From a virus: a stretch of DNA of 64,000 nt. The stretch is from the IMG/VR virus record IMGVR_UViG_3300036831_000050, positions 1 through 64,000 of that record; one strand, written 5' to 3'. The notes beneath the pieces were generated by a model, which saw only the letters and a list, made by a program, of their open reading frames with translations, was not told the origin of the DNA and did not search any database. Both the position numbers and the translations under genes were made by a program. Each line of letters opens with the position of its first letter. The stretch's first letter is position 1. Below are positions 1-64,000 of this stretch, one piece after another.

Positions 1-107
1 TCTACCTGGGCGTCTATTTGTGCGTCCTGACCTGCCGGTTCCTGCGGTCCAACCAGTAGGCAACCAGGCCGACCACCCACGAAAGAACCGAAGGGAGCTA
101 CACACAA

Positions 108-1046
108 ATGGACGCCCTGGTAGAGCGCGCACTGGCCGAAGTGGCGGCCGTCGAGGACGAGGACCGCCGCCAACAGCTCATGCGCGAGAGCAACCCCGCG
201 CTGGGTCAGTATTTCCGCCGTCACCCGCACGACCTTGAAGAGGTGGCCTTCCAGCTCTTCGACATCGCCTGGGACGACATGATGCAGGAGGACATCGTGC
301 CTCGCATCATCGACGTGAAGAACGTCGGTCTCGGGGACGTGGACTGGGTGGACGAAGACCTGCGCGGCATGCGGGCCTACTTCCAGGGCAAGGGCGGCCA
401 GATTCTCAGCGACATGCTGCGCTACCAGCGCACGCTCATGCCGCGCGAGGAGATGGCCGTCGCCATCGACCTGCACCGCGACGAGATCGAGCTGGACTTC
501 TGGAACAGCTTTCAGAAGTTGCAGGACCAGGCGAACGAGAAGATTCGCCAGCTCCCTGTCACGCGACTGGTCCAGCTCATTCAGTCCGGCATCACTGCCG
601 GGACGACGTACGGGACCTTCCCGGCCGCCAACCTGACAGCCAACAACATCGACCCGATCATCGACTTCGTTGCACAGCGGTCGAAGGGTCAGGTCACGTT
701 GCTCGGCTCGCGCAACGCGGTGCGCATTCTGTCCAACCTGGGCGTGCAGTTCGGCCCCAACGTGGCGGAGCGCATCTTCAACGCCGGTCAGGTCGGCGTC
801 TACAAGGGCTACCCCATCGTGGAGGTTGAGAACTTCGAGGACTTCTCGGGCAACCTCGTCCTTCCGGTCAACGAGATTTGGGTCGTTGGCCAGAACGCGG
901 GTCGCCTGACCTACTTCGGACAGGACGCCAAGGTGCAGCAGCTTCCGCGCCCCGGCTTCTACGTCCGGTGGGAGACCGCGCGGGACGCGGGCATGCTGCT
1001 CTACGGCATCGGCCGTGGACGGCTTGGCCGACTGGTCTTCACCTAA
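108..1046 (+). CDS. Major capsid protein (probable HK97 fold)
   Basis: 312 aa with a GGGAG RBS, first gene of the structural block. C-terminal 'GQVGVYKGYPIVEVEN...LPVNEIWVVG' resembles HK97-fold capsid A-domain strands. Followed by a hairpin. Confidence 0.7.
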   Translation: MDALVERALAEVAAVEDEDRRQQLMRESNPALGQYFRRHPHDLEEVAFQLFDIAWDDMMQEDIVPRIIDVKNVGLGDVDWVDEDLRGMRAYFQGKGGQILSDMLRYQRTLMPREEMAVAIDLHRDEIELDFWNSFQKLQDQANEKIRQLPVTRLVQLIQSGITAGTTYGTFPAANLTANNIDPIIDFVAQRSKGQVTLLGSRNAVRILSNLGVQFGPNVAERIFNAGQVGVYKGYPIVEVENFEDFSGNLVLPVNEIWVVGQNAGRLTYFGQDAKVQQLPRPGFYVRWETARDAGMLLYGIGRGRLGRLVFT

Positions 1047-1058
1047 GACGCGAGACAA

Positions 1059-1093
1059 GGGCGGCGGCGGAACCGAACAGGTGGCCGCCGCCC
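1059..1093 (+). terminator. GC-rich hairpin after capsid gene (probable terminator/attenuator)
   Basis: GGGCGGCGGC (1059-1068) pairs with GCCGCCGCCC (1084-1093); no U-tract. Confidence 0.45.
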
Positions 1094-1125
1094 ACACACC
1101 CCGGACCACAGGAGGAGTAACGGAG

Positions 1126-2031
1126 ATGGAAGCAGCAACGGTCCCCGGCGCAGAGCAGCTTGAGAAGCGCCTCTACCGCAACAACACCGCTGGATACCTC
1201 GGCGTCGTCAAGCTGGACCACAAGGGCGACCCGTACGGGGAGAACGTGGACCCGCACGGCACGGTCTGGCTCAGTGACGCAGAGGCGACCCTGACAGCAC
1301 GTGCACCTCGCAAGCCTGAGGACAACCCCTTCGAGGAGCAGATGTTCGTCATGCAGGACTCCGAGACCGGCCGTCGCGAGGAGGTGCCCATGCGGCCCCT
1401 CACACTGGCGGACGACGACGGGCGGTTCGTGCCCGACGAGCGTTACACGCCAACTCAAGCCGAACGGGAAGCTCAGGCCCAGGCCACTCGCCCCGTTCAG
1501 CACTCGGCGGCGGCGAGCGACGCCGCGCCTCCCGCGCCGCCATCGACCGGCTCGGAGAACGCCCAGTCCGTTCCGCCTCCCACGCCGCCAGTGGCGCCGC
1601 AGACGGCCGCCGTACCCTCTCCCCGGTCCGAGCGTGCCCCGCTGTCCTCCCCGGCGCCGGAGGCGGGCATCTCAGGCGCCCACGTGGCCACAGAGGCCGA
1701 TGAGCCGGTCGAGAGCTGGACGGAGCCGCCAGCGGCCCCCGGACAGGTGCTCACAGGCTCTCTCGCGGGCGACGACGGCCCGACCGACGCGCCGGACGCC
1801 ACGAACCACCCCGGCGCCGGTAACGGGCCAACTGCCGGTCAGGCGCAAGCCGCACCGCAGCAGCCCGGTGCCGAGGAGCACGCCGCCGCCGTGGACCCGG
1901 CCGTGGGCGAGGAGACCGGAGCCGCCAGGCCCCCGGTCCAGCCGCAGCCGGAGGGCGAGTACGCCCAGGCCGAGGAAGTGGGGTCACCCGACGCCCCGGC
2001 CGCCAATGACGAGCCATTGATCGGAGGGTAG
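1126..2031 (+). CDS. Hypothetical protein, globular N-terminus plus Pro/Ala/Glu-rich disordered tail
   Basis: ATG at 1126 preceded by AGGAGG; low-complexity C-terminal two-thirds. Confidence 0.7.
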   Translation: MEAATVPGAEQLEKRLYRNNTAGYLGVVKLDHKGDPYGENVDPHGTVWLSDAEATLTARAPRKPEDNPFEEQMFVMQDSETGRREEVPMRPLTLADDDGRFVPDERYTPTQAEREAQAQATRPVQHSAAASDAAPPAPPSTGSENAQSVPPPTPPVAPQTAAVPSPRSERAPLSSPAPEAGISGAHVATEADEPVESWTEPPAAPGQVLTGSLAGDDGPTDAPDATNHPGAGNGPTAGQAQAAPQQPGAEEHAAAVDPAVGEETGAARPPVQPQPEGEYAQAEEVGSPDAPAANDEPLIGG

Positions 2032-2033
2032 TC

Positions 2034-2855
2034 GTGAGCGCAGTTGCCGAGAAGACCGAACCGCTGGGTGTTCTACTCGGCAACCCGCGCCCGCACATGC
2101 AGGTCGAGCATGTGGTGAAGAACGAGGACGGCGAGGTGGTGTCACGTACCCGCGTCGCCGTCCCCCACCCCTTCCTGAAGCAGAGCATCACCCAGGTGAA
2201 CATGTGGAATGGGGTCACCGACCCGGAGCGGGTCAAGCACACGCTGTCAACTGACAACGACCGGGTGCTCACCGGCCTGGCGGCGATTCTCGGCACAGAG
2301 CTTCAGGACTACGCCGTCGCCATTCGCGAGATCGAGGACTTGCTGCACCCGCATGCGGGCGGTGCCAAGCCGACGTGGGTGGACTGCAACGACGAGGGTC
2401 TGGCTCGCGCCATCGAGAAGGTCTACGGCAGTCACATCGGCCAGCCGACGAACCTCCTGACCAACGCCGGTCGGGACGCGCTGCACCACCAGAGCTACGA
2501 CACGACCGCGCCGCCTGCGCAGTTCAACTACATCGCCCTGACGGCGAGCGTGGTGGCGCCTGCGGTTGGTGACACCGCCCTGACAGGCGAGATCGCGACG
2601 GTCGGCGGCGGTCTGATTCGCGCGCAGGCCACCTTCGCGCACACGGTCGGGACGAACACGTCCACGCTGACCAAGACCTTCACGGCCAACGGCACAGACG
2701 CTCTGCCGGTCACCGTCGCCCAGATCGGCGTGTTCAACGCGGCGGGACCGCCTGTCGCCGGAACCATCGTGTTCCACACGGCGCTGGGATCGACCATCAC
2801 GTTGAACGTGTCAGGTGACAGCATCACCGTCACTGAGACCGTTACGGAAGGGTAG
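2034..2855 (+). CDS. Virion structural protein (collar/fibre-anchor-like C-terminal domain)
   Basis: C-terminal 'YIALT..APAVGDTALTGEI...IGVFNAA..GTIVFHT' resembles phage collar/fibre-anchor beta domains; lies in the structural operon. Confidence 0.55.
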   Translation: MSAVAEKTEPLGVLLGNPRPHMQVEHVVKNEDGEVVSRTRVAVPHPFLKQSITQVNMWNGVTDPERVKHTLSTDNDRVLTGLAAILGTELQDYAVAIREIEDLLHPHAGGAKPTWVDCNDEGLARAIEKVYGSHIGQPTNLLTNAGRDALHHQSYDTTAPPAQFNYIALTASVVAPAVGDTALTGEIATVGGGLIRAQATFAHTVGTNTSTLTKTFTANGTDALPVTVAQIGVFNAAGPPVAGTIVFHTALGSTITLNVSGDSITVTETVTEG

Positions 2856-2866
2856 GCGAGCCAGGC

Positions 2867-4795
2867 GTGGGCCGCCTGCGCTACGACAACTCGGTAGGGA
2901 CGCTCGGGACCGCACTGGGCGGTCTCGTCGGTGACACGGTAGTCAACTTCCAGGCCGCACCGGCATGGGCGACGCTGGCGCAGGGCGACTACATTCCGCT
3001 GGTCATTGACCCCCCCGGCGCGTCGCCCAATGGCAACTACGAGGTAGTTTACGTTACGGCGTACACGGCCGGTGACACTCACGCGACCATCAAGCGTGGG
3101 CAGGAGGGCACTGTGCGCGTGGCCCACGCCAATGGCGCCGTGTGGATGGTGGCGGCCACCAAGCATGACATTCCCGGCCACATCGTCGTGCCGAAGATGC
3201 TGCTGACCTTTGGCCACTCCTATGCCCAGGGCAATGGTCTGACCAACTCCGGCTTCCAGAAGAACAACCGGCAGTCCACGCGACTGGCGCAGGCTCTCGG
3301 CGCGCAGGAGACCAACTACGGCGTGGGTGGTTCCTGTCTGTGCTTCGAGAACTCCTCCGGCGTGACAGGCGTGGCCGCTACGGGCGGCTGGCCGACCATT
3401 CTTCAGAAGTTCGCCCCGACACTCGGCTCTCCGTACCTGACACCGCTCGGCGCCGTGCTGCTGGAGTACGGCGTCAACGACTACTGCATGTTCGACACGG
3501 GCGCGCACTTCCAGACCGTCTTTCAGGCGGTGCTCCAGGGAGTCGTTGACCGCCTCCGCTGCGCCAAGATTTTCGAGGACACCGACGCCTCTGTCACCTA
3601 CCCGTCGGGTAGCTGGTCAACGTCCACGTTCAGCAGCGGCACTGTCAACTCGGGCACGACGATGCACAGCTCGAATGCCACTGTCGCCACCGTGCAGATC
3701 GCGTTGCCTGCCGACTACAACGGCGAGGCACTGGTCTTCGGCGTGGTGCTCAACGGTGGCGCCCCGGCGCCCTGGTCCACAGTGGCCGCGTGCTCCATAG
3801 CCGCCACTGACCACCTCGGCACGAACATCGGGAACCTTGACATGAAGGCGATTTGGGTGGCCTTCAACAATGCCACGACCAACCATCACAACCCGATGGC
3901 CACTCTTCGCGTTCCGGCAGGCACGCTCCCGGCCGGGGCGCAGAACATCACCCTGACGTACACGAACCCCGGTGCCAACTCACTCTGGTTCGACTGGTGG
4001 GGCATCGAGGCTGACGTGCCACCGCCGATCATTCTCGAAGCTCCGTTCCGCTTGCCGACTGCCGGTTACACCGCGCTCGGCCCCAGCTCCAGCCGCCCCT
4101 ACACGATTGATGACACGGGCATCGCCAACATCTTGGCCTCGCTGCACGCGGTGGCCGCGATCTACACCGATGGTCGGGTGTTCGTGGCCGACGGTGCCGA
4201 TGCGATCATCAACAAGCAGGCCGCGTACATAACGTCTGACAACGTGCACCCCAACCCCGCTGGAACGGGGATCGTGGCTCAGTACAACTTCAGCGCCCTG
4301 GCCAACTTCCTCTTCGACAACCCGACTGACGCGCTGAGGACCCAGAACAGCCAGGCCGCCAAGCCCAGCATCGCTACGGCCGCCAAGGCTTACCAGACAA
4401 CTCTCACCTCGCCGTTCATCAACGGCTGGAACAAGATCAACGTGGACACCATCATTCACGACGATGGTGGCAACATGGACCTGACAAACCACCGCTACGT
4501 GTGCCCAACCGACGGCATCTACGACGCAACCGGCCAGCTCCTCCTCGCCAACCAGGCGTCCGACTCGAACTACCTGGCACTCTACGTCAACGGCACGCGG
4601 CTCTCGGACGGCATCTGCACGCGCACCTCGGTGGGTGCCACCGGGACGCTCTGGGCGCTGACGGTCCACGCACGCTTCAAGTGCAAGGCGGGCGACTACA
4701 TCGAGCTGTTCTTCAACACCGCCAACACTACGGCCGCGTTTGAGTCCGGTGGTGACGCGGCCAACGACTACCTTGACGTGGTGAGGGTCGAGTAG
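2867..4795 (+). CDS. Virion appendage with SGNH/GDSL hydrolase domain and C-terminal C1q-like domain
   Basis: SGNH blocks FGHSYAQG, NYGVGG, EYGVND and DNVHPN. C-terminal 'DTIIHDDGGNMDLTNHRYVCPTDGIY...KAGDYIELF' fits the C1q/TNF-like pattern. Confidence 0.75.
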   Translation: MGRLRYDNSVGTLGTALGGLVGDTVVNFQAAPAWATLAQGDYIPLVIDPPGASPNGNYEVVYVTAYTAGDTHATIKRGQEGTVRVAHANGAVWMVAATKHDIPGHIVVPKMLLTFGHSYAQGNGLTNSGFQKNNRQSTRLAQALGAQETNYGVGGSCLCFENSSGVTGVAATGGWPTILQKFAPTLGSPYLTPLGAVLLEYGVNDYCMFDTGAHFQTVFQAVLQGVVDRLRCAKIFEDTDASVTYPSGSWSTSTFSSGTVNSGTTMHSSNATVATVQIALPADYNGEALVFGVVLNGGAPAPWSTVAACSIAATDHLGTNIGNLDMKAIWVAFNNATTNHHNPMATLRVPAGTLPAGAQNITLTYTNPGANSLWFDWWGIEADVPPPIILEAPFRLPTAGYTALGPSSSRPYTIDDTGIANILASLHAVAAIYTDGRVFVADGADAIINKQAAYITSDNVHPNPAGTGIVAQYNFSALANFLFDNPTDALRTQNSQAAKPSIATAAKAYQTTLTSPFINGWNKINVDTIIHDDGGNMDLTNHRYVCPTDGIYDATGQLLLANQASDSNYLALYVNGTRLSDGICTRTSVGATGTLWALTVHARFKCKAGDYIELFFNTANTTAAFESGGDAANDYLDVVRVE

Positions 4796-5473
4796 ATGGC
4801 ACTCGGCGGCTCACCCTATGGCGGCGCTCCTCTCGGCGGCGGCCTCGGCGGTAGCAGTGCTCGCGGTGCCAGCGACACGGTTGCGATCTCTGACAGCGCC
4901 TCGGCGCTGGCGGCGCTTCGTGCCAGCGCCAGTGACGGCGTGGGCATCTCGGACACCGCTCACGCCACCCTAGGAGGAGGCCGCTTCGCCAGTGACAGCG
5001 TGGCCGTGGGGGACTCACCCGCTGGCGTCCTCTCGCGCAGCGCCGCTGCCAGCGACTCCGTGGCCGTGTCCGACGCTGCTGGAGCCAACGGCGACCTGCG
5101 CTCGGGCGCCAGCGACTCCGTTGGGGTCTCGGACAGCTCGCTGGCACCCTTCGCTGGCACCGCCTCCGACGCGCTGGCGGTCTACGACACGGTGCACTTC
5201 ATCTACCCGGCCCACACCTCGGACAACGTGCCGGTGGCCGACACGTCCAGCGGGATCACGCGCTCCGGGTCAGACACCGTGCCCGTGGGCGACTCGGTGC
5301 TCTACATCTCGGACACCCTGCCGATCACTGACCTGCCGACGCCATTGACGGTGGACCCGGCCACCACTACGCTGCAACTGTCGTCGGAGCGTACTAGCCT
5401 GTCGCTCCAAGACGTGCCGGTCTCGATCACGGTCAAGTCCGACGGCGCCATAGTCCACATCGACGGTCCGTAA
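4796..5473 (+). CDS. Repeat-containing structural protein (about 8 'ASDxVxVSD' units)
   Basis: 17-20-aa periodic repeats visible in the translation. Confidence 0.65.
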   Translation: MALGGSPYGGAPLGGGLGGSSARGASDTVAISDSASALAALRASASDGVGISDTAHATLGGGRFASDSVAVGDSPAGVLSRSAAASDSVAVSDAAGANGDLRSGASDSVGVSDSSLAPFAGTASDALAVYDTVHFIYPAHTSDNVPVADTSSGITRSGSDTVPVGDSVLYISDTLPITDLPTPLTVDPATTTLQLSSERTSLSLQDVPVSITVKSDGAIVHIDGP

Positions 5474-5485
5474 AGCGAGGAGATC

Positions 5486-5827
5486 ATGGCCAGAACGATG
5501 AAGAACGGAGACACCTGGCCCCCGCTGCGGGGCGAGGCCGCAGACGAGACCGGGCAGCCGGTCGATCTCAGCGGGGCAGTCTCGCTGACCATGTTCGCCG
5601 TCAGCGACACGCACACGATCACCGGACCGGCCTCGGCGCTGTGGCCAGCAGTGCCCGACGCCGATGGGCAGCACCAGTGGAACTGGCAGTACGACTTCGT
5701 GGCCGGTGACACCGTGGTCTCCGCCACATACAAGGTGCGGCTGGTGGTGGAGTGGGCGGTTGGTGAGACACAGACCTTCCCCAACACCGGACACGAAACG
5801 CTCACCATCGAGGACGACACAGCCTGA
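5486..5827 (+). CDS. BppU-N-like small structural protein
   Basis: 'MKNGDTWPPL....D.TG.PVDLSGA ... GDT....Y...VEW..G..QTFP' pattern. Confidence 0.55.
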   Translation: MARTMKNGDTWPPLRGEAADETGQPVDLSGAVSLTMFAVSDTHTITGPASALWPAVPDADGQHQWNWQYDFVAGDTVVSATYKVRLVVEWAVGETQTFPNTGHETLTIEDDTA

Positions 5828-6498
5828 TGCCACTCACAGAGAACGTCAAGAACACAGAGCTGCGCGAGCGGGGCATTCCAAACCCCCGCCTCGGACCGGA
5901 CCTGACAGACCTGATGGTGCTGGTGGCGCGCACGCGCCGCTACATCGAAGGTCCCTATGGACCGCCCGAAGGCCGTCCGGCGCTGACCGATGGTGTCGTC
6001 TACACGATGGTGGCCGACGCGCTGGCGGACATCATTCTCTTCACCGGCAACCTCTTCGGCCACCAGCTCATCGTCAAGACGCGCGACCCCACCGTGGGCT
6101 ACCCGACGGCGTGGCAGACCGAGGCGATTCTGGACGAGTGGGAAGTGACACTCATCACCACGCAGGCTGCGCTCAACTACTTCTTCTTCCTGTTCCGCGA
6201 CTTGAAGATCAGCCAGGCGATTGCCAACGAGGGCACGTCCTGGGAGTACAGCCTGTCGGCCAACGTCGTTCGGGACTACATCGCTGAGCTTCAGCAGCGC
6301 CGAGACCTGGCGATTCAGGGCCTCCAGAAGCACCACCCGGTCATTGACCGCTTTGCGTCGAACATTCGAGTGCGTGATCGCGCCACTGTCACGCTGCTGG
6401 AGTGGTGGGACACCAACGCCCCCGACGCTGGCGGCGGACTGCCAGGCGGGCAGGAGTCATCGGCAATACCGTGGGTCGGCGGCGTCAGCCCCGTATAA
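5827..6498 (+). CDS. Probable head-tail adaptor/neck protein
   Basis: Helical 223-aa protein, translationally coupled, in the neck position. Confidence 0.45.
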   Translation: MPLTENVKNTELRERGIPNPRLGPDLTDLMVLVARTRRYIEGPYGPPEGRPALTDGVVYTMVADALADIILFTGNLFGHQLIVKTRDPTVGYPTAWQTEAILDEWEVTLITTQAALNYFFFLFRDLKISQAIANEGTSWEYSLSANVVRDYIAELQQRRDLAIQGLQKHHPVIDRFASNIRVRDRATVTLLEWWDTNAPDAGGGLPGGQESSAIPWVGGVSPV

Positions 6499-6522
6499 CC
6501 AAACTCAAGTCAGGAGACAAGC

Positions 6523-7179
6523 ATGCCACTCGCAGACCAGCTCGCACAGATCGTCAAGCTCAAGGGACAGGGCCAGACTTCGGCACAGATCGCCGCTGCC
6601 GTTGGCCTGGAGATCGGTGACGTGGAGTCGGTGCTGGGCGGCGCACTGCCCGCTGGCATATCGCCGGGGACGCCGGAGTCCCTGGTGGCGCAGACCTTCT
6701 CGTATGCGCCAGAGGTGGCCGTTCCCGGCACGCACCAGAACGCCTTTGCCGATCTGGCGGAGGCGGTGAACTTCGTCACCGTCCCCGCCCTGACGTTCTT
6801 CCTGGCCAACGTCTACGCCGAGCTGTCGGCCGCACCGGAACCTGGCAACAACGCGCTGCCAATGGCCGTGGCGCTCCAGCTCGTCGGCCGCCCTGTCACG
6901 CCGCCCTGGAGCGACGCGATGGGACTGGGGCACGGTGTCAGCACCGACGTGCCCATCGTGCAGTCGAACGACCCGGCGATTCCCGCCGACGGCAACCACG
7001 ACCCCAACACCTACTACCCGATTGTCGCGCAGACGACGATATACGTGGTCCAGTTCCCAGACCCCCTGAAGCTGACGCTCCAGGCCCAGTCCTCGAACGC
7101 TGGCAACACCATCGTCGCCGGGTCGAAGATCAGGAACCTCAAGGTCACGCTGGTGACGATGAACCCGGCCGTCGGGTAG
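6523..7179 (+). CDS. Hypothetical structural-region protein (possible N-terminal HTH-like segment)
   Basis: AGGAG RBS; N-terminal 'GQTSAQIAAAVGLEIGDVESVL' followed by a beta-rich domain. Confidence 0.6.
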   Translation: MPLADQLAQIVKLKGQGQTSAQIAAAVGLEIGDVESVLGGALPAGISPGTPESLVAQTFSYAPEVAVPGTHQNAFADLAEAVNFVTVPALTFFLANVYAELSAAPEPGNNALPMAVALQLVGRPVTPPWSDAMGLGHGVSTDVPIVQSNDPAIPADGNHDPNTYYPIVAQTTIYVVQFPDPLKLTLQAQSSNAGNTIVAGSKIRNLKVTLVTMNPAVG

Positions 7180-7192
7180 CGAAGGGCTGGAG

Positions 7193-7630
7193 TTGCCCCT
7201 TACGCCCGACATCGCTGGCTTCGTAGCCGCCAGCCAGCAGCTCCGCGAGCTGTTCGGCGTTGATTGCGTGTTCCACGTGCCGCAGGACCCCGTGTGGCCC
7301 GCTGGCACGCGCATCAACGCCGACACGGGCGAGCCGTACAGCGCTATGGTCAAGCGCACCAACGCCGAGTTCACCGATGTGACCAAGACCGTGCTGCTCA
7401 TCTTGAAGCAGGGATCGCCGCTGCGGCCACAGGCCGATACACACTTCAGCGAGGCGGGTCTGCTGTCAGGTATGGACCTGATCTTGGACGTGGATGCCGC
7501 TGACTACCCGGACATCGTGGGTGCCACTGAGCTGACGACACAGGGTCTCGACTACAAGATCGAAGAGCGCAAGCCGTTCTCGCTGGCGAACAACGAGTAC
7601 CGCTGGCTCATCTACGCGATGGAGAAGTGA
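7193..7630 (+). CDS. Probable head-closure (stopper) protein
   Basis: 145-aa beta-rich protein in the neck gene position. Confidence 0.4.
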   Translation: MPLTPDIAGFVAASQQLRELFGVDCVFHVPQDPVWPAGTRINADTGEPYSAMVKRTNAEFTDVTKTVLLILKQGSPLRPQADTHFSEAGLLSGMDLILDVDAADYPDIVGATELTTQGLDYKIEERKPFSLANNEYRWLIYAMEK

Positions 7631-7631
7631 C

Positions 7632-8141
7632 ATGCCAGAGCCAGACCTGATTCGCGAAGAGCTGGTGGAGCTGTCAGTGCTCCGGGCGATTCGCTCTGCC
7701 CTGCCGGACTACGGCTACACACTGGGCACCGACCCGGCCGTGGCCGATGTCAACGTGCGCGAGGCGTTCCCGGCACCCGAGGAGCGCAACGGGGAGCTGG
7801 TCATCACCACCGTCGCCTTCGGCTTCAACATTGACGACGGCGGCGACGCGGCAGAGATGGGGAGCAACCTGACCAAGTACGTGCACACGCTCATCTGCTG
7901 GACGTTCGCGCTGGAGCCACGCTTCGGTCGGCGGCTGGCACACACCATCAAGAACATCGCACGCCGCAATCTCGACGTGCTGCCGCTGTATGACTTCAAC
8001 CAGAACACCGAGCCGCAGATCGACGCGATGAATGTCATGAAGACACAGGTCCGCCATGAGGTGAACAACAGTCCGCGCCCGTGGGACCAGTACGTGTGGA
8101 CAACCGCGATCTCCGTGCAGGACATCTGCTACCCCACCTGA
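7632..8141 (+). CDS. Probable tail terminator protein
   Basis: Size, acidic alpha/beta pattern and synteny before the tail tube gene. Confidence 0.45.
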   Translation: MPEPDLIREELVELSVLRAIRSALPDYGYTLGTDPAVADVNVREAFPAPEERNGELVITTVAFGFNIDDGGDAAEMGSNLTKYVHTLICWTFALEPRFGRRLAHTIKNIARRNLDVLPLYDFNQNTEPQIDAMNVMKTQVRHEVNNSPRPWDQYVWTTAISVQDICYPT

Positions 8142-8144
8142 GCC

Positions 8145-8795
8145 ATGGCCGAGTATGCCTTCTACGACTTCGCACGCGGCTGGCCCGAACTGGTGGTGGC
8201 CGTTGACGCGCTGGAGGTGAAGTTCCGCGAAGTCGGTCGGCCGGTCGCCGCTGACATGGTGCTCAGAGCTTACGGCGAGATGAGAGATGAGCTGTTGGTG
8301 CTGGCGCGTGACATGTCGGTGCTGGGCACCAAGATTCTCCGCGACATGGAGAAGAAGACGCGCGTCCGTGGTGACACCGAGGGCAGGGGCGGTCCGCGCA
8401 TGGAGGACCACTTGTTCGTTGAGCCGACTGAGCAGCAGAACCTACTCCCCGGCAGCATCGGCGTCGCCAACGAGACCGAGCTGGACGCCAAGGTCGGGTG
8501 GTGGTGGACCAACGAGGAGGGTTATTCGGGGCTTGTCGGCCGCAGACTCTTCGGCTTCTTCGAGGGTGACGGTGACTTCGCGCCGCCGTCACGGGAGGAG
8601 TCTCGCGTGCACCCGCTGTTCGTGCCGGGGTCCAGTCCGGTGTCGGGCGGCGGGATCATCGCAGAGCCGATTCCAGCGCGACGGTTCATCGAGAAGTCCA
8701 TACCCCTGATCGACCGTGCATGGAAGACGCAGTTCCTCGCGATCAAGGGCCGATTTGACGTGGCTATGGCACGCGCGGCGGTGACCTACCGATGA
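8145..8795 (+). CDS. Tail completion/neck protein (HK97 gp10-like)
   Basis: 'WWWTNEEGY ... PIPARRFIEKS' resembles the gp10-like 'E.G...P.R.F' ending; synteny. Confidence 0.45.
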   Translation: MAEYAFYDFARGWPELVVAVDALEVKFREVGRPVAADMVLRAYGEMRDELLVLARDMSVLGTKILRDMEKKTRVRGDTEGRGGPRMEDHLFVEPTEQQNLLPGSIGVANETELDAKVGWWWTNEEGYSGLVGRRLFGFFEGDGDFAPPSREESRVHPLFVPGSSPVSGGGIIAEPIPARRFIEKSIPLIDRAWKTQFLAIKGRFDVAMARAAVTYR

Positions 8796-9139
8796 GCGAC
8801 ACCGCTACGGCCCAACTCCCGTCGGCGTATATTAGGGACAGTAGCCCGGACGACGGTGGTGTGGGCGTGGACCGAGAGGCCATTCTCCACCACAGGCGCA
8901 AAGCGGCGATGGTCTCGCTCCTCAGCGAGTTCGAGCGCCACATAGAGCGCCACGTCGCGCCAGGTAACAGCAAGGCAATTGCGGACTTCAAGAGGAGCTG
9001 TCGAGAGAAGCTAAATGGCATCACCTTCCTGGCCTGTGAGTTGATGAAGCTCCAGCCCGGTGAGGAGATCAACCAGCACATAGTGGACCTGGCAGAGAAA
9101 CTTCAGTTCGACGCTAACGGAGGACAAACGAGACCATGA
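8792..9139 (+). CDS. Hypothetical protein
   Basis: ATGA-coupled on both sides. Confidence 0.6.
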   Translation: MSDTATAQLPSAYIRDSSPDDGGVGVDREAILHHRRKAAMVSLLSEFERHIERHVAPGNSKAIADFKRSCREKLNGITFLACELMKLQPGEEINQHIVDLAEKLQFDANGGQTRP

Positions 9140-10407
9140 GCGGCATTCCGGCAGGCAGTATCGTCCACGTTGGCGGCAAGACCGTCCTCAATCGTCTTCA
9201 GGACGCTGGGCTACAGAACCCGAACGTCCCGACGCAGACCGTCTACGAGACCGGCAACGATCTCGTCGTCGGCAAGATTCTGACGGAGGCGGACTTCCGC
9301 TTCCAGCTCACGTCCTGGGACGTGTCCACCGACCTGATGGCCCTGCTGCACGGCAAGTTCGCCGCCATGGGCGCTCTCATCTCCGCCGCCGATGCCGCTG
9401 GCACGGTCTACAAGTGGGAGGACTGCCAGTTCCTCAACGTGGCCTCTCCGTGGAAGCGTGACACGGGCACCGACGGCGGCGACGTTGAGGCCGGTGTCAT
9501 CATTCCCAACCTCTTCCCGACCGCGCTGGCCTACCGCCTGGGTGTCACCGAGAACGCCCAGATGCAGGTCACGCTCGCCTCCGGCGCCTACTACATGGCG
9601 AAGGGCTACCCCATGGAGGAGACCGCAGTGGGCGATGGTGTCGCCACGGCGTACGTCACCAGCGAGCACGCCATGGTGCACCGCATCGGCGGTTTCGCCT
9701 CCACGCGCCTGCGCTACGTCTTCGGCGTCATGGTCAACGGCGTCATTCAGGTGGAGGGCGAGGACTACACCGTGACAGGCGGCGCCGCCCCCGAGGTGGC
9801 CCCGACCGCTGTCACGATTCACTTCACCGTCCCGCCGCCCAACACGGCGGTTGTCAAGTTCTGCTACTTCAGCCCGACGGCCCACGCGATTCCGCAGGCG
9901 GACAACCTGGGCACGAACATTCTGCCCGCCGCCGTCCGGGGACGTGACATCACGATTCTCGTCGGCACGCCGAGCACGGCCGTGCCGCTGACGGGCATTC
10001 AGTCCTTCGAGTTGCAGGCTTCCTGCAACGGCGCGCTCCAGCGCGAGATGGGCCAGTACGACCCCATCGGCTACACGCAGACTGGAGTTGACACGACGGG
10101 CACCGTCACGATGGAGCCGAAGAACATCGACACGCTCTACAGCGCGCTGTCGGTCATGCTCGGCATCGACGTGTCTGAGGTGGTCGGCTACATCAACCAG
10201 CACGGCGTCCCACTGACGGCCGTCATTCACGACCCGACGGACCCGGCCACGATCATCAAGTCGATCTACGTGCCGGACGCGATCTTCCAGGCGCCGGGTG
10301 AGAGCGCGCGGGCCAATCAGGTCACGCAGTTCCCCATTCGCTTCGAGTCACAGACCGGCGTGTTCCGCGAGATCAAGGGCCAGCTCCCGCCCGACGGCCT
10401 GGGCTAG
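9136..10407 (+). CDS. Major tail (tube) protein with an inserted beta-sandwich domain
   Basis: 423 aa upstream of the chaperones and tape measure. Insert 'GDGVATAY...VMVNGVIQVEGEDYTV...IHFTVPP' is a common tail accessory domain. Confidence 0.65.
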   Translation: MSGIPAGSIVHVGGKTVLNRLQDAGLQNPNVPTQTVYETGNDLVVGKILTEADFRFQLTSWDVSTDLMALLHGKFAAMGALISAADAAGTVYKWEDCQFLNVASPWKRDTGTDGGDVEAGVIIPNLFPTALAYRLGVTENAQMQVTLASGAYYMAKGYPMEETAVGDGVATAYVTSEHAMVHRIGGFASTRLRYVFGVMVNGVIQVEGEDYTVTGGAAPEVAPTAVTIHFTVPPPNTAVVKFCYFSPTAHAIPQADNLGTNILPAAVRGRDITILVGTPSTAVPLTGIQSFELQASCNGALQREMGQYDPIGYTQTGVDTTGTVTMEPKNIDTLYSALSVMLGIDVSEVVGYINQHGVPLTAVIHDPTDPATIIKSIYVPDAIFQAPGESARANQVTQFPIRFESQTGVFREIKGQLPPDGLG

Positions 10408-10412
10408 TCCCA

Positions 10413-10592
10413 ATGGTCGAACTGCTCATTCGCATCATCGTCGCGGCCGTCATCGCCGTCATTGTCGATGTCGTCCTCAACGCCCTGGTGGTGTTCCCCC
10501 ACTCGGCACTCATCTTCGGTCTGATCGCGGTCCTCATCTTCCTGGCCATCGTCTTCAGCCGGTGGACGCCCAGCATGAGAGGGCGACCGTAA
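10413..10592 (+). CDS. Small two-TM membrane protein (holin candidate); not in ORF track
   Basis: MVELLIRIIVAAVIAVIVDVVLNALVVFPHSALIFGLIAVLIFLAIVFSRWTPSMRGRP (59 aa): two hydrophobic helices and a basic C-tail; exactly fills the gap between neighbours. Confidence 0.65.
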   Translation: MVELLIRIIVAAVIAVIVDVVLNALVVFPHSALIFGLIAVLIFLAIVFSRWTPSMRGRP

Positions 10593-11021
10593 GTGTCCGA
10601 GCAAGTCCTGACAGAGGCCGCAAGCGCCGGAGCCGCCGTGTCGGGCGGCGCAGTGCTGGTGGCCGACACGGACCACGTGCTCGCGGCCGAGAACCATGAG
10701 CGCGACAAGCTCATCGTCACGGTCGAGACCGCCGACGCCTGGCTGTCACTCGGCGCCGCTGCGGCCGTTGTCGGCCAGGGCATTCGCGTCGAGATGGACG
10801 GGCCGCCGTACGAGATCACGGACTGGAAGGGTCCGGTCCACATCATCTCCCACGGAGCGGCCGTGGTCGGCGTCGAAGAGACTTCATTCGCCACTGGCGA
10901 CGATGAGGGCGAGCGCCCCGCTGGCGCCGACACGTTCGTGCCCAGTGGACCCAGCGACTCCTTCTCACAGAACGCCAGGGCGAATGACACCACCGGGCGG
11001 CCATACCCGCCCCAGTCGTAA
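10593..11021 (+). CDS. Hypothetical protein
   Basis: Abuts the upstream stop codon; typical codon usage. Confidence 0.6.
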   Translation: MSEQVLTEAASAGAAVSGGAVLVADTDHVLAAENHERDKLIVTVETADAWLSLGAAAAVVGQGIRVEMDGPPYEITDWKGPVHIISHGAAVVGVEETSFATGDDEGERPAGADTFVPSGPSDSFSQNARANDTTGRPYPPQS

Positions 11022-11075
11022 CCCCACAACTGAAGTTCGGCAACGGGGCGTGAGAGCGCCCGAGGAGGAGTAGAA

Positions 11076-11957
11076 ATGGAAGCATCGGCTGTTGCCACCC
11101 CCACCAGCGCGGCCCCGCCCGCCGAGCCTGAGGAGACTCACGACGGCGCGGCAGAGGCCACGCGGTCCACCGAGGAGCTGTTCCAGTGGAGCGGCTACGT
11201 CCACGTCGGCAGAGGAGCTGAGGACTGCGAGCACGGTCTTGACGGCGAGTGCGTGGACCCCGAGCACTTCCACGCCTGGGTGTGTCTACCCAACTCGTTC
11301 CAGATCAGGGACATTGGCGACAAGGCCAAGGCGGCGAAGGCGCGCAAGATTCGCTCGCTCAAGGACCCTGACAGCGACTCATACGTGACACTGGAGGACG
11401 AGCTTGACAGCTTCCGGGTCGGGGCGCGCTTCGACCACTTGGTGACAGCACTGGCGAAGGCGCGCGTCGATGCGCACCTCCCTGACATCATGCGTGCAGC
11501 GTCCGAGGACGAGCGGTTCGAGAATCACGCCCAGGACGCCGAGGAGCTTCAGAGGCTTGAGCTGCTACCCGAGGACGAGCGCGACCCCGAGGAGTACGAG
11601 CGGCTTCAGAAGGACATGGTGGCCTTCGCCGAGGAGATCGAGCGAGGCATCAACGAGCGCGTCGAGACCGAGGAGAAGGCGCTGCGCGCACTGCCGGTCG
11701 ATGATGTCATCGCGGAGCAGCGGCAGCTCCGCATCGAGGACATCGGCAACGAGGCGTACCTGCACACCTACTACACGTGGGCCATGTACGTCGGCGCGCG
11801 GCAGCCCACTATGACGGGATTCTCGTCGGCCCGTAAGTTCGCCAAGCCTGACGACCTGCGCGAGGCGGCGCCCGAGATCATCTACGCGCTGCGGTCGAAG
11901 ATTCAGCAGTTGGAGACCCGGACAACGGCAAGGGGTGATGCGGCGGGAAACTCCTAG
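11076..11957 (+). CDS. Tail assembly chaperone (gpG-like)
   Basis: Lies before the tape measure gene; ends in slippery heptamer G GGA AAC. Confidence 0.75.
   Translation: MEASAVATPTSAAPPAEPEETHDGAAEATRSTEELFQWSGYVHVGRGAEDCEHGLDGECVDPEHFHAWVCLPNSFQIRDIGDKAKAAKARKIRSLKDPDSDSYVTLEDELDSFRVGARFDHLVTALAKARVDAHLPDIMRAASEDERFENHAQDAEELQRLELLPEDERDPEEYERLQKDMVAFAEEIERGINERVETEEKALRALPVDDVIAEQRQLRIEDIGNEAYLHTYYTWAMYVGARQPTMTGFSSARKFAKPDDLREAAPEIIYALRSKIQQLETRTTARGDAAGNS
11945..11951 (+). other. Programmed -1 ribosomal frameshift site GGGAAAC
   Basis: X XXY YYZ heptamer. The -1 frame reads GGG AAA CTC CTA GTG GAC GAG, continuing into ORF 11957-12295. Confidence 0.85.
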
Positions 11958-12295
11958 TGGACGAGGCGTGGCTGAACATGGTCCGCATGGCGCGTGACCT
12001 AGGCGACATCTCGTCCCTGTTTCCCACAGGCATCAAGCGAATATGGGACCTGCCACACACACTCGCGTCCGCTATTCGCATGGGCCTCTATTACCTGTCA
12101 TTCGAGGAGCTGCCAGAGAAGGAACGGCCGCCTCGTCACATCTGGCTGGACCCGAAGAAGATGGACGCTCACTGGGCGCAAGTGAAGGCCGACCGGGAGC
12201 GTGAGATGAAGGGCCAAGGCTCCATCAATGACATGCCCGAGAACGCGCTGCTGAAGGACATGTTCGGGCCGAGGGTCAACGTCGGAACGACGTAA
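11957..12295 (+). CDS. Tail assembly chaperone C-terminal (gpT-like) frame
   Basis: In the -1 frame relative to the upstream gene; directly precedes the tape measure gene. Confidence 0.75.
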   Translation: MDEAWLNMVRMARDLGDISSLFPTGIKRIWDLPHTLASAIRMGLYYLSFEELPEKERPPRHIWLDPKKMDAHWAQVKADREREMKGQGSINDMPENALLKDMFGPRVNVGTT

Positions 12296-15200
12296 TGGCA
12301 CGCATCACCTACGGCTCCTCTGGTGGTGACTTTGCGGACGAGACCCGCAAGGCGGAGCAGCTTACTGCCGCCACCCAGACTGTCAACCAGAAGCTAGAGG
12401 AGTACCGCGCCGAGCAGGAGAGCACGGCGGGCACTGACCAGGGGTCGGCCAAGACCAGGGCCGACGTGGCGGGCGCTACCGAGCAACTGTCGGCGGCGCT
12501 CCGGGCCAACATCGAGTCGATCTCGGCTGAGACCGCCGCGCTCAGGACCAACACGGCCCAGCTCGAACGACAGCTTACGCTCCGACGTGAGTTGGCTGCT
12601 ACGGGTGGTCGCGGTGGCGGCGGTGGCGGCATCATTCCGCCCGTCGCCTACGCGGCCGGTGGCCCGGAGGAGGACCCGGCCAACCTGCGGGCACAGCTCG
12701 CCGCACGCGAGCGCCAGATCGCGCAGCTCAGCAGGCAAGGCTCGGTGGCCGGGGTTCCGATCATAGGTGGCCCTGGCTCGGCCGCAGAGCGCGCGGCGGC
12801 GGTCGCCCCGTCGCTGGAGACCACCGCCGCCAGGAAAGAGGCGGAGGCTTACTTCCAGCAGGTCGCCAAGAACGAGCAGGCGATTGGCCAGATGGGCGCC
12901 AGGCAGGCGTCTGCCAATGCGGAGTTCCAGGCATCGGCCGCCGCGTACGCCAGCTCCAGCGACGCACTGTCACGCCACGGTGCGCTGACCACCGAGTTCA
13001 TTCAGGCGCTCGCCCGTGGCCAGGTGACGATGGGCGAGTTCGGCAGCCAGATGGTGTCAACCATCGGGAAGTTCGGAGGGTGGATCGCGGCCGGTGCTGC
13101 GGTGTACGGCGTCGTCAAGCTCTTCGGTGACCTGACCAAGGGAGCGACGGAGACCCAGACGGCAGTGTCACAGCTCGGCCGGTTCATTCCCGGCCTGGGC
13201 GGTCCGGCCGGTGGTGGCTCTGGTCAGATTGCTCCGTTCGAGGGTCAGTTGCGAGGCATCTCCACCCAGTTCAACGTGCCGATCAGCGAAGTGACCGACT
13301 CGATGCTGGTCATGGCGCGGAGCTTCCACAACGTGACAGACGCAGCGAATGCCACACGCGCCGCGCTTGCTGTGCAGATTCTTGACCAAGTGTCGGGCAG
13401 CCAGACCGAGACCTACCTCACTGGTATCGCCAACTCACTGGGCTACAGCAACCAGCCCGGAGGCGGCAACCGGCTCATCGGCGTGGTCAACTCGCTCAAC
13501 GAGCTTCAGAGCCAGTACAACGCGCGAGTGTCACAGGTGCTCCCCGGCGTCGCCCGCGCCGTCCCGGCTGCCATCGCGTCGGGGACCAGCATCAACCAGC
13601 TTGAGGCCCTGACCGCCCTCGGCGTGCGCTCCGGCATACCCGGCAATCAGGTCGGCACGGCGCTCCTACGGTCGATGACAGGGTTCGCCTTCCGGCCGGG
13701 CAGCGAGGTGACCTACGGTCGTTTCGGCATTCAAGCCGAGCCAGGGCAGTACGGGAACCTCATCGAGCAGATCATGGGCACGATCTCCGGTCGCGCGAGA
13801 GCGGGTAACCCACTGTCACGCGGAGACCTGACAGCACTCGCGTCGGCACTGGGCGGACCACAGCTAGGCGCCCGGACACTCCTGCCATTGCTGGTCCAGC
13901 AGTCCTCGCACCCCAACGAGAACTTCTACCAGAACGTACTCACCGCGACACAGCACCCGCGCTCATACCAGGAGGACTTGAACGCCTACCTTGACACAGT
14001 GGGACAGCGGTTCAAGTCCATTGGCATCTTGCTCCAGAACTTCGGCTCGCAGCTTGCCGAGTCGGGCGCGCTCCAGCCGCTCATCTCCATGCTCAGCATC
14101 TTCAGGGACCTGGCCTCGGCGGCGACGAACACGCTCGGCCCCATCACTCGCCTCCTGGGCTTCTTCAACGTCCTGCCAGGCTTCGTACAGCAGCTCGCGG
14201 GGGCGGCTGCGGTCTTCGCTGCCGTACGCTGGGCGTCAACCAGCACGCGGTTCGGCGGAGCGGCCACGGCGGCCATCAGTCGCCTCCCTGGTCTCGGTGG
14301 CCTCTATAACGACTCACGCGCCGAGGTGGAGGGTGCCGTCGGTCGCTACCAGACCTACACACTGCCACTACAGGAGCAGGAGCTAAACGCCGCGCGAGTG
14401 GCCAGGCTGCGCGCTTCCTCCGCCTCCGTGCAGGCCGGGGATGCGTTCGCCGCCTACGCCGCAACTGGAGTTGCGACAAGCGACCCCCACCTCACCACCC
14501 TCCGCGAGAAGCAGGAGGCTGCCTCGGCCGCGCTCACCACCGCGAGCGAGCGGGAGTCACAGGCAGCACAGGCCGTGGCGCAGACCCAGGCCGACATCGA
14601 AGTCCTGAAGAACAAGCAACTGGACTGGTCCACCAGGGCGACCTATCTGGAGCAGCGAGGCGCTGTCAGCTCCGAGGAGCTTGTCGGCCTCAAGCAGCAG
14701 CTCGTAGAGCAGGCTTACGCGCAGCTCTCGGCCGGTAGGGGTGTCACGGCGGCTGCCACGGGTGCGCTGGCGACAAGTCTCGGCGCCGCTGGTGCTGCCG
14801 GTGCCTCCGAGTTCGCCGCTGCACGCAGCGTCGGCTTCGACCCGACCGCACTGGCAGGTTTCGGCATCGCTGGTGTCGCCGGGGTCGCTGGCACTCGCAC
14901 CCTGATTGAGGCACGTGCGTCACTGGCACGTCGTGTCGCGGCGGAAAGCAGCCTGGGTCAAGGGATCGCGTTCACACCCGAGTCCGTTCGAGCTGGTCTG
15001 GCGGTGCCACTCAGCAATGCCGTGACACCGGCCGTGGAGGAACAGGTGGCGGCCGTGCAAGCCTCCCTGCGCCAGCGTATCGCCAGTCGGTTCGGCGCGC
15101 TGGCCGGTGGACCGGCGCTGCCGCTCGCGGGCGCGTTGGTGTCGCAGTCGATTCCGGGCTACGTGGGCCAGGTGGCCCAGAGCGGCTTCAGTGACATGCT

Positions 15201-18200
15201 GCTGGCCAGCTTCATTCCCGGTTTGGGCGCCGGGGGCAGGCTGGCAGCGTTCGCACTGGGTGGTGCGACGACACCCCTGACAAACGGCAGCAGCGGCTCG
15301 CAGCAGTTCCTCTCTCGCGCGCTCGGCGCGGGGGCTGGCGCGTACCTGGGGTCCAAGGCGCTCCCGCTACTCGCCAGGGGTGCCACATCGCTCCTGAGCG
15401 CGCTCCCCGAGTCACTACTTCCCTTCGATGTCGCCGCCCCGGAGATCGGCATACCACTGACCATCGCCGCTACGGTGGGTGGCGCGCTCCTCGGTGGCAT
15501 CTTCGGCGGCGGCTCCAGTCAGCAGCAGCCGCCGCCCCAGCCGACGGCATGGAACCAGAACCAAGACGCGCTGGGCGCGCTCCATGCCGTCATCTACGGC
15601 GGTGCCAAGGGTCGGGCCGCGTTCGGCTCGAACGTCAGCAACCTGCTCGCGGACGCCTACCTCAACACAGGCGCCTCCGCCCAGCGCAGCCAGCAGAGCG
15701 CCGCTGCCATCGTGAACACCCTTACGGCCCAACTTGGGTTGTACGGTAGCAACACCGTCGAAGGCAAGGCGGCCCAAACCGGCCTCTCGGAGTTCATGCA
15801 GTCGGTGGGTGAGAACGCGCGGCTCAACCCGCAGCTTACGCAGCAACTCATGTCCACCCTTACGCAGTCGAGCAACGCGGAGATTCAGCGTCGCTTCCAG
15901 TTCGCGGTCTCTCAGGGCGGGGGCAGCGCCAGCGGGGCGGCTGCGGACGCCATCGCGCGGACCCAACAGACGAACGTCCAGCCACTCCAAGATGCGCTGG
16001 CCAGCCAACAGGGACTTGCCGCCACCGCTCAGGAAACCTTGTCATCACTCCAGGGTCGCGCGGCCGGTGCCACCGGCAAGCAGAAGCAGGAGCTTGAGAA
16101 GCAGATCGCCGCCCAGCGCGAGCTACTGGGCAAGGCACAGGGCAACGTGCAAACCCTCCAGGCCATGACACAGTTGGCCAGAGAGAACGCCACTCTTCAG
16201 GAGCAGCAGTATGCCCAGCAGGCCCTCCAGGCCGAACAGACTTCCATTCAGGCGGCCGGTCAGCTCAAGGTGGCCCAGGCTGGTGGCAACCAGGCGCTCC
16301 AGGCCCAGGCCCAGGCGACGACGGCGAACAAGTCACTTCAGGCCGTCAAGGACAGTCACCTGACAGGCCGCGCCCGGACCGACGCCCTCAACCAGGCCCA
16401 GGCGGCTGCCGACCAGGCACACACAGCGGTTGTGACACAGGGCTTGAATGCGGTCCAAGCAGCGAGTGCGGTTGCCGAGGCCAGCACCCCCATTGGCAAC
16501 ACGGCCGCCGATGCCGAGGCCAAGGCCAAGGCGGCCTACGCGGCTTGGAACTACATGTCACAGCACTCCCACTCGTTCGACCCGAATCAGATCAAGACCG
16601 CGTGGGCAGCCGTCCTCCAGGCACGCAAGGACGCCATCACGGCCGTGGCTGACTACGCCATTCAGATGAACGACCTGGCCACGTCACTGACACAGGCCCA
16701 GGACTATGGTGACAGTCTGGCGGCGGCCCAGGCGGGGCTTTCCGGCGCAGAACGAGACTTGAGTTTGGCCAAGACGCCCCAACAGGCCGCCCAGGCGCGG
16801 GTCAACGTCGCCAACCAGCAGGCTGCCGTCTACCAGGCCCAGCAGCAGCGGTATCAGGAGTACGGACAGCTCGCCGCGTCACAGCTCCCCGGCGACCCGG
16901 TGGGACAGGCGGCAGCACTCGCCCAGGCCGCTGCGGTGGCACTTGCCAATGCTCACGGCACTGACAACATCATCACCGCCCAGACGAACTACAACAACGC
17001 CCAGAAGGCTTACTACGACGCCATCACTCAGCAGCAAGACATGCTGTACCAGACGGCACAGATCAACGAGACCGGCAACGCCGTGCTCCAGGCGGCGACC
17101 GCCGAGGCCCAGGCTGCGTACGACGCCTCCAGGGCACAGGGTCCGGGCGAGGCGGCCAAGGCGGCACAGGAAGCGGCCCAGGCCGCCCAGCAGGCCCACC
17201 AGGCCGCACAGCAGCGCATTCAGGAGACCACTGCGCTGGCCCAGGCGCGCGATGTCTACAACCCCGTCGAGGCGGCCAAGCGCGCGCTCGCTGGCATCAA
17301 CGCCGAGATCGCCAACGCACAGGGGCGGCCCGACGAGCTGCTTCAGCTCGAAGCACAGCGCGCCCAGGCCGAGTACCAGCTTCACCAGGCCCGCCAGGCG
17401 CGCATCTCACAGCACGGTGCCACGCGCGAGGCCCAGCAGTCTGGCAACACCGTCGCGTCGGCCGAGACCGCAGTTGACACCGCGCGACAGCTCTTGGCCA
17501 CCGCTCGCGGCACACAGGAACAGCAGCAGGCCGAAGCACAGCTCGCTACGGCTGAACACCAGTTGACTCAAGCGCGCATCGCTCGCGCCCAGGCGCTCGC
17601 CCAGCTTCAGGAGACCCAGGACACGGGCAACGTCGTCGCCCAGGCCCAGGACGCCCTCGCCGCCGCCAACAGGGAGCGTGAGCTGGCCAAGGGCCGGGAC
17701 GCCACGATCAAGGCTCGGACGGATCAGGCCGCCGCGAGGCAGCAGGAGATACAGGCCGAGCAGACGCGCGCACAGGAGTACGGTCAGCTCGCCGTGGCCC
17801 AGGCCGGTAACGACCCGGTGGCTGCGGCTCAGGCCCAGTTGCGCGCCGCTGCGAAGGAACTTGAGTTGGCACATGGCATCGACCAGAAGATTCAGGCCGA
17901 GACTGCCTACGCCCAGGCCCAGAATGCGCTCGTCGTGGCACTTGACAACGAGATCGTGTCACTCGGACAGTTGGCCGCCGCGAGAGACTGGGCCGACCCA
18001 CTCAAGGCCATTCAGGACCAGATCAACGCTGTCATCAAGGCACTTGCCAACGCCAAGACTCCAGCCCAGAAGATTCAGTACGAGACCCAGCTCGCACAGT
18101 TGCAGGCGCAGTACCAGCAGGCTTTCACTAGCCAGCGAGAGGCGACGATTCAGTTCCAGCTCACCATGCGTCAGATCACTGCGCAGCAGGCCATTCTCCA

Positions 18201-18522
18201 GCTCGAAGACTTGCTCAAGACCCAGAAGATGACAGAGGCCAGCCGCCAGCAGATCGAGGAGCAGATCAGGCAGCTCCAGCTCGGCAACGGTACGAGCGAG
18301 TTCAACCTGGCACCCGGCAAGATCAAGCTGCCGACCATCTATGACATTGTGCGGGCGATGCAGGGTCACTCGCCCATCGGAAACTCGGCCGCGCTTATCA
18401 ACAATCAGCCGACCATCAATGTGTATGTCGGTCAGGCCAGCGACGCCGGAGCGGTGTATGACGCGATTGACAGGGCGACCGGCAGCGGCCTGGCCTCCAC
18501 CATGCGATCAGTGGGAGCATAG
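12295..18522 (+). CDS. Tape measure protein
   Basis: 2075 aa, Ala/Gln/Gly-rich and helical, with hydrophobic stretches; follows the frameshifted chaperones. Confidence 0.9.
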   Translation: MARITYGSSGGDFADETRKAEQLTAATQTVNQKLEEYRAEQESTAGTDQGSAKTRADVAGATEQLSAALRANIESISAETAALRTNTAQLERQLTLRRELAATGGRGGGGGGIIPPVAYAAGGPEEDPANLRAQLAARERQIAQLSRQGSVAGVPIIGGPGSAAERAAAVAPSLETTAARKEAEAYFQQVAKNEQAIGQMGARQASANAEFQASAAAYASSSDALSRHGALTTEFIQALARGQVTMGEFGSQMVSTIGKFGGWIAAGAAVYGVVKLFGDLTKGATETQTAVSQLGRFIPGLGGPAGGGSGQIAPFEGQLRGISTQFNVPISEVTDSMLVMARSFHNVTDAANATRAALAVQILDQVSGSQTETYLTGIANSLGYSNQPGGGNRLIGVVNSLNELQSQYNARVSQVLPGVARAVPAAIASGTSINQLEALTALGVRSGIPGNQVGTALLRSMTGFAFRPGSEVTYGRFGIQAEPGQYGNLIEQIMGTISGRARAGNPLSRGDLTALASALGGPQLGARTLLPLLVQQSSHPNENFYQNVLTATQHPRSYQEDLNAYLDTVGQRFKSIGILLQNFGSQLAESGALQPLISMLSIFRDLASAATNTLGPITRLLGFFNVLPGFVQQLAGAAAVFAAVRWASTSTRFGGAATAAISRLPGLGGLYNDSRAEVEGAVGRYQTYTLPLQEQELNAARVARLRASSASVQAGDAFAAYAATGVATSDPHLTTLREKQEAASAALTTASERESQAAQAVAQTQADIEVLKNKQLDWSTRATYLEQRGAVSSEELVGLKQQLVEQAYAQLSAGRGVTAAATGALATSLGAAGAAGASEFAAARSVGFDPTALAGFGIAGVAGVAGTRTLIEARASLARRVAAESSLGQGIAFTPESVRAGLAVPLSNAVTPAVEEQVAAVQASLRQRIASRFGALAGGPALPLAGALVSQSIPGYVGQVAQSGFSDMLLASFIPGLGAGGRLAAFALGGATTPLTNGSSGSQQFLSRALGAGAGAYLGSKALPLLARGATSLLSALPESLLPFDVAAPEIGIPLTIAATVGGALLGGIFGGGSSQQQPPPQPTAWNQNQDALGALHAVIYGGAKGRAAFGSNVSNLLADAYLNTGASAQRSQQSAAAIVNTLTAQLGLYGSNTVEGKAAQTGLSEFMQSVGENARLNPQLTQQLMSTLTQSSNAEIQRRFQFAVSQGGGSASGAAADAIARTQQTNVQPLQDALASQQGLAATAQETLSSLQGRAAGATGKQKQELEKQIAAQRELLGKAQGNVQTLQAMTQLARENATLQEQQYAQQALQAEQTSIQAAGQLKVAQAGGNQALQAQAQATTANKSLQAVKDSHLTGRARTDALNQAQAAADQAHTAVVTQGLNAVQAASAVAEASTPIGNTAADAEAKAKAAYAAWNYMSQHSHSFDPNQIKTAWAAVLQARKDAITAVADYAIQMNDLATSLTQAQDYGDSLAAAQAGLSGAERDLSLAKTPQQAAQARVNVANQQAAVYQAQQQRYQEYGQLAASQLPGDPVGQAAALAQAAAVALANAHGTDNIITAQTNYNNAQKAYYDAITQQQDMLYQTAQINETGNAVLQAATAEAQAAYDASRAQGPGEAAKAAQEAAQAAQQAHQAAQQRIQETTALAQARDVYNPVEAAKRALAGINAEIANAQGRPDELLQLEAQRAQAEYQLHQARQARISQHGATREAQQSGNTVASAETAVDTARQLLATARGTQEQQQAEAQLATAEHQLTQARIARAQALAQLQETQDTGNVVAQAQDALAAANRERELAKGRDATIKARTDQAAARQQEIQAEQTRAQEYGQLAVAQAGNDPVAAAQAQLRAAAKELELAHGIDQKIQAETAYAQAQNALVVALDNEIVSLGQLAAARDWADPLKAIQDQINAVIKALANAKTPAQKIQYETQLAQLQAQYQQAFTSQREATIQFQLTMRQITAQQAILQLEDLLKTQKMTEASRQQIEEQIRQLQLGNGTSEFNLAPGKIKLPTIYDIVRAMQGHSPIGNSAALINNQPTINVYVGQASDAGAVYDAIDRATGSGLASTMRSVGA
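16708..18180 (+). repeat. About 8 tandem 61-aa repeats within the tape measure protein
   Basis: Units begin GDSL/GDPV/GNAV/YNPV/GNTV/GNVV/NDPV/ADPL at 61-62-aa spacing. Confidence 0.8.
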
Positions 18523-18524
18523 AC

Positions 18525-18968
18525 ATGGCACGTGTGACGTTCACCGACCCGGCGACTGGCGACACCTACACGTGGCCCAACAACCCTGCGCCTAACGAGA
18601 TAACTCAAGCTGCGTCGAAGTCGCGGAGCATCGACCGCACTTCCTCCACCGGCAACGTCGGCCTGGTCAAGCAGCAGGGCGACGACGGCGCCTACATCGT
18701 GCACTGGGAGCCGTCGGTGTTCACGCGCGAGCATGAAGTGCAGCTCTGGAGCTGGTACACGCTGTCATCGAAGCAGACCATCTATCTGGCCGACTGGGAT
18801 GGCAACGTCTACGAGGGTCAGATCATCACGCTCTCGAAGCAGGACATTGGCGCACTGGGCGGACCGGGTGACATACCCGACCGGCTCATGTACGCCAAGT
18901 ACGTGTTCGAGTTCGAGGTGTACTCGTTCATCGCGGGCATCTTGGCCGACGCCGGGGTTCGTGCATAG
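18525..18968 (+). CDS. Distal tail protein (Dit-like)
   Basis: 147-aa beta-rich protein immediately after the tape measure gene. Confidence 0.6.
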   Translation: MARVTFTDPATGDTYTWPNNPAPNEITQAASKSRSIDRTSSTGNVGLVKQQGDDGAYIVHWEPSVFTREHEVQLWSWYTLSSKQTIYLADWDGNVYEGQIITLSKQDIGALGGPGDIPDRLMYAKYVFEFEVYSFIAGILADAGVRA

Positions 18969-21900
18969 TGAAGACCATTCCCGAGACCGTCCTGGCACGC
19001 TGGCTGTCAGGGGAGCTGGTCGGACAGGCCAAGCACCAGATGGTCGTGCGCGTTCGGCCTGGTGTCGTCATGCGCCAGTACGCCGAGCTTGAGCGCATCG
19101 ACCTGGCCAAGTGGCCGCACGTCACACCGATGATCTACGACGGCGACAATTCGACACCGTGGCAGGGTCAGTGGGTGCCGCTAGGCGACTGGGTGACGCT
19201 ACCGCACATACAGAGCAGCAAGTACACCCGGAGCTTTGACCAGAACGGCAGTTCCACGCTAACTGTCGTTCAGGACAACATCGCCTTCACGCCCCAGTCG
19301 GGCTTCGCGGGCATCTACCGCAACATCGAGCGCGGGTACTTCTCGCCGTCGCGTGGCATTGTGCTCAGCTCTCGGCCGAGCCTGTGGACCGAGACCGGCT
19401 GGACGGACGTGCTCAACGGCGGCTACCAGATCGAGCTATGGGAGGGCTACGGTCTGGACCGCGACCCGTCCGTCATTCCACTAGAGACCCCCGACCCGGT
19501 GACGCACTCCTGCGCCCCACCCGATGCGGCGATCTCCCGCACGTGGACGGGCCTCATCGAGACCGTCGATCTGGAGTCACAGCCCGACCACATCACCCTG
19601 ACATGTCGGGACTTCGGCATTCTCTTCACCGACCAGTACCTCCAGCATGCCAACAAGGACCCCGCCATCATCGCGCCGACCACCTTCGCGGACCGGCGCA
19701 CCACGATGGGCGAGCAGGCGGTCCAAGCCCTGCTGCCGCCGCCGAGCGGTGCCAACGGCGGTGGCCTACAGGGTAACTCTTACGAGGCCGTAGGCACGGA
19801 GGGTGCATATCTGAAGAAGCACGGCTACTTCGCCTTCACCACATCGAGAGCGTCGTCACGGTTCACCACCCCGGCCGACGCCAAGGTGGACACGTACAAC
19901 AGCACCTACCCGTGGGAGACCACCTCGTTCGTGCTGGCGAATGGCTGGGTGTCAGCAGCACAGGCCCACCCGAACGACTATCAATGGCTGGAGATGGACC
20001 TTCCGGCTGGTGAGTACAGCGAGTTCGACATGGCACTGCCGTTCGCCCAGGAGGCATGGGTGTCCATCTACGTTGGACCTGGCGGGGGCTGGTATGACGA
20101 CAAGACCGGGCTACTGCCCGAGGGCTGGGCCGACCCCGACGGGAACGGCGACACACCGCTCGGCATACCGTTCGTCCACCACTTCGGCACTGTTCCCCCG
20201 TCGTGGGTGCCGGGTACTGACAAGGCCGGGAATGTCATCAACGCGACGACGTATGCCGGTCCGCTTCAGTTCGGCCACGACTTCGTGGTGCCGAAGGGGT
20301 CAAAGCTGCGTGTCACATTCGGCAAGCTCAAGTTCCGCGACCCCTCCTATGACACCGCGCCACCGTTCCCCGCAGGACTGTGGGAGAAGTTGACCACCGA
20401 GATACAGAGCGTCTTGCCAGTACGGGATGCACGTGACCTAGTTGCGCGCGATCAGAAGGGGGTCGATGCCTGGAGTTCCGAAGTCAACAAGATGAAGGCA
20501 TGGCAGTCGCAGGCCCACCACTGGGTGAACACCCCCTCGGAGTGGCCGTCGTGGTGGACCGATGTGATGAGAGGCCAGCTCAACAACGTCCCGGCAGGCA
20601 GCGTGAAGATCAACGCCCCTGTCATGCAGGGCACGACCATGGGACCTGACGTACTTGTGCTCCCCAACCCTCACTCCCCCGACGGGTTTGACTACTTCGC
20701 CACCAACTACGACCACGGGCAGATCGACCGGGCCAACGACAAGAAGAGCTGGAGCAGTGAGCCGGTTGCCTGGTTTGACAGTCAGCTCAAGAATGCCGAG
20801 GCCCAGCTCGATGCCTGGCAGCGGCAGCTCAAGGGCGATCAGGAGTTCCTAGACCAGGCCATCAAGGCCAAGTCGGTGGCGGCGACGGCGAAGGCGCGGC
20901 TTGCCGCACTCATGTCAAATTACAAAGAGCTGTGGATCAAGGACTCCCATCATCGCCCCGGCTACTACGCTGGGTGCAACTACCTGCGTGCGTACAGAGT
21001 GTCAAAGACCGACCCGTCCGTCGATGTGGGTCAGTTCGACATGGGCGGCGCGCCGGTCAACGCCGAGCACTGGGTGCTCGTAGACGACGCCTCTGAAGTC
21101 ATCACCCAGCTCTGCATCTGGCTGGGCTTCAAGGAATGGGACATCGACCGCTACGGATGGTCACTTGTCAACCCGATGCAGTGGGGCATTGACAAGTTCT
21201 TCATCGACGTGGTGAATGACATGCTGGGCCAGGGCAACTACGTGTTCTTCATGGGACCGCCCACCGAGGACGACCGCAGCATCGGCGTGCCGAGCTTCAA
21301 GCAGCAGCGCGCAGTCGCCAACCCGGTGCCTGACATGCTTCAGGTAGACGACCACCTCCTCACCGAAGCAGCGCAGATGAAATGGGACCTGTCCACGCTG
21401 CCGGGGCAGTTCATCTACCGGGGCGACCCAGTGCCGACGGACGGCTCGCGCGGTCCCGGCCAGACGTATGAGAACGATCTGGTGGACACTTACATGGCAA
21501 CTTACGTTCCGCCGTGGGCTGGCGCGGAGAACTGGACACCCCTCGACGGCTCAGACCCAATGACAGTGGACCCGCCAAACAGGGTCGCCGGAGTCATGCG
21601 CCACTTCATTCAGACCGTCGGCGTCAACGTCGTCATCGGCCTCACCTCCAACGAGGAGTGCCTGTTCGCCTGCCTGCTGGCGGCCGTGCAGTACGCGCTC
21701 GGCATCGCCACCGGACAGGTTCAGGTGCCTGGTCTCGCGGTCCCGCAGCTCAACGACCAGATCAGCGTCGTTGACGAGGGGAGTGGCATCAACTCGCGCA
21801 TGTGGATCGCCTCGATTGACAGCGAACACACGGGCGGCTCCAACGGCATGTGGAAGATGGTCATATCAGGGTCTTACATCGACCACGTGGACATGGTGCT

Positions 21901-21994
21901 GGTGCTCGATGACTACTGGGCAGCACTCAAGGCGTACCAGGCACTCAAGCAGGACCCGATCACTCTCGTCCCCGTCGGACAGGTGGGCTTCTAA
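18968..21994 (+). CDS. Tail tip/baseplate hub protein with large central insertion
   Basis: N-terminal 'WTGLIETVD....ITLTCRD' and C-terminal 'PQLNDQISV....MWIASIDSEH' are hub-like; follows Dit. Confidence 0.65.
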   Translation: MKTIPETVLARWLSGELVGQAKHQMVVRVRPGVVMRQYAELERIDLAKWPHVTPMIYDGDNSTPWQGQWVPLGDWVTLPHIQSSKYTRSFDQNGSSTLTVVQDNIAFTPQSGFAGIYRNIERGYFSPSRGIVLSSRPSLWTETGWTDVLNGGYQIELWEGYGLDRDPSVIPLETPDPVTHSCAPPDAAISRTWTGLIETVDLESQPDHITLTCRDFGILFTDQYLQHANKDPAIIAPTTFADRRTTMGEQAVQALLPPPSGANGGGLQGNSYEAVGTEGAYLKKHGYFAFTTSRASSRFTTPADAKVDTYNSTYPWETTSFVLANGWVSAAQAHPNDYQWLEMDLPAGEYSEFDMALPFAQEAWVSIYVGPGGGWYDDKTGLLPEGWADPDGNGDTPLGIPFVHHFGTVPPSWVPGTDKAGNVINATTYAGPLQFGHDFVVPKGSKLRVTFGKLKFRDPSYDTAPPFPAGLWEKLTTEIQSVLPVRDARDLVARDQKGVDAWSSEVNKMKAWQSQAHHWVNTPSEWPSWWTDVMRGQLNNVPAGSVKINAPVMQGTTMGPDVLVLPNPHSPDGFDYFATNYDHGQIDRANDKKSWSSEPVAWFDSQLKNAEAQLDAWQRQLKGDQEFLDQAIKAKSVAATAKARLAALMSNYKELWIKDSHHRPGYYAGCNYLRAYRVSKTDPSVDVGQFDMGGAPVNAEHWVLVDDASEVITQLCIWLGFKEWDIDRYGWSLVNPMQWGIDKFFIDVVNDMLGQGNYVFFMGPPTEDDRSIGVPSFKQQRAVANPVPDMLQVDDHLLTEAAQMKWDLSTLPGQFIYRGDPVPTDGSRGPGQTYENDLVDTYMATYVPPWAGAENWTPLDGSDPMTVDPPNRVAGVMRHFIQTVGVNVVIGLTSNEECLFACLLAAVQYALGIATGQVQVPGLAVPQLNDQISVVDEGSGINSRMWIASIDSEHTGGSNGMWKMVISGSYIDHVDMVLVLDDYWAALKAYQALKQDPITLVPVGQVGF

Positions 21995-22539
21995 TGGCTG
22001 GGGGCCAACGAGAGAACCAGAGTTGGGCCGAAAGCCAGCGGCACGCGGCAGGTCGGGCGAGCGGGAGGGCACGTGTCAACCAGCTCGGACGTGCGCTTGC
22101 TCGCGTTGAGATTCGCCGCGCCCAGACCGAGCAGAGCAAGGCCAAGCGCGCTGCACAGGGCCAGGGCGAGTATGACCAGCAAGTCCAGTTCCCGTTCCAC
22201 GGCAACGCCACGGCGGACTGGTCCTTCGTTGACAAGCAGGTCAAGCTCCGCATGCCATTCATCTCCGCCAAGCAGCAGCGTCCAGTGCCGTTCGAGACCC
22301 CACACTTCACCTACGGCGTAGTGCTTGACAACCCGCCGAAGGACATGCTCATCGTCGTGGTCACCGTGGTGCAGTGGACGGTGAATCGAAGGGGTTGGAC
22401 CACGGGCGCCACCGTTCGAGTGGCCGCCCAGGCGCCCAACGCCGGGAAGCTCGCGTTTAGCGGTACAGTCCATCTCACGTTCTCCGGTTACTCGGCGTAC
22501 GCCGAGAACCAGAACACTCAGCCACAAGGGAGCCTATAG
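21994..22539 (+). CDS. Minor tail protein
   Basis: Coupled within the tail operon. Confidence 0.5.
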   Translation: MAGGQRENQSWAESQRHAAGRASGRARVNQLGRALARVEIRRAQTEQSKAKRAAQGQGEYDQQVQFPFHGNATADWSFVDKQVKLRMPFISAKQQRPVPFETPHFTYGVVLDNPPKDMLIVVVTVVQWTVNRRGWTTGATVRVAAQAPNAGKLAFSGTVHLTFSGYSAYAENQNTQPQGSL

Positions 22540-22541
22540 CC

Positions 22542-24068
22542 ATGCCCGCCAAGACACCGTTCGCAGGTCTCGAAGTCCTCTTCGGTCCGGGCGACCCGCT
22601 CAGCTCTGACGGCTACGCCTTCACGGCCGTCAACCCGGTCGTCATCGACGCGCTGTTGCGCATCGGCGCTGTCACGCACAGGCACGATGGTCACGCCGCG
22701 ATGGCCGACCCGACCGATGCCCCGGTGCTGGCCGTCAACCCGGCCGGTGGCAACATTCCGGGCGGCCTGGAGCTGCACATCTGCTACACGCTGCTGGACA
22801 TCGACGGTGGCGAAACGCTCCCGGTCCCGGCTACCTCGATTGTCACACCGAGCGGCTTCGCGACCCCCACGAACGAGCCGAGCGTCGCGCAGATCGCGGT
22901 CCCCTCCGGGCACAAGGGTCTGCTGAAGGGCAGCTACAGCTTCGGCGTGACGGTCACGGACGGCGAGGGTGGCGAGACCCAGATGAGTCCCATGACGACC
23001 ATCTACGGGCAGGACGCCTTCCACGTCAGCGGCCTGACGGCACTCGTCAACGCTGCCAGCGGCAGCAACCCAATGGCGGGCTGGCGGCTGTGGGTGCAGG
23101 CGAACGGTGGTGCGCTGTACCTCATTGGCACGGGGACACATGCCACCGATGCCTTCACCTACGACGGCAATGTCATCGGTGACTGCACGATTAGCCCACC
23201 CGCGATTGACACCACCACCACGAACAACCAGCTTGAGGTGACAGTTCCGAACACGCAGCCTGCGGGCGCTGAGCGGTTCGCAATCTACGTCAGCATCAAC
23301 GGCGCCTTCAACTCACCGGCCCTACTTGGCGGCCCGTACCCCGCTGCCGATCTCGGCACTGTCAAGACATTCGCCAACCTGCTGGTCCAGCCTGGCGCTC
23401 CGCCACCCGTCAGTCGCTCCTACCCCGGCGCGGCGAAAATCGACCCGGACACGGAGATGCTGGCCTTCCCCTGGAAGCGGCCGGTGGCCACCAGCGCCGA
23501 CCTGCCATCGGGCGCCAACGAGGACGGCGACGTACGCATCGCGCTCGACACCAAGATTCCGTGGGTGTGGAACGCGGCCGGACCCGCCTGGGAGATTCTG
23601 CCGATTCCCGACGTTGAGCCGGTGGACTCGTTCAAGGGCACGGTGGCCACTACGGCAGCACTTCCGTCTGCCGGTAACACCGACGGCGACGTGTATCTGG
23701 TCCGCGATAGCTACCAGCTCTGGGTCTGGGAGAACACGGCAGCCGTGTGGGTGCCGCTTACCGAGGAGGCGGCCAACCATCAGGTCGCCGCCTATCAGCT
23801 CGTCCTCACCGACGTGGGCAAGACCGTGGAGTTCGACGTGGCGGCCGGAGCGGCCGTGACGGTGCCGACCCATGCCACGGTGGCCTTCCCCGTGGGCGCG
23901 GTCATCAGAGTCCTCCAATTCGGCGCGGGGCAGGCAGCGATCACCGCTGCGGGCGGTGTCACGATTCACTCCAAGGGAGGTCTGACCCATACCGCCGCCC
24001 AGTACAGCGAAGTGAAGCTGCGTCAGCGCGCCGTCGATGAGTGGGTGCTGACCGGCGACCTGGCATGA
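22542..24068 (+). CDS. Tail fibre/minor tail protein
   Basis: Two 'VAT.A.LPS..N.DGDV......WVW....W' repeats and a common C-terminal tail domain ending 'EWVLTGDLA'. Confidence 0.7.
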   Translation: MPAKTPFAGLEVLFGPGDPLSSDGYAFTAVNPVVIDALLRIGAVTHRHDGHAAMADPTDAPVLAVNPAGGNIPGGLELHICYTLLDIDGGETLPVPATSIVTPSGFATPTNEPSVAQIAVPSGHKGLLKGSYSFGVTVTDGEGGETQMSPMTTIYGQDAFHVSGLTALVNAASGSNPMAGWRLWVQANGGALYLIGTGTHATDAFTYDGNVIGDCTISPPAIDTTTTNNQLEVTVPNTQPAGAERFAIYVSINGAFNSPALLGGPYPAADLGTVKTFANLLVQPGAPPPVSRSYPGAAKIDPDTEMLAFPWKRPVATSADLPSGANEDGDVRIALDTKIPWVWNAAGPAWEILPIPDVEPVDSFKGTVATTAALPSAGNTDGDVYLVRDSYQLWVWENTAAVWVPLTEEAANHQVAAYQLVLTDVGKTVEFDVAAGAAVTVPTHATVAFPVGAVIRVLQFGAGQAAITAAGGVTIHSKGGLTHTAAQYSEVKLRQRAVDEWVLTGDLA

Positions 24069-25108
24069 GTCCGGTCCCCGCATTCAAGGACGACTTCAGC
24101 ACTGACAACAGTGCTACGTGGCAGTTCGACGCCTATCTGGGCGGTGGAGGTGACGGGGGCGCCTTCGGCGGAAACTCCTGGGACCTGACAGCCTTCCCCG
24201 GCAATCTGTACGTCGCATCGGAGGCGGGGGCGCCCCATGAGTTCGTCACGATTGCGGCGGCCGGTCATGACTTCACTGTGGCCACGTGCAACGTCGTGGC
24301 CGTGCAGATGGTGGGCTTCCCTGGTGGCACCGACCGCGCCCATGGAGTGTCCGTAGGACTGGCGAACTTGACCGCCCCCTACAACGAGCTGGTGGCCAGT
24401 CTCAACGGGAACCTGCTCGGCCTGTGTCTCGGCCACTCCCCCGATCTCACGTCCACGTTGATCGACATACCTGACACCGCCGACGGCTTCGCCTGCGACA
24501 ACACCCTGCCGCTTTGGCTGGCGCTGGTGCTCGACGGACCAGACACACTGGCGTGTGTCTACGACACGGACCCCTTCGCTGGCGGTGCGCTGCCGACTCC
24601 AAGGGCCAAACTCAAGTGGAGTGATTACGCAGTCGCGCAGGGCCAGCCAGCGGACCCCACGACAGGCCTGGGGACCTGCGTGCCGCAGCTCGGCTTCTGG
24701 CTGACCGGCATCAGTCCGCAGGACACGATGAGGGTGGACAACTGGGAGGCAGGCGAGATGCCTCGCGTCCAGCCCGACAACATCAAGGTGGGGGCACAGC
24801 CCAACTCGATTCCGGCCGACGGCACGTCGCAGAGCGATGTAACGGCGCTCGTCAGGGATCACACGGGCGCGGGCGTGCCCGGACTAGCCGTGGTCTTCAC
24901 ACCGGCCGCGCACTTCGGTGGCGCTGTCACTGACAACGGCGACGGGTCCTACGACACGCTCTTCACCAGCGACACCAACCCAGGCTCGGTAGAGGTGCAG
25001 GCCAAGACCGGGACCATCTCTGCCACCACCTCGATTCAGCAGAGGCCACCGGGCGACATTCACGCTGGGCCGCCGCAGGTCGGGATCGTGAAGCGGGGTC
25101 CACGATGA
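24065..25108 (+). CDS. Tail-associated protein with C-terminal Big-1 (invasin-type Ig) domain
   Basis: 'SIPADGTSQSDVTALVRD..G..VPGL.V.F......VTDNGDGSY...FTS'; ATGA coupling at 24065. Confidence 0.75.
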   Translation: MSPVPAFKDDFSTDNSATWQFDAYLGGGGDGGAFGGNSWDLTAFPGNLYVASEAGAPHEFVTIAAAGHDFTVATCNVVAVQMVGFPGGTDRAHGVSVGLANLTAPYNELVASLNGNLLGLCLGHSPDLTSTLIDIPDTADGFACDNTLPLWLALVLDGPDTLACVYDTDPFAGGALPTPRAKLKWSDYAVAQGQPADPTTGLGTCVPQLGFWLTGISPQDTMRVDNWEAGEMPRVQPDNIKVGAQPNSIPADGTSQSDVTALVRDHTGAGVPGLAVVFTPAAHFGGAVTDNGDGSYDTLFTSDTNPGSVEVQAKTGTISATTSIQQRPPGDIHAGPPQVGIVKRGPR

Positions 25109-26091
25109 CGCACTGGACCGATGACTTCACGCACGACCACTTCACGGACGGCACCTACACGGTCGGAGCACTCCCGTCCTACCACGTGGGTGGGGGTGAC
25201 CTGTCCGTGGAGGTGCTGGACTGGACGGACGAACACCTCAGTGGCCGCTATCTGCGCGACGGCGGTGTGTTCACGTCCTGGCTGAGGGTCGATGACATCA
25301 CCAACCTCTACTTCGCGCAGCTCAGACTCTCCAACCTGAGTGACACCTTCATTCGCGGACTGATCTACGGTCCCGATATACCTTCGGGGGTCGGCGGTGT
25401 CGCGAACGAGGCCGATGTCACCTACGGAGGGCCGAGCTTCGGCGGCGACTTCGCCATGTTCTTCGCTGACCAGCCGACGAGTGGGCCGGTCACGATCACC
25501 ATGGAGGTCTTCGCCCCCGGTCTGCTGATAGGCCAGGCTGCCATCAGGCTCAAGGTCACGTGGCCTCCCGACCACTTTGACGAGAGCGTGTTGGCCATCG
25601 CTGACGCCGACTGGGCGACGCTCAAGGGCATGACACTCTGGCCAGAGGTAGTGGCCAACGGCCGTTCGGGGCTAGGCGCGCTGGACCCCAGCGCCCATGA
25701 TGTCGTCTTCACTGAGTGGCACTACGACGATGAGGGCGGCGGGCCGCCTCCGCCTCCGCCGAGAGCGACGATGGCGCTCGGCGCCAACCCCGGGTCAATT
25801 CCAGCAGACGCCAGCTCGACCAGTGATGTGACAGCGTACGTGAGAGACCATTCGGGCGCGGGTGTGCCTGGCCTGGGCGTCGTGTTCACACCGGCCTCGC
25901 ATTTCGGCGGCGCCGTCACCGACAATGGCGACGGGACCTACGACACGACTTTCACCAGCGACCTGAACCCCGGCTCGGTGGAGGTGCAGGCGGCGGCGGC
26001 CACCCTCAGGGCCACCACGGCCATTCGGCAGCGGGGCGAGCAGGGCGATATGCACGCTGGCGCCCATCAAGTAGGCATTTTGCGGCCTTAG
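25105..26091 (+). CDS. Paralogous tail-associated protein with C-terminal Big-1 domain
   Basis: Same Big-1 motif after a poly-Pro linker; different N-terminal domain. Confidence 0.75.
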   Translation: MTHWTDDFTHDHFTDGTYTVGALPSYHVGGGDLSVEVLDWTDEHLSGRYLRDGGVFTSWLRVDDITNLYFAQLRLSNLSDTFIRGLIYGPDIPSGVGGVANEADVTYGGPSFGGDFAMFFADQPTSGPVTITMEVFAPGLLIGQAAIRLKVTWPPDHFDESVLAIADADWATLKGMTLWPEVVANGRSGLGALDPSAHDVVFTEWHYDDEGGGPPPPPPRATMALGANPGSIPADASSTSDVTAYVRDHSGAGVPGLGVVFTPASHFGGAVTDNGDGTYDTTFTSDLNPGSVEVQAAAATLRATTAIRQRGEQGDMHAGAHQVGILRP

Positions 26092-26114
26092 GGAAAGTCT
26101 CCAGTTTGCGGGAA

Positions 26115-26126
26115 GAACACAGGTTC
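26115..26126. promoter_or_regulatory. Possible LexA (Gram-positive SOS) box GAAC-ACAG-GTTC
   Basis: Matches GAAC-N4-GTTC in the intergenic gap before the recombination operon. Confidence 0.4.
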
Positions 26127-26137
26127 CGTCCGAGCCA

Positions 26138-26154
26138 TGGGGCATGATGCAACA
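26138..26154. promoter_or_regulatory. 17-bp palindromic operator copy (TGGGGCA-TGA-TGCAACA)
   Basis: Member of the repeated intergenic motif family. Confidence 0.55.
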
Positions 26155-26177
26155 GTCCGAATCGAGAGGAGTACCCG

Positions 26178-27218
26178 ATGCCCCAGCAGCAGTGGCAGCC
26201 ACCCGCGCCGCCAGACGAACCCGTGCAGGAAGGTGCGCGTTGGCGCTGGCATAAGCCGCCCAGCGAGGCCGTGGCCACGTGGTTTGGCCAGCAGCACATC
26301 GCAGACGAGCTGGACCATGAGCACTACGTCGGCGGCGTGGTCCTCATTCCCCAGTCGGAGAAGGTGAAGTACACCAAGCCCGACGGCAGCGGCACCATCG
26401 AGCGCCAGGAACAGGTCTTCACGCCGTACGTCCAGATCGGGACGCGCATCGCCTACTTCCACGATCTCGCGGAAGCGCGCAACTTGATTCCTGTCATAGA
26501 GCCAGCCGACGTGCCGCGTGCCACCAACCCCCAGTCGCTCTACTTCAACGCCAACATGGAGGCGGGCCTGTGGTGGCACGTCGTCGCCGGTCGCAACCAG
26601 GGCGACGGCAACCAGCGGTTCCTCTGCGCGACGTGGACCGTGGCGCTCTACAAGCCCGAGAGCTACGCGCGCAAGCTCAACGGCCACAAAGAGATGCCCG
26701 TGCGTCAGGGCCGGGGCACCAAGCAGGTCTGGGGCAGCGCCGACATCAACCAGATCGCCAAGGCTCAGACCGGCGCCATCGGCCGCGCGTTGGGCGTGTG
26801 CGGCATTCTCGTCGTCGGCACGGGTATCGCCACGGCGGAGGACATGCAGGAGTACGTCGGAGCACCGCCCCAGCAGCCCGTGCAGGGCGAGCCGCAGCTT
26901 CCCGTACCCACCGAGGTGCCTGGGGCCGAGGCGCCGCCACTGGACCCGGAGGCCGCGCTGGACCAGCTCAGGGCGCACGCCATGACCCTCCAGGCCCAGA
27001 TGCAGGAGCGCGGCGTGTGGCCGGAGTTCTCGGCCTGGTACTCCGAACGGGCCAAAGAGTCCGGGTGGTCCAGCCTCAACGACGTGCCGCACGATGCACT
27101 GCGCGGCGTCGTCAGTCGCATGGAGCGCATGGTGGCCGAGGCGCCCGCCAGTGTGCCTAACGAGCAAACTCAAGTCGCACCACTAGAGGAGGTGGCGAGT
27201 GAGCCGGTTCAGCAGTGA
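26178..27218 (+). CDS. Putative single-strand annealing (Rad52/Sak-like) recombination protein
   Basis: 'YVQIGTRIAYF ... KAQTGAIGRALGVCGI...GIATAEDM' resembles phage SSAP motifs; first gene of the recombination operon. Confidence 0.5.
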   Translation: MPQQQWQPPAPPDEPVQEGARWRWHKPPSEAVATWFGQQHIADELDHEHYVGGVVLIPQSEKVKYTKPDGSGTIERQEQVFTPYVQIGTRIAYFHDLAEARNLIPVIEPADVPRATNPQSLYFNANMEAGLWWHVVAGRNQGDGNQRFLCATWTVALYKPESYARKLNGHKEMPVRQGRGTKQVWGSADINQIAKAQTGAIGRALGVCGILVVGTGIATAEDMQEYVGAPPQQPVQGEPQLPVPTEVPGAEAPPLDPEAALDQLRAHAMTLQAQMQERGVWPEFSAWYSERAKESGWSSLNDVPHDALRGVVSRMERMVAEAPASVPNEQTQVAPLEEVASEPVQQ

Positions 27219-27780
27219 CTACGACGACGAGTATTTCCCCAACCAGGCCGCGCTCTGGCAGGCCAACGCCAGACGCGCACTGAAGGGGAAGAAGGGTCGC
27301 AAGGCTCTCGCTGAGCTGCGCGACGCACTGCGGGCACTGCCCGAGAAGCGCCTGATCGCTGGCGCGCTGTGCACCGTGGGCGGCCTGGAGCGACCCGACA
27401 TCGCGGAGAAGCTGGCCGAGGAGGAGCGCCGTCATGAGGAGAACCCTCAGTGGGGCAACTGGTATCGCGACGAGGCGACGAGCAAGGTGAAGGAAGAGGG
27501 CGAGGGCGTGTGCGCCATCGGCGCATACCTCTGGCACCGCGAAGTGAAGGCCGGGACCGACCCCGAGGAGGCGTTCGCCAAGCTGCCGACACTGCTCGAC
27601 ATCGACGGTGGTGACTACGAGACCGCGAGGGCGGGCCACGAAGCCGGACTCACCTTCACGCTCGCCTGGCAGCTCGCCTGGCGCAACGACGAGGAGTACG
27701 ACGGCCTGTCACCAGAGGAGCGGTACGAGTCCTTCATGCGCTGGCTCGATGAGGAGCTGGGCGACGCGGTGGCGGCGTGA
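27199..27780 (+). CDS. Hypothetical phage protein
   Basis: GAGGAGG RBS; coupled to neighbours. Confidence 0.65.
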   Translation: MSRFSSDYDDEYFPNQAALWQANARRALKGKKGRKALAELRDALRALPEKRLIAGALCTVGGLERPDIAEKLAEEERRHEENPQWGNWYRDEATSKVKEEGEGVCAIGAYLWHREVKAGTDPEEAFAKLPTLLDIDGGDYETARAGHEAGLTFTLAWQLAWRNDEEYDGLSPEERYESFMRWLDEELGDAVAA

Positions 27781-28232
27781 CCCTCCACCCCGACAGCCAC
27801 ACCGAGCTGCCGACCATCGAGCAGACCTACGTCCTGACAATCAAGGGTGCGCCGAAGTCGATCAACGCTGGCGGCGGCGGCACACGTGCCAACCACTACG
27901 CGGCGGCGGCCGAGAAGAAGCACTGGCAGGGTCAGTTCGGCCTAGAGCTGATGGTCGCCAAGGTCCGACGGAACATGCTGTTCTGCGGTGTGACTGTCAC
28001 GGTGCGCTTCAAGCATCGTAGCGGCAAGGGGCGCGACGCAGAGAACTACCGCCAGCCCATCATCAAGCCACTGCTCGACGCTCTTCAGGCTGGCGGCTAC
28101 CTTGAGAACGACACTGAGGAGTTCGTCAAGGTCCACGATGTCACCCTGGAGGAGGGCGTGGCCGAGTGGCCGCACGCCGACCCCCGAATCAAGTCAGAGA
28201 TGATCGTCCAACTGGAGGCTGCCTACCTATGA
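27777..28232 (+). CDS. rusA: RusA-like Holliday junction resolvase
   Basis: 'PKSIN ... RDAENY...IKPLLDAL...GYLENDT' matches the RusA catalytic pattern. Confidence 0.7.
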   Translation: MTLHPDSHTELPTIEQTYVLTIKGAPKSINAGGGGTRANHYAAAAEKKHWQGQFGLELMVAKVRRNMLFCGVTVTVRFKHRSGKGRDAENYRQPIIKPLLDALQAGGYLENDTEEFVKVHDVTLEEGVAEWPHADPRIKSEMIVQLEAAYL

Positions 28233-28417
28233 ACCTAGTCCCCCGCACCTACGTGTGCATCGCCCAGCTTCAGGTCGTCGCGCCGGACCCAGCGACAGCC
28301 CAGGAGGCCATCAAGACCGCCGCCGCCAACGTGGCGCCGACGCTCGCCGCCCAGACCGTCCCCGTGACGCTGAGCTTCGAGGAGGAGCAGGGCATGCCCG
28401 TCCTGGCCGAGACATGA
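28229..28417 (+). CDS. Small hypothetical protein
   Basis: ATGA-coupled at both ends. Confidence 0.55.
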   Translation: MNLVPRTYVCIAQLQVVAPDPATAQEAIKTAAANVAPTLAAQTVPVTLSFEEEQGMPVLAET

Positions 28418-28608
28418 AGGTCCGCGTGAACATCGTCATCGACTACGAGTTCACGGACAAAGAGGCGCACGACAGCTACGGCGCCTACGACCCGGCCACC
28501 GTGGCAGCAGCGATGCAGGCGCAGGGCGAGCGTGAGCTGATCGGCGCCTTCGAGCACAAGCAGGGCGTGCAGCACGTCGGCCTGACAGTGCACCCGCTCT
28601 ATGGCTGA
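28414..28608 (+). CDS. Small hypothetical protein
   Basis: ATGA-coupled start. Confidence 0.55.
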   Translation: MKVRVNIVIDYEFTDKEAHDSYGAYDPATVAAAMQAQGERELIGAFEHKQGVQHVGLTVHPLYG

Positions 28609-29356
28609 ACTGAAGTTAGCGACTTACTACGACAGCGCGCCGCTGCATGTGCTGGCGGAGTACATGCGCGACCGCGTGTGGCTGGACGTGATGACGGGGG
28701 AGGGCCTGCTCAAGCGCGTCCGCATCGTGCAGATCATCGTCGGCCGTCGGGCCGAGCAGGTCGTCTTCAAGCAGCAGTGGCTTGAGGGTGGCGGCAACGT
28801 CATCGAGCTGTGCAAGCAGCGCATCGTCGTGGACGGCTGTAGCATCTGGCAGGTCGGCGTCACGCAGTACACGGTGGACGAGATCGCGCCGTGGGGGGCA
28901 GCGAAGCTAGAGGTGGTCGATGTGGGCGAGCAGTTCGATGACGTGATGCGTCAGCTCGTCGTGGAGGCAGTGCTGGAGTGCACCGAGGAAATCTTCAAGG
29001 TCAAGCGCGACAAGCTCCTCCAGACGAGTGGGGACTGGCGCGAGTGTCACCATCGACACCAGGCCATTCTTGTCATCTACGAGATGACTGACTACAGGCC
29101 CGCCGATCTCTGCAAGAACGTCTTTGGCTACGCTTCGCAGGGGCCGTGGTTGACGGCCAGGGGCAAGTGTCAGAAGCCGCAGAACTACCACACTGCGTAT
29201 GGGCAGGAGTATTACCAGCGACGATTGGCGCAGGCCGAGGGCATGGTCAAGGCCGTGCGACAGATCGGCAAAGCCGCCGACAGGCGACTCAACGCGCGCT
29301 ACCGGCGCCCCGAGAGCTGTCCGTTCCCCCAGGACTACAAGCCGGTGCTCCGCTGA
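28601..29356 (+). CDS. Protein with DnaA domain-IV-like HTH region
   Basis: 'VLECTEEIFKVKRDKLLQTSGDWRECHHRHQAILVIYEMTDYRPADLCKNVFG' aligns by eye to Bac_DnaA_C. Confidence 0.45.
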   Translation: MAELKLATYYDSAPLHVLAEYMRDRVWLDVMTGEGLLKRVRIVQIIVGRRAEQVVFKQQWLEGGGNVIELCKQRIVVDGCSIWQVGVTQYTVDEIAPWGAAKLEVVDVGEQFDDVMRQLVVEAVLECTEEIFKVKRDKLLQTSGDWRECHHRHQAILVIYEMTDYRPADLCKNVFGYASQGPWLTARGKCQKPQNYHTAYGQEYYQRRLAQAEGMVKAVRQIGKAADRRLNARYRRPESCPFPQDYKPVLR

Positions 29357-29640
29357 TGGACAGCGCCCAGACGTACAGAGCTTTCACCCGCGCCCGTGAC
29401 CTCCGCCTGGCCGACCTGCACTACGACGGGACCTACAAACTGACACGCGGGGGCAGGGACTTCCTCGACATGGTGGACTTCCTGCGCTCGATAGACGACC
29501 GCGCGGGGGCCGCCAGCTCTTCGTCGCCTTTGGCGGCAGGCTCGGAGCAGGCGGCACCCCAACGCGGCGGCACACCGAGGGGCACACGCCAGGGGGATGA
29601 TCGCCCGACGGCGCGCGGTGCGCGGAGTAAGCGTACATGA
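29356..29640 (+). CDS. Hypothetical protein
   Basis: TGATG coupling; 'YKLTRGGRDFL' could be a winged-helix wing. Confidence 0.5.
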   Translation: MDSAQTYRAFTRARDLRLADLHYDGTYKLTRGGRDFLDMVDFLRSIDDRAGAASSSSPLAAGSEQAAPQRGGTPRGTRQGDDRPTARGARSKRT

Positions 29641-29843
29641 AGCTGCGGAGCCACCTACGGCGCGTCTTGAGTCGGCACGTAGTGCTGCACACCAGCGTCG
29701 CCCTGGACATGGTGAACCGACCCTACTTCACGGTCTACCGCGACACCGATCTCATTGGCGTGGGCCTGTCCTGGGGCAACCGACTGAGTGACCCCGTGTG
29801 GTCCATCGACATCGAGCTGTGGAGGAGACCGATCAAGCTATGA
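29637..29843 (+). CDS. Hypothetical protein
   Basis: ATGA-coupled. Confidence 0.5.
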   Translation: MKLRSHLRRVLSRHVVLHTSVALDMVNRPYFTVYRDTDLIGVGLSWGNRLSDPVWSIDIELWRRPIKL

Positions 29844-31069
29844 AGCTGCCCAACAACAGCATCGGCATCTCGGACATCATCAACTACCGAGAGTGTCCGC
29901 AGCGCATGGCGTTCAACATGCGCCGTCACATCGAACTGCCGGAGAGACTTCAGCTCGAACCCGGCGAGCGCGACGAGCCACCTGGGCACACCAACTGGAC
30001 CAATGCCTACGGGTCGGCCATTCACGACGCGATGCACCTCGTTGACAAGGAAGGTCTCACCCATGAGCAGGCGATTCACGAAGTGATGCTGCGCTGGGGG
30101 ACCTACCTTGACCCCGGCGACATCGACCAGTTACGGGACGACTTGAGTCTGTTCGAGAAGCGCCGTCCGCTCGGCGTCACTCTCGTCGGCTCGGAGATGG
30201 AGGCGCGAGTCCCGCTCTTCGCCCATGAGACCGAGGGCCAAATCTACTTCCGGTTCCGCATCGACGCGCTACACCGCCTGATCGCGAACCCCGGCATCTT
30301 CCTGCACCGCGACTACAAGTCGAGCAAGTGGCGCAAGTCACCGGCCGAGGTGCACTCAGACCCACAGATGTGGTCGTACAACTGGGGCATACATGAGTGG
30401 TTCCCCGAGTGCCAGTTCCTCCAGCAGACCTACGACCAGCTCCGCTTCGGTGAGGTGCCGACCAGCAAGAACGACGCGCAGCGGGCCACGATCAAGCAGT
30501 GGCTCATCGAGAACGTCCGCGTCATCATGGCGGACGAGACCTACAAGCCGAAGCAGAACGACTTTTGCCGCTACTGCCCGCTCGTTGTCACGTGCCGGGA
30601 GACACAGCGCGCCACTGACTACTGGAAGGGGCGCCTGGCACTGACTGCGCCGCTGACGAAGGAAGGTCGCAAAGTGCGGGTCGCGTTCGAGGCCGAGGGC
30701 GAGGAGCTGGCGCGCGTCGTGCGCGAGGAGCTGCCGAAGATGAGCGGCACCCGCAAGCACATCGAGCATGTTGAAAAGGTGTTGAAAACTATGTTGGCAG
30801 AGATGTCGATAGAGCAGCGCCAGGAGCTTGGCTGGCAGCTCAAAGACCGCCGCAGTAAGACGATTCCGCCCGACGGACTGCGCGAGCTGCACGCGATGAT
30901 GGGTGACACCTTCTACCAACTTGTCAACATGTCGATGTCAACACTGGAGGAGCACACCGGCAAGCCGAAGAAGGGCGAGCCAGTGCCCGCCGAACTTGAG
31001 GTGGCCCGTAACTGGCAGACCGAGGAGGTGACCGGGACCAACCTCGTCCCTGCAAACAGCGAGGACTAG
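29840..31069 (+). CDS. PD-(D/E)XK exonuclease, RecB/AddB/Cas4-like with Fe-S cysteines
   Basis: 'SDIINYRECP', 'GSAIH', 'RIDAL', 'DYKS' and 'CRYCP...C'. Confidence 0.85.
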   Translation: MKLPNNSIGISDIINYRECPQRMAFNMRRHIELPERLQLEPGERDEPPGHTNWTNAYGSAIHDAMHLVDKEGLTHEQAIHEVMLRWGTYLDPGDIDQLRDDLSLFEKRRPLGVTLVGSEMEARVPLFAHETEGQIYFRFRIDALHRLIANPGIFLHRDYKSSKWRKSPAEVHSDPQMWSYNWGIHEWFPECQFLQQTYDQLRFGEVPTSKNDAQRATIKQWLIENVRVIMADETYKPKQNDFCRYCPLVVTCRETQRATDYWKGRLALTAPLTKEGRKVRVAFEAEGEELARVVREELPKMSGTRKHIEHVEKVLKTMLAEMSIEQRQELGWQLKDRRSKTIPPDGLRELHAMMGDTFYQLVNMSMSTLEEHTGKPKKGEPVPAELEVARNWQTEEVTGTNLVPANSED

Positions 31070-31073
31070 CCCC

Positions 31074-31102
31074 TTGAAACCACCCGGCGCTCGCGCTAGG
31101 GT
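31074..31102 (+). promoter_or_regulatory. SigA-type promoter TTGAAA-N17-TAGGGT
   Basis: Near-consensus -35 and -10 with 17-bp spacing in the intergenic region. Confidence 0.55.
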
Positions 31103-31303
31103 GGCCGCAGACAGGGACAAGCCCCCTGCGACCGGAGAGTCTGGCGGACACCGGAAGCACGGGACCTGTCCTGGGATGATGCGAAACCGAGGCAGATGCA
31201 GGCTATTCGTGCCGTACCTTCAGGCCGTCCGTGGCCCGTTCTGCATCGGTGTCCGAACCAGTGTACCGAAGGCCACAACAGTGGTCAAGAGGAGGGAGAG
31301 AGT

Positions 31304-32233
31304 GTGAGCTGGGAAGCGTTAGGGCGCGTGTGGGAGAGGGAGATCACCCCCGCCGCCCGCAAACTTGTCGCCGTGGCCATCGCAGACGCGGCGAGCGAGG
31401 AGTGTGTGTGTTGGCCAAGCCACAAGAGTCTCGCAACGAAGTGCTCACTCAGCGTTGACAGTGTGCGCGGGCACCTCCGGGCCTTGGAAGATGAGCAGGT
31501 CATCGAGAAAGAGTCGCGCGTCCGAGAGAACGGGTCGCAGACTTCCAACACCTATGTCATCTTGCGGGCGCCGGACGATTCACCCCCCGGAGCCGGTTCA
31601 CAGGGGGGTGTGGACGGGTCCACAGGGGGGGGTGTGAACGGGTCCACCCCCCAGAACCACCATGAAGAACCACCAGAGAACCCCACAGACGGTGCGGAGG
31701 GGGTGGGCGACGGGCGGCTGTTCGACTCCGACCCCGTGGCCGAGGTGTTCGAGCACTACAAGGTCACCGTCCCTGGCAAGGCCGACTCCCGACTGACCCA
31801 GCCGACGCGGAAGCTCATCAAGCGCGCCCTGGACGAGCGTCCTATCGACCGACTCAAGTTGGCCATCAACGGCCTCGCCGTCAGCCAGCACCACATCGAC
31901 GGCGGCTGGCTCGGCATTCAGTACGCCATCGGCAAGGTCAAGCAGAGCGAGACCCCCGGCGACCGCATCGACATGATGGCCGCCAAAGCGCCTGCTCAGT
32001 CCAACAGTTCAGACGGTGGGGTCACAGTTGACGAGCTGCTGCGCACTGTTCCGTCCGACCGCCACTGGATCATTCGGGACACGATGAGTCTGGTCATCGC
32101 CGCCATCAAGCGCGGCGAGCGCGCCGAGCGCGAGGAGGAGATGTTGCGTCGTTCCCCAGGAGTCGAGCCGATCATCGTGACCGCCAGGGTGGACCAGCCG
32201 CCCGAGTTCAAGGGGTGGAGGCGGGTGTCATGA
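31304..32233 (+). CDS. Replication initiator (N-terminal winged HTH, lambda O-like organisation)
   Basis: GTG after AGGAGG. 'CWPSHKSLATKCSLSVDSVRGHLRALEDEQVIEK..R..NGSQTSNTY' is HTH_36-like; lies upstream of DnaB. Confidence 0.8.
   Translation: MSWEALGRVWEREITPAARKLVAVAIADAASEECVCWPSHKSLATKCSLSVDSVRGHLRALEDEQVIEKESRVRENGSQTSNTYVILRAPDDSPPGAGSQGGVDGSTGGGVNGSTPQNHHEEPPENPTDGAEGVGDGRLFDSDPVAEVFEHYKVTVPGKADSRLTQPTRKLIKRALDERPIDRLKLAINGLAVSQHHIDGGWLGIQYAIGKVKQSETPGDRIDMMAAKAPAQSNSSDGGVTVDELLRTVPSDRHWIIRDTMSLVIAAIKRGERAEREEEMLRRSPGVEPIIVTARVDQPPEFKGWRRVS
31583..31652. repeat. Iteron-like repeats (probable origin) within the initiator gene
   Basis: GGAGC-CG-GTTCAC, GTGGAC-GG-GTCCAC and GTGAAC-GG-GTCCAC separated by G6-8 runs. 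Confidence 0.6.
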
Positions 32234-32592
32234 GTCATGGCAGCGACCCGCTCAGCACGGGCTTCGAGAACCGGAAGAATGCCTACTGGTGCCCGGAGTG
32301 TCATGGCTACGTCGTGACCATCGACTTGGACGAGGGTGTCACACCGATGTTCCTGGCCTGCCGCGTCCTGGGTGAACCGAAGGACCCGGCCAACACGTGC
32401 ACCGGCCGGATGCACTCGATGATGTACCCCGAGGAGCCGTGGCCAGCCGAGGACGGCTACGGCAACCCGATTCCCACCGTGCCGACCTGGGAGTGGTACA
32501 TGCCCGACGCCGCCGAGCTGCGGAAGATGGGCCGCGAGGGCCGAGAGCACGCACGCAAGGGCGGCCTGTCACTGAGGCAGCGCAATGCGTGA
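32230..32592 (+). CDS. Zn-ribbon hypothetical protein
   Basis: CPEC...C...C motif. Confidence 0.6.
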   Translation: MSHGSDPLSTGFENRKNAYWCPECHGYVVTIDLDEGVTPMFLACRVLGEPKDPANTCTGRMHSMMYPEEPWPAEDGYGNPIPTVPTWEWYMPDAAELRKMGREGREHARKGGLSLRQRNA

Positions 32593-33097
32593 CGTGAACT
32601 TCGGCTACTGGGTCGAGCGCAGCTTGGCCAACATGGGCGTCGGCCCGCTGGACGGCCCTGTCATCTTCGGCAGTGCTGTCATGAAGCTGCACGGTCTCAA
32701 GGACGAGATCGGGGACGTGGACCTGTTCGTAACACCGAGCGCCTATCACCGGCTGCGCGGCCAGGGGTGGGAGGAGCTGCGGCCCGTACCGGAGGACCCG
32801 CCGTTCCTAGAGGCGCAGTCGATCATCGAGCGCACCCTGTCAGCCGCCAAGGTCATGGACTTCCACGCCTTCCACGCATGGACCAGCCGCGACGCCTGGC
32901 TGGACCTGCCCGAGGCGGTGGCGACGGCCGAGCGCGTCTGCGGCCTGATGTGCGTGCGACTGGAGTTGGTCGCTAAGTGGAAGCAGGAGGCGTTGACGTG
33001 GTGTGTCAAGCACGGCGTCGAGATTCCCGGCTCACCGTGGGAGAAGCACATCGCAGACCTGAACACGCTGGTCGGGGCGGGGGTGACACCAGCATGA
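32585..33097 (+). CDS. Nucleotidyltransferase-fold protein (Pol-beta superfamily)
   Basis: 'IFGSAVM.LHG....GDVDLFV' has the GS and DxD signature. Confidence 0.6.
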   Translation: MRDVNFGYWVERSLANMGVGPLDGPVIFGSAVMKLHGLKDEIGDVDLFVTPSAYHRLRGQGWEELRPVPEDPPFLEAQSIIERTLSAAKVMDFHAFHAWTSRDAWLDLPEAVATAERVCGLMCVRLELVAKWKQEALTWCVKHGVEIPGSPWEKHIADLNTLVGAGVTPA

Positions 33098-34485
33098 GCG
33101 AGATCATGGCCATGCCGATCAACCGCGAGGCCGAGTGGTCTGTCATCGCTCGCATGCTCAACCAGCCTGACATCATCGGTGAGATCATCGGCGTGCCCAT
33201 CGAGCAGCAGGACTTCTCCGACGGCGACACGCGGCTTCTCTACGCAACTTGTGTTGAGCGGTACTACAGCGGTCAGCCCGTTGACCCGCTCATCGTGGGC
33301 GAGGTGGTGCGCGAAGACCTGGCGGCTGCGTGGGGCATGACCGACAGTCGTGGGGTGTCCGGTCAGCTCGTCCAGCGTGTCCGGCAGGCCGAGGTGGGCG
33401 GCAACGTGCTGGACCACGCGGCGCTCGTCAAGCGGCTCTCGGTGGCACGCCAGCTAGACATGGTGTGCTTCCAGGCGATCACCCAGCTCCGCGACGGCCA
33501 ACTGACACCCGAGGAGGTGGCCGACCAGCTCTCCACCGAGGCCCTACAGATCACGGCAGGCTCGCTGCGGCGCTCCGAGCTACTGGGGTGGATGGACGTG
33601 GGCCGTCAGTACGCCATTCAGCTCGAACGGATCATGAAGGCCAGGCAGCAGGGCATCGAGATCGGCGTCTACACCGGCCACTCGTTCATCGACAAGTGGA
33701 CGCAGGGCATCGGTCCCGGCGAGCTGTGCTTCCTGGCGGGAGACCCCGGCGTGGGCAAGACGGCGGTTGCGTGGTCGGCGGCGATGGGTTTCGCCCGACG
33801 GCAGATGCAGCGTAAGCCCGAGCAGCGCGTTGGCACGCTGATGCTGTCCATGGAGATGAACCTGTTTGGGTCCACGATGCGCATGGTCCAGTCACTTACA
33901 GGGATCGACGGCGGCAAGCTGCGGACCGGCGACCTGACACGCGACGAGTTCCACCACATCTTGCGCGAGTGGAAGAACCGCGAGCAGCTACCCATGCACT
34001 TCAACTTCGCCAGCAACTTCAGGCTGTCACAGATGCGGGCGCTCATCACCGAGGCCATTCGCAAGGCGAACATCGGCTTCGTTGTCATCGACCACTTCCG
34101 CATGATCGACACCGACCGGCGCTACACCAACCCCAATCAGGAGGACGAGGCCAAGGTCCGCTTCCTGAAGGAATCGTTGGCCAAGGACTTGAACATCGCC
34201 GTGCTCTGCCTGGCGCACACTGTGAAGGTGGGGCGTGGTCAGGGCGGCGAGTCACCCAAACCAAGACTGTCAGACCTTCGAGGCTCAGGTCAGGTGTCAG
34301 CGCACGCCGACTTCGTGGGCTTCATGTGGAACCCCAGCAAGTACATGTCAGAAGAGGCACGGTACGAGATGGGGCTACTCCGTGACAACGAGATGGAGCT
34401 GTCATGGGAGAAGAGCCGCTTCGGACCAGGCGGTAGTGAGAAGTTCCTGTTCGAGGCAGACAAAATGCGGGTGCTACCCGCCTAA
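33094..34485 (+). CDS. dnaB: Replicative helicase DnaB-like
   Basis: N-terminal 'EAEWSVI', Walker A GDPGVGKT, SMEM, VVIDH and 'PRLSDLRGSG...ADFV'. Confidence 0.92.
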   Translation: MSEIMAMPINREAEWSVIARMLNQPDIIGEIIGVPIEQQDFSDGDTRLLYATCVERYYSGQPVDPLIVGEVVREDLAAAWGMTDSRGVSGQLVQRVRQAEVGGNVLDHAALVKRLSVARQLDMVCFQAITQLRDGQLTPEEVADQLSTEALQITAGSLRRSELLGWMDVGRQYAIQLERIMKARQQGIEIGVYTGHSFIDKWTQGIGPGELCFLAGDPGVGKTAVAWSAAMGFARRQMQRKPEQRVGTLMLSMEMNLFGSTMRMVQSLTGIDGGKLRTGDLTRDEFHHILREWKNREQLPMHFNFASNFRLSQMRALITEAIRKANIGFVVIDHFRMIDTDRRYTNPNQEDEAKVRFLKESLAKDLNIAVLCLAHTVKVGRGQGGESPKPRLSDLRGSGQVSAHADFVGFMWNPSKYMSEEARYEMGLLRDNEMELSWEKSRFGPGGSEKFLFEADKMRVLPA

Positions 34486-34498
34486 CGAGAGGAGCAGC

Positions 34499-35407
34499 AT
34501 GGAAGGTTCAGACCCATTCGCGCAGGTCGAGACAACGGGAGAGAACGACCCGTTCGCCGGGACCGAGTTCGGTGACTTCGAGCAGCATGAGCCGACGACC
34601 GACGGCGACGGTGAGGCAAGCGGCGAACTGAAGACCGTCGATAAGGAAGGCAACGAGGTGGCGCCAGGCCAGGCCGCCCCGGCGCACGCCCCGAACGACG
34701 GCGCCCAGAGCGGCACGCAGACAGAACCGGCCGCCCAGCCCACCAGCGAGGTGGACGTGCAGCCCCAGGCCGCCCCTGCGCCCGCTGAGGTGGCCCAGGA
34801 GGCCACGCCGGACCCTACGCCGTCCTCGCCGGAACCGTCGCCCGCAGCAACGCCCGACGCTTCGCCGCAGCCTGGGGAGCCTGCGCCGAGCGAACCGGCC
34901 GCTGCCGCTGCGCCGAGCGGGGAAAGCACCCCGGCTTCTACCGAGGCGACGAATGGTGCTTCGGCGGAGCAGACGGGGGGTGACCAGGGCGACCCTACCC
35001 CAGCCTCGCCCGCGCAGCCTTCACCCGCCGCAACGTCCGACTCGTCCTCCAGCGAGTCGAGCGACGTGGAGGACGCACCGCTCCCTGAGGAGCCGAAGGA
35101 CAAGCGCGGTCGGGCAACGGCGCGGCGGTATGTCATCTTGCGTGTCGATGGACCGGGCAAGTTCACCCAGGTCCACTGGTACGAGAGTGCCGACGGCAAG
35201 ATGCTGACCAAGCGCGAGCCTGGCAGCAAGCGTCAGACGGTGGCGCTGTGTAAGAACGCCGAGGACGCCCTGAAGGTCGGCTTCGCGGCGTGCGGCGGAC
35301 CGCAGGATGGTGTCAACCTCGTCGCCACTGCGGCCCTGCACTTCCAGCCGAAGGTGGTCAAGCCCCTGCCCCCCGAGCCGTCGAAGCAGCGGCTTCAGAT
35401 CAGCTAG
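34499..35407 (+). CDS. Hypothetical protein with long acidic/Pro-rich N-terminus
   Basis: GAGGAG RBS; folded C-terminal ~100 aa. Confidence 0.65.
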   Translation: MEGSDPFAQVETTGENDPFAGTEFGDFEQHEPTTDGDGEASGELKTVDKEGNEVAPGQAAPAHAPNDGAQSGTQTEPAAQPTSEVDVQPQAAPAPAEVAQEATPDPTPSSPEPSPAATPDASPQPGEPAPSEPAAAAAPSGESTPASTEATNGASAEQTGGDQGDPTPASPAQPSPAATSDSSSSESSDVEDAPLPEEPKDKRGRATARRYVILRVDGPGKFTQVHWYESADGKMLTKREPGSKRQTVALCKNAEDALKVGFAACGGPQDGVNLVATAALHFQPKVVKPLPPEPSKQRLQIS

Positions 35408-35409
35408 GC

Positions 35410-35604
35410 ATGGCCTCTGCACGGCAGCGTAGGCGGCGACTTGAGATGGCCCGTAACCACCAAGCCGCTCAGGATCGCCGTCTACGCGCCGCGCTCGATG
35501 AGCTGCCCGCCGTCGTGTCACCAAAGGCGATGGTGCAGCACATGGAGGAGCGCGGCTTCGAGCGAGACATGATGACCGGCAAATGGAGAGCGAGGCGCAG
35601 ATGA
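35410..35604 (+). CDS. Small basic hypothetical protein
   Basis: Coupled operon gene. Confidence 0.5.
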   Translation: MASARQRRRRLEMARNHQAAQDRRLRAALDELPAVVSPKAMVQHMEERGFERDMMTGKWRARRR

Positions 35605-35939
35605 TCGGACGCAGAAACGGATGGCCCGTCGTGGACGGCGAGCCTGTCAAGCCGTACGAGTTGCCCGACGACCCCGCAGGCAACCAGCGAGAGCTACTAC
35701 GGATGGCTCGCGAGGAGCAGAGGCGCATGGAGCGCGACCGCTCACTCTTCAGGCGCGGTGTTCGGGCGGTGGTCAAGGGGATCAACGCCCGCAAGGGTCG
35801 GGGGTTCGAGGTGACACTGCTCCGTCGCTGGACGCTGGAGTGTCACCGTCTAGCCACCAGCGGCGGCGAGAAGTTCCGCGTCGAGCTGTACCGCCGCCTG
35901 AAGTGGGACCTGAACGTGGAGTTCTGGAGGAGCCGATGA
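35601..35939 (+). CDS. Hypothetical protein
   Basis: ATGA-coupled. Confidence 0.55.
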   Translation: MIGRRNGWPVVDGEPVKPYELPDDPAGNQRELLRMAREEQRRMERDRSLFRRGVRAVVKGINARKGRGFEVTLLRRWTLECHRLATSGGEKFRVELYRRLKWDLNVEFWRSR

Positions 35940-36322
35940 ACGGCACGTACGCAGAGAAGGTCTCTACGGACAGACTCCAAGTGGACAGTTACCGTGTGCG
36001 ACGGTGGACGCGCTTCACGCCAGGCAGGCCCGCCGAGCGCAAGGACCGCGAGGCGCATCTGGCGCGGGCCTCGCTGCTCATGACGACCAAGATGGCCGAC
36101 ACCATTCCCGACATGAAGGGCAAGGTGGAGCAGGTCCGCGTCAACGGCGAGCCTGAGCTGCTGTTCGAGATCACCGTGCTGGCCACCGACGAGGACGACG
36201 CCAGGAAGCGCGCCCTCTACCGCTTCGAGCGGGTGCTGACCACCAGGATTCCCACCGGGCCGAGGCAGAGTGTGACACTCAGGCCGCCGTGGGGCAAGCT
36301 GGAGGTGGACAAGCAGTCATGA
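35936..36322 (+). CDS. Hypothetical protein
   Basis: GGAGG RBS, ATGA-coupled. Confidence 0.6.
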   Translation: MNGTYAEKVSTDRLQVDSYRVRRWTRFTPGRPAERKDREAHLARASLLMTTKMADTIPDMKGKVEQVRVNGEPELLFEITVLATDEDDARKRALYRFERVLTTRIPTGPRQSVTLRPPWGKLEVDKQS

Positions 36323-36780
36323 CAGACCAGCGCCAGGGCGGGAAGGACATGAAGCTGAAGATCGCGGCGTGCCGTCAGGTCTACAGCGGTGTCAACCGGC
36401 GCGGCGATTCGTACACCATCTACGAGGTGGAGGCGCACCGCGCACAGGACGGAGTGAAGATCAACCAGAAGCTCCGCTCGTTCACGGCGCTGGCCATCGG
36501 CCAGGAGATCGAAGTGACGGTCGTGCCGTTCAACTCAGAGCAGCACGGCCGGAGCTTCACCCTGTACCCGAAGAACTCGAAGGGAGGGGTCAGCACGACC
36601 GACCAACTCAACGAGCTGAAAGAGCAACTGGACGAGGCGTTCAGCCGGATTGCCAAGCTGTCACAGCGGGTGGGCGCGCTAGAGGGGGCGCACCGCACCG
36701 AGACCGTGGCCGAGGTGAACGCTGGCGGGTCCGTCCAGAGTCGGGCGGCCCAGAACTTCGGAGATGACCCAGGTTTCTGA
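36319..36780 (+). CDS. Possible ssDNA-binding protein (OB-like N-terminus, coiled coil, acidic-aromatic tail)
   Basis: Beta-rich N-terminus and C-terminal 'FGDDPGF', similar to SSB 'DDIPF' tails. Confidence 0.45.
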   Translation: MTDQRQGGKDMKLKIAACRQVYSGVNRRGDSYTIYEVEAHRAQDGVKINQKLRSFTALAIGQEIEVTVVPFNSEQHGRSFTLYPKNSKGGVSTTDQLNELKEQLDEAFSRIAKLSQRVGALEGAHRTETVAEVNAGGSVQSRAAQNFGDDPGF

Positions 36781-37004
36781 TGGCTGGCGAGGTGGTTAGA
36801 ACCGAACTGGCGTCGCTCCGTGACGACATCGAGCGCGTCCGTGGCACCGAAGAGGTGGACGACGAGGAGCTGGCCCGCTGGGTGTCGGTCCTCGATGACG
36901 CACTGCTGCGGCTGGGCGGTCGCCCCTGCCCTGAGTGTGGTGGGCAGATGGAGTACAGCGCCACACTCCAGGCCCACGTCTGCCACCACTACGAGTCCGG
37001 CTAA
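36780..37004 (+). CDS. Small Zn-ribbon protein
   Basis: CPECGG...C..H motif. Confidence 0.55.
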   Translation: MAGEVVRTELASLRDDIERVRGTEEVDDEELARWVSVLDDALLRLGGRPCPECGGQMEYSATLQAHVCHHYESG

Positions 37005-37051
37005 GGACCAGACTTCAGTTCCGTCGTCGGCCGTGCTAAGCTCCCGCTCGG

Positions 37052-37711
37052 ATGATTGAAGCCTGCTCCACTGGCGGAGAGCAGACGGTTGGGGACCTTC
37101 GGTCCTTCGAGGGATTAGTCGTCAGCACCGCACGTATGTTCGCCTCCCGCATTGGCATGGAGGAGGACGACCTGGCGCAAGAGCTGCGCATCAAGGTCTG
37201 GAGCGTGATACCCCGCTACGACCCGGCACGCTCGCCCCTGACACTGGAGCGGTACGTCTTCGGCGCGCTCACCAACAAGATCAAGGACTTCAAGCGCGGC
37301 GCGGGCCGAGAGGCCAAGCGCCGTGTCACGTTCGGGGTGGAGTTTCTGCACATCGAGGACATGCGTGGCTGGGATGACCTGTCGCGCCAGGAAGCCTTCG
37401 ATGGCCAGTTCCACTTCGTTGAGCGCGAAGAGGTGTTCTCCCAGATCGAGGAAGGGCGCTTTGTCCTACCCGCTGGTGTGACACACACCGAGGCGCGCGT
37501 GCTCGTCCTCCTGATGACCGACCACACCAAGAGCGAGATCGCGCTCCGGCTCGGCATCACCAAGACCGAGGTGTTCCGGTCGATGACGGCGTTGCGCGAA
37601 AAGTTTGCCGACTGGCGGCCGTCGCGGCCGAACTCCAGTCAGGTCGTAGAGATCAGCACCGTACAAACGGTGCGGGCCGAGGACCAGCTAGTAGGGAGCC
37701 GCGCGGCGTAA
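37052..37711 (+). CDS. Phage sigma-70-family RNA polymerase sigma factor
   Basis: Region 2 'EEDDLAQELRIKVW....RYDP.R..L..Y....LTNKIKD' and region 4 HTH 'TKSEIALRLGITKTEV'. Confidence 0.8.
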   Translation: MIEACSTGGEQTVGDLRSFEGLVVSTARMFASRIGMEEDDLAQELRIKVWSVIPRYDPARSPLTLERYVFGALTNKIKDFKRGAGREAKRRVTFGVEFLHIEDMRGWDDLSRQEAFDGQFHFVEREEVFSQIEEGRFVLPAGVTHTEARVLVLLMTDHTKSEIALRLGITKTEVFRSMTALREKFADWRPSRPNSSQVVEISTVQTVRAEDQLVGSRAA

Positions 37712-37797
37712 GGCATGCCGAACCAAGGTGCGCCGCGTATGGTCGTGGACCCCTGGCGGAAGAACCCGAACACACTCTCGACCCTCTGACGGCCGTC

Positions 37798-38028
37798 CTA
37801 CGTGGCGGCCGTCGTCGTTCCTGACTGCTTGAGCTTGTGCTGGTGCTTCGCCCCCGTCGTGTGGGTCCGGGCGATGTTGACAGCGATGGCGTGGACGCCC
37901 TGCGTGGTGCCCTCGTAGTCACACATCGTGCACTTCGGGGTGTAGCTGCCGTCGCCGTTCCAGCGTACGGTGGCCACGTCGCCCTCGCGGACGATCTCCT
38001 CGCCGTCGTCAGTGAACCTGACGCTCAC
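37798..38028 (-). CDS. Small C2H2-like Zn-finger protein
   Basis: GTG start coupled to the upstream stop; CTMC...H....KH. Confidence 0.5.
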   Translation of the reverse strand: MSVRFTDDGEEIVREGDVATVRWNGDGSYTPKCTMCDYEGTTQGVHAIAVNIARTHTTGAKHQHKLKQSGTTTAAT

Positions 38029-38402
38029 GGTGCCCTCCTCGCGGCGGCGTTGAGCGCGTCTAGCGAGTGCTGCATGCGCTCCACCTCGTCCTTCAGCTCC
38101 ATGAGCTTCTGTTCGGTGTAGTGGGCCTCCAGGGGGATGGCGGCGCGCATCGCCTCCTCCATGGTGTCGAAGTCGCCAGCGCGTCCCTCCCATCGCTGCT
38201 GGTTCTTCCAGCGTTTGACGTGACTGCCCACCTCGTCCAGCGCCAGCACCCAGTCCTCGCGGTCGTCCTGGCCATCGCCAAAGCCACCATGGGCGCGCAG
38301 CCAGCGCAGCCCGTCAACCTCCACCTCGGCGTCGTACTTCATCTCCCGCCAGTGCCCCACCTTCAGCATGGCAGGCTGGTCCCAGTAGGTGATCTCGCTC
38401 AT
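38025..38402 (-). CDS. Hypothetical protein
   Basis: Coupled minus-strand operon gene. Confidence 0.6.
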   Translation of the reverse strand: MSEITYWDQPAMLKVGHWREMKYDAEVEVDGLRWLRAHGGFGDGQDDREDWVLALDEVGSHVKRWKNQQRWEGRAGDFDTMEEAMRAAIPLEAHYTEQKLMELKDEVERMQHSLDALNAAARRAP

Positions 38403-38962
38403 GTGATTCCCCTTCTACGGGCAAACTCAGGTCCGGTGCTAATGCCTGGCTCCCAGTCTCGCTGGCGCCCCTTGTCCGGGCCGGGGCCGAGCACGGCCTG
38501 CATTGCCGCGCGAGACTCGGCCTCGGTCTTCACGTCGCGGTCGCGGAAGCCGATCTCCAATGTGACGCCAGCCTCCATGACCCAGAGGTGGGTCTGGTTG
38601 GCCTGGTCCACTAGACGGCTCTCGCGCGGGAACAGCTCGAATGCCTCCCGCTCCCAGCCTGCGATCTCGTTCTTGATCGACTGGAGGTGACGCCAGTCAC
38701 GGGCAGGCTCGCGGTCGTACCGCTTGATCGACAGGTGCAGGGCGCCTCCCTTGCCGCGCGGCTCGATGTAGCGCACGATGACTTCGTACTGGTCGTTCGC
38801 CCACACCTCATGCACTTGGTCAACGAACGGATTGGCCGACGCCCCTGACGTGTGGAACGCCGCCATCTTCCTGACGAACTCCGGGTCGATGGGCCTCTGT
38901 GTCAGGGGTGTCCACCCAGAAGCCTCTCCACTCTCCGCCGTGCTCTGTGGTGACGGTTCCAT
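38399..38962 (-). CDS. Conserved phage hypothetical protein ('HLSI.R.D....W..LQ.IKNEI.G.E..A.E.FP....LVD.AN..HLW')
   Basis: Recognisable phage motif; true start may be downstream of 38962. Confidence 0.6.
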   Translation of the reverse strand: MEPSPQSTAESGEASGWTPLTQRPIDPEFVRKMAAFHTSGASANPFVDQVHEVWANDQYEVIVRYIEPRGKGGALHLSIKRYDREPARDWRHLQSIKNEIAGWEREAFELFPRESRLVDQANQTHLWVMEAGVTLEIGFRDRDVKTEAESRAAMQAVLGPGPDKGRQRDWEPGISTGPEFARRRGIT

Positions 38963-39155
38963 GCTGTATCGCTCCCTCGTTCGCTAGGTGTTGTAGGTGC
39001 CTGCCGAGCCAGCGCCGTTCGTTCCGGCGACGGCGGTTCAGCGACTTCCACTCCGGGGTGTCGGCCCAGAGGTAGTACAGGTCAGTGGCGGACTGCGGTT
39101 CGCTCGTAAGCAGCGGCACCGGGTCGCCGTACTTCTCGATGAGTGGGTGTGTCAT
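38820..39155 (-). CDS. Hypothetical protein
   Basis: MTHPLIEKY... start is coupled to the upstream small ORF; overlaps the next gene. Confidence 0.4.
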   Translation of the reverse strand: MTHPLIEKYGDPVPLLTSEPQSATDLYYLWADTPEWKSLNRRRRNERRWLGRHLQHLANEGAIQHGTVTTEHGGEWRGFWVDTPDTEAHRPGVRQEDGGVPHVRGVGQSVR

Positions 39156-39238
39156 AGCCGTGGCCAGTAGTAGCCGAGCATCATGCCCGCGATGAACGCG
39201 AGCACGCCGACCGCGAAGCACCAGCCGACGGTGCTCAT
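39152..39238 (-). CDS. 28-aa single-TM peptide
   Basis: MSTVGWCFAVGVLAFIAGMMLGYYWPRL; ATGA-coupled to the recombinase stop and to the next gene. Confidence 0.45.
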   Translation of the reverse strand: MSTVGWCFAVGVLAFIAGMMLGYYWPRL

Positions 39239-40257
39239 GCTGCCAGGCCCATGCGCCGAGCGAACTCCTCCGAGGCCGCCCCGAACGCAGAGGACACGTC
39301 ACTGTTCGCGAGCTTGACGTACTCCATGGTCTGCTCGATGCGAGCGTGACCGGCCGCGATCTGCATTTGGACCAGCGGGATGCCCGCAGCGGCCCAGCCA
39401 GTGATGGCAGTGTGACGCAGGCGATGCCAGCGCCACGGTCCCAGGATGCCCAGCGACTCGCGGAAGCTCCGCACGCTGAGCGGTGCGAGCTGCTGATCGC
39501 GCAGCCCGTCACGTGTCAGGGCCAGCCACGGTGAATCGTGGTCCGGCCTTAGCAGCCAACGCAAGTCCAGCCATTCGCGCATGCACTCCCTGGCGTGGGG
39601 GAAGTAGGGCACGGCACGCATCTGCGGCACGCCCGGTCCCTTCTTCGCGGTCCTGACCACCACGTCGGTGTTGTCGTAGTGGAGCGCCGGGATGGTAAGC
39701 GTCATGATCTCGATGCTGCGTAGCCCCTCCTCGATGGCGAGCGCGATCTGTGCCTCCAACTGCACGCGCCGTGCGTGGCGCAGGAGGTGACGGCGCATCG
39801 CCGGAGACTTGCCCTGCACGAACCGCGTGAGCAGGCGAGACCCGCGCCCGTAGGCAGGCAGCGCCGGGTACACCTCAGCCAAGCGGCGCCGCATCTCCGC
39901 GACTTCGCTCTGCTTGTAGGGGTTCGGCTTGCCGTGGCTGGTGCTGCCACGCGGGTTAGGAACAGACTGAAGTTGAAGCGTACGGTCCGTGTCGATGAGA
40001 TCGGCCTCGCTAGCCCAGGTGATGAACGAGCGGATCATGATGCGGTACTTGCGCGTGGTGTTCGGGGACACACCGCGCTTCAGCTCGGCGCCCAGGAACG
40101 TGGTGAAGTCCTGTCGCGTCAGCTCGATGAGCGGGTGGTCCAGTCCGGCCTCGAAACGACGAAGGACGCGGAGCTGTTCGCCGCGCCGGTCGGGACTGAT
40201 GCTGTTCACCTCAAGGTACTCGGCCTCGAAGCGGGAGAGGAGTGTGTCGGTGTCCAT
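39235..40257 (-). CDS. Tyrosine recombinase (XerC/D- or Cre-type, no arm-binding domain)
   Basis: SAM-like N-domain 'GVSPNTTRKY...IRSFITW'. Catalytic set: R (GLRSIE), K, HxxR (HRLRH), GH and Y (TMEY). Confidence 0.9.
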   Translation of the reverse strand: MDTDTLLSRFEAEYLEVNSISPDRRGEQLRVLRRFEAGLDHPLIELTRQDFTTFLGAELKRGVSPNTTRKYRIMIRSFITWASEADLIDTDRTLQLQSVPNPRGSTSHGKPNPYKQSEVAEMRRRLAEVYPALPAYGRGSRLLTRFVQGKSPAMRRHLLRHARRVQLEAQIALAIEEGLRSIEIMTLTIPALHYDNTDVVVRTAKKGPGVPQMRAVPYFPHARECMREWLDLRWLLRPDHDSPWLALTRDGLRDQQLAPLSVRSFRESLGILGPWRWHRLRHTAITGWAAAGIPLVQMQIAAGHARIEQTMEYVKLANSDVSSAFGAASEEFARRMGLAA

Positions 40258-40281
40258 GTGGGTCTCCGTGTCGGGTGATGG

Positions 40282-40317
40282 GGCGCGGTGCTACACGGTA
40301 CGGTGTAGCACCGCGCC
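40282..40317. repeat. 36-bp near-perfect palindrome (15-bp arms, 6-bp spacer) upstream of the recombinase
   Basis: GGCGCGGTGCTACAC-GGTACG-GTGTAGCACCGCGCC. Confidence 0.9.
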
Positions 40318-40325
40318 TGAGGCAA

Positions 40326-41165
40326 CTACGTGGCGAAGGGGTCGTCGCCCTCCTGCTGGAACTCCGGCTCGGTCGGCACGCCGGGACGCTCCTCTTCGAC
40401 ACGCGCACCCACGGCGGCCAGCTCGCCGCCCTCGACCGGCTCAGTAGTCGAACCAGTCGTCCCAGCGGCGTCGGCTGGGGTAGGGTCCGGCTCGGGGGTA
40501 GAGGCAGACTCCTGTCCACCCGTAGGAGGCGCTGAGGGAGCCGGAGCGGCCGTCTGAGCGGCAGCCTTGGCCCCGGCCTTGGAGCCGGTCCCGTTCCGCG
40601 ATGCCCCGGCCTTGGCGGAGGACCGCTTCGGCTTCGGCTTGGCGCCGGACAGGGCGGCCTCGGCAGCGGTGAGCTGCTTCAGCTCGTCGGCCCGGTTGGC
40701 CTCCAGCTTGGCGTGCGAGTCCTTCTCGCTGTTGTAGACCTTCTCGGCCTCAGCGACACGCCGCGCCGACTCGGTGATCTGCGCCTCGATCTCCGACTTG
40801 CGGTGCCTGATCGCCTGGAGTGGCGTCATGGCCCTCGCCTCAGCGACCGGAGCGGGCGCAGGGGCAGGCGTGGGGCGCCGTGGCGCCCTCCGCGTGGTGC
40901 TCTTGCGTGTCGCGCTCCGTCGCGTGCTCGGCTTGCGAGTGGTGCTCTTACGAGCCGTGCTCTTCCGGGCAGTGCTCTTGCGAGCGGTGGTGCGCTTGGC
41001 ACCGGCACGCTTGGTGGTGGCACCCGACGCGCCCATGCGGCGAATGTGCTGGTAGATGCTGTTGACGTTGACCTTGAGCGTCTTCGCCACTTCGGCGGGA
41101 GTCTTGCCCTGGTCAAGCAGGTCTTTGACCTGCTTCTGCTTCGGTGTGAGTGTGGCAGTGGCCAT
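40326..41165 (-). CDS. HTH DNA-binding protein with basic TARKS repeats and coiled coil
   Basis: 'LTPKQKQVKDLLDQGKTPAEVAKTLKVNVNSIYQHIRR' (LuxR/sigma4-like HTH) followed by TARKS pentapeptide repeats; GAGGAGG RBS. Confidence 0.75.
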   Translation of the reverse strand: MATATLTPKQKQVKDLLDQGKTPAEVAKTLKVNVNSIYQHIRRMGASGATTKRAGAKRTTARKSTARKSTARKSTTRKPSTRRSATRKSTTRRAPRRPTPAPAPAPVAEARAMTPLQAIRHRKSEIEAQITESARRVAEAEKVYNSEKDSHAKLEANRADELKQLTAAEAALSGAKPKPKRSSAKAGASRNGTGSKAGAKAAAQTAAPAPSAPPTGGQESASTPEPDPTPADAAGTTGSTTEPVEGGELAAVGARVEEERPGVPTEPEFQQEGDDPFAT

Positions 41166-41203
41166 GCGGCCCCTCCTCTGGTTGGTTGATGTGTAGCTCA
41201 CGG

Positions 41204-41220
41204 TGTTGCACTGTACTACA
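41204..41220. promoter_or_regulatory. 17-bp operator copy (TGTTGCA-CTG-TACTACA)
   Basis: Intergenic, upstream of the HTH gene. Confidence 0.55.
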
Positions 41221-41228
41221 GGTGGCGG

Positions 41229-41396
41229 TTAGTTGTGAGATGTTTCTGCCAGTTCGTCCACCATCTCGGCGGCGGACTCATGGCTCATGCCGAACGTCTG
41301 GCCCAGCGCGTCGATGATTTCGTCACGCGGGTACTCCAGCGTCAGGCACAGGCGTGTCATCGCTTCCGGCGTTGTCAGCCTGCTCGGTATCGACAT
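41229..41396 (-). CDS. Small hypothetical protein (55 aa); not in ORF track
   Basis: MSIPSRLTTPEAM... with GAGGAG RBS. Confidence 0.45.
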   Translation of the reverse strand: MSIPSRLTTPEAMTRLCLTLEYPRDEIIDALGQTFGMSHESAAEMVDELAETSHN

Positions 41397-41739
41397 GACG
41401 CTCTCCTCTCAGGCGTCGGCGGGCCTCGTCGGCCAGCATGAACTTGACGGTGCGGCCAAGACTGGTCCCCAGCACGGCCTCGGGTTCCTTCAGCGTGCCA
41501 CTGTCCCCAGGTGCCAGCCAGGACCCGTACTGGCAGTGGAAGTAGACCTTGCGCGTCCCGTCCACGATGATGCGGGCATGCCAGTAGCCGCCCGTGGGAT
41601 GGCGGCCGAAGGTGTCTTGGCCACGGGCGTCCTTGTCGTATCGGATGCGGCGCAGCTCGTAGTCCTCACCGATGGCCTGGTTGAGCGCCTGTCGGGCGGC
41701 TCGGCTGGCCCGCTCGACTGCCGTGTCAGTCCTCGCCAC
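41323..41739 (-). CDS. Hypothetical protein
   Basis: GGAGG RBS. Confidence 0.55.
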   Translation of the reverse strand: MARTDTAVERASRAARQALNQAIGEDYELRRIRYDKDARGQDTFGRHPTGGYWHARIIVDGTRKVYFHCQYGSWLAPGDSGTLKEPEAVLGTSLGRTVKFMLADEARRRLRGERHVDTEQADNAGSDDTPVPDAGVPA

Positions 41740-41908
41740 CTCCCACCTCCAGTTGCGTCGTAATGGTGGTCACGCAGCAGCCCCGGCACACGGGGCATGC
41801 GATGCGTAGGGTGGGCGCGCCGATCTGGCCCTCGCCCTGGCAGCGTCCGCACGGCACGACGGCGACCCCGGCCATCGCCCGCTCGATGAGTGCTCTCTCG
41901 CCGTTCAT
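41726..41908 (-). CDS. Small DnaJ-type Zn-finger protein
   Basis: CGRCQGEG...CPVCRG. Confidence 0.55.
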   Translation of the reverse strand: MNGERALIERAMAGVAVVPCGRCQGEGQIGAPTLRIACPVCRGCCVTTITTQLEVGGGED

Positions 41909-42240
41909 GACTCCTCCAGTTCTCGTAGTCGTGTGCGACCGTGGTCGGTGATGGTGTAGTAGACGCGCCGTCCTCGGAAGAACGCACCGCTCCGGCGCGC
42001 TGGCTTGGCGTAGTTGTGGTGGGACAGGCGCACGAAGACCTTTTGCAGCGTGCGCTCGTTCCAGCGGTTAGGCTCGTCCTCGGTCCAGCTATGCGCACTG
42101 CCCGTGCCCTTGCGCTCTGTCATGACGCGCAGCACGACTCTCTCCTCATAGGTATGCAGTGCTCGGCGGTACTTGTAGGCCCTGGAGATTTTTCGCCACG
42201 GCGAAGTCCGCCTCTTACGACGCAACTTGAGTGGCGTCAT
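41905..42240 (-). CDS. Basic winged-helix-like protein
   Basis: MTPLKLRR...; C-terminal 'YYTITDHGRTRL' wing motif. Confidence 0.5.
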   Translation of the reverse strand: MTPLKLRRKRRTSPWRKISRAYKYRRALHTYEERVVLRVMTERKGTGSAHSWTEDEPNRWNERTLQKVFVRLSHHNYAKPARRSGAFFRGRRVYYTITDHGRTRLRELEES

Positions 42241-42968
42241 AGGGCACGCCTCGACTCTGCGATGGCCAGCCCCGTGTCTCCCACCCACGGGTTTGGCAGG
42301 CCGTGAATGCGGACCACGGTGGGCGACCAGCGGTCGTAGATGTCGGCCGCAGTGCTCATGCCCTGGCCCAGCAGGCCCTCGCCAATGCTGTCGTGACTGA
42401 CGAACAGGTCGAACAGCACGCCGTCAACCGGCTCGATGCTGCTCGGGTCCACCGTGTAGAAGTCGTCGCACACGATGTCCAGCTTGTCGTGGGGCACGTG
42501 GGGCGCCACCAGCCTTATCACGTCCCGCTCGCGCTCAACGACCGTGATGTGCTCGACGCGGGGGTTCGCGGTCAGCGTGTGGACCATGAGGCCCAGGCCG
42601 AGGCCAGCACACAGCACGTGGCCGGTCAACGCCTCCGCGTGCTCCTCCATCGCCCACCAGTGCGGCGGGTCGTCCACCATCCACGTCTTACCACCAATCT
42701 GGAGATCAGTGATAGGCAGCGGGCGGTTGTTCTCGAAGTACAGGAAGCCGCGCTGCATGTAGTTCCGGTAGATGCCGGGTGTGTACTGGAACGTCACGAT
42801 CTCCGCCTTGCCCACGCGGGTGCGCGGGTAGTCGGTGGCTGGCGTGTGCCAGGCGTCCAGCCTCACGGTGTCACTGCGCAGCGGGCCACTGGTGATGCCG
42901 CCGCACGTGAGGCAGACGTACTGCTTCGGGCGCACCGACGGGCGCAGGCATGTGCACTGGTTGGGCAT
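42237..42968 (-). CDS. Class I SAM-dependent methyltransferase (spermidine-synthase-like fold)
   Basis: 'GHVLCAGLGLG', 'ITVVERERDVI', 'DIVCDDF' and 'DGVLFD'. Confidence 0.75.
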   Translation of the reverse strand: MPNQCTCLRPSVRPKQYVCLTCGGITSGPLRSDTVRLDAWHTPATDYPRTRVGKAEIVTFQYTPGIYRNYMQRGFLYFENNRPLPITDLQIGGKTWMVDDPPHWWAMEEHAEALTGHVLCAGLGLGLMVHTLTANPRVEHITVVERERDVIRLVAPHVPHDKLDIVCDDFYTVDPSSIEPVDGVLFDLFVSHDSIGEGLLGQGMSTAADIYDRWSPTVVRIHGLPNPWVGDTGLAIAESRRAL

Positions 42969-43231
42969 CAGATGACGCCCTCCACTGCCCAGCCAAAGCT
43001 CCCCCAGCGCGGCTCGGTCGGGGCCTTCGGACCGACCAGGCGCACGCGGTGCTCGACGCGATTGCGTGGCTGGTAGCTGCGCTCGATCTCGTTGGAATCA
43101 CTCTCGCTGGCGGGCCGACACATGTCGAAGCGCAGCATGTCGATGGGGAACTGGCCGGTGCCAGCGACGGTGAAGTTGTACGTCCGGGGAATCTTCGGGT
43201 AGGTTCGCGGGACGCCTCTAGCTCGGGTCAT
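42968..43231 (-). CDS. Conserved small phage protein ('FTV.G.G.FP.DMLR.D.C.P')
   Basis: Coupled ORF with a recognisable phage motif. Confidence 0.6.
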   Translation of the reverse strand: MTRARGVPRTYPKIPRTYNFTVAGTGQFPIDMLRFDMCRPASESDSNEIERSYQPRNRVEHRVRLVGPKAPTEPRWGSFGWAVEGVI

Positions 43232-43866
43232 GTCAACTCCGTTCGGTTGGGATCGTATGGCAGCTTGAGAATCGGGAAGTCGTGGCGGCTGTTGTCGTAC
43301 CGGGCCGGGTCGTGCTGTTCGAGGGAATGGTGGATCAGCTCCGAGGTGAGGCGGTCCAGCATCGGGAGGCCGAACTTGCCGTCGTGGTCGTTGACCAACC
43401 GCACATCGAAAGTTAGGCCGTAGTAGCCCCAGTGCTCGGGCGGCAGGAACTTCATCTTGGTCTCGGGACTGCGCGCCCTGTCCAAGTGCTGTAGCGGGAA
43501 TGTCAGCTCCAGCATCTCACCGTCCGGCGCCACACACCAGGCGTGAGCCAGTGGCACGCCGTAGCCTGTCGTGTAGTAGCCCTCGCAGTAGGTCAGCGAC
43601 GGGTCGGCGTTGGCGGCGTTCTGTGCGTTGGCGAAGCAGTGCCCCAGGTCGCCTTGGTGCGGCATGTACTGGGCGGGCAGCAGGCGGCCGGGGTAGAACT
43701 TGCCGTGCCTGAGCGCAAGGTCAGCACCCCCGCGATAAACGTAGCCGTCACCTGGCGAAAATTGCGCAGCCTCTTCCAGTCGCTTACGACGCAGCTCAAG
43801 TTCACGGGTAAGCGATGTGCGCACGCGCTCCTCGGGACTGGGCAGCACGCCGTCAAGGAAGGTCAT
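43228..43866 (-). CDS. Hypothetical protein with papain/transglutaminase-like Cys-His motif
   Basis: 'GHCFANA...YCEGY.....HAWCV'. Confidence 0.45.
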   Translation of the reverse strand: MTFLDGVLPSPEERVRTSLTRELELRRKRLEEAAQFSPGDGYVYRGGADLALRHGKFYPGRLLPAQYMPHQGDLGHCFANAQNAANADPSLTYCEGYYTTGYGVPLAHAWCVAPDGEMLELTFPLQHLDRARSPETKMKFLPPEHWGYYGLTFDVRLVNDHDGKFGLPMLDRLTSELIHHSLEQHDPARYDNSRHDFPILKLPYDPNRTELT

Positions 43867-44651
43867 TGCCGCTGCTCCCACCTCTCCAGCGTCGTAGCCG
43901 CGACGGCGCGTGCGTCGGCCGTGGACTGGAACTGGTGTCCACGGGCCTCGGCCATGCAGAGCTGCTGAAGTGACTCGATGTGCTCCTCGGCCGCCGCGAG
44001 CCGCTTGAGCAGGTAATCAACGTCCTCGGCGGAGTGTGCGATGAAGTCGGCGTCTGGGACGTGTAGACCCTTGAAGTCCTCACGGTAGAGCGCGTCCTTC
44101 ACGCCGATGGCGCCGCCCTGGTCCATCTCCCACTGCGCCTTGGTCCTGTAGCCCAGCACCTCGTACCGTGGGCCGGACTCGCGGTAGGACCGCATCGAGC
44201 CGTCGAAGCGGAACCGTATGTCAGGGTGGACCTGCACGCCGCGAATCAGGTTGGGGAACTGATCGCTGCTACGGCCGAACTCCAATTGGAGCCAAGTCTC
44301 GAAGCGACGGCTGGCCTCGGCCGGGTCCATGTCGCCGCGCATGAACTCGCGCAGCTCGTCACACAGGCACGGCGGCGGGAAGTCCAGATCGGAGTCACTG
44401 TGCGCAGGGCACCACTTGCCGATGACATTCGCGCGAGCCTGCTCCAGTGTGTAGCTCTCCATCTCGTCCTCGTCGTAGACGTACTGCTCGTTGCGCAGCG
44501 TGGGGGTCATGATGTAGAGGCGCCCACGGTCCGGTGTGCCAAGGTAAACCTGATCGGTCTCCGTGTTGCCGAACCAGTCCCACGGCGGCGGGGTGATGCT
44601 CTCGAAGCGTTCGCGAATCTCGTCCAGCTTGCTGCCGCTGACGGTTGTCAT
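43863..44651 (-). CDS. Ead/Ea22-like protein
   Basis: N-terminal 'TPPPW' and C-terminal 'DADFIAHS..DV..LL' followed by a coiled coil. Confidence 0.5.
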   Translation of the reverse strand: MTTVSGSKLDEIRERFESITPPPWDWFGNTETDQVYLGTPDRGRLYIMTPTLRNEQYVYDEDEMESYTLEQARANVIGKWCPAHSDSDLDFPPPCLCDELREFMRGDMDPAEASRRFETWLQLEFGRSSDQFPNLIRGVQVHPDIRFRFDGSMRSYRESGPRYEVLGYRTKAQWEMDQGGAIGVKDALYREDFKGLHVPDADFIAHSAEDVDYLLKRLAAAEEHIESLQQLCMAEARGHQFQSTADARAVAATTLERWEQRQ

Positions 44652-44881
44652 CGGTCCTCCTCTAGCGCGCGGTTTACGTGGTCGATGACCTGCTGGCGGC
44701 TGGTCACTTCTTCAACGGGGAGTGCGGGCTGGCCGATGGCGATGTAGCAGGCGTCACAGATGACGGTCTCGCCATCGAATGTGCCGTCATCGTCCATGCT
44801 GTCGTACCCGCCATAGACGGACACACACTCGCGCCCCTCGTAGCAGTTCGGGGATCGCTTGGCTCGGCACTTGATCTGCAT
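44648..44881 (-). CDS. Small Cys-rich protein
   Basis: MQIKC...C...CDAC; coupled. Confidence 0.5.
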   Translation of the reverse strand: MQIKCRAKRSPNCYEGRECVSVYGGYDSMDDDGTFDGETVICDACYIAIGQPALPVEEVTSRQQVIDHVNRALEEDR

Positions 44882-45111
44882 TACACGCTCTCCTCTTGGT
44901 GGTGGACACTGGCGGCGGGAAGGTCGCCTAGCACGGCGCCGAGATCGGCCTCGGCCGCCTCGCGCGTGCGGTAGGTCATGAACTCGCCCCGGTTGGTGGC
45001 GTAGACCTTGATGACGGCCTTGCCGCCGCACTCGATGACGAACTCGGCCGGTACGGTGGCGGCGATGGCCTCGGCCGTGGCCTTGCCGGTGGTGTAGGTG
45101 ACGGCACTCAT
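44881..45111 (-). CDS. Small hypothetical protein
   Basis: Coupled ORF. Confidence 0.5.
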   Translation of the reverse strand: MSAVTYTTGKATAEAIAATVPAEFVIECGGKAVIKVYATNRGEFMTYRTREAAEADLGAVLGDLPAASVHHQEESV

Positions 45112-45269
45112 GCTGGTGTCACGTCCACCAGACCGACGATGTGGAAGTTGGATAGCGCCGACTCCACGTCCAGCGCGATGCCAGCGGCATCGACATCGCC
45201 GTCCTCGATGTAGAAGTCGTCGTCCTCCTCGATCTCGACCTGCACGCGAATCTCAACAACCACACTCAT
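45108..45269 (-). CDS. Small acidic protein (53 aa); not in ORF track
   Basis: MSVVVEIRVQVEIEEDDDFYIEDGDVD...; ATGA-coupled at both ends. Confidence 0.5.
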   Translation of the reverse strand: MSVVVEIRVQVEIEEDDDFYIEDGDVDAAGIALDVESALSNFHIVGLVDVTPA

Positions 45270-46483
45270 AGCTGCCTCGCTCTCTCGATTCCGGCGTCGG
45301 TGAGCTGGCGTCCGCCGTGGGTCACGCAGACGTAGCCCTCCTCGATCAGGTACGGCTCAACGAACAGCGCCACGGCCTTGGTGTCGCGTGAGTGGCCCAG
45401 CGCCGTGGCGATGGTGTTCACGCTGGCCTGGTAGATGACAGTGTTGTCCACCCGCCGCGTCCGCTTGGAGCGGAGCAGGGACTTGAGCATCTTCTGCATG
45501 TCGATGGTCAGGCCGTCTAGCGTGCAGCCGTTCAGATCGCGGACCACGGCCTCCGCGTCGGCATCGGTCACGGGATCGCAGCCGAGCGCCATCGCATTGC
45601 GGACGTAGGTGTTGACCTGCCTCGGGTTACGCCGTGACGCAAGTCCGAAGATAGCCTCGGCCTCTGGTGTCAGGTGCACTCCGAGCTGCTGCCCGTTGAG
45701 GTGGGCCAGACTGGTCATGTCCGCGAAGGTGTAGGGGTCCAGCGTCAGGGTCAGCGGGAAGCGGTTGCAGAACGCTTCCGGCAGCAGGCCGATGTCGGTG
45801 GTGCAGCCGATGAAGGTCACGGCCGGGAAGGGCAGCATGCCGCTCTGTGTCGGCAGCCGACGGTCCTCCATGACGTGATAGAAGTCCTCGGGGTCGGCAG
45901 CCTGCGTGACGCCTCGCCTGTCGCCGGAGACCTGCTGATGAATCTCGTCCACGATGACGACATCGCCGTCCTCGCAGGTCGTGCGCAGCGCGTCCAGCGT
46001 CGCCAGATCGACCGGGGCCTTGATCTGGTACACACGCCGTCCGCACTCATGAGCGACGACCTGTGCCAGCGTGGTCTTGCCGGTGCCCGACTGGCCAGCC
46101 AGCATGATGTGGTCCAACGGACGACCTGAAGTTCTGCTGTTAGCAACGATGCGGGCCATGAGGCGCTTGAGCCTGTCCTGGCCGATCATCGTGTCGAACG
46201 TGGACGGCCGCAACTTGTTGCCGCTGCGGTCATCGAAGCTCAGTGGCTTGAGCTGGACCTTCGGGCCGGTGGCACCGTCGCCCCAGATGGCCTGGTGAAT
46301 CGCGCGCATCTCCCGGGAGAGCGGGTCCTGGCCAACCTCACGCATGAAGTTGGGGTAGCGGTCGTGGAGACTCTGGCCGTGGCCAGCGGGCACGCGGCCG
46401 GTCGGTGTGCCGCCGCCGTGGTCATGGTGTCGGGCGATGCGGGCGGTGCGAGAAAGATCGTGATGGTGCATGTGTGCTCCCAT
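45266..46483 (-). CDS. ruvB: RuvB-like Holliday junction branch-migration ATPase
   Basis: 'LRPSTFDTMIGQ', 'LDHIMLAGQSGTGKTTLA', 'IVDEIH', 'TFIGCTT..GLL...F.NRF' and C-terminal 'VEPYLIEEGY...T.GGRQLT' winged helix. Confidence 0.88.
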   Translation of the reverse strand: MGAHMHHHDLSRTARIARHHDHGGGTPTGRVPAGHGQSLHDRYPNFMREVGQDPLSREMRAIHQAIWGDGATGPKVQLKPLSFDDRSGNKLRPSTFDTMIGQDRLKRLMARIVANSRTSGRPLDHIMLAGQSGTGKTTLAQVVAHECGRRVYQIKAPVDLATLDALRTTCEDGDVVIVDEIHQQVSGDRRGVTQAADPEDFYHVMEDRRLPTQSGMLPFPAVTFIGCTTDIGLLPEAFCNRFPLTLTLDPYTFADMTSLAHLNGQQLGVHLTPEAEAIFGLASRRNPRQVNTYVRNAMALGCDPVTDADAEAVVRDLNGCTLDGLTIDMQKMLKSLLRSKRTRRVDNTVIYQASVNTIATALGHSRDTKAVALFVEPYLIEEGYVCVTHGGRQLTDAGIERARQL

Positions 46484-46499
46484 TCGGTAGGGCGGAGAG

Positions 46500-46516
46500 T
46501 GTAGCAGCGTGCCACA
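46500..46516. promoter_or_regulatory. 17-bp operator copy (TGTAGCA-GCG-TGCCACA) overlapping a leftward extended -10 (TGCTACACT)
   Basis: Intergenic upstream of ruvB; embedded in a longer inverted repeat CGGAGAGTGT...ACACTCTCCG. Confidence 0.65.
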
Positions 46517-46538
46517 CTCTCCGCACTGTCGTGGTTGG

Positions 46539-47594
46539 TCAGACGCCGAGCAGCTTGCGGAGCTGCCGGTTCAGCACCTCCATGCGGGTCTCGACATCGC
46601 CAACCTCGCTCTTGAGCGCGCCCTGGTACTCGCCCAGCTTGCGCTTGAGCTGGTCCAGCTTCCCGTAGTGGTGCTTCATGACATCTTCGCGGACGCCCCG
46701 CTTACGGGCATCGCCGGAAGTGTCGTTGGGGTTGACTGGCCGGAGCAGGTCAGCGACGGTGGCGATCTCCTCCTCAAGCTCCTCCATGATCGTGGTCATG
46801 AACGACCTACGAATCAACTCACGCTCGCTGGCACCGTCTGCCATCGGAGCGTAGTAGAGGAACGCCCGACCTTCGGGCTTGTAGAGGCTGTTCAGGAACT
46901 CGGCCAGCGCGTCCAGCGTCCTGCGGTGGCGCTCCAGCACGAAGTAGATCGACTGACGCGGCCCACCGATGGGAGTGCCGCTGAGGCCGACCTGATTGCC
47001 GTACGTCTTGCCGGTCTTCTCATCGACGCGGCCCTCATCGTGCACGTTGACGATGTAGTCACGGACCATCTCCCTGACCTTGGCGCCAGTGATGCGCTTG
47101 GCGTTCTGGTCAACGCGGGTCTGGATGCTGTCCATGATGGCCACGACCGTGGGCCGGTTGGCACCTTCGAGCGCCTTGAAGCCGACGGTCTCGCTGGCCT
47201 TGGAAAACCAGACCTTGACGGCGCCGGAGTACAGGACACGCTCGTCGGAGGTGTCACGCTCAACACGTGTCACCTGATAGATCACGTCCTCGTTGTTCTC
47301 CAGCACCAGCCGAATGTCGGTCTCGACCTTCGTGCCAGTCTTGTCATCGACGTACGTCCCGGCCTTCTCCTCGTCCCGTACGGCGCGCTTGAACGCATCG
47401 ACGGCGCGGGGATCGCGGGGAAGCGGCTGTGGGTCCAGACCTGCCATGCCCCAGCGCCGGATGACCCGGCTCAGAGACACGTCCTCCATGGGGACGCTGG
47501 ACCACACGATGTAGCCCAGCGGCTTGACCTTGGAGTCCTTCGACACGGCGACCATGCCCTTCAGGACATCGGGGGTGGTCATTGTTGCGGACAT
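46539..47594 (-). CDS. Hypothetical protein of the type accompanying phage MoxR-vWA modules (DUF6744-like)
   Basis: 'GYIVWSSV...GLD...LP...AVDAFKRA' and 'YFV' motifs; family name recalled, not searched. Confidence 0.5.
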   Translation of the reverse strand: MSATMTTPDVLKGMVAVSKDSKVKPLGYIVWSSVPMEDVSLSRVIRRWGMAGLDPQPLPRDPRAVDAFKRAVRDEEKAGTYVDDKTGTKVETDIRLVLENNEDVIYQVTRVERDTSDERVLYSGAVKVWFSKASETVGFKALEGANRPTVVAIMDSIQTRVDQNAKRITGAKVREMVRDYIVNVHDEGRVDEKTGKTYGNQVGLSGTPIGGPRQSIYFVLERHRRTLDALAEFLNSLYKPEGRAFLYYAPMADGASERELIRRSFMTTIMEELEEEIATVADLLRPVNPNDTSGDARKRGVREDVMKHHYGKLDQLKRKLGEYQGALKSEVGDVETRMEVLNRQLRKLLGV

Positions 47595-47635
47595 GTGGTC
47601 ACGCTCCTAACGGTGGGATTGCAGTTGGTCGGTTG

Positions 47636-49333
47636 TCATGTCAGGTGGACGGCCAGCTCGGCGGTGGCGTGGGACGGGTCGTTCAGCTCGAAGTCCTCGA
47701 CCCGGACCACGTAGTCGGAGTAGCCCTCCAAGTAGGGGAAGCGGCGCGAGTCGCGCCCGATGGCGATTCCGAAGATGCGCACACCCATCTCGTTGAGTCG
47801 GTTGCGCAGACGCTTGTCAGCGTCGCCGTACGGTGCGTCACCGTCACCGATGAGCACGATGTCGGCCTTCTTGAACTCGGGTGCGCGCTGCATGATGTCA
47901 GCGGCGCCCTTGACGGCCTGGTATGGCGCGGTGCCACCTCCGAAGAAGTGACTGGCCATGTCCACGATCTTCTGTGCGTCCATGGCCTCGCGCCCCTTGA
48001 ACTCGGTGACGAACACCTCGTCCATGTCCGCCCATTCGACACAGGCGAAGTCACGCTTCTCCAGCCGAGCGATGTGGAGTAGGCACATGCACACGGCCCG
48101 TGCCCAGATGTTGCGCTCGCCCTTCATGGAGTAGCTGGCGTCCGGCGCCACGATGATCGGCCCGCGTCCGGCGTGCTCCTCACCGACGGTGCTGAACTGA
48201 AGCAGCTCTTGGTCGCCGTACCGCTGGAGGAAGCCCAGCTCCAGATCGTCGTCTGCGAACTCGGACAGCTCGGAGCTTAGGACGCGATTCAAGTTGTCCC
48301 CAAACTCAACGTCAACGATCTCGTCGTTGCCGCCGACGATGCGCTTCGCACGCCGGAACCGAATGTCACGGTCCAGCCGACCGAACCGCTCGGCCATGGC
48401 GCGGAGCTGCGGGTTCTCGGCCCACATCTGGGCGATGGTCAGAGCTTGCTCGGGCGATTCGTAGACCGGCTCGCCCTTGCCTAGACCGCTGCCGAACTTC
48501 GGTACGTTGCTGGCCTGCTCGGCCGCCTCATGGGCAGCCTGGGCGGCCCGCTCGATGGCGGCGAGTGCCTGTGCGTCCATGGGACTGAAGTTGTCGGCCA
48601 CGTCGGCGGCCTGCTGCTGTAGGTCGGCCTGCTGCTGAGCGAGCTGGTCGATCTCCGCTGTCAGGTTCGCGGGCACCGGCTGTCCGGCGTCGGCAAGCTC
48701 CTGAGCGTGCCCCTGAGCCTGTCCGAGCTGGTCGATGGTGTCACGGACCTGCTGCTCAAGGTCGCTGTACTCCTGCGACTCTTGCGACTGCTCAAGCAGC
48801 TCGTCGGTCAGGATGCGGCGCAGTTCCTTGGCGAACGCCATGGTGGCGATGCCAGCCATGGAAGCGTCGTCCATGGTCGTGTTGCGAGCGGCTGAGTGCG
48901 AGTCGCTGGCGATCAGCTTCGGCATGATGCGCTTGTGCAGCTCGACGCGCGGGTCAACCGGCTCGATGATCTCGGGCCGGAAGTGAGCGTGGTAGCTGTA
49001 GAACACGTCCCGGCACAGCTCGGCCCATGCGTGGTAGGCCGGAGCGTTCTCGGTCGCGTCCTTGTGAGCCTTCATGGCCTCTTGGTACGCGATGAACTCT
49101 TCGGGCGTGGCGGCTGTCATGTCGATGGGGTCAGGCTCGGGCACTTCGCGGGGAATCTGCGGCGCCTCATCGACGGCGATGGCCCGGAATCGCGGGCTGT
49201 CATCGCGGAAGTTCTTGTACTGCATGCTGTCCATCGAATCGTGGGTCAGCACGCTGTCAGGCAACTGAAGTTCGGGCGTACCGATCTTGTTGCCGTTCTC
49301 GCCCAGCAGGTCAGTCAGTGAGATGACCGGCAT
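47636..49333 (-). CDS. vWA-domain protein (ViaA/CoxE-like)
   Basis: MIDAS 'GPIIVAPDASYSM', 'GGGT' and 'ADIVLIGDG'; directly downstream of the MoxR ATPase. Confidence 0.85.
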   Translation of the reverse strand: MPVISLTDLLGENGNKIGTPELQLPDSVLTHDSMDSMQYKNFRDDSPRFRAIAVDEAPQIPREVPEPDPIDMTAATPEEFIAYQEAMKAHKDATENAPAYHAWAELCRDVFYSYHAHFRPEIIEPVDPRVELHKRIMPKLIASDSHSAARNTTMDDASMAGIATMAFAKELRRILTDELLEQSQESQEYSDLEQQVRDTIDQLGQAQGHAQELADAGQPVPANLTAEIDQLAQQQADLQQQAADVADNFSPMDAQALAAIERAAQAAHEAAEQASNVPKFGSGLGKGEPVYESPEQALTIAQMWAENPQLRAMAERFGRLDRDIRFRRAKRIVGGNDEIVDVEFGDNLNRVLSSELSEFADDDLELGFLQRYGDQELLQFSTVGEEHAGRGPIIVAPDASYSMKGERNIWARAVCMCLLHIARLEKRDFACVEWADMDEVFVTEFKGREAMDAQKIVDMASHFFGGGTAPYQAVKGAADIMQRAPEFKKADIVLIGDGDAPYGDADKRLRNRLNEMGVRIFGIAIGRDSRRFPYLEGYSDYVVRVEDFELNDPSHATAELAVHLT

Positions 49334-49393
49334 GTTGTGCCTCCAGTGCCGCCGCGCCGATGTGCGCGGCGGCCGGTCGTCGGTGTCAGAGTC

Positions 49394-50629
49394 CTACTCG
49401 TCGTCATCATCGTCGTCGGTGCCGGACAGGTAGCCGACCACCCACTTGTGATAGCTCTTGATCTCGGCTACAACTTCGCGGGTGACAGACACGTCCTCGC
49501 CCTCGGCCTCGCCTTCGGTGATTTGGTCCTTGCCCTCGTCAAGCAGTTTCTTGAGCTGAGTGGCGAACTGCCACCCTTCGCCCATCTTGTCACGGCGCTC
49601 GGCCTCGTCCAGCTTGGCCGCGTCCTGCTCCAGCTTCGCCATCTCGGCCCGTACGGCCTCCATGGCCTCGCGCAGCCGCCTGGCCTTGCGAGTGAACTTG
49701 CTGGCGAGATCGGTCACGATGTCGCGAGCTGGCTTGTGGTGGTCAGGCAGACTCCACGCCATGTGCTCGGCAACGAGGAAGTCGTCCATGACCACGGTGT
49801 CACGGCCGCGCAGCCAAGCGCGAGACCGCATCGCCCGCCAGATGTCACGCTTGCGCCGCTGGGAGACCATGAAGCCAGCCTCCAAGCACTTCTGCTCCAG
49901 TTCGCCCATCTTCTCCAGCACCGGCTCGGGCACTGGGATGGCGCGGGCAGCGTCGCGGATCGTCTTGATGTCGTCCAGCGTGAGCGGTTCGAGATCAGTG
50001 GAGTCGATGCCGTCCACGTCATAGCCGAGCTGGATCAGTGACACCGACTTGCGTCCCTCCGGCGTCTGCACCGGCTGAACGACCTTGGTGATGGCGATTC
50101 GGTCGCGGAACGCCTGCAAGTCCTCGCGGTCAGGCAGCTCGTTCGATGACATCAGAATCGTGATGAGCTGCGAGCAGTCGATGACCTTACCGCCGATCTT
50201 CAGTTGGCGCTTAGCGAAGATGTCCAGCAGCGGGTTGAGCATCGGCGGCGACCCCTTGAAAATCTCGTCCAAGTAGGCCAGGTTCGCCTCGATGAGCGAG
50301 CCAGCGGTGATGCGGGCGGTCCGGCCTTCCTTCATGGCCATCACGTCCTTCTCGCCCAGCAGCTCGGACACGCTCTGGTCCTTCGCCAGGAGGTGCGTGA
50401 ACAGCTCGGCGGCGTCGATGCAGTAGTCGGTCAGCAGCTCGATGAGCCAGGTCTTGCCGACGCCTGGGTCGCCCAGGAAGAGCAGGTCGATACCTGAGAT
50501 GATCGCGATGGCCAGCAGCTCGATCTCCTCAGTTCGCTCGACGTTGTTCCGAGCGAGGAAGCCGGTCTTCGGGTTGAAGATGGCGTCGAACCGAGCGTGT
50601 AGCTGGCTCGTAACGGTGGTCGTGGTCAT
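49394..50629 (-). CDS. MoxR-family AAA+ ATPase (RavA-like)
   Basis: 'LFLGDPGVGKT', 'YLDEIFKGSPPMLNPLL', 'SSNELP', 'AFRDR' and 'SQRR'. Confidence 0.88.
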   Translation of the reverse strand: MTTTTVTSQLHARFDAIFNPKTGFLARNNVERTEEIELLAIAIISGIDLLFLGDPGVGKTWLIELLTDYCIDAAELFTHLLAKDQSVSELLGEKDVMAMKEGRTARITAGSLIEANLAYLDEIFKGSPPMLNPLLDIFAKRQLKIGGKVIDCSQLITILMSSNELPDREDLQAFRDRIAITKVVQPVQTPEGRKSVSLIQLGYDVDGIDSTDLEPLTLDDIKTIRDAARAIPVPEPVLEKMGELEQKCLEAGFMVSQRRKRDIWRAMRSRAWLRGRDTVVMDDFLVAEHMAWSLPDHHKPARDIVTDLASKFTRKARRLREAMEAVRAEMAKLEQDAAKLDEAERRDKMGEGWQFATQLKKLLDEGKDQITEGEAEGEDVSVTREVVAEIKSYHKWVVGYLSGTDDDDDDE

Positions 50630-50668
50630 GCGAGTCTCCAGTTCGCTAGTGGTTGACGGGAGTCAGAG

Positions 50669-50704
50669 TGTAGCACGGTGCCACAGGTGTGGCATCGCGC
50701 ATCA
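50669..50704. promoter_or_regulatory. Tandem 17-bp operator copies (TGTAGCA-CGG-TGCCACA; TGTGGCA-TCG-CGCATCA) overlapping a leftward extended -10
   Basis: Intergenic upstream of the MoxR gene. Confidence 0.65.
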
Positions 50705-50908
50705 GGTTGTGGCTCGTTCGATGTCGCTTGCAAGTCTCTGCATTGCTCGCGCAATCGCCTTCGCCAGGTTCGGTGGCGTGATTCGTGGTCCATCGAAGGA
50801 CACCATGGGTCCGGGCATGAATCTCGCGACCCGTGCCACGCGCTCGCCTTCGTCATCGAGCACGTGGTAGACGCCCTCGTACTGCTTACTGACGCGGTAG
50901 GTAATCAC
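50702..50908 (-). CDS. Small hypothetical protein
   Basis: GTGA-coupled start (VITYRVSKQ...). Confidence 0.45.
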   Translation of the reverse strand: MITYRVSKQYEGVYHVLDDEGERVARVARFMPGPMVSFDGPRITPPNLAKAIARAMQRLASDIERATT

Positions 50909-51627
50909 GGCACTGTCACCACCCCGCGAGCGGCCCACTCCTGAGCAAGCTCGGCCTCATGCTGGACCTGCTCGGCGCAGCTCTCGGCCATGGACGCGGC
51001 CTCGGCCTTGATGTAGCCCTCGTCGGGTTCGCCAATGAAGCCCCACACGGACTCCATGACTTCGCCGCCCTCACGGTCACGTATCACGATGCCGAACACG
51101 TAGCCCTGGAGCCACTGGTCCAGTTCGTTGACGCGAGCCTCGGCGTACTTGGTGGCGTCATCGACCGAGCCGTTCCACTCGTCATCGAGCTGCTTCTGTG
51201 TGAAGCAGATGGCACAGTTCGGGCCGTCCTCCATGACGTACAGGCGAGCACCAGTTGACCCGTAGTCCGAGAAGAACAGCGGGATGGTGAGCACGGCGTC
51301 GTAGTTGTGACGCATGTAGGTCGGCAGGTCGCACTCGATGTAGCCGTTGCCCTCGCAGTTCGGGCAGTTCTTCTCGATTGGGTGGTCGTCGGCATCGAGC
51401 ACTGGTTCGTCGTCCGACTCGACGGTGCCCTCACCCTCACAGTTCGGGCAGTCGATGGTCAGCTCCGGCTCGGAGATGCGTTCGTCGCCTTCCCACGTGC
51501 CGTCGTAGACCCACGAATAGATCGTGCCAGCGTTGTCGTTGTCCTGTGGGCTAGACACGGGATCGTCGTCGGGAACGATCTCGACCCACACACCAGCGTG
51601 TTCGTATGCCTCGGCAGGTTCGATCAT
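50905..51627 (-). CDS. Acidic protein with DnaJ-type Zn finger
   Basis: CPNCEGEG...CPNCEGNG; very D/E-rich. Confidence 0.65.
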   Translation of the reverse strand: MIEPAEAYEHAGVWVEIVPDDDPVSSPQDNDNAGTIYSWVYDGTWEGDERISEPELTIDCPNCEGEGTVESDDEPVLDADDHPIEKNCPNCEGNGYIECDLPTYMRHNYDAVLTIPLFFSDYGSTGARLYVMEDGPNCAICFTQKQLDDEWNGSVDDATKYAEARVNELDQWLQGYVFGIVIRDREGGEVMESVWGFIGEPDEGYIKAEAASMAESCAEQVQHEAELAQEWAARGVVTVP

Positions 51628-51628
51628 G

Positions 51629-52057
51629 TCAGCTCCTAATCAGGTAGTCGTCACCGTCGTAGGTGATGGTTGTGTAGTCCTGGCGCAGTTCGTCGGCCGC
51701 CGCCTCCCAGTCGATGTGATTGAACGGCCAGCGGTTCGTGTCGTCCGAGATGTAGCCGAGATCGGTGGCCAGCTCCTCCGCGTACTCCGCGAAGTCGTCC
51801 TCGGCAATGAGCGTGGGTTCGTGGTTGTTGGCGTGCCACTCCAGCGTGTCAGGTTCGGCCGGATCAAGGCCCAGCTCGCCGCATAGGCTCACGTACTTCT
51901 CGACGTACTCCTGCTGCTCGTCTTCGGCCAGGAACTTCTCCGTGGCCTCGGCAACCTCACCGTAGGACATGCCTTCGGTGTCGGGCACGCTGGACCCCAT
52001 CTCGGCAATGCGTTCGCGCCACTCTTCAGCGATCTCTCGCAGGTCCAGTACGTTCAT
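51629..52057 (-). CDS. ArdA-like acidic anti-restriction protein
   Basis: Highly acidic. 'FAEYAEEL...GY.......NHIDWEAAADELRQDY' resembles the ArdA C-terminal 'YIDYEA.ARDL' motif. Confidence 0.55.
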   Translation of the reverse strand: MNVLDLREIAEEWRERIAEMGSSVPDTEGMSYGEVAEATEKFLAEDEQQEYVEKYVSLCGELGLDPAEPDTLEWHANNHEPTLIAEDDFAEYAEELATDLGYISDDTNRWPFNHIDWEAAADELRQDYTTITYDGDDYLIRS

Positions 52058-53376
52058 GCTGTCACCTCCACGCCAGCGACGCCAGCGCCATAGGTCTCGG
52101 GAATGAGTCGGCGGTACAGGTAGGTTCGCAGGGCACGTGTCACCACATCGGCGGTGCCGTATCGCGCCTTCTCGCCACCCATGGTCCCTTCGTCTGGGTC
52201 CATGCCCAGGTGGATGAAGACGCCGGTATCGGAGTAGCCCGCTTCGCGCAGTGCGTTGACGAACATGCTCGGCACGTAGTACCGCTCGCGAATGTGCTGT
52301 TCGAGATGGTCAGTGCCGAACGCCTCAGCACGCGGTTCGTTGGGATCGCGCAGCGCGCAGCCCCAGCAATCGCCGCCACTGGGCAACTTGAGTCCGTTCG
52401 TAACCAGCTCGTTGACGGCATCGGCCACGAACTTGTTGATGCGCTTCTTCTTCTTCTCCAACTGGCGCTCGCGGCGAGCATTGCGCTCGATCTCTCGCCG
52501 GTTCGGACGCGGGGCATAGCCCTCGGCGTTGACTTCCATGCCATCGGTGAAGGGCACGCGGTTGCGTTCGTCCCACTCCCGGTAGAGCTTCCGCGCAGCC
52601 TTGACAGCTCGGAACTCCTCCAGATAGGCGTCCTGCCACGCTTCGCGGGTCTCGAACCGTTCGAGCATCGCTGTCATCTTCGCGTAGCCCTCGGTTCGGT
52701 TGCGACCCCAGCCGCCGCCGTTCATGGCCTCAGACCACGCGCGGTGCTGGCGCTCGAACAGCGCGCAGTGTGGGCATTGCTCCCACTTGTGTTCGTCGGC
52801 ATCGGGGAACGTGGTCTCCGGCCGTGGGGCGTGATAGTTGTACTGCTCTTCGCGCCAGGCGGTTGCCACGTGCACGACACGCCGGACCTTCGCGGAGAAG
52901 TACCCGTCGCAGTGTTCGAGCGTGATGTCATCGTCGCGATGCTCGCCCTCACGAATGAACACCTCGCGGGTCTCCGGTTCGCAGGTCTCGGTGCCAGCGA
53001 TGCAGCCCTCGGTGGGCTTGACAGGCTCAGGGCCAGGGTCGAGCGCGTGGAACGGCTTTGGGATCGTTCGCTGCGGCCAACGCTCCGGGCGTGGGTCGTC
53101 TGGGTCCGGCTCAGCGCGCACGTACCAGTCGCCGCGCTCGCTCACAATGTGGGGCGTGACGGCCGAGAGTCTGTCCTTCGTGGTCACAGTTCGCCAGCCG
53201 CCGCTATTGAGCGTGACGCGGCCGTCCCTGTGGAACGTCGCGATGTCTGTGGCGTGCAACCTCAGCGCGTAGGTGTCCTCGTCGCGCCGTTCGATGCGAG
53301 TGTTGTTGGCGTACGGCTTTGACCGCTTATCGCGGGCACTTGAGACAAGCTGTTCGCACTGTGCGAAATCGAGCAT
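52054..53376 (-). CDS. Hypothetical phage early protein
   Basis: Start MLDF after AGGAG; 'LHATDIA.F...G.VTLNSGGWRTVTTKDRL' phage motif. Confidence 0.65.
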   Translation of the reverse strand: MLDFAQCEQLVSSARDKRSKPYANNTRIERRDEDTYALRLHATDIATFHRDGRVTLNSGGWRTVTTKDRLSAVTPHIVSERGDWYVRAEPDPDDPRPERWPQRTIPKPFHALDPGPEPVKPTEGCIAGTETCEPETREVFIREGEHRDDDITLEHCDGYFSAKVRRVVHVATAWREEQYNYHAPRPETTFPDADEHKWEQCPHCALFERQHRAWSEAMNGGGWGRNRTEGYAKMTAMLERFETREAWQDAYLEEFRAVKAARKLYREWDERNRVPFTDGMEVNAEGYAPRPNRREIERNARRERQLEKKKKRINKFVADAVNELVTNGLKLPSGGDCWGCALRDPNEPRAEAFGTDHLEQHIRERYYVPSMFVNALREAGYSDTGVFIHLGMDPDEGTMGGEKARYGTADVVTRALRTYLYRRLIPETYGAGVAGVEVTA

Positions 53377-53398
53377 GATGGTCTCCTGTGTAGGTGGG

Positions 53399-53707
53399 TC
53401 AGTTGTCGTCCAGCGAGTACAGTCCGAACTCGCCGTCGTTCCAGCTCCAAGCGTGTCCTTCGAGCGGACGCTGTTCGTTGAGCCAGCTCTCTGCGTCGTC
53501 TGCGCAGTCCACCAGCCGCTCGAACTCGTCCACGTCCAGCGGGGGTTCGGTGCTCGGCCCCATGGCCGCGAGATGGCGCCGCGCGAGATCGCTCGCCTCG
53601 TCGTCCTCCCAGCCGAACTCGGCCGCAACTTGGACCGCACGCGCGAGCGCGTACTGGCCCCAATGGCCGTCCACGTAGCACCCAGGTTCGGGCTTAGCAT
53701 CGGTCAC
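53399..53707 (-). CDS. Acidic hypothetical protein
   Basis: GGAG RBS; D/E-rich, ends 'WNDGEFGL'. Confidence 0.6.
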   Translation of the reverse strand: MTDAKPEPGCYVDGHWGQYALARAVQVAAEFGWEDDEASDLARRHLAAMGPSTEPPLDVDEFERLVDCADDAESWLNEQRPLEGHAWSWNDGEFGLYSLDDN

Positions 53708-53850
53708 GACAGTTCTCCAGTTCGCTCGTAAGGTCGAGCGAGGTTGTAGGTGGGTTCTGGCGGGTTCGCGGGAAGTTCACCCGCGCGCAAGTCAAAGGTT
53801 AGGGCATGGCGCGAACCGCCGTACCCGACAGCTCGCGCCACAGTGCCCAA

Positions 53851-53937
53851 TCAGTCCTCGACGCGCGTGAGCAGTTCGTAGCCAGTGTCCTCAGGGACAC
53901 GGAACGCTTCGCGCAGCCGGTGCAACAGTCGGCGCAT
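53851..53937 (-). CDS. 28-aa peptide MRRLLHRLREAFRVPEDTGYELLTRVED
   Basis: Strong AGGAGG RBS upstream. Confidence 0.4.
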   Translation of the reverse strand: MRRLLHRLREAFRVPEDTGYELLTRVED

Positions 53938-53944
53938 TGCCAAC

Positions 53945-54300
53945 CTCCTGTGTAGAAGACTCCCGCGCGCAACAGCGCACGTATTCGCGCGGGCATTACT
54001 CACGGTGCGCCCGTGAGGGTTCGTGCAACATTCGACAGCACGTCGTCAGCAGCGGGCAGGAACCGCAGCTCGCTGTAAGCGGGGTCGTTGTTCGTGGCAG
54101 TGTGCCTCTGCCCTGTGGTTCGCTGGACTGGCGGAGCTTGCAGTGCGCAAGGACACCAGCAGCGCGTGACGCTCGCGGCGCCACTGTTCGCGGCGGTCTC
54201 ACACTGTTCGCCAAACAGTGCGAGTGTGCCGAGACCGTGTTCACGTCTGCGCGCGGCTGTTCGAGCACACGCGCACACGCGAGCACGGGGGATGGCCCCC
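53945..54300 (-). ncRNA. Candidate structured non-coding RNA or leader
   Basis: Several hairpins, no ORF with an RBS, repeated CGAAC(AG) units; strand inferred from flanking genes. Confidence 0.3.
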
Positions 54301-54304
54301 CTGC

Positions 54305-54622
54305 TCAGCTTGCGCCGAGCAGGGAAGCGATCTCCTCCGGGGTGATGACCGCGCCGATGGCCGCGCCGATGGCCGCGAGCGGGAGCGTTTGCTCCGAGCT
54401 GCCATCGCGCAGCACCAGCACGGGCACGCGGGTATTGTCGCGGCCGACCAGCCGCGCGCCGCGCGTGACATACGCGGCATCGGAAACCTCGGGCACGCTC
54501 GCGCGGGGTGCGCTCTTATCGACCAGCACGCGAGACTCGCGCCGCGCGGAGACCTTGAAGTCTGCGAGCGTGTCTGTCTTCGCGGCCGGAGCGGCCGGGG
54601 TGGTCGTTGTCTTACCGGGCAT
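54305..54622 (-). CDS. Hypothetical protein (first gene of the leftward unit)
   Basis: MPGKTTTT... preceded by GGAGGAG. Confidence 0.6.
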   Translation of the reverse strand: MPGKTTTTPAAPAAKTDTLADFKVSARRESRVLVDKSAPRASVPEVSDAAYVTRGARLVGRDNTRVPVLVLRDGSSEQTLPLAAIGAAIGAVITPEEIASLLGAS

Positions 54623-54669
54623 AACTCCTCCGATCTCACGCGGGAAGGTCCCGCGAGTGTTGACTCTGA

Positions 54670-54832
54670 CACTAGGTACAGTGCGCCGCCCCCTGAAAAG
54701 GTTACGGGCCAACTGGCGGCCGAGCGTAACCTTTTGCCCGCTTGGCCCACTGTACCTAGTGAAGGCGCCGAGCTGGCCCGCCACTGTGGCGGCCACACTA
54801 GGAACAGTGCTCAAGGCGCCGCAAAGGTTTCG
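54670..54832. repeat. Three copies of bipartite motif CACTAGG(T/A)ACAGTG-N12-(A/C)AAAGGTT(A/T)CG, middle copy inverted
   Basis: 54670-54706 (+), 54725-54761 (inverted) and 54796-54832 (+); spacer always 12 nt but unconserved. Confidence 0.85.
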
Positions 54833-55054
54833 GCCGCACATTGGCCGCGCCGCTCGCCCCACTCGCCCCACCCCGCCATGATTCGGCGGCCGTCCGCCAA
54901 TGTGCGGCCAACACTCTGCGAGATTGCGCGAGCGGCGCGGCGGCCGTGCGGCGCGGCGGGTAGTACAAACGTCCAGAGTCGTAACCTTCCAACTGAAGTT
55001 GGCCGATAATAGCCGCGAAGCGGCTACCGGCCGCCAAACGGAAGGGAAGACCAG

Positions 55055-56107
55055 ATGTCACCCCGCAACACTCTCACCCCGGCCGAGCGAATCACGCTCA
55101 AGCGTGAAGTGTCGGCCGCCAGACTGGCCGCCAAGCGTGCCGCCGATGCCCGGACCGAATCACTCCGGCCGAGCGGCGGGCCAGCACTGCTACCGAATCT
55201 GGCCCAAATGCGCGAGCTGCGCGGCCAGCTCGAAGCGGCCGAGCTGCTGAAGCTGGCCCGCTCCGCCGCACGTTTGGAGCTGCGCGGCGAACGGTACTCG
55301 GCAGATGACCGCGCCGATGTCGCCGCGTCCATAGTGGCGGCCGTGCTGGCCGACACTGGCGGAGCGATGCCGCGCCGCGAATCACCCCGGATCAAACTTG
55401 GCCGCTTGTGCGGCGACGCGAAGAACTTGCGCCGCTCAATCGACGCGGCGCGGGAGCGTGACCAGCTCGAAGCTGGCCGCGAAGCTGCGCGGCATGCGCT
55501 CACGGCCGATGCTCTGGGCCACTCGCCCACCCCGGCCGCTCATGCCGCCATCGTGGCCCGCTCTGGGGAGCTGGCCGCCGAGCGTGCCGCCACTGCGATA
55601 TGCGCCGAGCTTGGCCTACCGGCCGACCCGGACACGGCCGCTTGGAGCGTGCTCTATCAATGGGCACGCGGCGCCACTGGCGAAGTCTGCGCCGCCGAGC
55701 GTGGGGCCACGTGGGGAGCTTGGAAGGTCCGCCAGACACGCGGCGCCAAGTTCCTGCGCGAGTTCTACTCCGCCGCCGAGCTGATGGCGCGGCTAACGCT
55801 TGGCGCCACAGTGGGCGAGGATGGCGCGATTGTCTTTGCTCTGGAGGATGACTCGCGCGAAGCGCACGGCCGCACGCCGATCATGGCGCCAGACTGGCGC
55901 GAGCACCCCGACACGGCCGCGCCGATGCTCAAGCGGGCCATGTCACCCCGCGAGCGTGTCCACTGGCGCCGCCGCCGCGAGCATCGCGCCGACACGGCCG
56001 AGCAGACGGCCGCCGCTCTGGCCAGACTGGCCCGCGCGTATGCCACCAGCTCGCGCCGCGAACGTGCCGCCGCCAGAACTTCAGACCTACCCCGGATAGG
56101 AGGATGA
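55055..56107 (+). CDS. Divergent ECF-sigma-factor-like protein
   Basis: Region-2-like 'YSADDRADVAASIV' and region-4-like 'LYQWARGATGEVCAAERGATWGAWKVRQTRGAKFLR'. Confidence 0.45.
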   Translation: MSPRNTLTPAERITLKREVSAARLAAKRAADARTESLRPSGGPALLPNLAQMRELRGQLEAAELLKLARSAARLELRGERYSADDRADVAASIVAAVLADTGGAMPRRESPRIKLGRLCGDAKNLRRSIDAARERDQLEAGREAARHALTADALGHSPTPAAHAAIVARSGELAAERAATAICAELGLPADPDTAAWSVLYQWARGATGEVCAAERGATWGAWKVRQTRGAKFLREFYSAAELMARLTLGATVGEDGAIVFALEDDSREAHGRTPIMAPDWREHPDTAAPMLKRAMSPRERVHWRRRREHRADTAEQTAAALARLARAYATSSRRERAAARTSDLPRIGG

Positions 56108-56111
56108 CCAG

Positions 56112-56354
56112 ATGACCAGCGAAGAGACCGCACGCGCAGCTCTGGCCCGCTCACGCGGGCCATGGGCCACCCCGGCCGCGCGAGCACTGGCGGAGCGTGT
56201 CCAAGCGTGCGAGCTGGCCGCTCTGGCCCGCTCCGCGCCGCTCACCCCGGCCGCGCCGCACGTGCCCGCTCGCGCAGTGCCGCCCCCGTACCGGCCGCGC
56301 ATGCTGGCCCGCGTGCTGATGGCCGCCGCGCCGCATGCGCTGCGCGCGGGGTAG
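56112..56354 (+). CDS. Ala-rich hypothetical protein
   Basis: AGGAGG RBS. Confidence 0.4.
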   Translation: MTSEETARAALARSRGPWATPAARALAERVQACELAALARSAPLTPAAPHVPARAVPPPYRPRMLARVLMAAAPHALRAG

Positions 56355-56831
56355 CGTGGGAAGTCCACGCGCGGACGTGCCGCCCCCCCCTTCCGCGTGG
56401 GAGGACGGGTGGCGCGCCCGAACCCCTCACCTGACTCTCTCCCGCAGTAGACCCCCTCTCGCACCGCTTACGAACTGTGTCGAGTTCTGCGGTAACAGTC
56501 CAACTGCCGTTCACTCCTAGCCAGCCCCCCAGGCCGACGGCCCGCGAGCGCCCCCCATCGGGTCCACCAGGGGACGGTCGGCGCCAATTCCTGCACAGTG
56601 CATACTCGCGGGGCGACACTGCGGCTCCCACGGTGATACTGTGCACCCGCCTAGGGTTACCTCTCCCGCTTGCCCCCTCGTCCGCCTTGCTCAGGGTCGC
56701 ACCCTGTGTCGGGCCACCTGGGGCCTCGCGGTGAAGTGGCTCTAGGCTACGGCGCCCCCACCGGGGCTTCCCCGTAGAGGGTGGGCGGCTTCTGATCGGC
56801 AGAGTCGCCCCCCTCTGATACTCTCACCCGC

Positions 56832-57050
56832 GTGGCGGACACAGGCATCGTGCGCGAGCTGCTGGGGTGCGAGTGGGGTCGGGCACTCTCCACACCCGAC
56901 GATACTGTGCCCTGCGAGGAGCGCGCCGTCGGCTACGTGGTCGTTCACGACGGCGATGCGGAGGCCGCCTTCAAGCTGTGCCAGCGCCACCACGACCGCC
57001 TCTCCCAGGAGACCACCCCGAGGGAGGTGACCGATGGCGCCCCCGCTTGA
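56832..57050 (+). CDS. Small Cys/His protein
   Basis: Follows extended -10 TGATACTCT; probably leaderless. Confidence 0.5.
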   Translation: MADTGIVRELLGCEWGRALSTPDDTVPCEERAVGYVVVHDGDAEAAFKLCQRHHDRLSQETTPREVTDGAPA

Positions 57051-57351
57051 GCGCCAGGGCCTTGACCTGCTGCTGGCGAAGTTCCCCGAGGCGACCGTCT
57101 ACCACGCTGGCCGCCCGCTGGTCTTGGACCGGCAGATGTGCGGCACCGTGATGGAGACTCCCTGGCTGGCCTGCGACCTGACAGTGGACGGCACCGTGCG
57201 CAAGTTCGCTATCTGGAAGACGACCGGCGCGGTGTACGAGCTGGACGAGCACGGCGCCGTCATGGAGGACACGCTGTTCGGCTACCCCTGCGCAGTGTGC
57301 GGCTTCCAGGGCACCTGCGGCGACCCACCCGGAGAGGACTGTCACTCATGA
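57034..57351 (+). CDS. Hypothetical protein
   Basis: GGAGG RBS. Confidence 0.6.
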   Translation: MAPPLERQGLDLLLAKFPEATVYHAGRPLVLDRQMCGTVMETPWLACDLTVDGTVRKFAIWKTTGAVYELDEHGAVMEDTLFGYPCAVCGFQGTCGDPPGEDCHS

Positions 57352-57719
57352 AGCTCCGCCGTGACCTGCTGAGCGAGCAGGAGATGCGCGACGCCGTGCT
57401 GTGCGGCGAGGCCATGGCGCTGCGCCAGATGAACAAGCCGATCTCCCCCGAGCACCAGGAGGCCGAGCGCCGACACGCTGCCTGGCGCAAGGCCGAGGAG
57501 GAGGGCATGGGCACGGCGCCGGAAGTGACTTACGGGCCAATTCTCGTTTCGCTGTTAGTCGTGCTCTCGACCATCGGCCTCGCCGTGGCCGTGGGCTTCC
57601 TGCTCAGGGACGAGGGCGCACCGAAGTGGGGTGCCGAGCTGGGCGCCATACTCACCCTGCTGGTCATGTGTGCCAACTGCCTGCTCTTCGCCGTTCTGTA
57701 CGCCACTACCCGGAGGTGA
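57348..57719 (+). CDS. Two-TM membrane protein
   Basis: Two hydrophobic C-terminal helices; ATGA-coupled. Confidence 0.6.
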   Translation: MKLRRDLLSEQEMRDAVLCGEAMALRQMNKPISPEHQEAERRHAAWRKAEEEGMGTAPEVTYGPILVSLLVVLSTIGLAVAVGFLLRDEGAPKWGAELGAILTLLVMCANCLLFAVLYATTRR

Positions 57720-57721
57720 CA

Positions 57722-57928
57722 GTGGACGAGAACCCCAACGCATACGACGTACAGGGCATCGCTGCGGCGCATGACAGCCTCCAGTCGGTGCTCCCACCCC
57801 AGCTCGACAAGCTGTGGAAGGCCGGGGCCACGCTGGAGGACATCGAGGCGTCCCTGGCCGTGGCCGTCCAGTCCTGCTCGATGTACGGCCGTCACCAACA
57901 CTGCACCGTCACGGTGGCGCTCTCATGA
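57722..57928 (+). CDS. Hypothetical protein
   Basis: GGAGG RBS. Confidence 0.5.
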   Translation: MDENPNAYDVQGIAAAHDSLQSVLPPQLDKLWKAGATLEDIEASLAVAVQSCSMYGRHQHCTVTVALS

Positions 57929-58137
57929 TGGTCAAGGTGGAGGTGCTGCATCGGCACGGCCGTCCCGGCGACACGCCGGTCTGGCAGTCGGCGGCCATGG
58001 AGGTGGGCGAGGCCGAGCACTACGTGCCTTCGGACGACCTGATGCAGGAGTTGCACGACTGCCTGGCCGAGCAGGCGCAGCGGGTGGTGGAGGGCAACGC
58101 CTGCGAAGTCACCGTCACCTTCCAGCCAGCCGTATGA
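57925..58137 (+). CDS. Hypothetical protein
   Basis: ATGA-coupled. Confidence 0.5.
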   Translation: MMVKVEVLHRHGRPGDTPVWQSAAMEVGEAEHYVPSDDLMQELHDCLAEQAQRVVEGNACEVTVTFQPAV

Positions 58138-58343
58138 CCGAGCCTGTCACACACATCTACGTGGGCGGGTCGAAGAAGGTGTGGTGCGGCATCAAGCTGG
58201 CGCGCGACGCGCAGGGCCACCTCCGCTTCAGCACCCCGGCGCCGATCACCGAGGGCGAGTTCGTGGACGGCCACCACGGGTCCAGGGACCTATGCCCGGA
58301 CTGCCGTCAGCGCGTAGTGGCTATCAGGGGCGAGCCTGCGTGA
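58134..58343 (+). CDS. Small Zn-binding protein (H...C...CPDC)
   Basis: ATGA-coupled. Confidence 0.5.
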   Translation: MTEPVTHIYVGGSKKVWCGIKLARDAQGHLRFSTPAPITEGEFVDGHHGSRDLCPDCRQRVVAIRGEPA

Positions 58344-58762
58344 CACCCGGCATGCCAGCCCAGGACGACGACGAGCCGTGCCCCTGGTGCCAGTGCCCGC
58401 CCGAGAAGTACGACGGGCACGCCTGCGACGAGTATCCGCCCCAGCCCGAGCACTGTCACCATGAGTGGGTGCTGGGCAACGATGACTGCATACACCGCTG
58501 CGGCACCCGGTGGTCAGAGCTTCACCCCGACCACCCCGACATGCTGCTGGACCCCGAGCCTGGCTGGGAGGGTAAGACGGTCACGGCCAGGGCGCTGGAG
58601 CGGTCGGCCGAGGAGCTACGTGCGCTGGCCGACTGGGTACGCGGCGTGAGGACCACGCACTACATCATCGACAAGTTCATGGCCCGCCTGTGCCTGCTGG
58701 TCACCTTCGCCGCTGGCATGGCCATCGGGGCACTGGTCATGGTCCTGGCCATCTTCGGCTAG
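58340..58762 (+). CDS. Cys-rich protein with C-terminal TM anchor
   Basis: GTGA-coupled; hydrophobic C-terminus. Confidence 0.55.
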   Translation: MTPGMPAQDDDEPCPWCQCPPEKYDGHACDEYPPQPEHCHHEWVLGNDDCIHRCGTRWSELHPDHPDMLLDPEPGWEGKTVTARALERSAEELRALADWVRGVRTTHYIIDKFMARLCLLVTFAAGMAIGALVMVLAIFG

Positions 58763-58882
58763 ACTCACCGCCGTCAACGACGAGAGGAGGCGCACCCACG
58801 CCCAACCTGCGCGGGCTTCCAGTAATCGGAGCTAGTGCGAACGCGCCCGCTGGACAGTGACCATACGAACTAGGAGGCTTCA

Positions 58883-59437
58883 GTGAAGCGTCTGATTCTC
58901 GCGGCGAGCTGTGTGCTCGCCGTTTCTGCGCCCGCCGCTCTGGCCGCAACGCCGACGCGGGCACACACCACGAAGTACACCCACCTCTACCGAGAGGTTG
59001 CCCGGAAGTTCGGCAAGCGGACCCCTGGCCGCAACATCGTCAACGATGGCGTGTCCTCTGGGCGCGGCGCCACCGACGCTGAGGTGGCCAAGAGCATCAC
59101 GGTGCTGGAGCGCATGCTGGCTCCGCCCCCGGTGCCAAGCTCGGTGCCAAGTGGCAACCCGGCTGGCACCACCAGTTACGGGTCAACTTCCGTCAGCTCG
59201 TACAGCTCGGCGGGCGCGTCGGGAGTCCCGGCGTGTGCATCGGAGTCGGGGACGAACTACTCGACTGGCTCGGCCAATACCAACGCCTCGTCTGGCGCCA
59301 CCGGCCGCTACCAGATCATTCCGTCCACGGCTGCGGCCTATGGCTGCGATCTCTCGACACCGGCAGGGCAGGACTCCTGCGCTCAGGCCATCTACGCCCA
59401 CCAGGGCGCTGGTGCCTGGGTGGGTTGCGGGGGCTAG
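58883..59437 (+). CDS. Secreted resuscitation-promoting-factor (Rpf)-type lytic transglycosylase
   Basis: Sec signal MKRLILAASCVLAVSAPAALA and Ser/Pro linker. Rpf-like domain 'CASESGTNY...GATGRYQIIPST...YG...QD..A..IYAHQGAGAWVGC' with catalytic Glu. Confidence 0.8.
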   Translation: MKRLILAASCVLAVSAPAALAATPTRAHTTKYTHLYREVARKFGKRTPGRNIVNDGVSSGRGATDAEVAKSITVLERMLAPPPVPSSVPSGNPAGTTSYGSTSVSSYSSAGASGVPACASESGTNYSTGSANTNASSGATGRYQIIPSTAAAYGCDLSTPAGQDSCAQAIYAHQGAGAWVGCGG

Positions 59438-59448
59438 GACGCGGAGCT

Positions 59449-59479
59449 GGGGTTTCCACTCGATTCGGGTGGAAACCCC
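59449..59479 (+). terminator. Hairpin after the Rpf gene
   Basis: GGGGTTTCCAC pairs with GTGGAAACCCC. Confidence 0.6.
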
Positions 59480-59507
59480 GCACCCCGCAAAGAGCGACAA
59501 TCTGTGG

Positions 59508-59524
59508 TGTCGCAGGCTGCCACA
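59508..59524. promoter_or_regulatory. 17-bp operator copy (TGTCGCA-GGC-TGCCACA) just upstream of extended -10 TGATACCGT
   Basis: Intergenic, upstream of the tRNA-like element. Confidence 0.6.
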
Positions 59525-59549
59525 GTTCTGATACCGTCCCCGCCTCAGG

Positions 59550-59614
59550 CGCGGGTGCTGGCTCTGACGGGCCTCAACAGCCCAGAGGACGAGGTTCGAT
59601 TCCTCGGCCCGCTA
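59550..59614 (+). tRNA. Atypical D-armless tRNA-like RNA, initiator-like, anticodon CAA
   Basis: Acceptor CGCGGGT/GCCCGCT-A, T-arm CGAGG-TTCGATT-CCTCG, anticodon arm GGGC-CTCAACA-GCCC; no D stem and no encoded CCA. Confidence 0.6.
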
Positions 59615-59615
59615 T

Positions 59616-60002
59616 GTGGACGACGAACTGGACAGGGCCATCGACGCCGCCTTCAGCGCGGACCGACCCCTCGGCAAGCTGGAGCGCGAGCTGCGCGACC
59701 TGATCGACCTTACACAGATGGCCACCGCCGACGTGCCGAGTCGCATACGCTTGACCGTGATGTGCCCACCGGGCATGGCCGTGCTGGTGCCCTACGAGGA
59801 GGACGGCGGCGTGCCGCTGCTGGAGCGCACCGTAGGCGACGGCGGCCCGAAGGAAGTGCTCATGCACCCCGACGACTGGGAGCGCATTGTCGCCACCGTG
59901 CCTGACATGTCAGATTCGCCCTTCAAGGACCGGGCGTCGTTTTACCAGGGCATTCCTGTCATCAAAGATCAACCCAACAAACCAACTGGAGGTGAGCAGT
60001 AA
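59616..60002 (+). CDS. Hypothetical protein
   Basis: Typical codon usage, coupled to the next gene. Confidence 0.55.
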   Translation: MDDELDRAIDAAFSADRPLGKLERELRDLIDLTQMATADVPSRIRLTVMCPPGMAVLVPYEEDGGVPLLERTVGDGGPKEVLMHPDDWERIVATVPDMSDSPFKDRASFYQGIPVIKDQPNKPTGGEQ

Positions 60003-60319
60003 TGTGGGAGTTCACGCAGGTCGAAGGCTCTGGCCCGCCCATGGACATCGAGGCCAAGACCGATGACAGCAACGCCGAGCTGGCGGAGCTGAGGGACCTG
60101 TTCAACGAGGGCGAGTTCGAGCCGGGTGACTGGAAGACGGTCGCCAACTTCGACGCCGCCACGGCGGGCGAAGACGGTCTGACGATGTTCGTCATTCCCG
60201 GCGACGAGGCCGGGGAAATCTCGGACTACTGGGACGAGCTGGGAGCGTTCCTGCACGAATGCAACCAGAAGGCCATGGCCGCCGCCGAGGCCGAGGCCGA
60301 GAAGGCGGCATCGGCATGA
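60002..60319 (+). CDS. Highly acidic small protein
   Basis: GGAGG RBS; strongly D/E-rich. Confidence 0.65.
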   Translation: MWEFTQVEGSGPPMDIEAKTDDSNAELAELRDLFNEGEFEPGDWKTVANFDAATAGEDGLTMFVIPGDEAGEISDYWDELGAFLHECNQKAMAAAEAEAEKAASA

Positions 60320-60495
60320 AGTACGTCGGCATTGTCATACAGGGCATGGTGCTCGACAGCGCCGCTGTCACGGTGGGCGAGGACTCGCAGGCCGTCCTCC
60401 AGTCCGCCGAGGGCGAAGCACACAGCCGCAACCAGAAGATCGAGATGGAGGAGGGCTACACGGCAATCGTCCTGTCACTGCCCGACGAGTCATGA
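60316..60495 (+). CDS. Small hypothetical protein
   Basis: ATGA-coupled. Confidence 0.5.
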   Translation: MKYVGIVIQGMVLDSAAVTVGEDSQAVLQSAEGEAHSRNQKIEMEEGYTAIVLSLPDES

Positions 60496-61025
60496 GCGGC
60501 GCCGTGCAGGTCAGCTTCGCTCACGCCCACCCGGCACCCGACGGGCTGGAGCCGGGACGGGGTGACATGGGTCTCGACTGCACCTTCAGGAAGGTGTGGT
60601 GCTCGATGGTGGACGCGGTGGTGGAGTACGCGGGCGAGTTCGCAGGCTGGGACGGCTCGAAGGGAATCATCACCCGCGCCACGGAGTCGCTTGACCACCA
60701 CCCCAACCTGAAGAGGTGGTGCCCGTCCGGCTGGTTCTACGTGGTGGAGGGCATCGAGCCGGTGGTGTCAAACGGCCAGCATGTCAGGGCCGGTGAAGTC
60801 ATCGGTCACGCGGCACGCAACCCGTACAACGGCATCATCGGCAACATCGAGCACGGTGTGTCCGCGCAGGGTCGGCCGGGTGAGCACGTACAAGTCGATG
60901 CGCTCGCCAAGGTCATGGGCGAGGGCAGTGACGCTCGCCGCATGGTGTTCAACTACGAGTGGGGCTGCGTGCACATCATCGGCATGTCACCCGCCACGAC
61001 GATGGTGGACGCCGGTCACGCATGA
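60492..61025 (+). CDS. M23-peptidase-like (duplicated hybrid fold) protein with variant metal ligands
   Basis: 'RGDMGLD' in place of HxGxD, 'VVSNGQHVRAGEVIG', and 'GNIEHG' in place of HLH. Confidence 0.5.
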   Translation: MSGAVQVSFAHAHPAPDGLEPGRGDMGLDCTFRKVWCSMVDAVVEYAGEFAGWDGSKGIITRATESLDHHPNLKRWCPSGWFYVVEGIEPVVSNGQHVRAGEVIGHAARNPYNGIIGNIEHGVSAQGRPGEHVQVDALAKVMGEGSDARRMVFNYEWGCVHIIGMSPATTMVDAGHA

Positions 61026-61228
61026 GGGCGTTCGAGGCCACCGACACCATGACAGTACGTCGGGTCAAGGCGATCAATCGCCAGACTGGCCGCGAGCACG
61101 GCATCGCTCTGCTCGGTGACTTCGATGGTGACATCGAAGCGTTCGAGGAGATTCGTCGCCACTACCCGAAGCGGCTCTACAAGATCGTGGACCGCGAGAC
61201 CGGCGAAGAGATCGAGCTGGACAGTTGA
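61022..61228 (+). CDS. Small hypothetical protein
   Basis: ATGA-coupled. Confidence 0.5.
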   Translation: MRAFEATDTMTVRRVKAINRQTGREHGIALLGDFDGDIEAFEEIRRHYPKRLYKIVDRETGEEIELDS

Positions 61229-61566
61229 GCTTCCGCGACCGCATGGAAGAGGAGGACCGCAACTGGCAGTTCGAGGACGAGCGCCGAGCTGAGCGCGAGC
61301 GCGAGCATGCGCCTGCGCCCCGGTTCGGCATTCCGGCCATCTCCGAGCTGGAGGGCTGTAACCCGACCATCGGGCCGGACCCCGTGCTCCTACTGGTCGT
61401 GCAGGTTCCACCAGGGACCGAAGGGGCTGTAGTGAGGGCGGTGGCGAGGCACGCCAAGTCTCACAGTGTCACACTGATGCTGTGGACGAGGCGGCCTCGC
61501 CGCCGCCAACGTCGTGCAATGAAACTTCTGTGGGGCCGTAAGCTCGGCAAGCGGCTCACAGGCTAA
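61225..61566 (+). CDS. Hypothetical protein
   Basis: TTGA-coupled TTG start. Confidence 0.45.
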   Translation: MSFRDRMEEEDRNWQFEDERRAEREREHAPAPRFGIPAISELEGCNPTIGPDPVLLLVVQVPPGTEGAVVRAVARHAKSHSVTLMLWTRRPRRRQRRAMKLLWGRKLGKRLTG

Positions 61567-61578
61567 CGAGAGGAAGAC

Positions 61579-61989
61579 ATGGAAGCAGCAACAGTGACGC
61601 CGGACCAGACGGAGACCAAGGCCGAAGAGGCCGAGGAGTCAACGCCCGAGCAGCGGGCGGAGCAGGAGGCGATCATCGGAGACCCCGGCATCGAGACCGA
61701 GGCGCCGATGGCCGAGCGCACCACGCCGCCCGCGAAGTCCTGGGCGGTCTACCAGTACGACTCAACGGCAGTTCCGCCAGCGCCGCAGTGTCACATCTTC
61801 GGCTACGACACGGCGGGCAACCCGCTGGACGAGGCCGGAGCCAACGACCTGCTGGCACGGCTCTCGCCCGGACACTCCGGCACACTCATGGCGTTGCCCA
61901 ACGAGGACGCGCCCGACCTGCCACCCGCGCCTGCCGCTGCGGCCCCGCTGGAAGAGCCGCACGCCGAGCAGAACCACGACAACGCATAG
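61579..61989 (+). CDS. Hypothetical acidic protein
   Basis: GAGGA RBS. Confidence 0.6.
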   Translation: MEAATVTPDQTETKAEEAEESTPEQRAEQEAIIGDPGIETEAPMAERTTPPAKSWAVYQYDSTAVPPAPQCHIFGYDTAGNPLDEAGANDLLARLSPGHSGTLMALPNEDAPDLPPAPAAAAPLEEPHAEQNHDNA

Positions 61990-62058
61990 GTGTCGCTCAT
62001 GGAGGGTAGACCTGCTACCGTCGGTCCCCTCCAGTTCGTTGGCATGGACGCCAACATC

Positions 62059-62099
62059 GCCCCGCCGCTCAGCGCCCCCGAGCGGCGGGGCATCTTTTT
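62059..62099 (+). terminator. Intrinsic terminator
   Basis: GCCCCGCCGCTC/GAGCGGCGGGGC stem followed by ATCTTTTT. Confidence 0.75.
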
Positions 62100-62119
62100 G
62101 CCCAAATTGCGGGGTCACC

Positions 62120-62136
62120 TGTTGCAGGCTGCCACA
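62120..62136. promoter_or_regulatory. 17-bp operator copy (TGTTGCA-GGC-TGCCACA)
   Basis: Intergenic, immediately after the terminator. Confidence 0.6.
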
Positions 62137-62209
62137 GCACGTGGTATGAGTCCCACCAAGTGTCAGAGGACTGACGCTAACACCGGGACCAGATCGGAGG
62201 GGCACTGCA

Positions 62210-62413
62210 ATGCTCTCCACAGTCATGCAGGAAGTCAGGGACAGACTCCACGGAGGCGAGCCGTTCGAGAGGGTCGAAGCCTTCATCGAATACGCGCCCG
62301 GTCTGACAGACGAGGAGCGTGCCGCGCTCTGGCTGCTCGCCTGGTCAGACGGCGATCTCCAGGCGATGTCATTCGACCTGGGGCGCTCACACGACTTGGT
62401 GGTCTGTGACTGA
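62210..62413 (+). CDS. Small protein ('EERAALWLLAWS' motif)
   Basis: GGAGG RBS. Confidence 0.55.
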   Translation: MLSTVMQEVRDRLHGGEPFERVEAFIEYAPGLTDEERAALWLLAWSDGDLQAMSFDLGRSHDLVVCD

Positions 62414-62792
62414 CATCGTTGTCACCTGGCCGAAGGACCGGCGACTCGCCAGCTACATCGCGGGCTGCATGAACGCCAAGTCCGACGGCCAGGTCATCAA
62501 CTTCAGGGTGCGCAACCCACCCAATCGTGGGCGGCTGTTCGAGGAGGGGGAGCAGCCGCCCCGTCTGTACCGGGTGCACGACGGGTTCGTCCGTGGCTAC
62601 ACGCCGATTACCGCTGTCACATTCAAGGACGACGTGATAAGAGTCGCGGACGACCCGTTGCCTGGCTACTGGCCACCGGGCTGGTACATCGTGTGCGACC
62701 CGACGTGGACCGACGCGCAAAAACCGTTGCAGGCCATGAAGGGCTTTCGCGGTTTCCGCTGGTTCCAGCGGCCGATGCGCGACGGCGGCTAG
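62406..62792 (+). CDS. Hypothetical protein (possible PUA/ASCH-like fold)
   Basis: 'RLYRVHDGFVRGY ... MKGFRGFRWF'; start approximate. Confidence 0.5.
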   Translation: MTDIVVTWPKDRRLASYIAGCMNAKSDGQVINFRVRNPPNRGRLFEEGEQPPRLYRVHDGFVRGYTPITAVTFKDDVIRVADDPLPGYWPPGWYIVCDPTWTDAQKPLQAMKGFRGFRWFQRPMRDGG

Positions 62793-62932
62793 AAGCTAGA
62801 ATCTAGGCATGAACTTCAATCGAGGCGTAGAGCGGGTCCGGCGTGTCATGAGGGAACGCGAGGAGGCGGCCCGACGGTCGGTCGGCCTCCGGCGTAAATT
62901 ACGAACCAGAGTCCAACCGTCAGGAGGAAGCA

Positions 62933-63259
62933 ATGACGAATATCGCCAAGTGGGAGGAAGGGACCGAGATCACACTGGACAGCGAGGTTGAGGCCGCCTC
63001 CGCAGGCTGGGTCCTCAACTACGCGAGCGTCCTGCGCATCGGTAGCGCGGTCGCGGTCCACATCGAGGCGACGAGCGATGGGACCGGCACCGGCCACATC
63101 TGCACGCTCCCTCCCCAGTTCGCCCCCGGCGCCCTGGTGACCACCTCGGACGGTCTGTTCACCATCGCGCAGGACGGCACCGTGACGCGGCTCGCGGGCG
63201 GCGCGGCCGGAGTCGGCCGCATCAACGTCAACTACGCCGCTGGCGAGGCATCGCCCTGA
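62933..63259 (+). CDS. Small beta-rich protein resembling tail-fibre C-terminal domains
   Basis: 'ICTLPPQFAP...FTIAQDGTV' motif; AGGAGG RBS. Confidence 0.55.
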   Translation: MTNIAKWEEGTEITLDSEVEAASAGWVLNYASVLRIGSAVAVHIEATSDGTGTGHICTLPPQFAPGALVTTSDGLFTIAQDGTVTRLAGGAAGVGRINVNYAAGEASP

Positions 63260-63287
63260 TCTGCACCTGACGATTCGGACTCGTCAT

Positions 63288-63326
63288 GGGGGCGGCGCCT
63301 TTGGTAGGGGCGCCGCCCCTCTTTTT
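63288..63326 (+). terminator. Intrinsic terminator
   Basis: GGGGCGGCGCC/GGCGCCGCCCC stem followed by TCTTTTT. Confidence 0.8.
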
Positions 63327-63347
63327 GTCCAGATAGCGGGATAGCTC

Positions 63348-63376
63348 TTGCGAGCCTTCGGGAACACGTGTACTCT
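63348..63376 (+). promoter_or_regulatory. SigA-type promoter TTGCGA-N17-TACTCT overlapped by SOS-like box GAAC-ACGT-GTAC
   Basis: 17-bp spacing; the box occupies 63362-63373. Confidence 0.5.
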
Positions 63377-63402
63377 CCCGACGGGATGATGAGGACGGCC
63401 GC

Positions 63403-63714
63403 ATGAGCGAGCAGCCAGCGGTGCACCGGCACCCCGAGGCGCCGAAGGTGCACACCGAGCACAAGAAGGCCAACGAGGCCATCGAGAGCTTGCGTGCGGT
63501 GGCGGCCACCCTTCAGCAGGTCGGCAACGAGCTGACCCACACGACGACCGACAAGAAGAAGCTGGAGGAAGAGGTGACCAAGCTCACCGAGCAGGTCGCG
63601 GAGATGGAGGAGCAGGTCGCTCTAGGCGGTGAGGCGCTGGAGGCACTGGAGGACTTCAAGCGTGACCTATGTGACAGGGACGAATTGCTGCAACGAACGG
63701 TGGGGAGGCCATGA
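63403..63714 (+). CDS. Coiled-coil hypothetical protein
   Basis: GAGGA RBS; heptad pattern. Confidence 0.6.
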   Translation: MSEQPAVHRHPEAPKVHTEHKKANEAIESLRAVAATLQQVGNELTHTTTDKKKLEEEVTKLTEQVAEMEEQVALGGEALEALEDFKRDLCDRDELLQRTVGRP

Positions 63715-64000
63715 CATTCGATGACGAGCGCCGGACTCTGGAGCTGGCGAGAGAGTGGAAGGAAGGGCGCATCGTCGCGGTGCACCCGAGCATCGGGCGA
63801 ATGCTCAACTGCGCACTGACAGCCAACGGCGAGGACCCGGTGCCATTCGGGCTGGCCACCAACAGCCAGGCGCCGTCGTTGATCGACCTGATTCGTGGTG
63901 AGTACGAGTGTGCACCACGTGACACATCGGGCGGGAAAAAGGCAGCGGCACGTCGATTCGCGCACCAACTGAGCGCGAGCGTGCATGGGAGGGCACATGT
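63711..64000 (+). CDS. Hypothetical protein, truncated by the window end
   Basis: ATGA-coupled; frame stays open to the end of the window. Confidence 0.45.
   Translation, partial: MTFDDERRTLELAREWKEGRIVAVHPSIGRMLNCALTANGEDPVPFGLATNSQAPSLIDLIRGEYECAPRDTSGGKKAAARRFAHQLSASVHGRAH

What the first reader, a model, noticed from the sequence alone, without database searches (positions are those of the whole stretch)
1..64000. Strand-specific elimination of ATCC: GGAT-containing sites all point one way
Seen: in + strand genes, Ile followed by a C-starting codon is written ATT-C, ATA-C or ATC-TTG (e.g. ~4130, ~7400, ~14025) rather than ATC-C, despite high GC. By eye I found only two ATCC on the + strand: 42679 (forced by Trp-Met codons of a minus gene) and 58434 (TATCC). 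GGATG/GGATC is common on the + strand, including inside minus-strand genes that use ATC-C freely (39378, 39444, 40032). The bias therefore follows the genome strand, not the coding strand. Known: Type III restriction enzymes need two inversely oriented asymmetric sites, and T7 escapes EcoP15 because its sites are co-oriented. Inference: the genome has been selected to evade a host defence that recognises an asymmetric CATCC/GATCC-containing motif.
Basis: partly seen in the sequence, partly recalled or inferred. Interest (0 to 1): 0.75.

Follow-up and report, generated by a model that had tools for sequence, protein, structure and literature searches.

The report
One-strand purge of ATCC in phage
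This soil phage has removed the four-letter word ATCC from one DNA strand while keeping its mirror word GGAT there, most likely to escape a bacterial restriction system that only cuts when its sites face each other.

Summary
The window has 2 ATCC and 72 GGAT on the + strand. The whole 82,353-bp virus record has 2 and 84, against about 160-170 expected for each by codon-preserving shuffles. The bias follows the genome strand, not the coding strand. In rightward genes Ile before C is never ATC (0 ATC, 119 ATT, 21 ATA). In leftward genes G|GAT is 0 against 104 G|GAC. One of the two surviving ATCC is a forced Trp-Met, TGG-ATG.

The minimal motif is the 4-mer, because every 5' and 3' extension is purged. 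The same genome has 17 palindromic hexamers at 0-2 copies. It also has several asymmetric hexamers removed from both strands. GGAT is the only site removed from one strand only.

Diverged relatives share the purge in patches: G002 has 3 ATCC to 43 GGAT. Thirty-one more distant relatives have normal counts.

Best reading (0.65): evasion of an orientation-dependent, Type III-like defence that recognises GGAT. This is the T7/EcoP15I principle, already in print, so I class it as a new, unusually clean member of a known kind. The host and the defence system were not identified.

The scan had noted the same purge in an overlapping window of this same genome.

The parts
1..64000 (.). Whole window, which is the first 64 kb of an 82,353-bp virus record. 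ATCC occurs 2 times and GGAT 72 times on the + strand. The purge covers rightward genes, leftward genes and uncalled stretches alike.
42679..42682 (+). Surviving ATCC no. 1. On the - strand it is TGG-ATG (Trp-Met) in the leftward ORF 42237-42968. No synonymous change can remove it.
58434..58437 (+). Surviving ATCC no. 2. It reads TAT-CCG (Tyr-Pro) in ORF 58181-58762, whose coding signal is weak (GC3 minus GC2 = 0.18). It would be removable if that ORF is real.
38025..53700 (-). Block of leftward genes. Here the coding strand carries ATCC freely and GGAT almost never. This is the reverse of the rightward genes, and it shows that the bias follows the genome strand. Over all 24 called leftward genes: ATCC 27, GGAT 1; G|GAT 0 against G|GAC 104.
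39235..40257 (-). Tyrosine integrase gene (PF00589).
4130..4135 (+). Example of ATC-TTG (Ile-Leu), with the rare Leu codon TTG used to avoid ATC-C. The same is seen at 7400-7405 and 14026-14031. In + genes Ile-Leu is ATC-TTG 13 times, ATT-CTN 26 times and ATC-CTN 0 times.

Best explanation
The phage lineage has been selected to keep every copy of the asymmetric 4-bp site GGAT pointing the same way along its genome. ATCC has been removed from the + strand, which means GGAT has been removed from the - strand.

The selective agent is most likely a host restriction system that marks only one strand of an asymmetric site. Such a system cuts foreign DNA only, or mainly, when two unmodified sites face each other. 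Candidates are a Type III R-M system or a mechanistic relative (Type ISP, or the BREX-related MANTIS system). With all sites in direct repeat, no inverted pair exists and cleavage is not triggered.

Shown: the one-strand purge, its independence of coding strand, its origin in selection on synonymous choices (and probably on Trp-Ile/Met dipeptides), its patchy distribution among relatives, and the restriction-avoidance context.

Inferred: that the agent is a host defence, that it reads GGAT, and that it is orientation-dependent.
For: (1) Size and strand rule. There are 2 ATCC against 84 GGAT in 82 kb, with about 160-170 expected for each. The sign is the same in + genes (1/41), - genes (1/27) and uncalled DNA (0/17). 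ATCC and its extensions are the only strongly significant k-mers (k = 3-6) whose genome-strand asymmetry has the same sign in both gene blocks.

(2) Selection, not mutation. In + genes Ile before C is ATC 0 / ATT 119 / ATA 21, while elsewhere it is ATC 565 / ATT 49 / ATA 26. In - genes G|GAT is 0 against G|GAC 104, while after a non-G it is GAT 64 / GAC 189. The 17 ATCC of relative L004 in the two best-aligned stretches correspond in its sister L002 (83-86% nt identity) to ATTC, ATCT, ATAC, ACCC, GTCG and others, with changes at all four positions. ATTC excess is seen only in + genes (145/33, against 11/24 in - genes).

(3) Amino-acid level. Trp-Ile/Met, the only dipeptide that forces GGAT, occurs once in - genes against 5.9 expected (Poisson P = 0.019). 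In the unpurged relative G001 it occurs 4 times against 4.9 expected. Three of the 5 ATCC left in G000 and G002 are TGG-ATG.

(4) Restriction context and internal control. Seventeen palindromic hexamers stand at 0-2 copies against 16-89 expected (GCCGGC 0/89, CCGCGG 0/61, CAGCTG 0/57, and so on). Asymmetric hexamers are removed from both strands (GAGACG/CGTCTC 0/0, CACGAG/CTCGTG 0/0, GACCTC/GAGGTC 2/2). Only GGAT is removed from one strand.

(5) Relatives. Counts below are ATCC/GGAT in G000 orientation. G002 (portal 74% aa identity) 3/43, L022 3/17, L002 2/8, L021 0/6 and G003 8/24 are purged or part-purged. G001 119/175, L007 27/24 and L020 15/14 are not. On the portal tree the states are interleaved. 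Thirty-one more distant loci (446 kb) have 3.66 ATCC and 3.05 GGAT per kb, and none falls below 2.15 and 1.55 per kb.

(6) No phage gene explains it. None of 60 G000 ORFs scanned with Pfam is a DNA methyltransferase or Res protein. No G000 gene is shared with purged G002 but absent from unpurged G001.

(7) Precedent. All 36 EcoP15I sites of T7 are co-oriented (PMC3874151, passages). Strand-biased depletion has been reported for MANTIS and Type III sites (bioRxiv 10.64898/2026.09.23.753747, section 10 read). Type III systems with 4-bp sites exist: CACC and CGCC (PMC8259958, abstract and section 14 read). A GGAT-centred m6A motif has been assigned by inference to a Type III Mod in Mycoplasma hyorhinis (PMC13736764, passages).
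Against: The host is unknown, and no cognate system or methylation was observed.

Two ATCC remain. Under a strict inverted-pair rule each would still make the genome cleavable.

The retained orientation is itself depleted: 84 against about 160, and 41 against 108 in + genes. A strict Type III mechanism does not predict this. It fits a graded orientation preference, additional GGATC/GGATG-type enzymes, or history.

Every clearly purged relative lost the same orientation. So I have no case showing that the choice of strand is arbitrary, as the model allows. L004 (21 ATCC / 5 GGAT) looks opposite. But unpurged relatives also have more ATCC than GGAT in the portal gene (L020 4/0, G001 3/0, L007 6/2), so L004 is ambiguous.

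The same orientation could be explained by ease. Purging the other strand would leave about 21 forced Trp-Ile/Met sites instead of about 6. This is an argument, not a test.
Confidence: 0.65

Rival explanations
1. A strand-specific nicking enzyme that reads GGAT, from either the host (as a defence) or the phage itself (as in T5-like nicked genomes). Nicks on one strand are repairable. Sites on both strands would give double-strand breaks, so the sites become co-oriented.
For: It predicts the same one-strand purge. It also predicts the mild depletion of the retained orientation, since fewer nicks are better. An HNH protein (PF13391, E = 5e-5) is encoded at 73274-73705 of the record.
Against: The HNH gene is also present in unpurged G001 (44% identity). 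It sits two genes before the terminase, the usual place of packaging HNH proteins (this placement is my recollection). GGAT positions are not conserved between the sisters L002 and L004: 0 of the 3 GGAT of L004 and 0 of the 5 of L002 in the aligned stretches are shared. That argues against functional nick sites. No natural GGAT nickase in such a role turned up in my searches (listings only).
Confidence: 0.12
2. An intrinsic polar process of the phage exposes one particular strand, on which ATCC is harmful. Examples are rolling-circle replication that leaves one strand single-stranded, or the direction of packaging or injection. The harmful agent could be a nuclease or binding protein specific for single-stranded DNA.
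For: The bias is genome-wide and ignores transcription. All purged relatives lost the same orientation relative to the conserved gene map.
Against: Close relatives with the same gene order and the same replication and packaging genes lack the purge (G001, L007, L020 and 31 distant loci). The sisters L002 and L004 differ in state at 83-86% nt identity. No genome-wide GC skew exists, and AT skew simply follows the coding strand. A 4-mer is very short for such a signal. The co-occurring purge of many restriction palindromes points to restriction.
Confidence: 0.1
3. Several separate 5-bp Type IIS systems (GGATC-like, GGATG-like, AGGAT-like) act, rather than one 4-bp orientation-dependent system.
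For: In G001 the depletion is subset-specific. GATCC is at 0.23 and GGATC at 0.61 of expectation, ATCCT is 0 against 30.6 expected and AGGAT is at 0.31, while GGATG and CATCC are at 0.98 and 0.94. So 5-bp specificities of this kind do seem to act within the clade.
Against: Type IIS enzymes cut whatever the relative orientation of their sites (established knowledge). The genome's other asymmetric sites are indeed removed from both strands. In G000 and G002 all four 5' extensions and all four 3' extensions of ATCC are purged on one strand only.
Confidence: 0.08
4. A strand-specific mutational bias, for example deamination of C in ATCC on one strand, or an assembly artefact.
For: ATTC is in excess over GAAT in the window (133 against 59).
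Against: The ATTC excess is confined to + genes and reverses in - genes. Replacements hit all four positions and are synonymous. Leftward genes use GAC in place of GAT, an A-to-G change on the + strand. The purge stops at forced Trp-Met codons. Independent contigs from other samples show the same purge.
Confidence: 0.03

Closest known systems
Phage T7 and EcoP15I (Type III R-M): all 36 CAGCAG sites in one orientation (PMC3874151, passages read; primary papers of 1986 and 1992 seen only as references)
   Same: An asymmetric site is present on one strand only, so the genome offers no inverted pair. This is the same logic of escape.
   Different: All T7 genes are transcribed from one strand (established knowledge, not from a call), so coding bias cannot be separated from selection there. 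Here about 15 kb of leftward genes show the same genome-strand rule. The site here is 4 bp, not 6, the expected number removed is about 160, and the host and enzyme are unknown.
Strand-biased depletion of MANTIS (BREX-related) and Type III sites in Pseudomonas phages (bioRxiv 10.64898/2026.09.23.753747; abstract passages and section 10 read)
   Same: Depletion on one strand is read as evasion of a hemimethylating defence that prefers inverted pairs. That preprint's 'graded' preference, in which direct repeats are weakly restricted, would also explain why GGAT itself is 2-3-fold depleted here.
   Different: MANTIS sites are 6 bp and the hosts are Pseudomonas. Here the site is 4 bp, the virus is an uncultured high-GC soil phage, and the purge is near-total rather than a statistical residual.
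Type III R-M systems with 4-bp sites: DthLIII CACC and FnoB1III CGCC (PMC8259958, abstract and section 14 read); Mycoplasma hyorhinis Mod1, GGAT-centred m6A, assigned by inference (PMC13736764, passages)
   Same: They show that a Type III enzyme can read four asymmetric base pairs, and that GGAT itself has been proposed as a Type III site.
   Different: Those organisms are thermophiles and a mollicute, not plausible hosts of this phage. No link to this phage was tested.
Classical avoidance of palindromic Type II sites by phages (PMC6286503; abstract, results and discussion passages read)
   Same: The same genome removes 17 palindromic hexamers completely, by the same kind of synonymous choice.
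   Different: Palindromes and Type IIS sites are lost from both strands. GGAT is lost from one. That survey reported no systematic strand-asymmetric avoidance for Type I or Type III sites.

Membership tests
One-strand depletion of an orientation-dependent (Type III-like) restriction site | An asymmetric site is present on one strand and absent from the other across the whole genome | tested here: met
   2 ATCC against 84 GGAT in 82,353 bp, with 0-1 ATCC in every 10-kb bin
One-strand depletion of an orientation-dependent (Type III-like) restriction site | The bias is tied to the genome strand, not to the transcribed or coding strand | tested here: met
   + genes 1/41, - genes 1/27, uncalled DNA 0/17; codon-context tables
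One-strand depletion of an orientation-dependent (Type III-like) restriction site | Produced by selection (synonymous, context-dependent choices), not by one mutation type | tested here: met
One-strand depletion of an orientation-dependent (Type III-like) restriction site | The retained orientation is free of selection (about neutral frequency) under a strict inverted-pair rule | tested here: not met
   GGAT is at 0.51 of the shuffle expectation overall, 0.38 in + genes and 0.68 in - genes. This fits a graded preference better than strict Type III.
One-strand depletion of an orientation-dependent (Type III-like) restriction site | The host encodes a system that modifies one strand of this site and cuts at inverted pairs | not testable with these tools
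   Host not found. Genome-contig scans with the portal alignment and the Rpf-like protein found no relative. The record comes from a soil metagenome.
Type IIS / IIG site avoidance | Both orientations of the asymmetric site are removed | tested here: not met
   GGAT is retained 84 times on one strand. By contrast GAGACG/CGTCTC, CACGAG/CTCGTG and GACCTC/GAGGTC are removed from both strands.
Phage genomes with site-specific nicks on one strand (T5-like) | A phage-encoded nickase and nick sites conserved in position | tested here: inconclusive
   The only HNH gene is shared with unpurged G001. None of the 8 GGAT sites in the L004/L002 aligned stretches is shared between the two. Nicks themselves cannot be seen in sequence.
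Polar motifs of the Chi / KOPS kind | The favoured orientation is over-represented | tested here: not met
   GGAT is under-represented, not enriched

The most novel reading that the evidence does not exclude
The purge is the footprint of an as yet undescribed defence of uncultured high-GC soil bacteria. This defence would read only four base pairs (GGAT) and sense site orientation in a graded way: inverted pairs are lethal and direct repeats mildly costly.

The clade would then show the stages of adaptation. First comes a 2-fold loss on both strands (G001, L007, L020). Then comes a total loss on one strand (G000, G002, L022), switching within about 15% nucleotide divergence (L002 against L004).

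If so, one-strand k-mer purges that hold across oppositely transcribed genes could be used to read the specificities of hemimethylating defences directly from metagenomic phage genomes.
Probability: 0.3. Interest if true: 0.7.

Novelty: new member of a known kind. Interest (0 to 1): 0.55.

Why it matters
Escape by co-orienting sites has rested for decades mainly on T7 and EcoP15I. All T7 genes lie on one strand, so coding bias could not be excluded there. A 2018 survey found no systematic strand-asymmetric avoidance (PMC6286503).

This genome gives a much cleaner case. About 160 expected sites are reduced to 2. The rule holds across genes on both strands and across non-coding DNA. It reaches amino-acid choice. 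It switches on and off among close relatives.

It predicts a concrete and testable thing: a defence in the unknown host that reads GGAT and depends on site orientation. It also shows that such specificities can be inferred from uncultured phage genomes alone.

Tried and rejected
Named relatives and host. Megablast and tblastn against 50,697 phage records gave nothing close. The tape measure and the 642-aa protein had no match. The portal had one 9% match. DnaB hits were all under 60% identity (the 25 listed rows 23-28%). The 565-aa protein had only remote hits. Genome-contig scans with the portal alignment and the Rpf-like protein found no relative. No tRNA gene was found. An Atlas look-up of the integrase gave mixed phyla. 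The only host lead is a portal homologue at 72% identity on an NCBI contig labelled as a Solirubrobacteraceae MAG. That is a bin label, not evidence. The Rpf-like ORF matched PF06737 below its cut-off (25.7 against 27 bits), so 'actinobacterial host' remains a guess.

A phage gene behind the purge. None of 60 G000 ORFs (Pfam) and none of 10 ORFs specific to G001 or G002 is a methyltransferase. No gene is shared by G000 and G002 only, but G002 lacks the part that matches 54-74 kb of G000.

Opposite-strand purge. L004 (21/5) looked like one. The portal gene is ATCC-rich in unpurged relatives too, so I dropped it as evidence.

Other one-strand purges. A scan of 31 distant loci gave 4 marginal hits, which I did not follow.

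Single-protein scans of viral contigs with the 1008-aa tail protein and the 565-aa protein found nothing. The capsid alignment found only contigs I already held.

Sequencing runs. One soil run holds the stretch and may be its source. Two further runs hold small shares that I did not lay, so I name no habitat beyond 'soil metagenome'.

Supplementary files of the papers were not opened. The phage panel and the site tables of the MANTIS preprint may contain comparable cases.

Literature searches for a GGAT/ATCC strand bias in phages found none for this motif. I make no claim beyond those searches.

Full report
WHAT THE DNA IS. The window is the first 64 kb of an 82,353-bp virus record with 65.5% G+C. 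A soil-metagenome run holds it, and that run may be its source. It encodes a terminase, a portal-sized protein, a 2075-aa tape measure, a DnaB-like helicase, a PD-(D/E)XK nuclease, RuvB-like and MoxR-like ATPases, a sigma-like protein, a tyrosine integrase, RNase H and an HNH protein. In relatives the last and first genes of the record are neighbours. The record's ends are therefore assembly breakpoints. No named phage is close, and the host is unknown.

THE OBSERVATION. On the + strand the window has ATCC twice, at 42679 and 58434, and GGAT 72 times. The whole record has 2 and 84 (binomial p = 1e-22). Of 120 4-mer pairs, this one is the most asymmetric. Markov models of order 0, 1 and 2 expect 262, 233 and 190 ATCC and 262, 237 and 214 GGAT. 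1000 synonymous-codon shuffles expect 158.9 +/- 8.6 and 158.7 +/- 8.6, and no shuffle fell below 132. A second shuffle with 107 gene calls expects 169.8 and 163.7. So ATCC is about 80-fold depleted and GGAT about 2-fold. As an outside baseline, 31 loci of more distant relatives (446 kb) carry 3.66 ATCC and 3.05 GGAT per kb. This genome carries 0.024 and 1.02 per kb.

THE BIAS FOLLOWS THE GENOME STRAND. In the 83 called rightward genes the coding strand has ATCC 1 (expected 135.5) and GGAT 41 (expected 108). In the 24 leftward genes the coding strand has ATCC 27 (expected 39.5) and GGAT 1 (expected 36.3). The 10.7 kb outside called genes has GGAT 17 and ATCC 0.

Codon context shows how this is achieved. 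In rightward genes, Ile followed by C is ATC 0, ATT 119 and ATA 21, whereas Ile not followed by C is ATC 565, ATT 49 and ATA 26. Ile-Leu is written ATC-TTG 13 times and ATT-CTN 26 times, but never ATC-CTN. In leftward genes, Asp after G is GAT 0 and GAC 104, against GAT 64 and GAC 189 after other bases.

ATCC and its extensions are the only strongly significant k-mers (k = 3-6) whose asymmetry has the same genome-strand sign in both gene blocks. The gene calls are my own crude GC3-based calls. The totals do not depend on them.

MINIMAL MOTIF AND EXCEPTIONS. All four 3' extensions are at 0-1 copies against 38-49 expected: ATCCA 1, ATCCC 0, ATCCG 1, ATCCT 0. All four 5' extensions are at 0-1 against 17-72 expected: AATCC 0, CATCC 1, GATCC 0, TATCC 1.

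Site 42679 is TGG-ATG (Trp-Met) in a leftward ORF and cannot be removed synonymously. Site 58434 is TAT-CCG in a weakly supported ORF. Trp-Ile/Met is the only dipeptide that forces GGAT. It occurs once in leftward genes against 5.9 expected (P = 0.019) and 12 times against 21.3 in rightward genes. In the unpurged relative G001 it is at expectation: 4 against 4.9, and 21 against 19.3. This suggests selection down to the protein level, on small numbers.

SELECTION, NOT MUTATION. The replacements differ by context. They are ATT-C, ATA-C and ATC-TTG in rightward genes, and GAC for GAT in leftward genes, which is an A-to-G change on the + strand. The ATTC excess is confined to rightward genes (145/33, against 11/24). 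Two sister contigs from one sample, L004 and L002, are 83-86% identical over about 4 kb. Seventeen ATCC of L004 in the two best-aligned stretches correspond in L002 to ATTC, ATCT, ATAC, ATGC, ACCC, GTCG and other forms, and none is kept. There is no genome-wide GC skew, and AT skew follows the coding strand.

RESTRICTION CONTEXT: THE INTERNAL CONTROL. Against the codon-shuffle null, 17 palindromic hexamers stand at 0-2 copies where 16-89 are expected: GCCGGC 0/89, CCGCGG 0/61, CAGCTG 0/57, GTCGAC 0/45, GAGCTC 0/44, CTGCAG 0/39, GACGTC 0/37 and others. G001 and G002 share subsets of these. Several asymmetric hexamers are removed from both strands: GAGACG/CGTCTC 0/0, CACGAG/CTCGTG 0/0, GACCTC/GAGGTC 2/2. 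So this lineage answers restriction by deleting sites, and where orientation does not matter it deletes both orientations. GGAT is the one site deleted in one orientation only. That is what an orientation-dependent enzyme would select for.

RELATIVES. The terminase and portal found contigs with 66-89% identical proteins. Counts below are ATCC/GGAT in G000 orientation.
- Purged or part-purged: G002 (63.6 kb) 3/43, with the same rule in both gene blocks; L022 3/17; L002 2/8; L021 0/6; G003 8/24.
- Uninformative: L019 0/1.
- Not purged: G001 (80 kb) 119/175, L007 27/24, L020 15/14.
- Ambiguous: L004 21/5.

G000, G001 and G002 are about equally diverged from one another, at roughly 30-80% protein identity and with the same gene order. 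At that distance synonymous sites should be saturated (my inference). The purge in G000 and G002 must therefore be actively maintained. On a portal tree, with 7 of 8 inner branches well supported, purged and unpurged rows are interleaved. This implies several gains or losses. Thirty-one loci at 42-66% portal identity all have ordinary counts.

Even the 'unpurged' close relatives are about 2-fold low on both strands. G001 shows a narrower pattern: GATCC at 0.23 and GGATC at 0.61 of expectation, ATCCT 0 against 30.6 expected, and GGATG/CATCC at expectation.

No gene is shared by G000 and G002 but missing from G001. However, G002 lacks the part that matches 54-74 kb of G000. None of 60 G000 ORFs, and none of 10 ORFs specific to G001 or G002, is a methyltransferase by Pfam.

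MECHANISM. The best-supported reading is evasion of a defence that modifies one strand of an asymmetric site and cuts at inverted pairs of unmodified sites. A Type III review describes this requirement and the T7 case, in which all 36 EcoP15I sites are co-oriented and T7 is resistant while T3 is not (PMC3874151, passages). A 2026 preprint on the BREX-related MANTIS system reports strand-biased depletion of MANTIS and Type III sites in Pseudomonas phages. It also reports a graded preference in which direct repeats are weakly restricted (abstract passages and section 10 read). Four-base Type III sites are documented (CACC and CGCC; PMC8259958). A GGAT-centred m6A motif has been assigned, by inference, to a Type III Mod of Mycoplasma hyorhinis (PMC13736764).

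Against a strict Type III rule stand the 2-3-fold depletion of the retained orientation and the two surviving ATCC. A graded rule would fit both observations.

All purged relatives lost the same orientation. This is expected if the easier strand is chosen, because the other choice would leave about 21 forced Trp-Ile/Met sites instead of about 6. It also leaves room for a mechanism tied to an intrinsic polarity of the genome.

RIVALS. I considered four: a GGAT nickase (host or phage), an intrinsic polar process, several 5-bp Type IIS systems, and mutational bias or artefact. They are weighed in their own sections. Together I give them about a third of the probability.

VERDICT. The principle is already known, so this is a new and unusually clean member of a known kind. 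The enzyme and the host remain to be found. The scan had noted the same purge in an overlapping window of the same genome.

Noticed in passing
whole window and record: Seventeen palindromic hexamers stand at 0-2 copies against 16-89 expected by codon shuffle: GCCGGC, CCGCGG, CAGCTG, GTCGAC, GAGCTC, CTGCAG, GACGTC, CTCGAG, GGGCCC, CCCGGG, CGATCG, AGGCCT, AGCGCT, ACGCGT, ACCGGT, TCCGGA, GGTACC. TTAA-containing 5-mers are at 0. This is an extreme restriction-avoidance signature. From memory, many of these are sites of actinomycete enzymes.
   Followed up: partly
whole window and record: Asymmetric hexamers are removed from both strands: GAGACG/CGTCTC 0/0, CACGAG/CTCGTG 0/0, GACCTC/GAGGTC 2/2, GGGCTC/GAGCCC 0/0. 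AAGGAG is 0 against 16 expected.
   Followed up: partly
G001 (L012-L016), relative of the window: This 'unpurged' relative has its own narrower pattern. ATCCT is 0 against 30.6 expected. AGGAT is 11 against 36, and 8 of those 11 lie outside called genes. GATCC is 16 against 68. In its leftward genes GATCC is 1 against GGATC 24. GGATG and CATCC are at expectation. This hints at related 5-bp specificities within the clade.
   Followed up: partly
L030 (distant relative, IMG/VR contig of 85.8 kb): CCGAGC occurs once against GCTCGG 25 times (about 17 and 19 expected). This may be another one-strand purge of a different motif, or it may be coding bias.
   Followed up: no
protein P0011: A portal homologue (72% identity) lies on an 82,885-bp NCBI contig labelled as a MAG of Solirubrobacteraceae. 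It is the only hint of a host, and it may be no more than a binning label. The family is large: 481 portal homologues at E <= 1e-20, many on contigs of about 80 kb.
   Followed up: no
window 58883-59437: The Rpf-like ORF noted by the scan matches the transglycosylase-like domain PF06737 only below its curated cut-off (25.7 against 27 bits). No bacterial relative was found by the genome-contig scan.
   Followed up: partly
record 73274-74946 (L001 9274-10946): An HNH protein (PF13391) and an RNase H (PF00075, E = 6e-27) lie just upstream of the large terminase. A DUF1643 protein (E = 4e-39) lies at record 72287-72823.
   Followed up: no

What the first reader, a model, noticed from the sequence alone, without database searches (positions are those of the whole stretch)
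59550..59614. D-armless, initiator-like tRNA mimic with a CAA anticodon
Seen: a 65-nt element with a canonical T-arm, an acceptor stem with a 1:72 mismatch (C:T) and discriminator A, GGG/CCC in the anticodon stem, loop CT-CAA-CA, and an extra CTCT/AGAG helix in place of a D-arm. It has its own extended -10 and 17-bp operator. Known: the 1:72 mismatch and three G:C anticodon-stem pairs mark bacterial tRNA-fMet, and CAA would pair with UUG. Inference: a tRNA-fMet-derived RNA acting as a decoy for anticodon nucleases or uncharged-tRNA sensors, or an unusual UUG reader. Intact pairing of both acceptor strands argues against a simple attP remnant.
Basis: partly seen in the sequence, partly recalled or inferred. 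Interest (0 to 1): 0.7.

Follow-up and report, generated by a model that had tools for sequence, protein, structure and literature searches.

The report
Truncated initiator-like tRNA relic in phage
An uncultured soil phage carries a tRNA-shaped sequence that has lost one arm and probably cannot read codons; it sits between a likely promoter and a gene with no ribosome-binding site, so it may mark where the message is cut, or it may be a dead tRNA gene.

Summary
Window 59550-59614 (+) folds into an acceptor stem (C1xT72 mismatch, A73), a GGGC/GCCC hairpin with loop CTCAACA, and a perfect T-arm, with no D-arm.

It is tRNA-derived, not chance:
- A structural descriptor hit 2 times in 300 simulated genomes.
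- It aligns to the E. coli initiator tRNA better than 500 of 500 shuffles, with an 11-nt gap over the 5' D-arm.

It fails every tRNA caller. My own tRNA model ranks it top in the window, but only at 15 bits, E about 0.1.

It is a singleton. It is absent from the two related phage records, and pattern scans of viral, metagenome and genome collections found no homologue. Conservation therefore cannot be tested.

Context:
- a recurring 17-bp palindrome and a TGATACCGT box lie just upstream;
- the SD-less GTG of an ORFan starts 1 nt after the discriminator;
- the phage has other SD-less genes set close behind promoter-like boxes.

Best reading (0.4): a non-decoding initiator-tRNA relic in an mRNA leader, used as an RNase P/Z cut site. 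A neutral pseudogene is nearly as likely. The decoy and UUG-reader ideas have no support. No RNA data exist.

The parts
58883..59437 (+). Upstream gene P0002, a secreted Rpf-like transglycosylase (context only)
   Evidence: Coding by GC3 frame plot. Pfam PF06737 E 1.8e-5, 25.7 bits, just under the 27-bit cut-off.
59449..59479 (+). Strong hairpin after P0002, terminator-like but with no T-run. It is extended by outer arms 59422-59432 / 59476-59486.
   Evidence: Inverted repeats I1 (15-nt arms, 93%) and I2. The consensus terminator scan, which requires a T-run, does not call it.
59508..59524 (.). 17-bp near-palindrome TGTCGCAGGCTGCCACA, an operator-like site
   Evidence: Four sites match TGTNGCANNNTGCNACA exactly: 46500, 50669, 59508 and 62120. 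Three more sites match with one mismatch. All lie between my gene calls.
59529..59537 (+). TGATACCGT, a candidate extended -10 (inferred)
   Evidence: TGATACTCT lies 7 nt before the SD-less GTG at 56832, and TGGTATGAG follows the operator copy at 62120. The sigma-70 scan does not call it.
59550..59614 (+). tRNA-shaped element without a D-arm. Acceptor 59550-56 / 59607-13, hairpin 59562-87 with loop CTCAACA, T-arm 59590-606, discriminator A59614.
59616..60002 (+). ORFan P0002's downstream neighbour P0001 (128 aa). It starts with GTG 1 nt after the discriminator and has no Shine-Dalgarno in the 25 nt upstream.
   Evidence: GC3 0.81-0.90 in this frame. The frame is closed by TGA at 59565-67, and GTG 59616 is the first start after it. 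The only match among 5.8 billion proteins is itself.

Best explanation
The element descends from an initiator-type (tRNA-fMet-like) tRNA gene carried by the phage. A deletion of about 10 nt removed the 5' half of the D-arm. The anticodon loop now reads CUCAACA (CAA, with C at position 37). It most likely no longer decodes.

It sits directly after an operator-like palindrome and a TGATAC-type -10 box. It ends 1 nt before the SD-less GTG of the ORFan at 59616. It would therefore be transcribed as the 5' leader of that operon.

The acceptor/T-arm half is the part that RNase P, RNase Z and the CCA-adding enzyme recognise (established knowledge, recalled). That half is intact while the other half is degenerate. 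I therefore propose that the host enzymes cut the tRNA shape out, leaving an mRNA with a 1-nt leader. That mRNA would be effectively leaderless, like other first genes of this phage.

Shown: tRNA ancestry, the missing D-arm, failure of tRNA callers, the layout, the recurring palindrome, and SD-less genes close behind promoter-like boxes elsewhere in the genome.

Inferred: transcription from this promoter, cleavage, and leaderless translation.
For: Ancestry:
- Aligned to E. coli metZ it scores 51, against shuffles of 30 +/- 4.8. None of 500 shuffles reach it, and an 11-nt gap lies over GTGGAGCAGCC of the D-arm (alignment).
- The structural descriptor hit 2 times in 300 simulated genomes.
- It is the top hit of the window for my tRNA model.
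- Its T-arm is identical to that of mycobacteriophage Asterius tRNA-Phe.

The top half is intact: T-stem 5 of 5 pairs, T-loop TTCGATT, acceptor 6 of 7 pairs.

Layout:
- GTG 59616 follows A59614 by 1 nt.
- There is no purine-rich SD in the 25 nt upstream, whereas neighbouring genes have GGAGG-type sites, for example before 58883, 60002 and 62933.

Likely regulated promoter:
- The palindrome TGTNGCANNNTGCNACA has 4 exact and 3 one-mismatch sites, all intergenic.
- The copy at 62120 is followed by the same kind of TG-N-TA box, then a normal SD-bearing leader.

SD-less genes close behind promoter-like boxes:
- TGATACTCT lies 7 nt before GTG 56832.
- GGCGTANATTA lies 4-7 nt before starts at record positions 67900, 77306, 80272 and 80845.
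Against: - There are no RNA data. No listed sequencing run is RNA.
- There is one sequence only. The element is in 0 of 2 related phage records, so selection on the stems cannot be shown.
- The fold is no more stable than shuffles (z -0.75).
- With the first 50 nt of the ORF attached, the minimum-energy fold pairs the 3' acceptor strand with coding sequence instead (z +1.03, MFE frequency 0.011).
- The consensus promoter scan finds nothing.
- Cutting after the discriminator leaves U-GUG, not GUG, at the 5' end.
- A recently broken tRNA gene would look the same.
Confidence: 0.4

Rival explanations
1. Neutral pseudogene. A phage tRNA gene was inactivated by the D-arm deletion and anticodon-loop changes. 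It is not yet eroded and has no role. The downstream gene is translated by some SD-independent route unrelated to it.
For: - It fails ARAGORN in the window and in the whole record.
- None of 8 relaxed or mitochondrial option sets calls it in this register.
- No Rfam tRNA match.
- It lies in a variable block (about 56.0-62.9 kb) with no counterpart in the relatives.
- It is a singleton in all collection scans.
- The fold is not unusually stable and is lost in context.
- tRNA fragments and pseudo-tRNAs tied to mobile elements are common (PMC9897764, abstract and outline read).
Against: - All damage lies in the D/anticodon half. The 12-bp acceptor/T-arm stack and the T-loop are untouched.
- It fills exactly the space between a likely promoter and an SD-less start codon, ending 1 nt before it.
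Confidence: 0.33
2. Trans-acting tRNA mimic. The released RNA acts as a decoy for a tRNA-cleaving defence nuclease, or for a factor that binds initiator or uncharged tRNA.
For: - Initiator-like marks are kept: C1 mismatch, A73, GGG/CCC.
- It stands behind an operator-like site, so it could be timed.
- The search listings name phage escape from the PARIS system in connection with tRNA (PMC11455837, listing only).
Against: - No nuclease, tRNA repair or tRNA-related gene was found among the 20 window proteins I scanned with Pfam.
- The neighbours are ORFans.
- There are no relatives and no expression data.
- An anticodon-nuclease decoy would be expected to copy the target's anticodon loop. This loop (CAA with C37) matches no tRNA that I compared it with.
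Confidence: 0.1
3. Recombination-site remnant. It is an attP-type copy of a host tRNA 3' part, with a 5' acceptor strand that matches by chance.
For: - The 3' two-thirds looks the most tRNA-like.
- In the simulations, 0.15 of 1.36 chance T-arms per genome (about 11%) also had a 6-pair acceptor partner.
- The relative G001 starts inside a tRNA 3' end and carries an integrase cassette at its other end.
Against: - The only tyrosine integrase found in the window is at 39235-40257, 19 kb away.
- No recombinase was found among the neighbours scanned.
- No tRNA in the representative genomes of 185,579 species has this T-arm plus 3' acceptor. The scan gave 2 hits, neither a tRNA.
- The 5' end CGCGGG is the initiator hexamer, not a random complement.
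Confidence: 0.05
4. Working D-armless tRNA that reads UUG, as an elongator or as an initiator.
For: - The loop has T33 and a CAA triplet in a 7-nt loop. The acceptor and T-arm are intact.
- TTG makes up 139 of 1744 Leu codons (8%) in 88 called genes.
- Phage initiator-like tRNAs with reduced D-arms exist: L016 and L027.
Against: - There is C at position 37 and no D-stem at all.
- The fifth anticodon-stem pair is a C.A mismatch.
- ARAGORN's mitochondrial modes do not call it as such.
- I know of no bacterial or phage D-armless decoder (recall).
- The reduced-D-arm phage tRNAs found here keep a 3-bp D-stem and CAT.
Confidence: 0.02
5. Chance look-alike with no tRNA ancestry.
For: - Model-based scores are weak: 15.0 bits, E about 0.11; nhmmer E 0.14.
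- The fold energy is ordinary.
- A scan of very many windows will turn up some chance hits at 0.007 per genome.
Against: - None of 500 shuffles reach its alignment score to E. coli metZ.
- blastn against phage tRNA-Phe gave E 0.01 in a 2.3-Gb database.
- It lies in one of the few non-coding gaps, on the coding strand of its neighbours.
Confidence: 0.03

Closest known systems
Bacterial initiator tRNA (E. coli metZ, NC_000913.3 2947387-2947463; fetched)
   Same: The 5' end CGCGGG, an unpaired 1:72 position, A73, GGG/CCC in the anticodon stem, a loop starting CTCA, and the T-arm layout.
   Different: No D-arm: an 11-nt gap over GTGGAGCAGCC. CAA instead of CAT. C37 instead of A37. An extra C-G pair closes the loop. 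C1xT72 instead of C1xA72. No encoded CCA.
Short initiator-like tRNA-Met genes in phage tRNA arrays found here (L016:13955-14024, 70 nt; L027:2117-2189)
   Same: CGCGGGT start, mismatched 1:72, TTCGATT T-loop and a shortened D region. L016 was the best-scoring of 59 tRNAs compared (76.0). It was found with a pattern taken from the element, so that score is biased upwards.
   Different: They keep a 3-bp D-stem and a CAT anticodon with A37. They lie in arrays of other tRNAs. ARAGORN calls them, L016 by default and L027 with -ps. The element has none of these properties.
tRNA gene fragments and pseudo-tRNAs linked to mobile elements (van der Gulik et al. 2023, PMC9897764; abstract and outline read)
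   Same: A partial, non-canonical tRNA sequence in mobile DNA that should not be counted as a tRNA gene.
   Different: Those fragments are end pieces made by integration. This element has both acceptor strands and an internal deletion, and there is no integrase beside it.
mascRNA/menRNA tRNA-like RNAs (Rfam RF01684)
   Same: A tRNA-like shape with a good acceptor/T-arm half and a poor lower half. In its own system it is cut out by RNase P and RNase Z (recalled, not tested). It is the only tRNA-like Rfam family to match.
   Different: 15.7 bits against a gathering score of 42.5, E 2.2: not a member. That family is from vertebrate nuclear long non-coding RNAs.
[quoted passage not shown] 2022, J Biochem 171:459). 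I saw only its citation, as reference 25 of PMC10767902; the lead came from earlier finding e1-071051.
   Same: A tRNA-like sequence that is part of an mRNA tied to leaderless translation.
   Different: I have not read the paper. By its title the tRNA-like part lies inside the mRNA, whereas here it precedes the start codon.
tRNA punctuation of animal mitochondrial transcripts, and D-armless mitochondrial tRNAs (recalled knowledge, no call)
   Same: A tRNA shape that abuts a start codon with no leader. Loss of the D-arm with a longer anticodon helix.
   Different: A bacterial virus. ARAGORN's mitochondrial modes do not call it in this register. There is no evidence of cleavage.

Membership tests
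Canonical tRNA (Rfam RF00005 / ARAGORN) | Recognised by tRNA finders | tested here: not met
   - ARAGORN finds 0 genes in the window and in the record.
- None of 8 option sets calls it in this register.
- No RF00005 match at E<=10 among 4227 families.
- In one search the first look passed no candidate, so the model did not score it there.
- My own tRNA model gives 15.0 bits, E about 0.11.
Canonical tRNA (Rfam RF00005 / ARAGORN) | D-arm (stem plus loop with GG) | tested here: not met
   Only 12 nt (59557-59568) lie between the acceptor and the anticodon stem, and no D-stem can form. Against metZ there is an 11-nt gap. A TGG remains at 59559-61.
Canonical tRNA (Rfam RF00005 / ARAGORN) | 7-bp acceptor stacked on a 5-bp T-stem with a TTCRANY loop | tested here: met
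   Acceptor 6 of 7 pairs. T-stem 5 of 5 pairs. Loop TTCGATT. The 3' acceptor strand directly abuts the T-stem.
Canonical tRNA (Rfam RF00005 / ARAGORN) | 7-nt anticodon loop with U33 and a purine at 37 (rule recalled) | tested here: not met
   The loop is CTCAACA: T33 is present, but position 37 is C.
Bacterial initiator tRNA (defining marks recalled from the literature) | Unpaired 1:72 | tested here: met
   C59550 lies opposite T59613. E. coli metZ has C opposite A.
Bacterial initiator tRNA (defining marks recalled from the literature) | Three consecutive G-C pairs at the foot of the anticodon stem | tested here: inconclusive
   GGG/CCC is present, but an extra C-G pair closes the loop, so the register is shifted by one.
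Bacterial initiator tRNA (defining marks recalled from the literature) | CAU anticodon | tested here: not met
   CAA.
D-armless mitochondrial-type tRNA | Called by ARAGORN's mitochondrial modes | tested here: not met
   The -mt, -mtx and -mtmam modes find nothing. With -mt -ps it calls an 'mtRNA-Ser(cga)' at 59562-59639, which is a different register.
mascRNA-menRNA (RF01684) | Score at or above the gathering threshold | tested here: not met
   15.7 bits against 42.5.
Phage attP core in a tRNA gene | Lies beside the integrase gene | tested here: not met
   The integrase (PF00589, E 1e-14) is at 39235-40257, 19 kb away. No recombinase was found among the neighbours scanned.
Phage attP core in a tRNA gene | Identical to the 3' part of a host tRNA gene | tested here: inconclusive
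   The 22-nt T-arm plus acceptor pattern found 2 stretches in the representative genomes of 185,579 species, neither a tRNA. The true host is unknown and may not be held.
tRNA-punctuated, processing-made leaderless mRNA | Start codon directly after the tRNA 3' end, with no SD | tested here: met
   GTG 59616 is 1 nt after A59614, and there is no SD in the 25 nt upstream.
tRNA-punctuated, processing-made leaderless mRNA | Cleavage at the tRNA ends in vivo | not testable with these tools
   No RNA run holds the stretch.

The most novel reading that the evidence does not exclude
The phage keeps a cut-down initiator tRNA with two jobs, both under the control of its own repressor. First, host RNase P and RNase Z cut it out, which creates the leaderless message of the next operon. 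Second, the released D-armless RNA of about 65 nt, CCA-tailed and initiator-like, acts in trans. It could soak up a factor or a defence nuclease that recognises initiator tRNA.
Probability: 0.1. Interest if true: 0.75.

Novelty: new variant of a known kind. Interest (0 to 1): 0.4.

Why it matters
If the tRNA shape is cut out to make a leaderless message, this would be a bacterial-virus counterpart of mitochondrial tRNA punctuation. It would also show how a dead tRNA gene can be kept for its shape alone. That matters for annotating phage genomes, where such elements are invisible to tRNA finders. It also matters for understanding leaderless translation in actinobacteria.

If it is only a pseudogene, it is an ordinary relic. 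Its main value is then as a warning that intact stems in a single sequence prove nothing.

Tried and rejected
Searches for relatives that led nowhere:
- blastn of 58800-60400 and tblastn of a 642-aa virion-region protein against 50,697 phage records found no match.
- An exact 25-mer found nothing in viral contigs.
- P0001 and P0002 found no confirmed relative in viral contigs. 20 and 78 stretches matched a peptide pattern, and none was confirmed.
- P0001 against 5.8 billion proteins found only itself.
- The protein atlas gave no usable hit for P0001.
- The two related phage records, found through the capsid protein, lack P0001, P0002 and the element.

The metagenome pattern scan gave 14 stretches, none with an interior like the element:
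- Five are one identical marine sequence lying inside stop-free frames of 221-675 aa.
- One overlaps a tRNA-Ser and one lies inside a tRNA-Met.
- L018 does not form a T-stem.
- The rest are tRNA-like sequences with D-arms or other layouts.

Sequencing runs:
- No RNA holder is listed.
- Laying contigs of three soil runs gave only fragmentary cover. The bin 59510-59643 had next to none, even in the likely source run, so nothing can be said about the element there.
- One run (X3) holds pieces about 88-90% like the neighbouring genes, but I could not retrieve its version of the spacer.

Other checks:
- The consensus promoter/terminator scan found none.
- The literature searches listed no paper that, by title or abstract start, describes a D-armless tRNA-like RNA in a bacteriophage. 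I read none of those papers in full.
- Supplementary files were not consulted.

Rejected readings:
- Coding sequence. The P0001 frame is closed by TGA at 59565-67 and has no start before 59616.
- Minus-strand tRNA. The T-loop is canonical only on the + strand.

Full report
What is there. The window is the first 64 kb of an 82,353-bp virus record from soil metagenomes. It is about 65% G+C and has the gene layout of a tailed actinobacteriophage. That layout includes a 2075-aa tape-measure-sized ORF, a DnaB-like helicase, a RuvB-like ATPase, a sigma factor and a tyrosine integrase at 39235-40257. Alone, they fold into a 7-position acceptor stem (C1xT72, five G-C pairs, one T.G), a CTCT/AGAG plus GGGC/GCCC hairpin with loop CTCAACA, and a perfect T-arm CGAGG-TTCGATT-CCTCG that abuts the 3' acceptor strand. 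The discriminator is A.

Is it more than chance? The evidence is mixed but sufficient.

Against:
- The fold energy is ordinary (z -0.75).
- In a 121-nt context the predicted fold is a different one (z +1.03).
- ARAGORN finds no tRNA in the window or the whole record.
- None of 8 relaxed or mitochondrial option sets calls it in this register.
- Rfam gives no tRNA match, only a sub-threshold mascRNA-menRNA match of 15.7 bits against a gathering score of 42.5.
- A tRNA covariance model that I built from 47 phage tRNAs ranks it first of 27 weak hits in the window, but at 15.0 bits, E about 0.11.
- Sequence-only profiles give E 0.14 and 0.18.

For:
- A generous structural descriptor hit 2 times in 300 simulated genomes, against one real hit.
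- blastn finds mycobacteriophage tRNA-Phe genes with the same T-arm, 85% over 40 nt, E 0.01.
- A global alignment to the E. coli initiator tRNA metZ, a reference not chosen through the element, scores 51. Shuffles give 30 +/- 4.8, and none of 500 reach it. A single 11-nt gap falls over the 5' half of the D-arm.
- It lies in one of the few non-coding gaps, on the same strand as its neighbours.

I conclude that it descends from a tRNA, probably of initiator type. I give chance about 3%.

Which tRNA. The initiator marks are the CGCGGG start, the unpaired 1:72 position, A73, GGG/CCC in the anticodon stem and a loop that begins CTCA. The anticodon is CAA, not CAT. Position 37 is C, and an extra C-G pair closes the loop. 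Among 59 ARAGORN-called tRNAs from five loci, the best match was a 70-nt phage tRNA-Met with a reduced D-arm (L016, score 76.0). Next came Asterius tRNA-Phe (64.5), tRNA-Trp (56.5) and tRNA-Met (55.0). L016 was found with a pattern taken from the element, so its rank is inflated. The initiator assignment is likely, not certain.

Relatives. There are none for the element.
- The capsid protein finds two related viral records, at 64% and 44% identity.
- tblastx shows the closer one (G001) is colinear with this genome. However, the block from about 56.0 to 62.9 kb has no counterpart scoring 60 bits or more in either record.
- Both records lack P0001, P0002 and any tRNA match.
- Pattern scans of viral contigs, metagenome contigs and representative genomes found no homologue.

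Context.
- Upstream, the Rpf-like transglycosylase gene ends at 59437 and is followed by a strong hairpin.
- Next comes the 17-bp near-palindrome TGTCGCAGGCTGCCACA. The degenerate form TGTNGCANNNTGCNACA occurs at four sites exactly and at three more with one mismatch. All lie between my gene calls, and a 3-mismatch search gave 7 matches against 0.96 expected.
- Four nucleotides after it lies TGATACCGT.
- The operator copy at 62120 is followed by TGGTATGAG and then a normal leader with GGAGGGG before an ATG.
- A near-identical TGATACTCT lies 7 nt before the SD-less GTG at 56832.
- By that spacing, transcription here would start at about 59545-59549, at the 5' end of the tRNA shape.
- The consensus sigma-70 scan does not call a promoter, so this step is an inference.

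Downstream, the ORFan P0001 (GC3 0.81-0.90) can only start at GTG 59616. That is 1 nt after the discriminator, and there is no SD in the 25 nt before it, while its neighbours have GGAGG-type sites. The phage has other SD-less genes set close behind promoter-like boxes. GGCGTANATTA lies 4-7 nt before start codons at record positions 67900, 77306, 80272 and 80845. This confirms an earlier first-reader note.

How it most likely works. All the damage is in the D/anticodon half. The 12-bp acceptor/T-arm stack and the T-loop are intact, and that is the half read by RNase P, RNase Z and the CCA-adding enzyme (my recall). The element fills exactly the space between a likely regulated promoter and an SD-less start codon. 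My best reading (0.4) is a non-decoding tRNA relic that serves as a cut-out signal and turns the operon's message into a near-leaderless one. A neutral pseudogene (0.33) explains the same sequence with fewer assumptions, and nothing here excludes it. The other readings, each with little or no support, are a decoy (0.1), an att-site remnant (0.05), a real UUG decoder (0.02) and chance (0.03). The att reading is weakened by the 19-kb distance to the integrase and by the lack of any matching tRNA in the representative genomes of 185,579 species.

Comparison with what is known.
- It is not a member of the tRNA family as finders define it, nor of RF01684.
- It resembles initiator tRNA in its marks.
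- It resembles mitochondrial D-armless tRNAs in outline.
- It resembles mitochondrial punctuation, and possibly E. coli xtpA, in its position next to a leaderless message. For xtpA I saw only a citation.
- Earlier notes of this scan describe armless tRNA shapes, and tRNA genes butted against SD-less starts, in other phages. Those are unchecked AI notes on other DNA and are not evidence here.
- My searches listed no paper describing a D-armless tRNA-like RNA in a bacteriophage. I read only listings, one abstract and outline (PMC9897764) and two passages of PMC10767902.

Verdict. I class it as a new variant of a known kind, with moderate interest. Function is undecidable without RNA data or relatives.

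Noticed in passing
window 46500-46516, 50669-50685, 59508-59524, 62120-62136; one-mismatch sites at 26138 and 41204, and at record position 66613 (outside the window): A palindromic operator-like motif, TGTNGCANNNTGCNACA, recurs only between genes on both arms of the genome. This suggests one phage regulator controls several promoters.
   Followed up: partly
window 56814-56834; record positions 67900, 77306, 80272, 80845; window 8824 and 62891: Two promoter-like boxes sit a few nt before SD-less start codons: TGATACTCT 7 nt before GTG 56832, and GGCGTANATTA 4-7 nt before four starts. This implies leaderless mRNAs.
   Followed up: partly
G001 (IMGVR_UViG_3300036818_000070): L007 1-42 and record 77.3-80.2 kb: The closest relative's record begins inside a tRNA 3' end (T-arm GCGGG-TTCAATT-CCCGC). 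At its other end it carries an extra tyrosine-integrase-like ORF of 351 aa and an Xis-like ORF. These lie between homologues of the window's genes 26178-27218 and 27199-27780. It is probably an integration module or a prophage junction.
   Followed up: partly
L016:13955-14024 (-); L027:2117-2189 (+) and the same sequence in L022: Phage tRNA arrays hold short initiator-like tRNA-Met genes with a 3-bp D-stem and an unpaired 1:72 position. ARAGORN's default settings miss the L027 copy, which sits in an array of 28 tRNAs.
   Followed up: partly
L029:2031-2088 (-): A 58-nt metagenome sequence has CGCGGGT, a D-arm-like stretch and a T-arm, with apparently no anticodon arm between them.
   Followed up: no
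window 58883-59437: A stand-alone secreted Rpf-like transglycosylase gene lies outside the tail and lysis modules. It is absent from both related phage records.
   Followed up: partly
window 59568-59573 / 59606-59611: CGGGCC can pair with GGCCCG. That fold would compete with both the anticodon stem and the acceptor stem of the tRNA shape.
   Followed up: no
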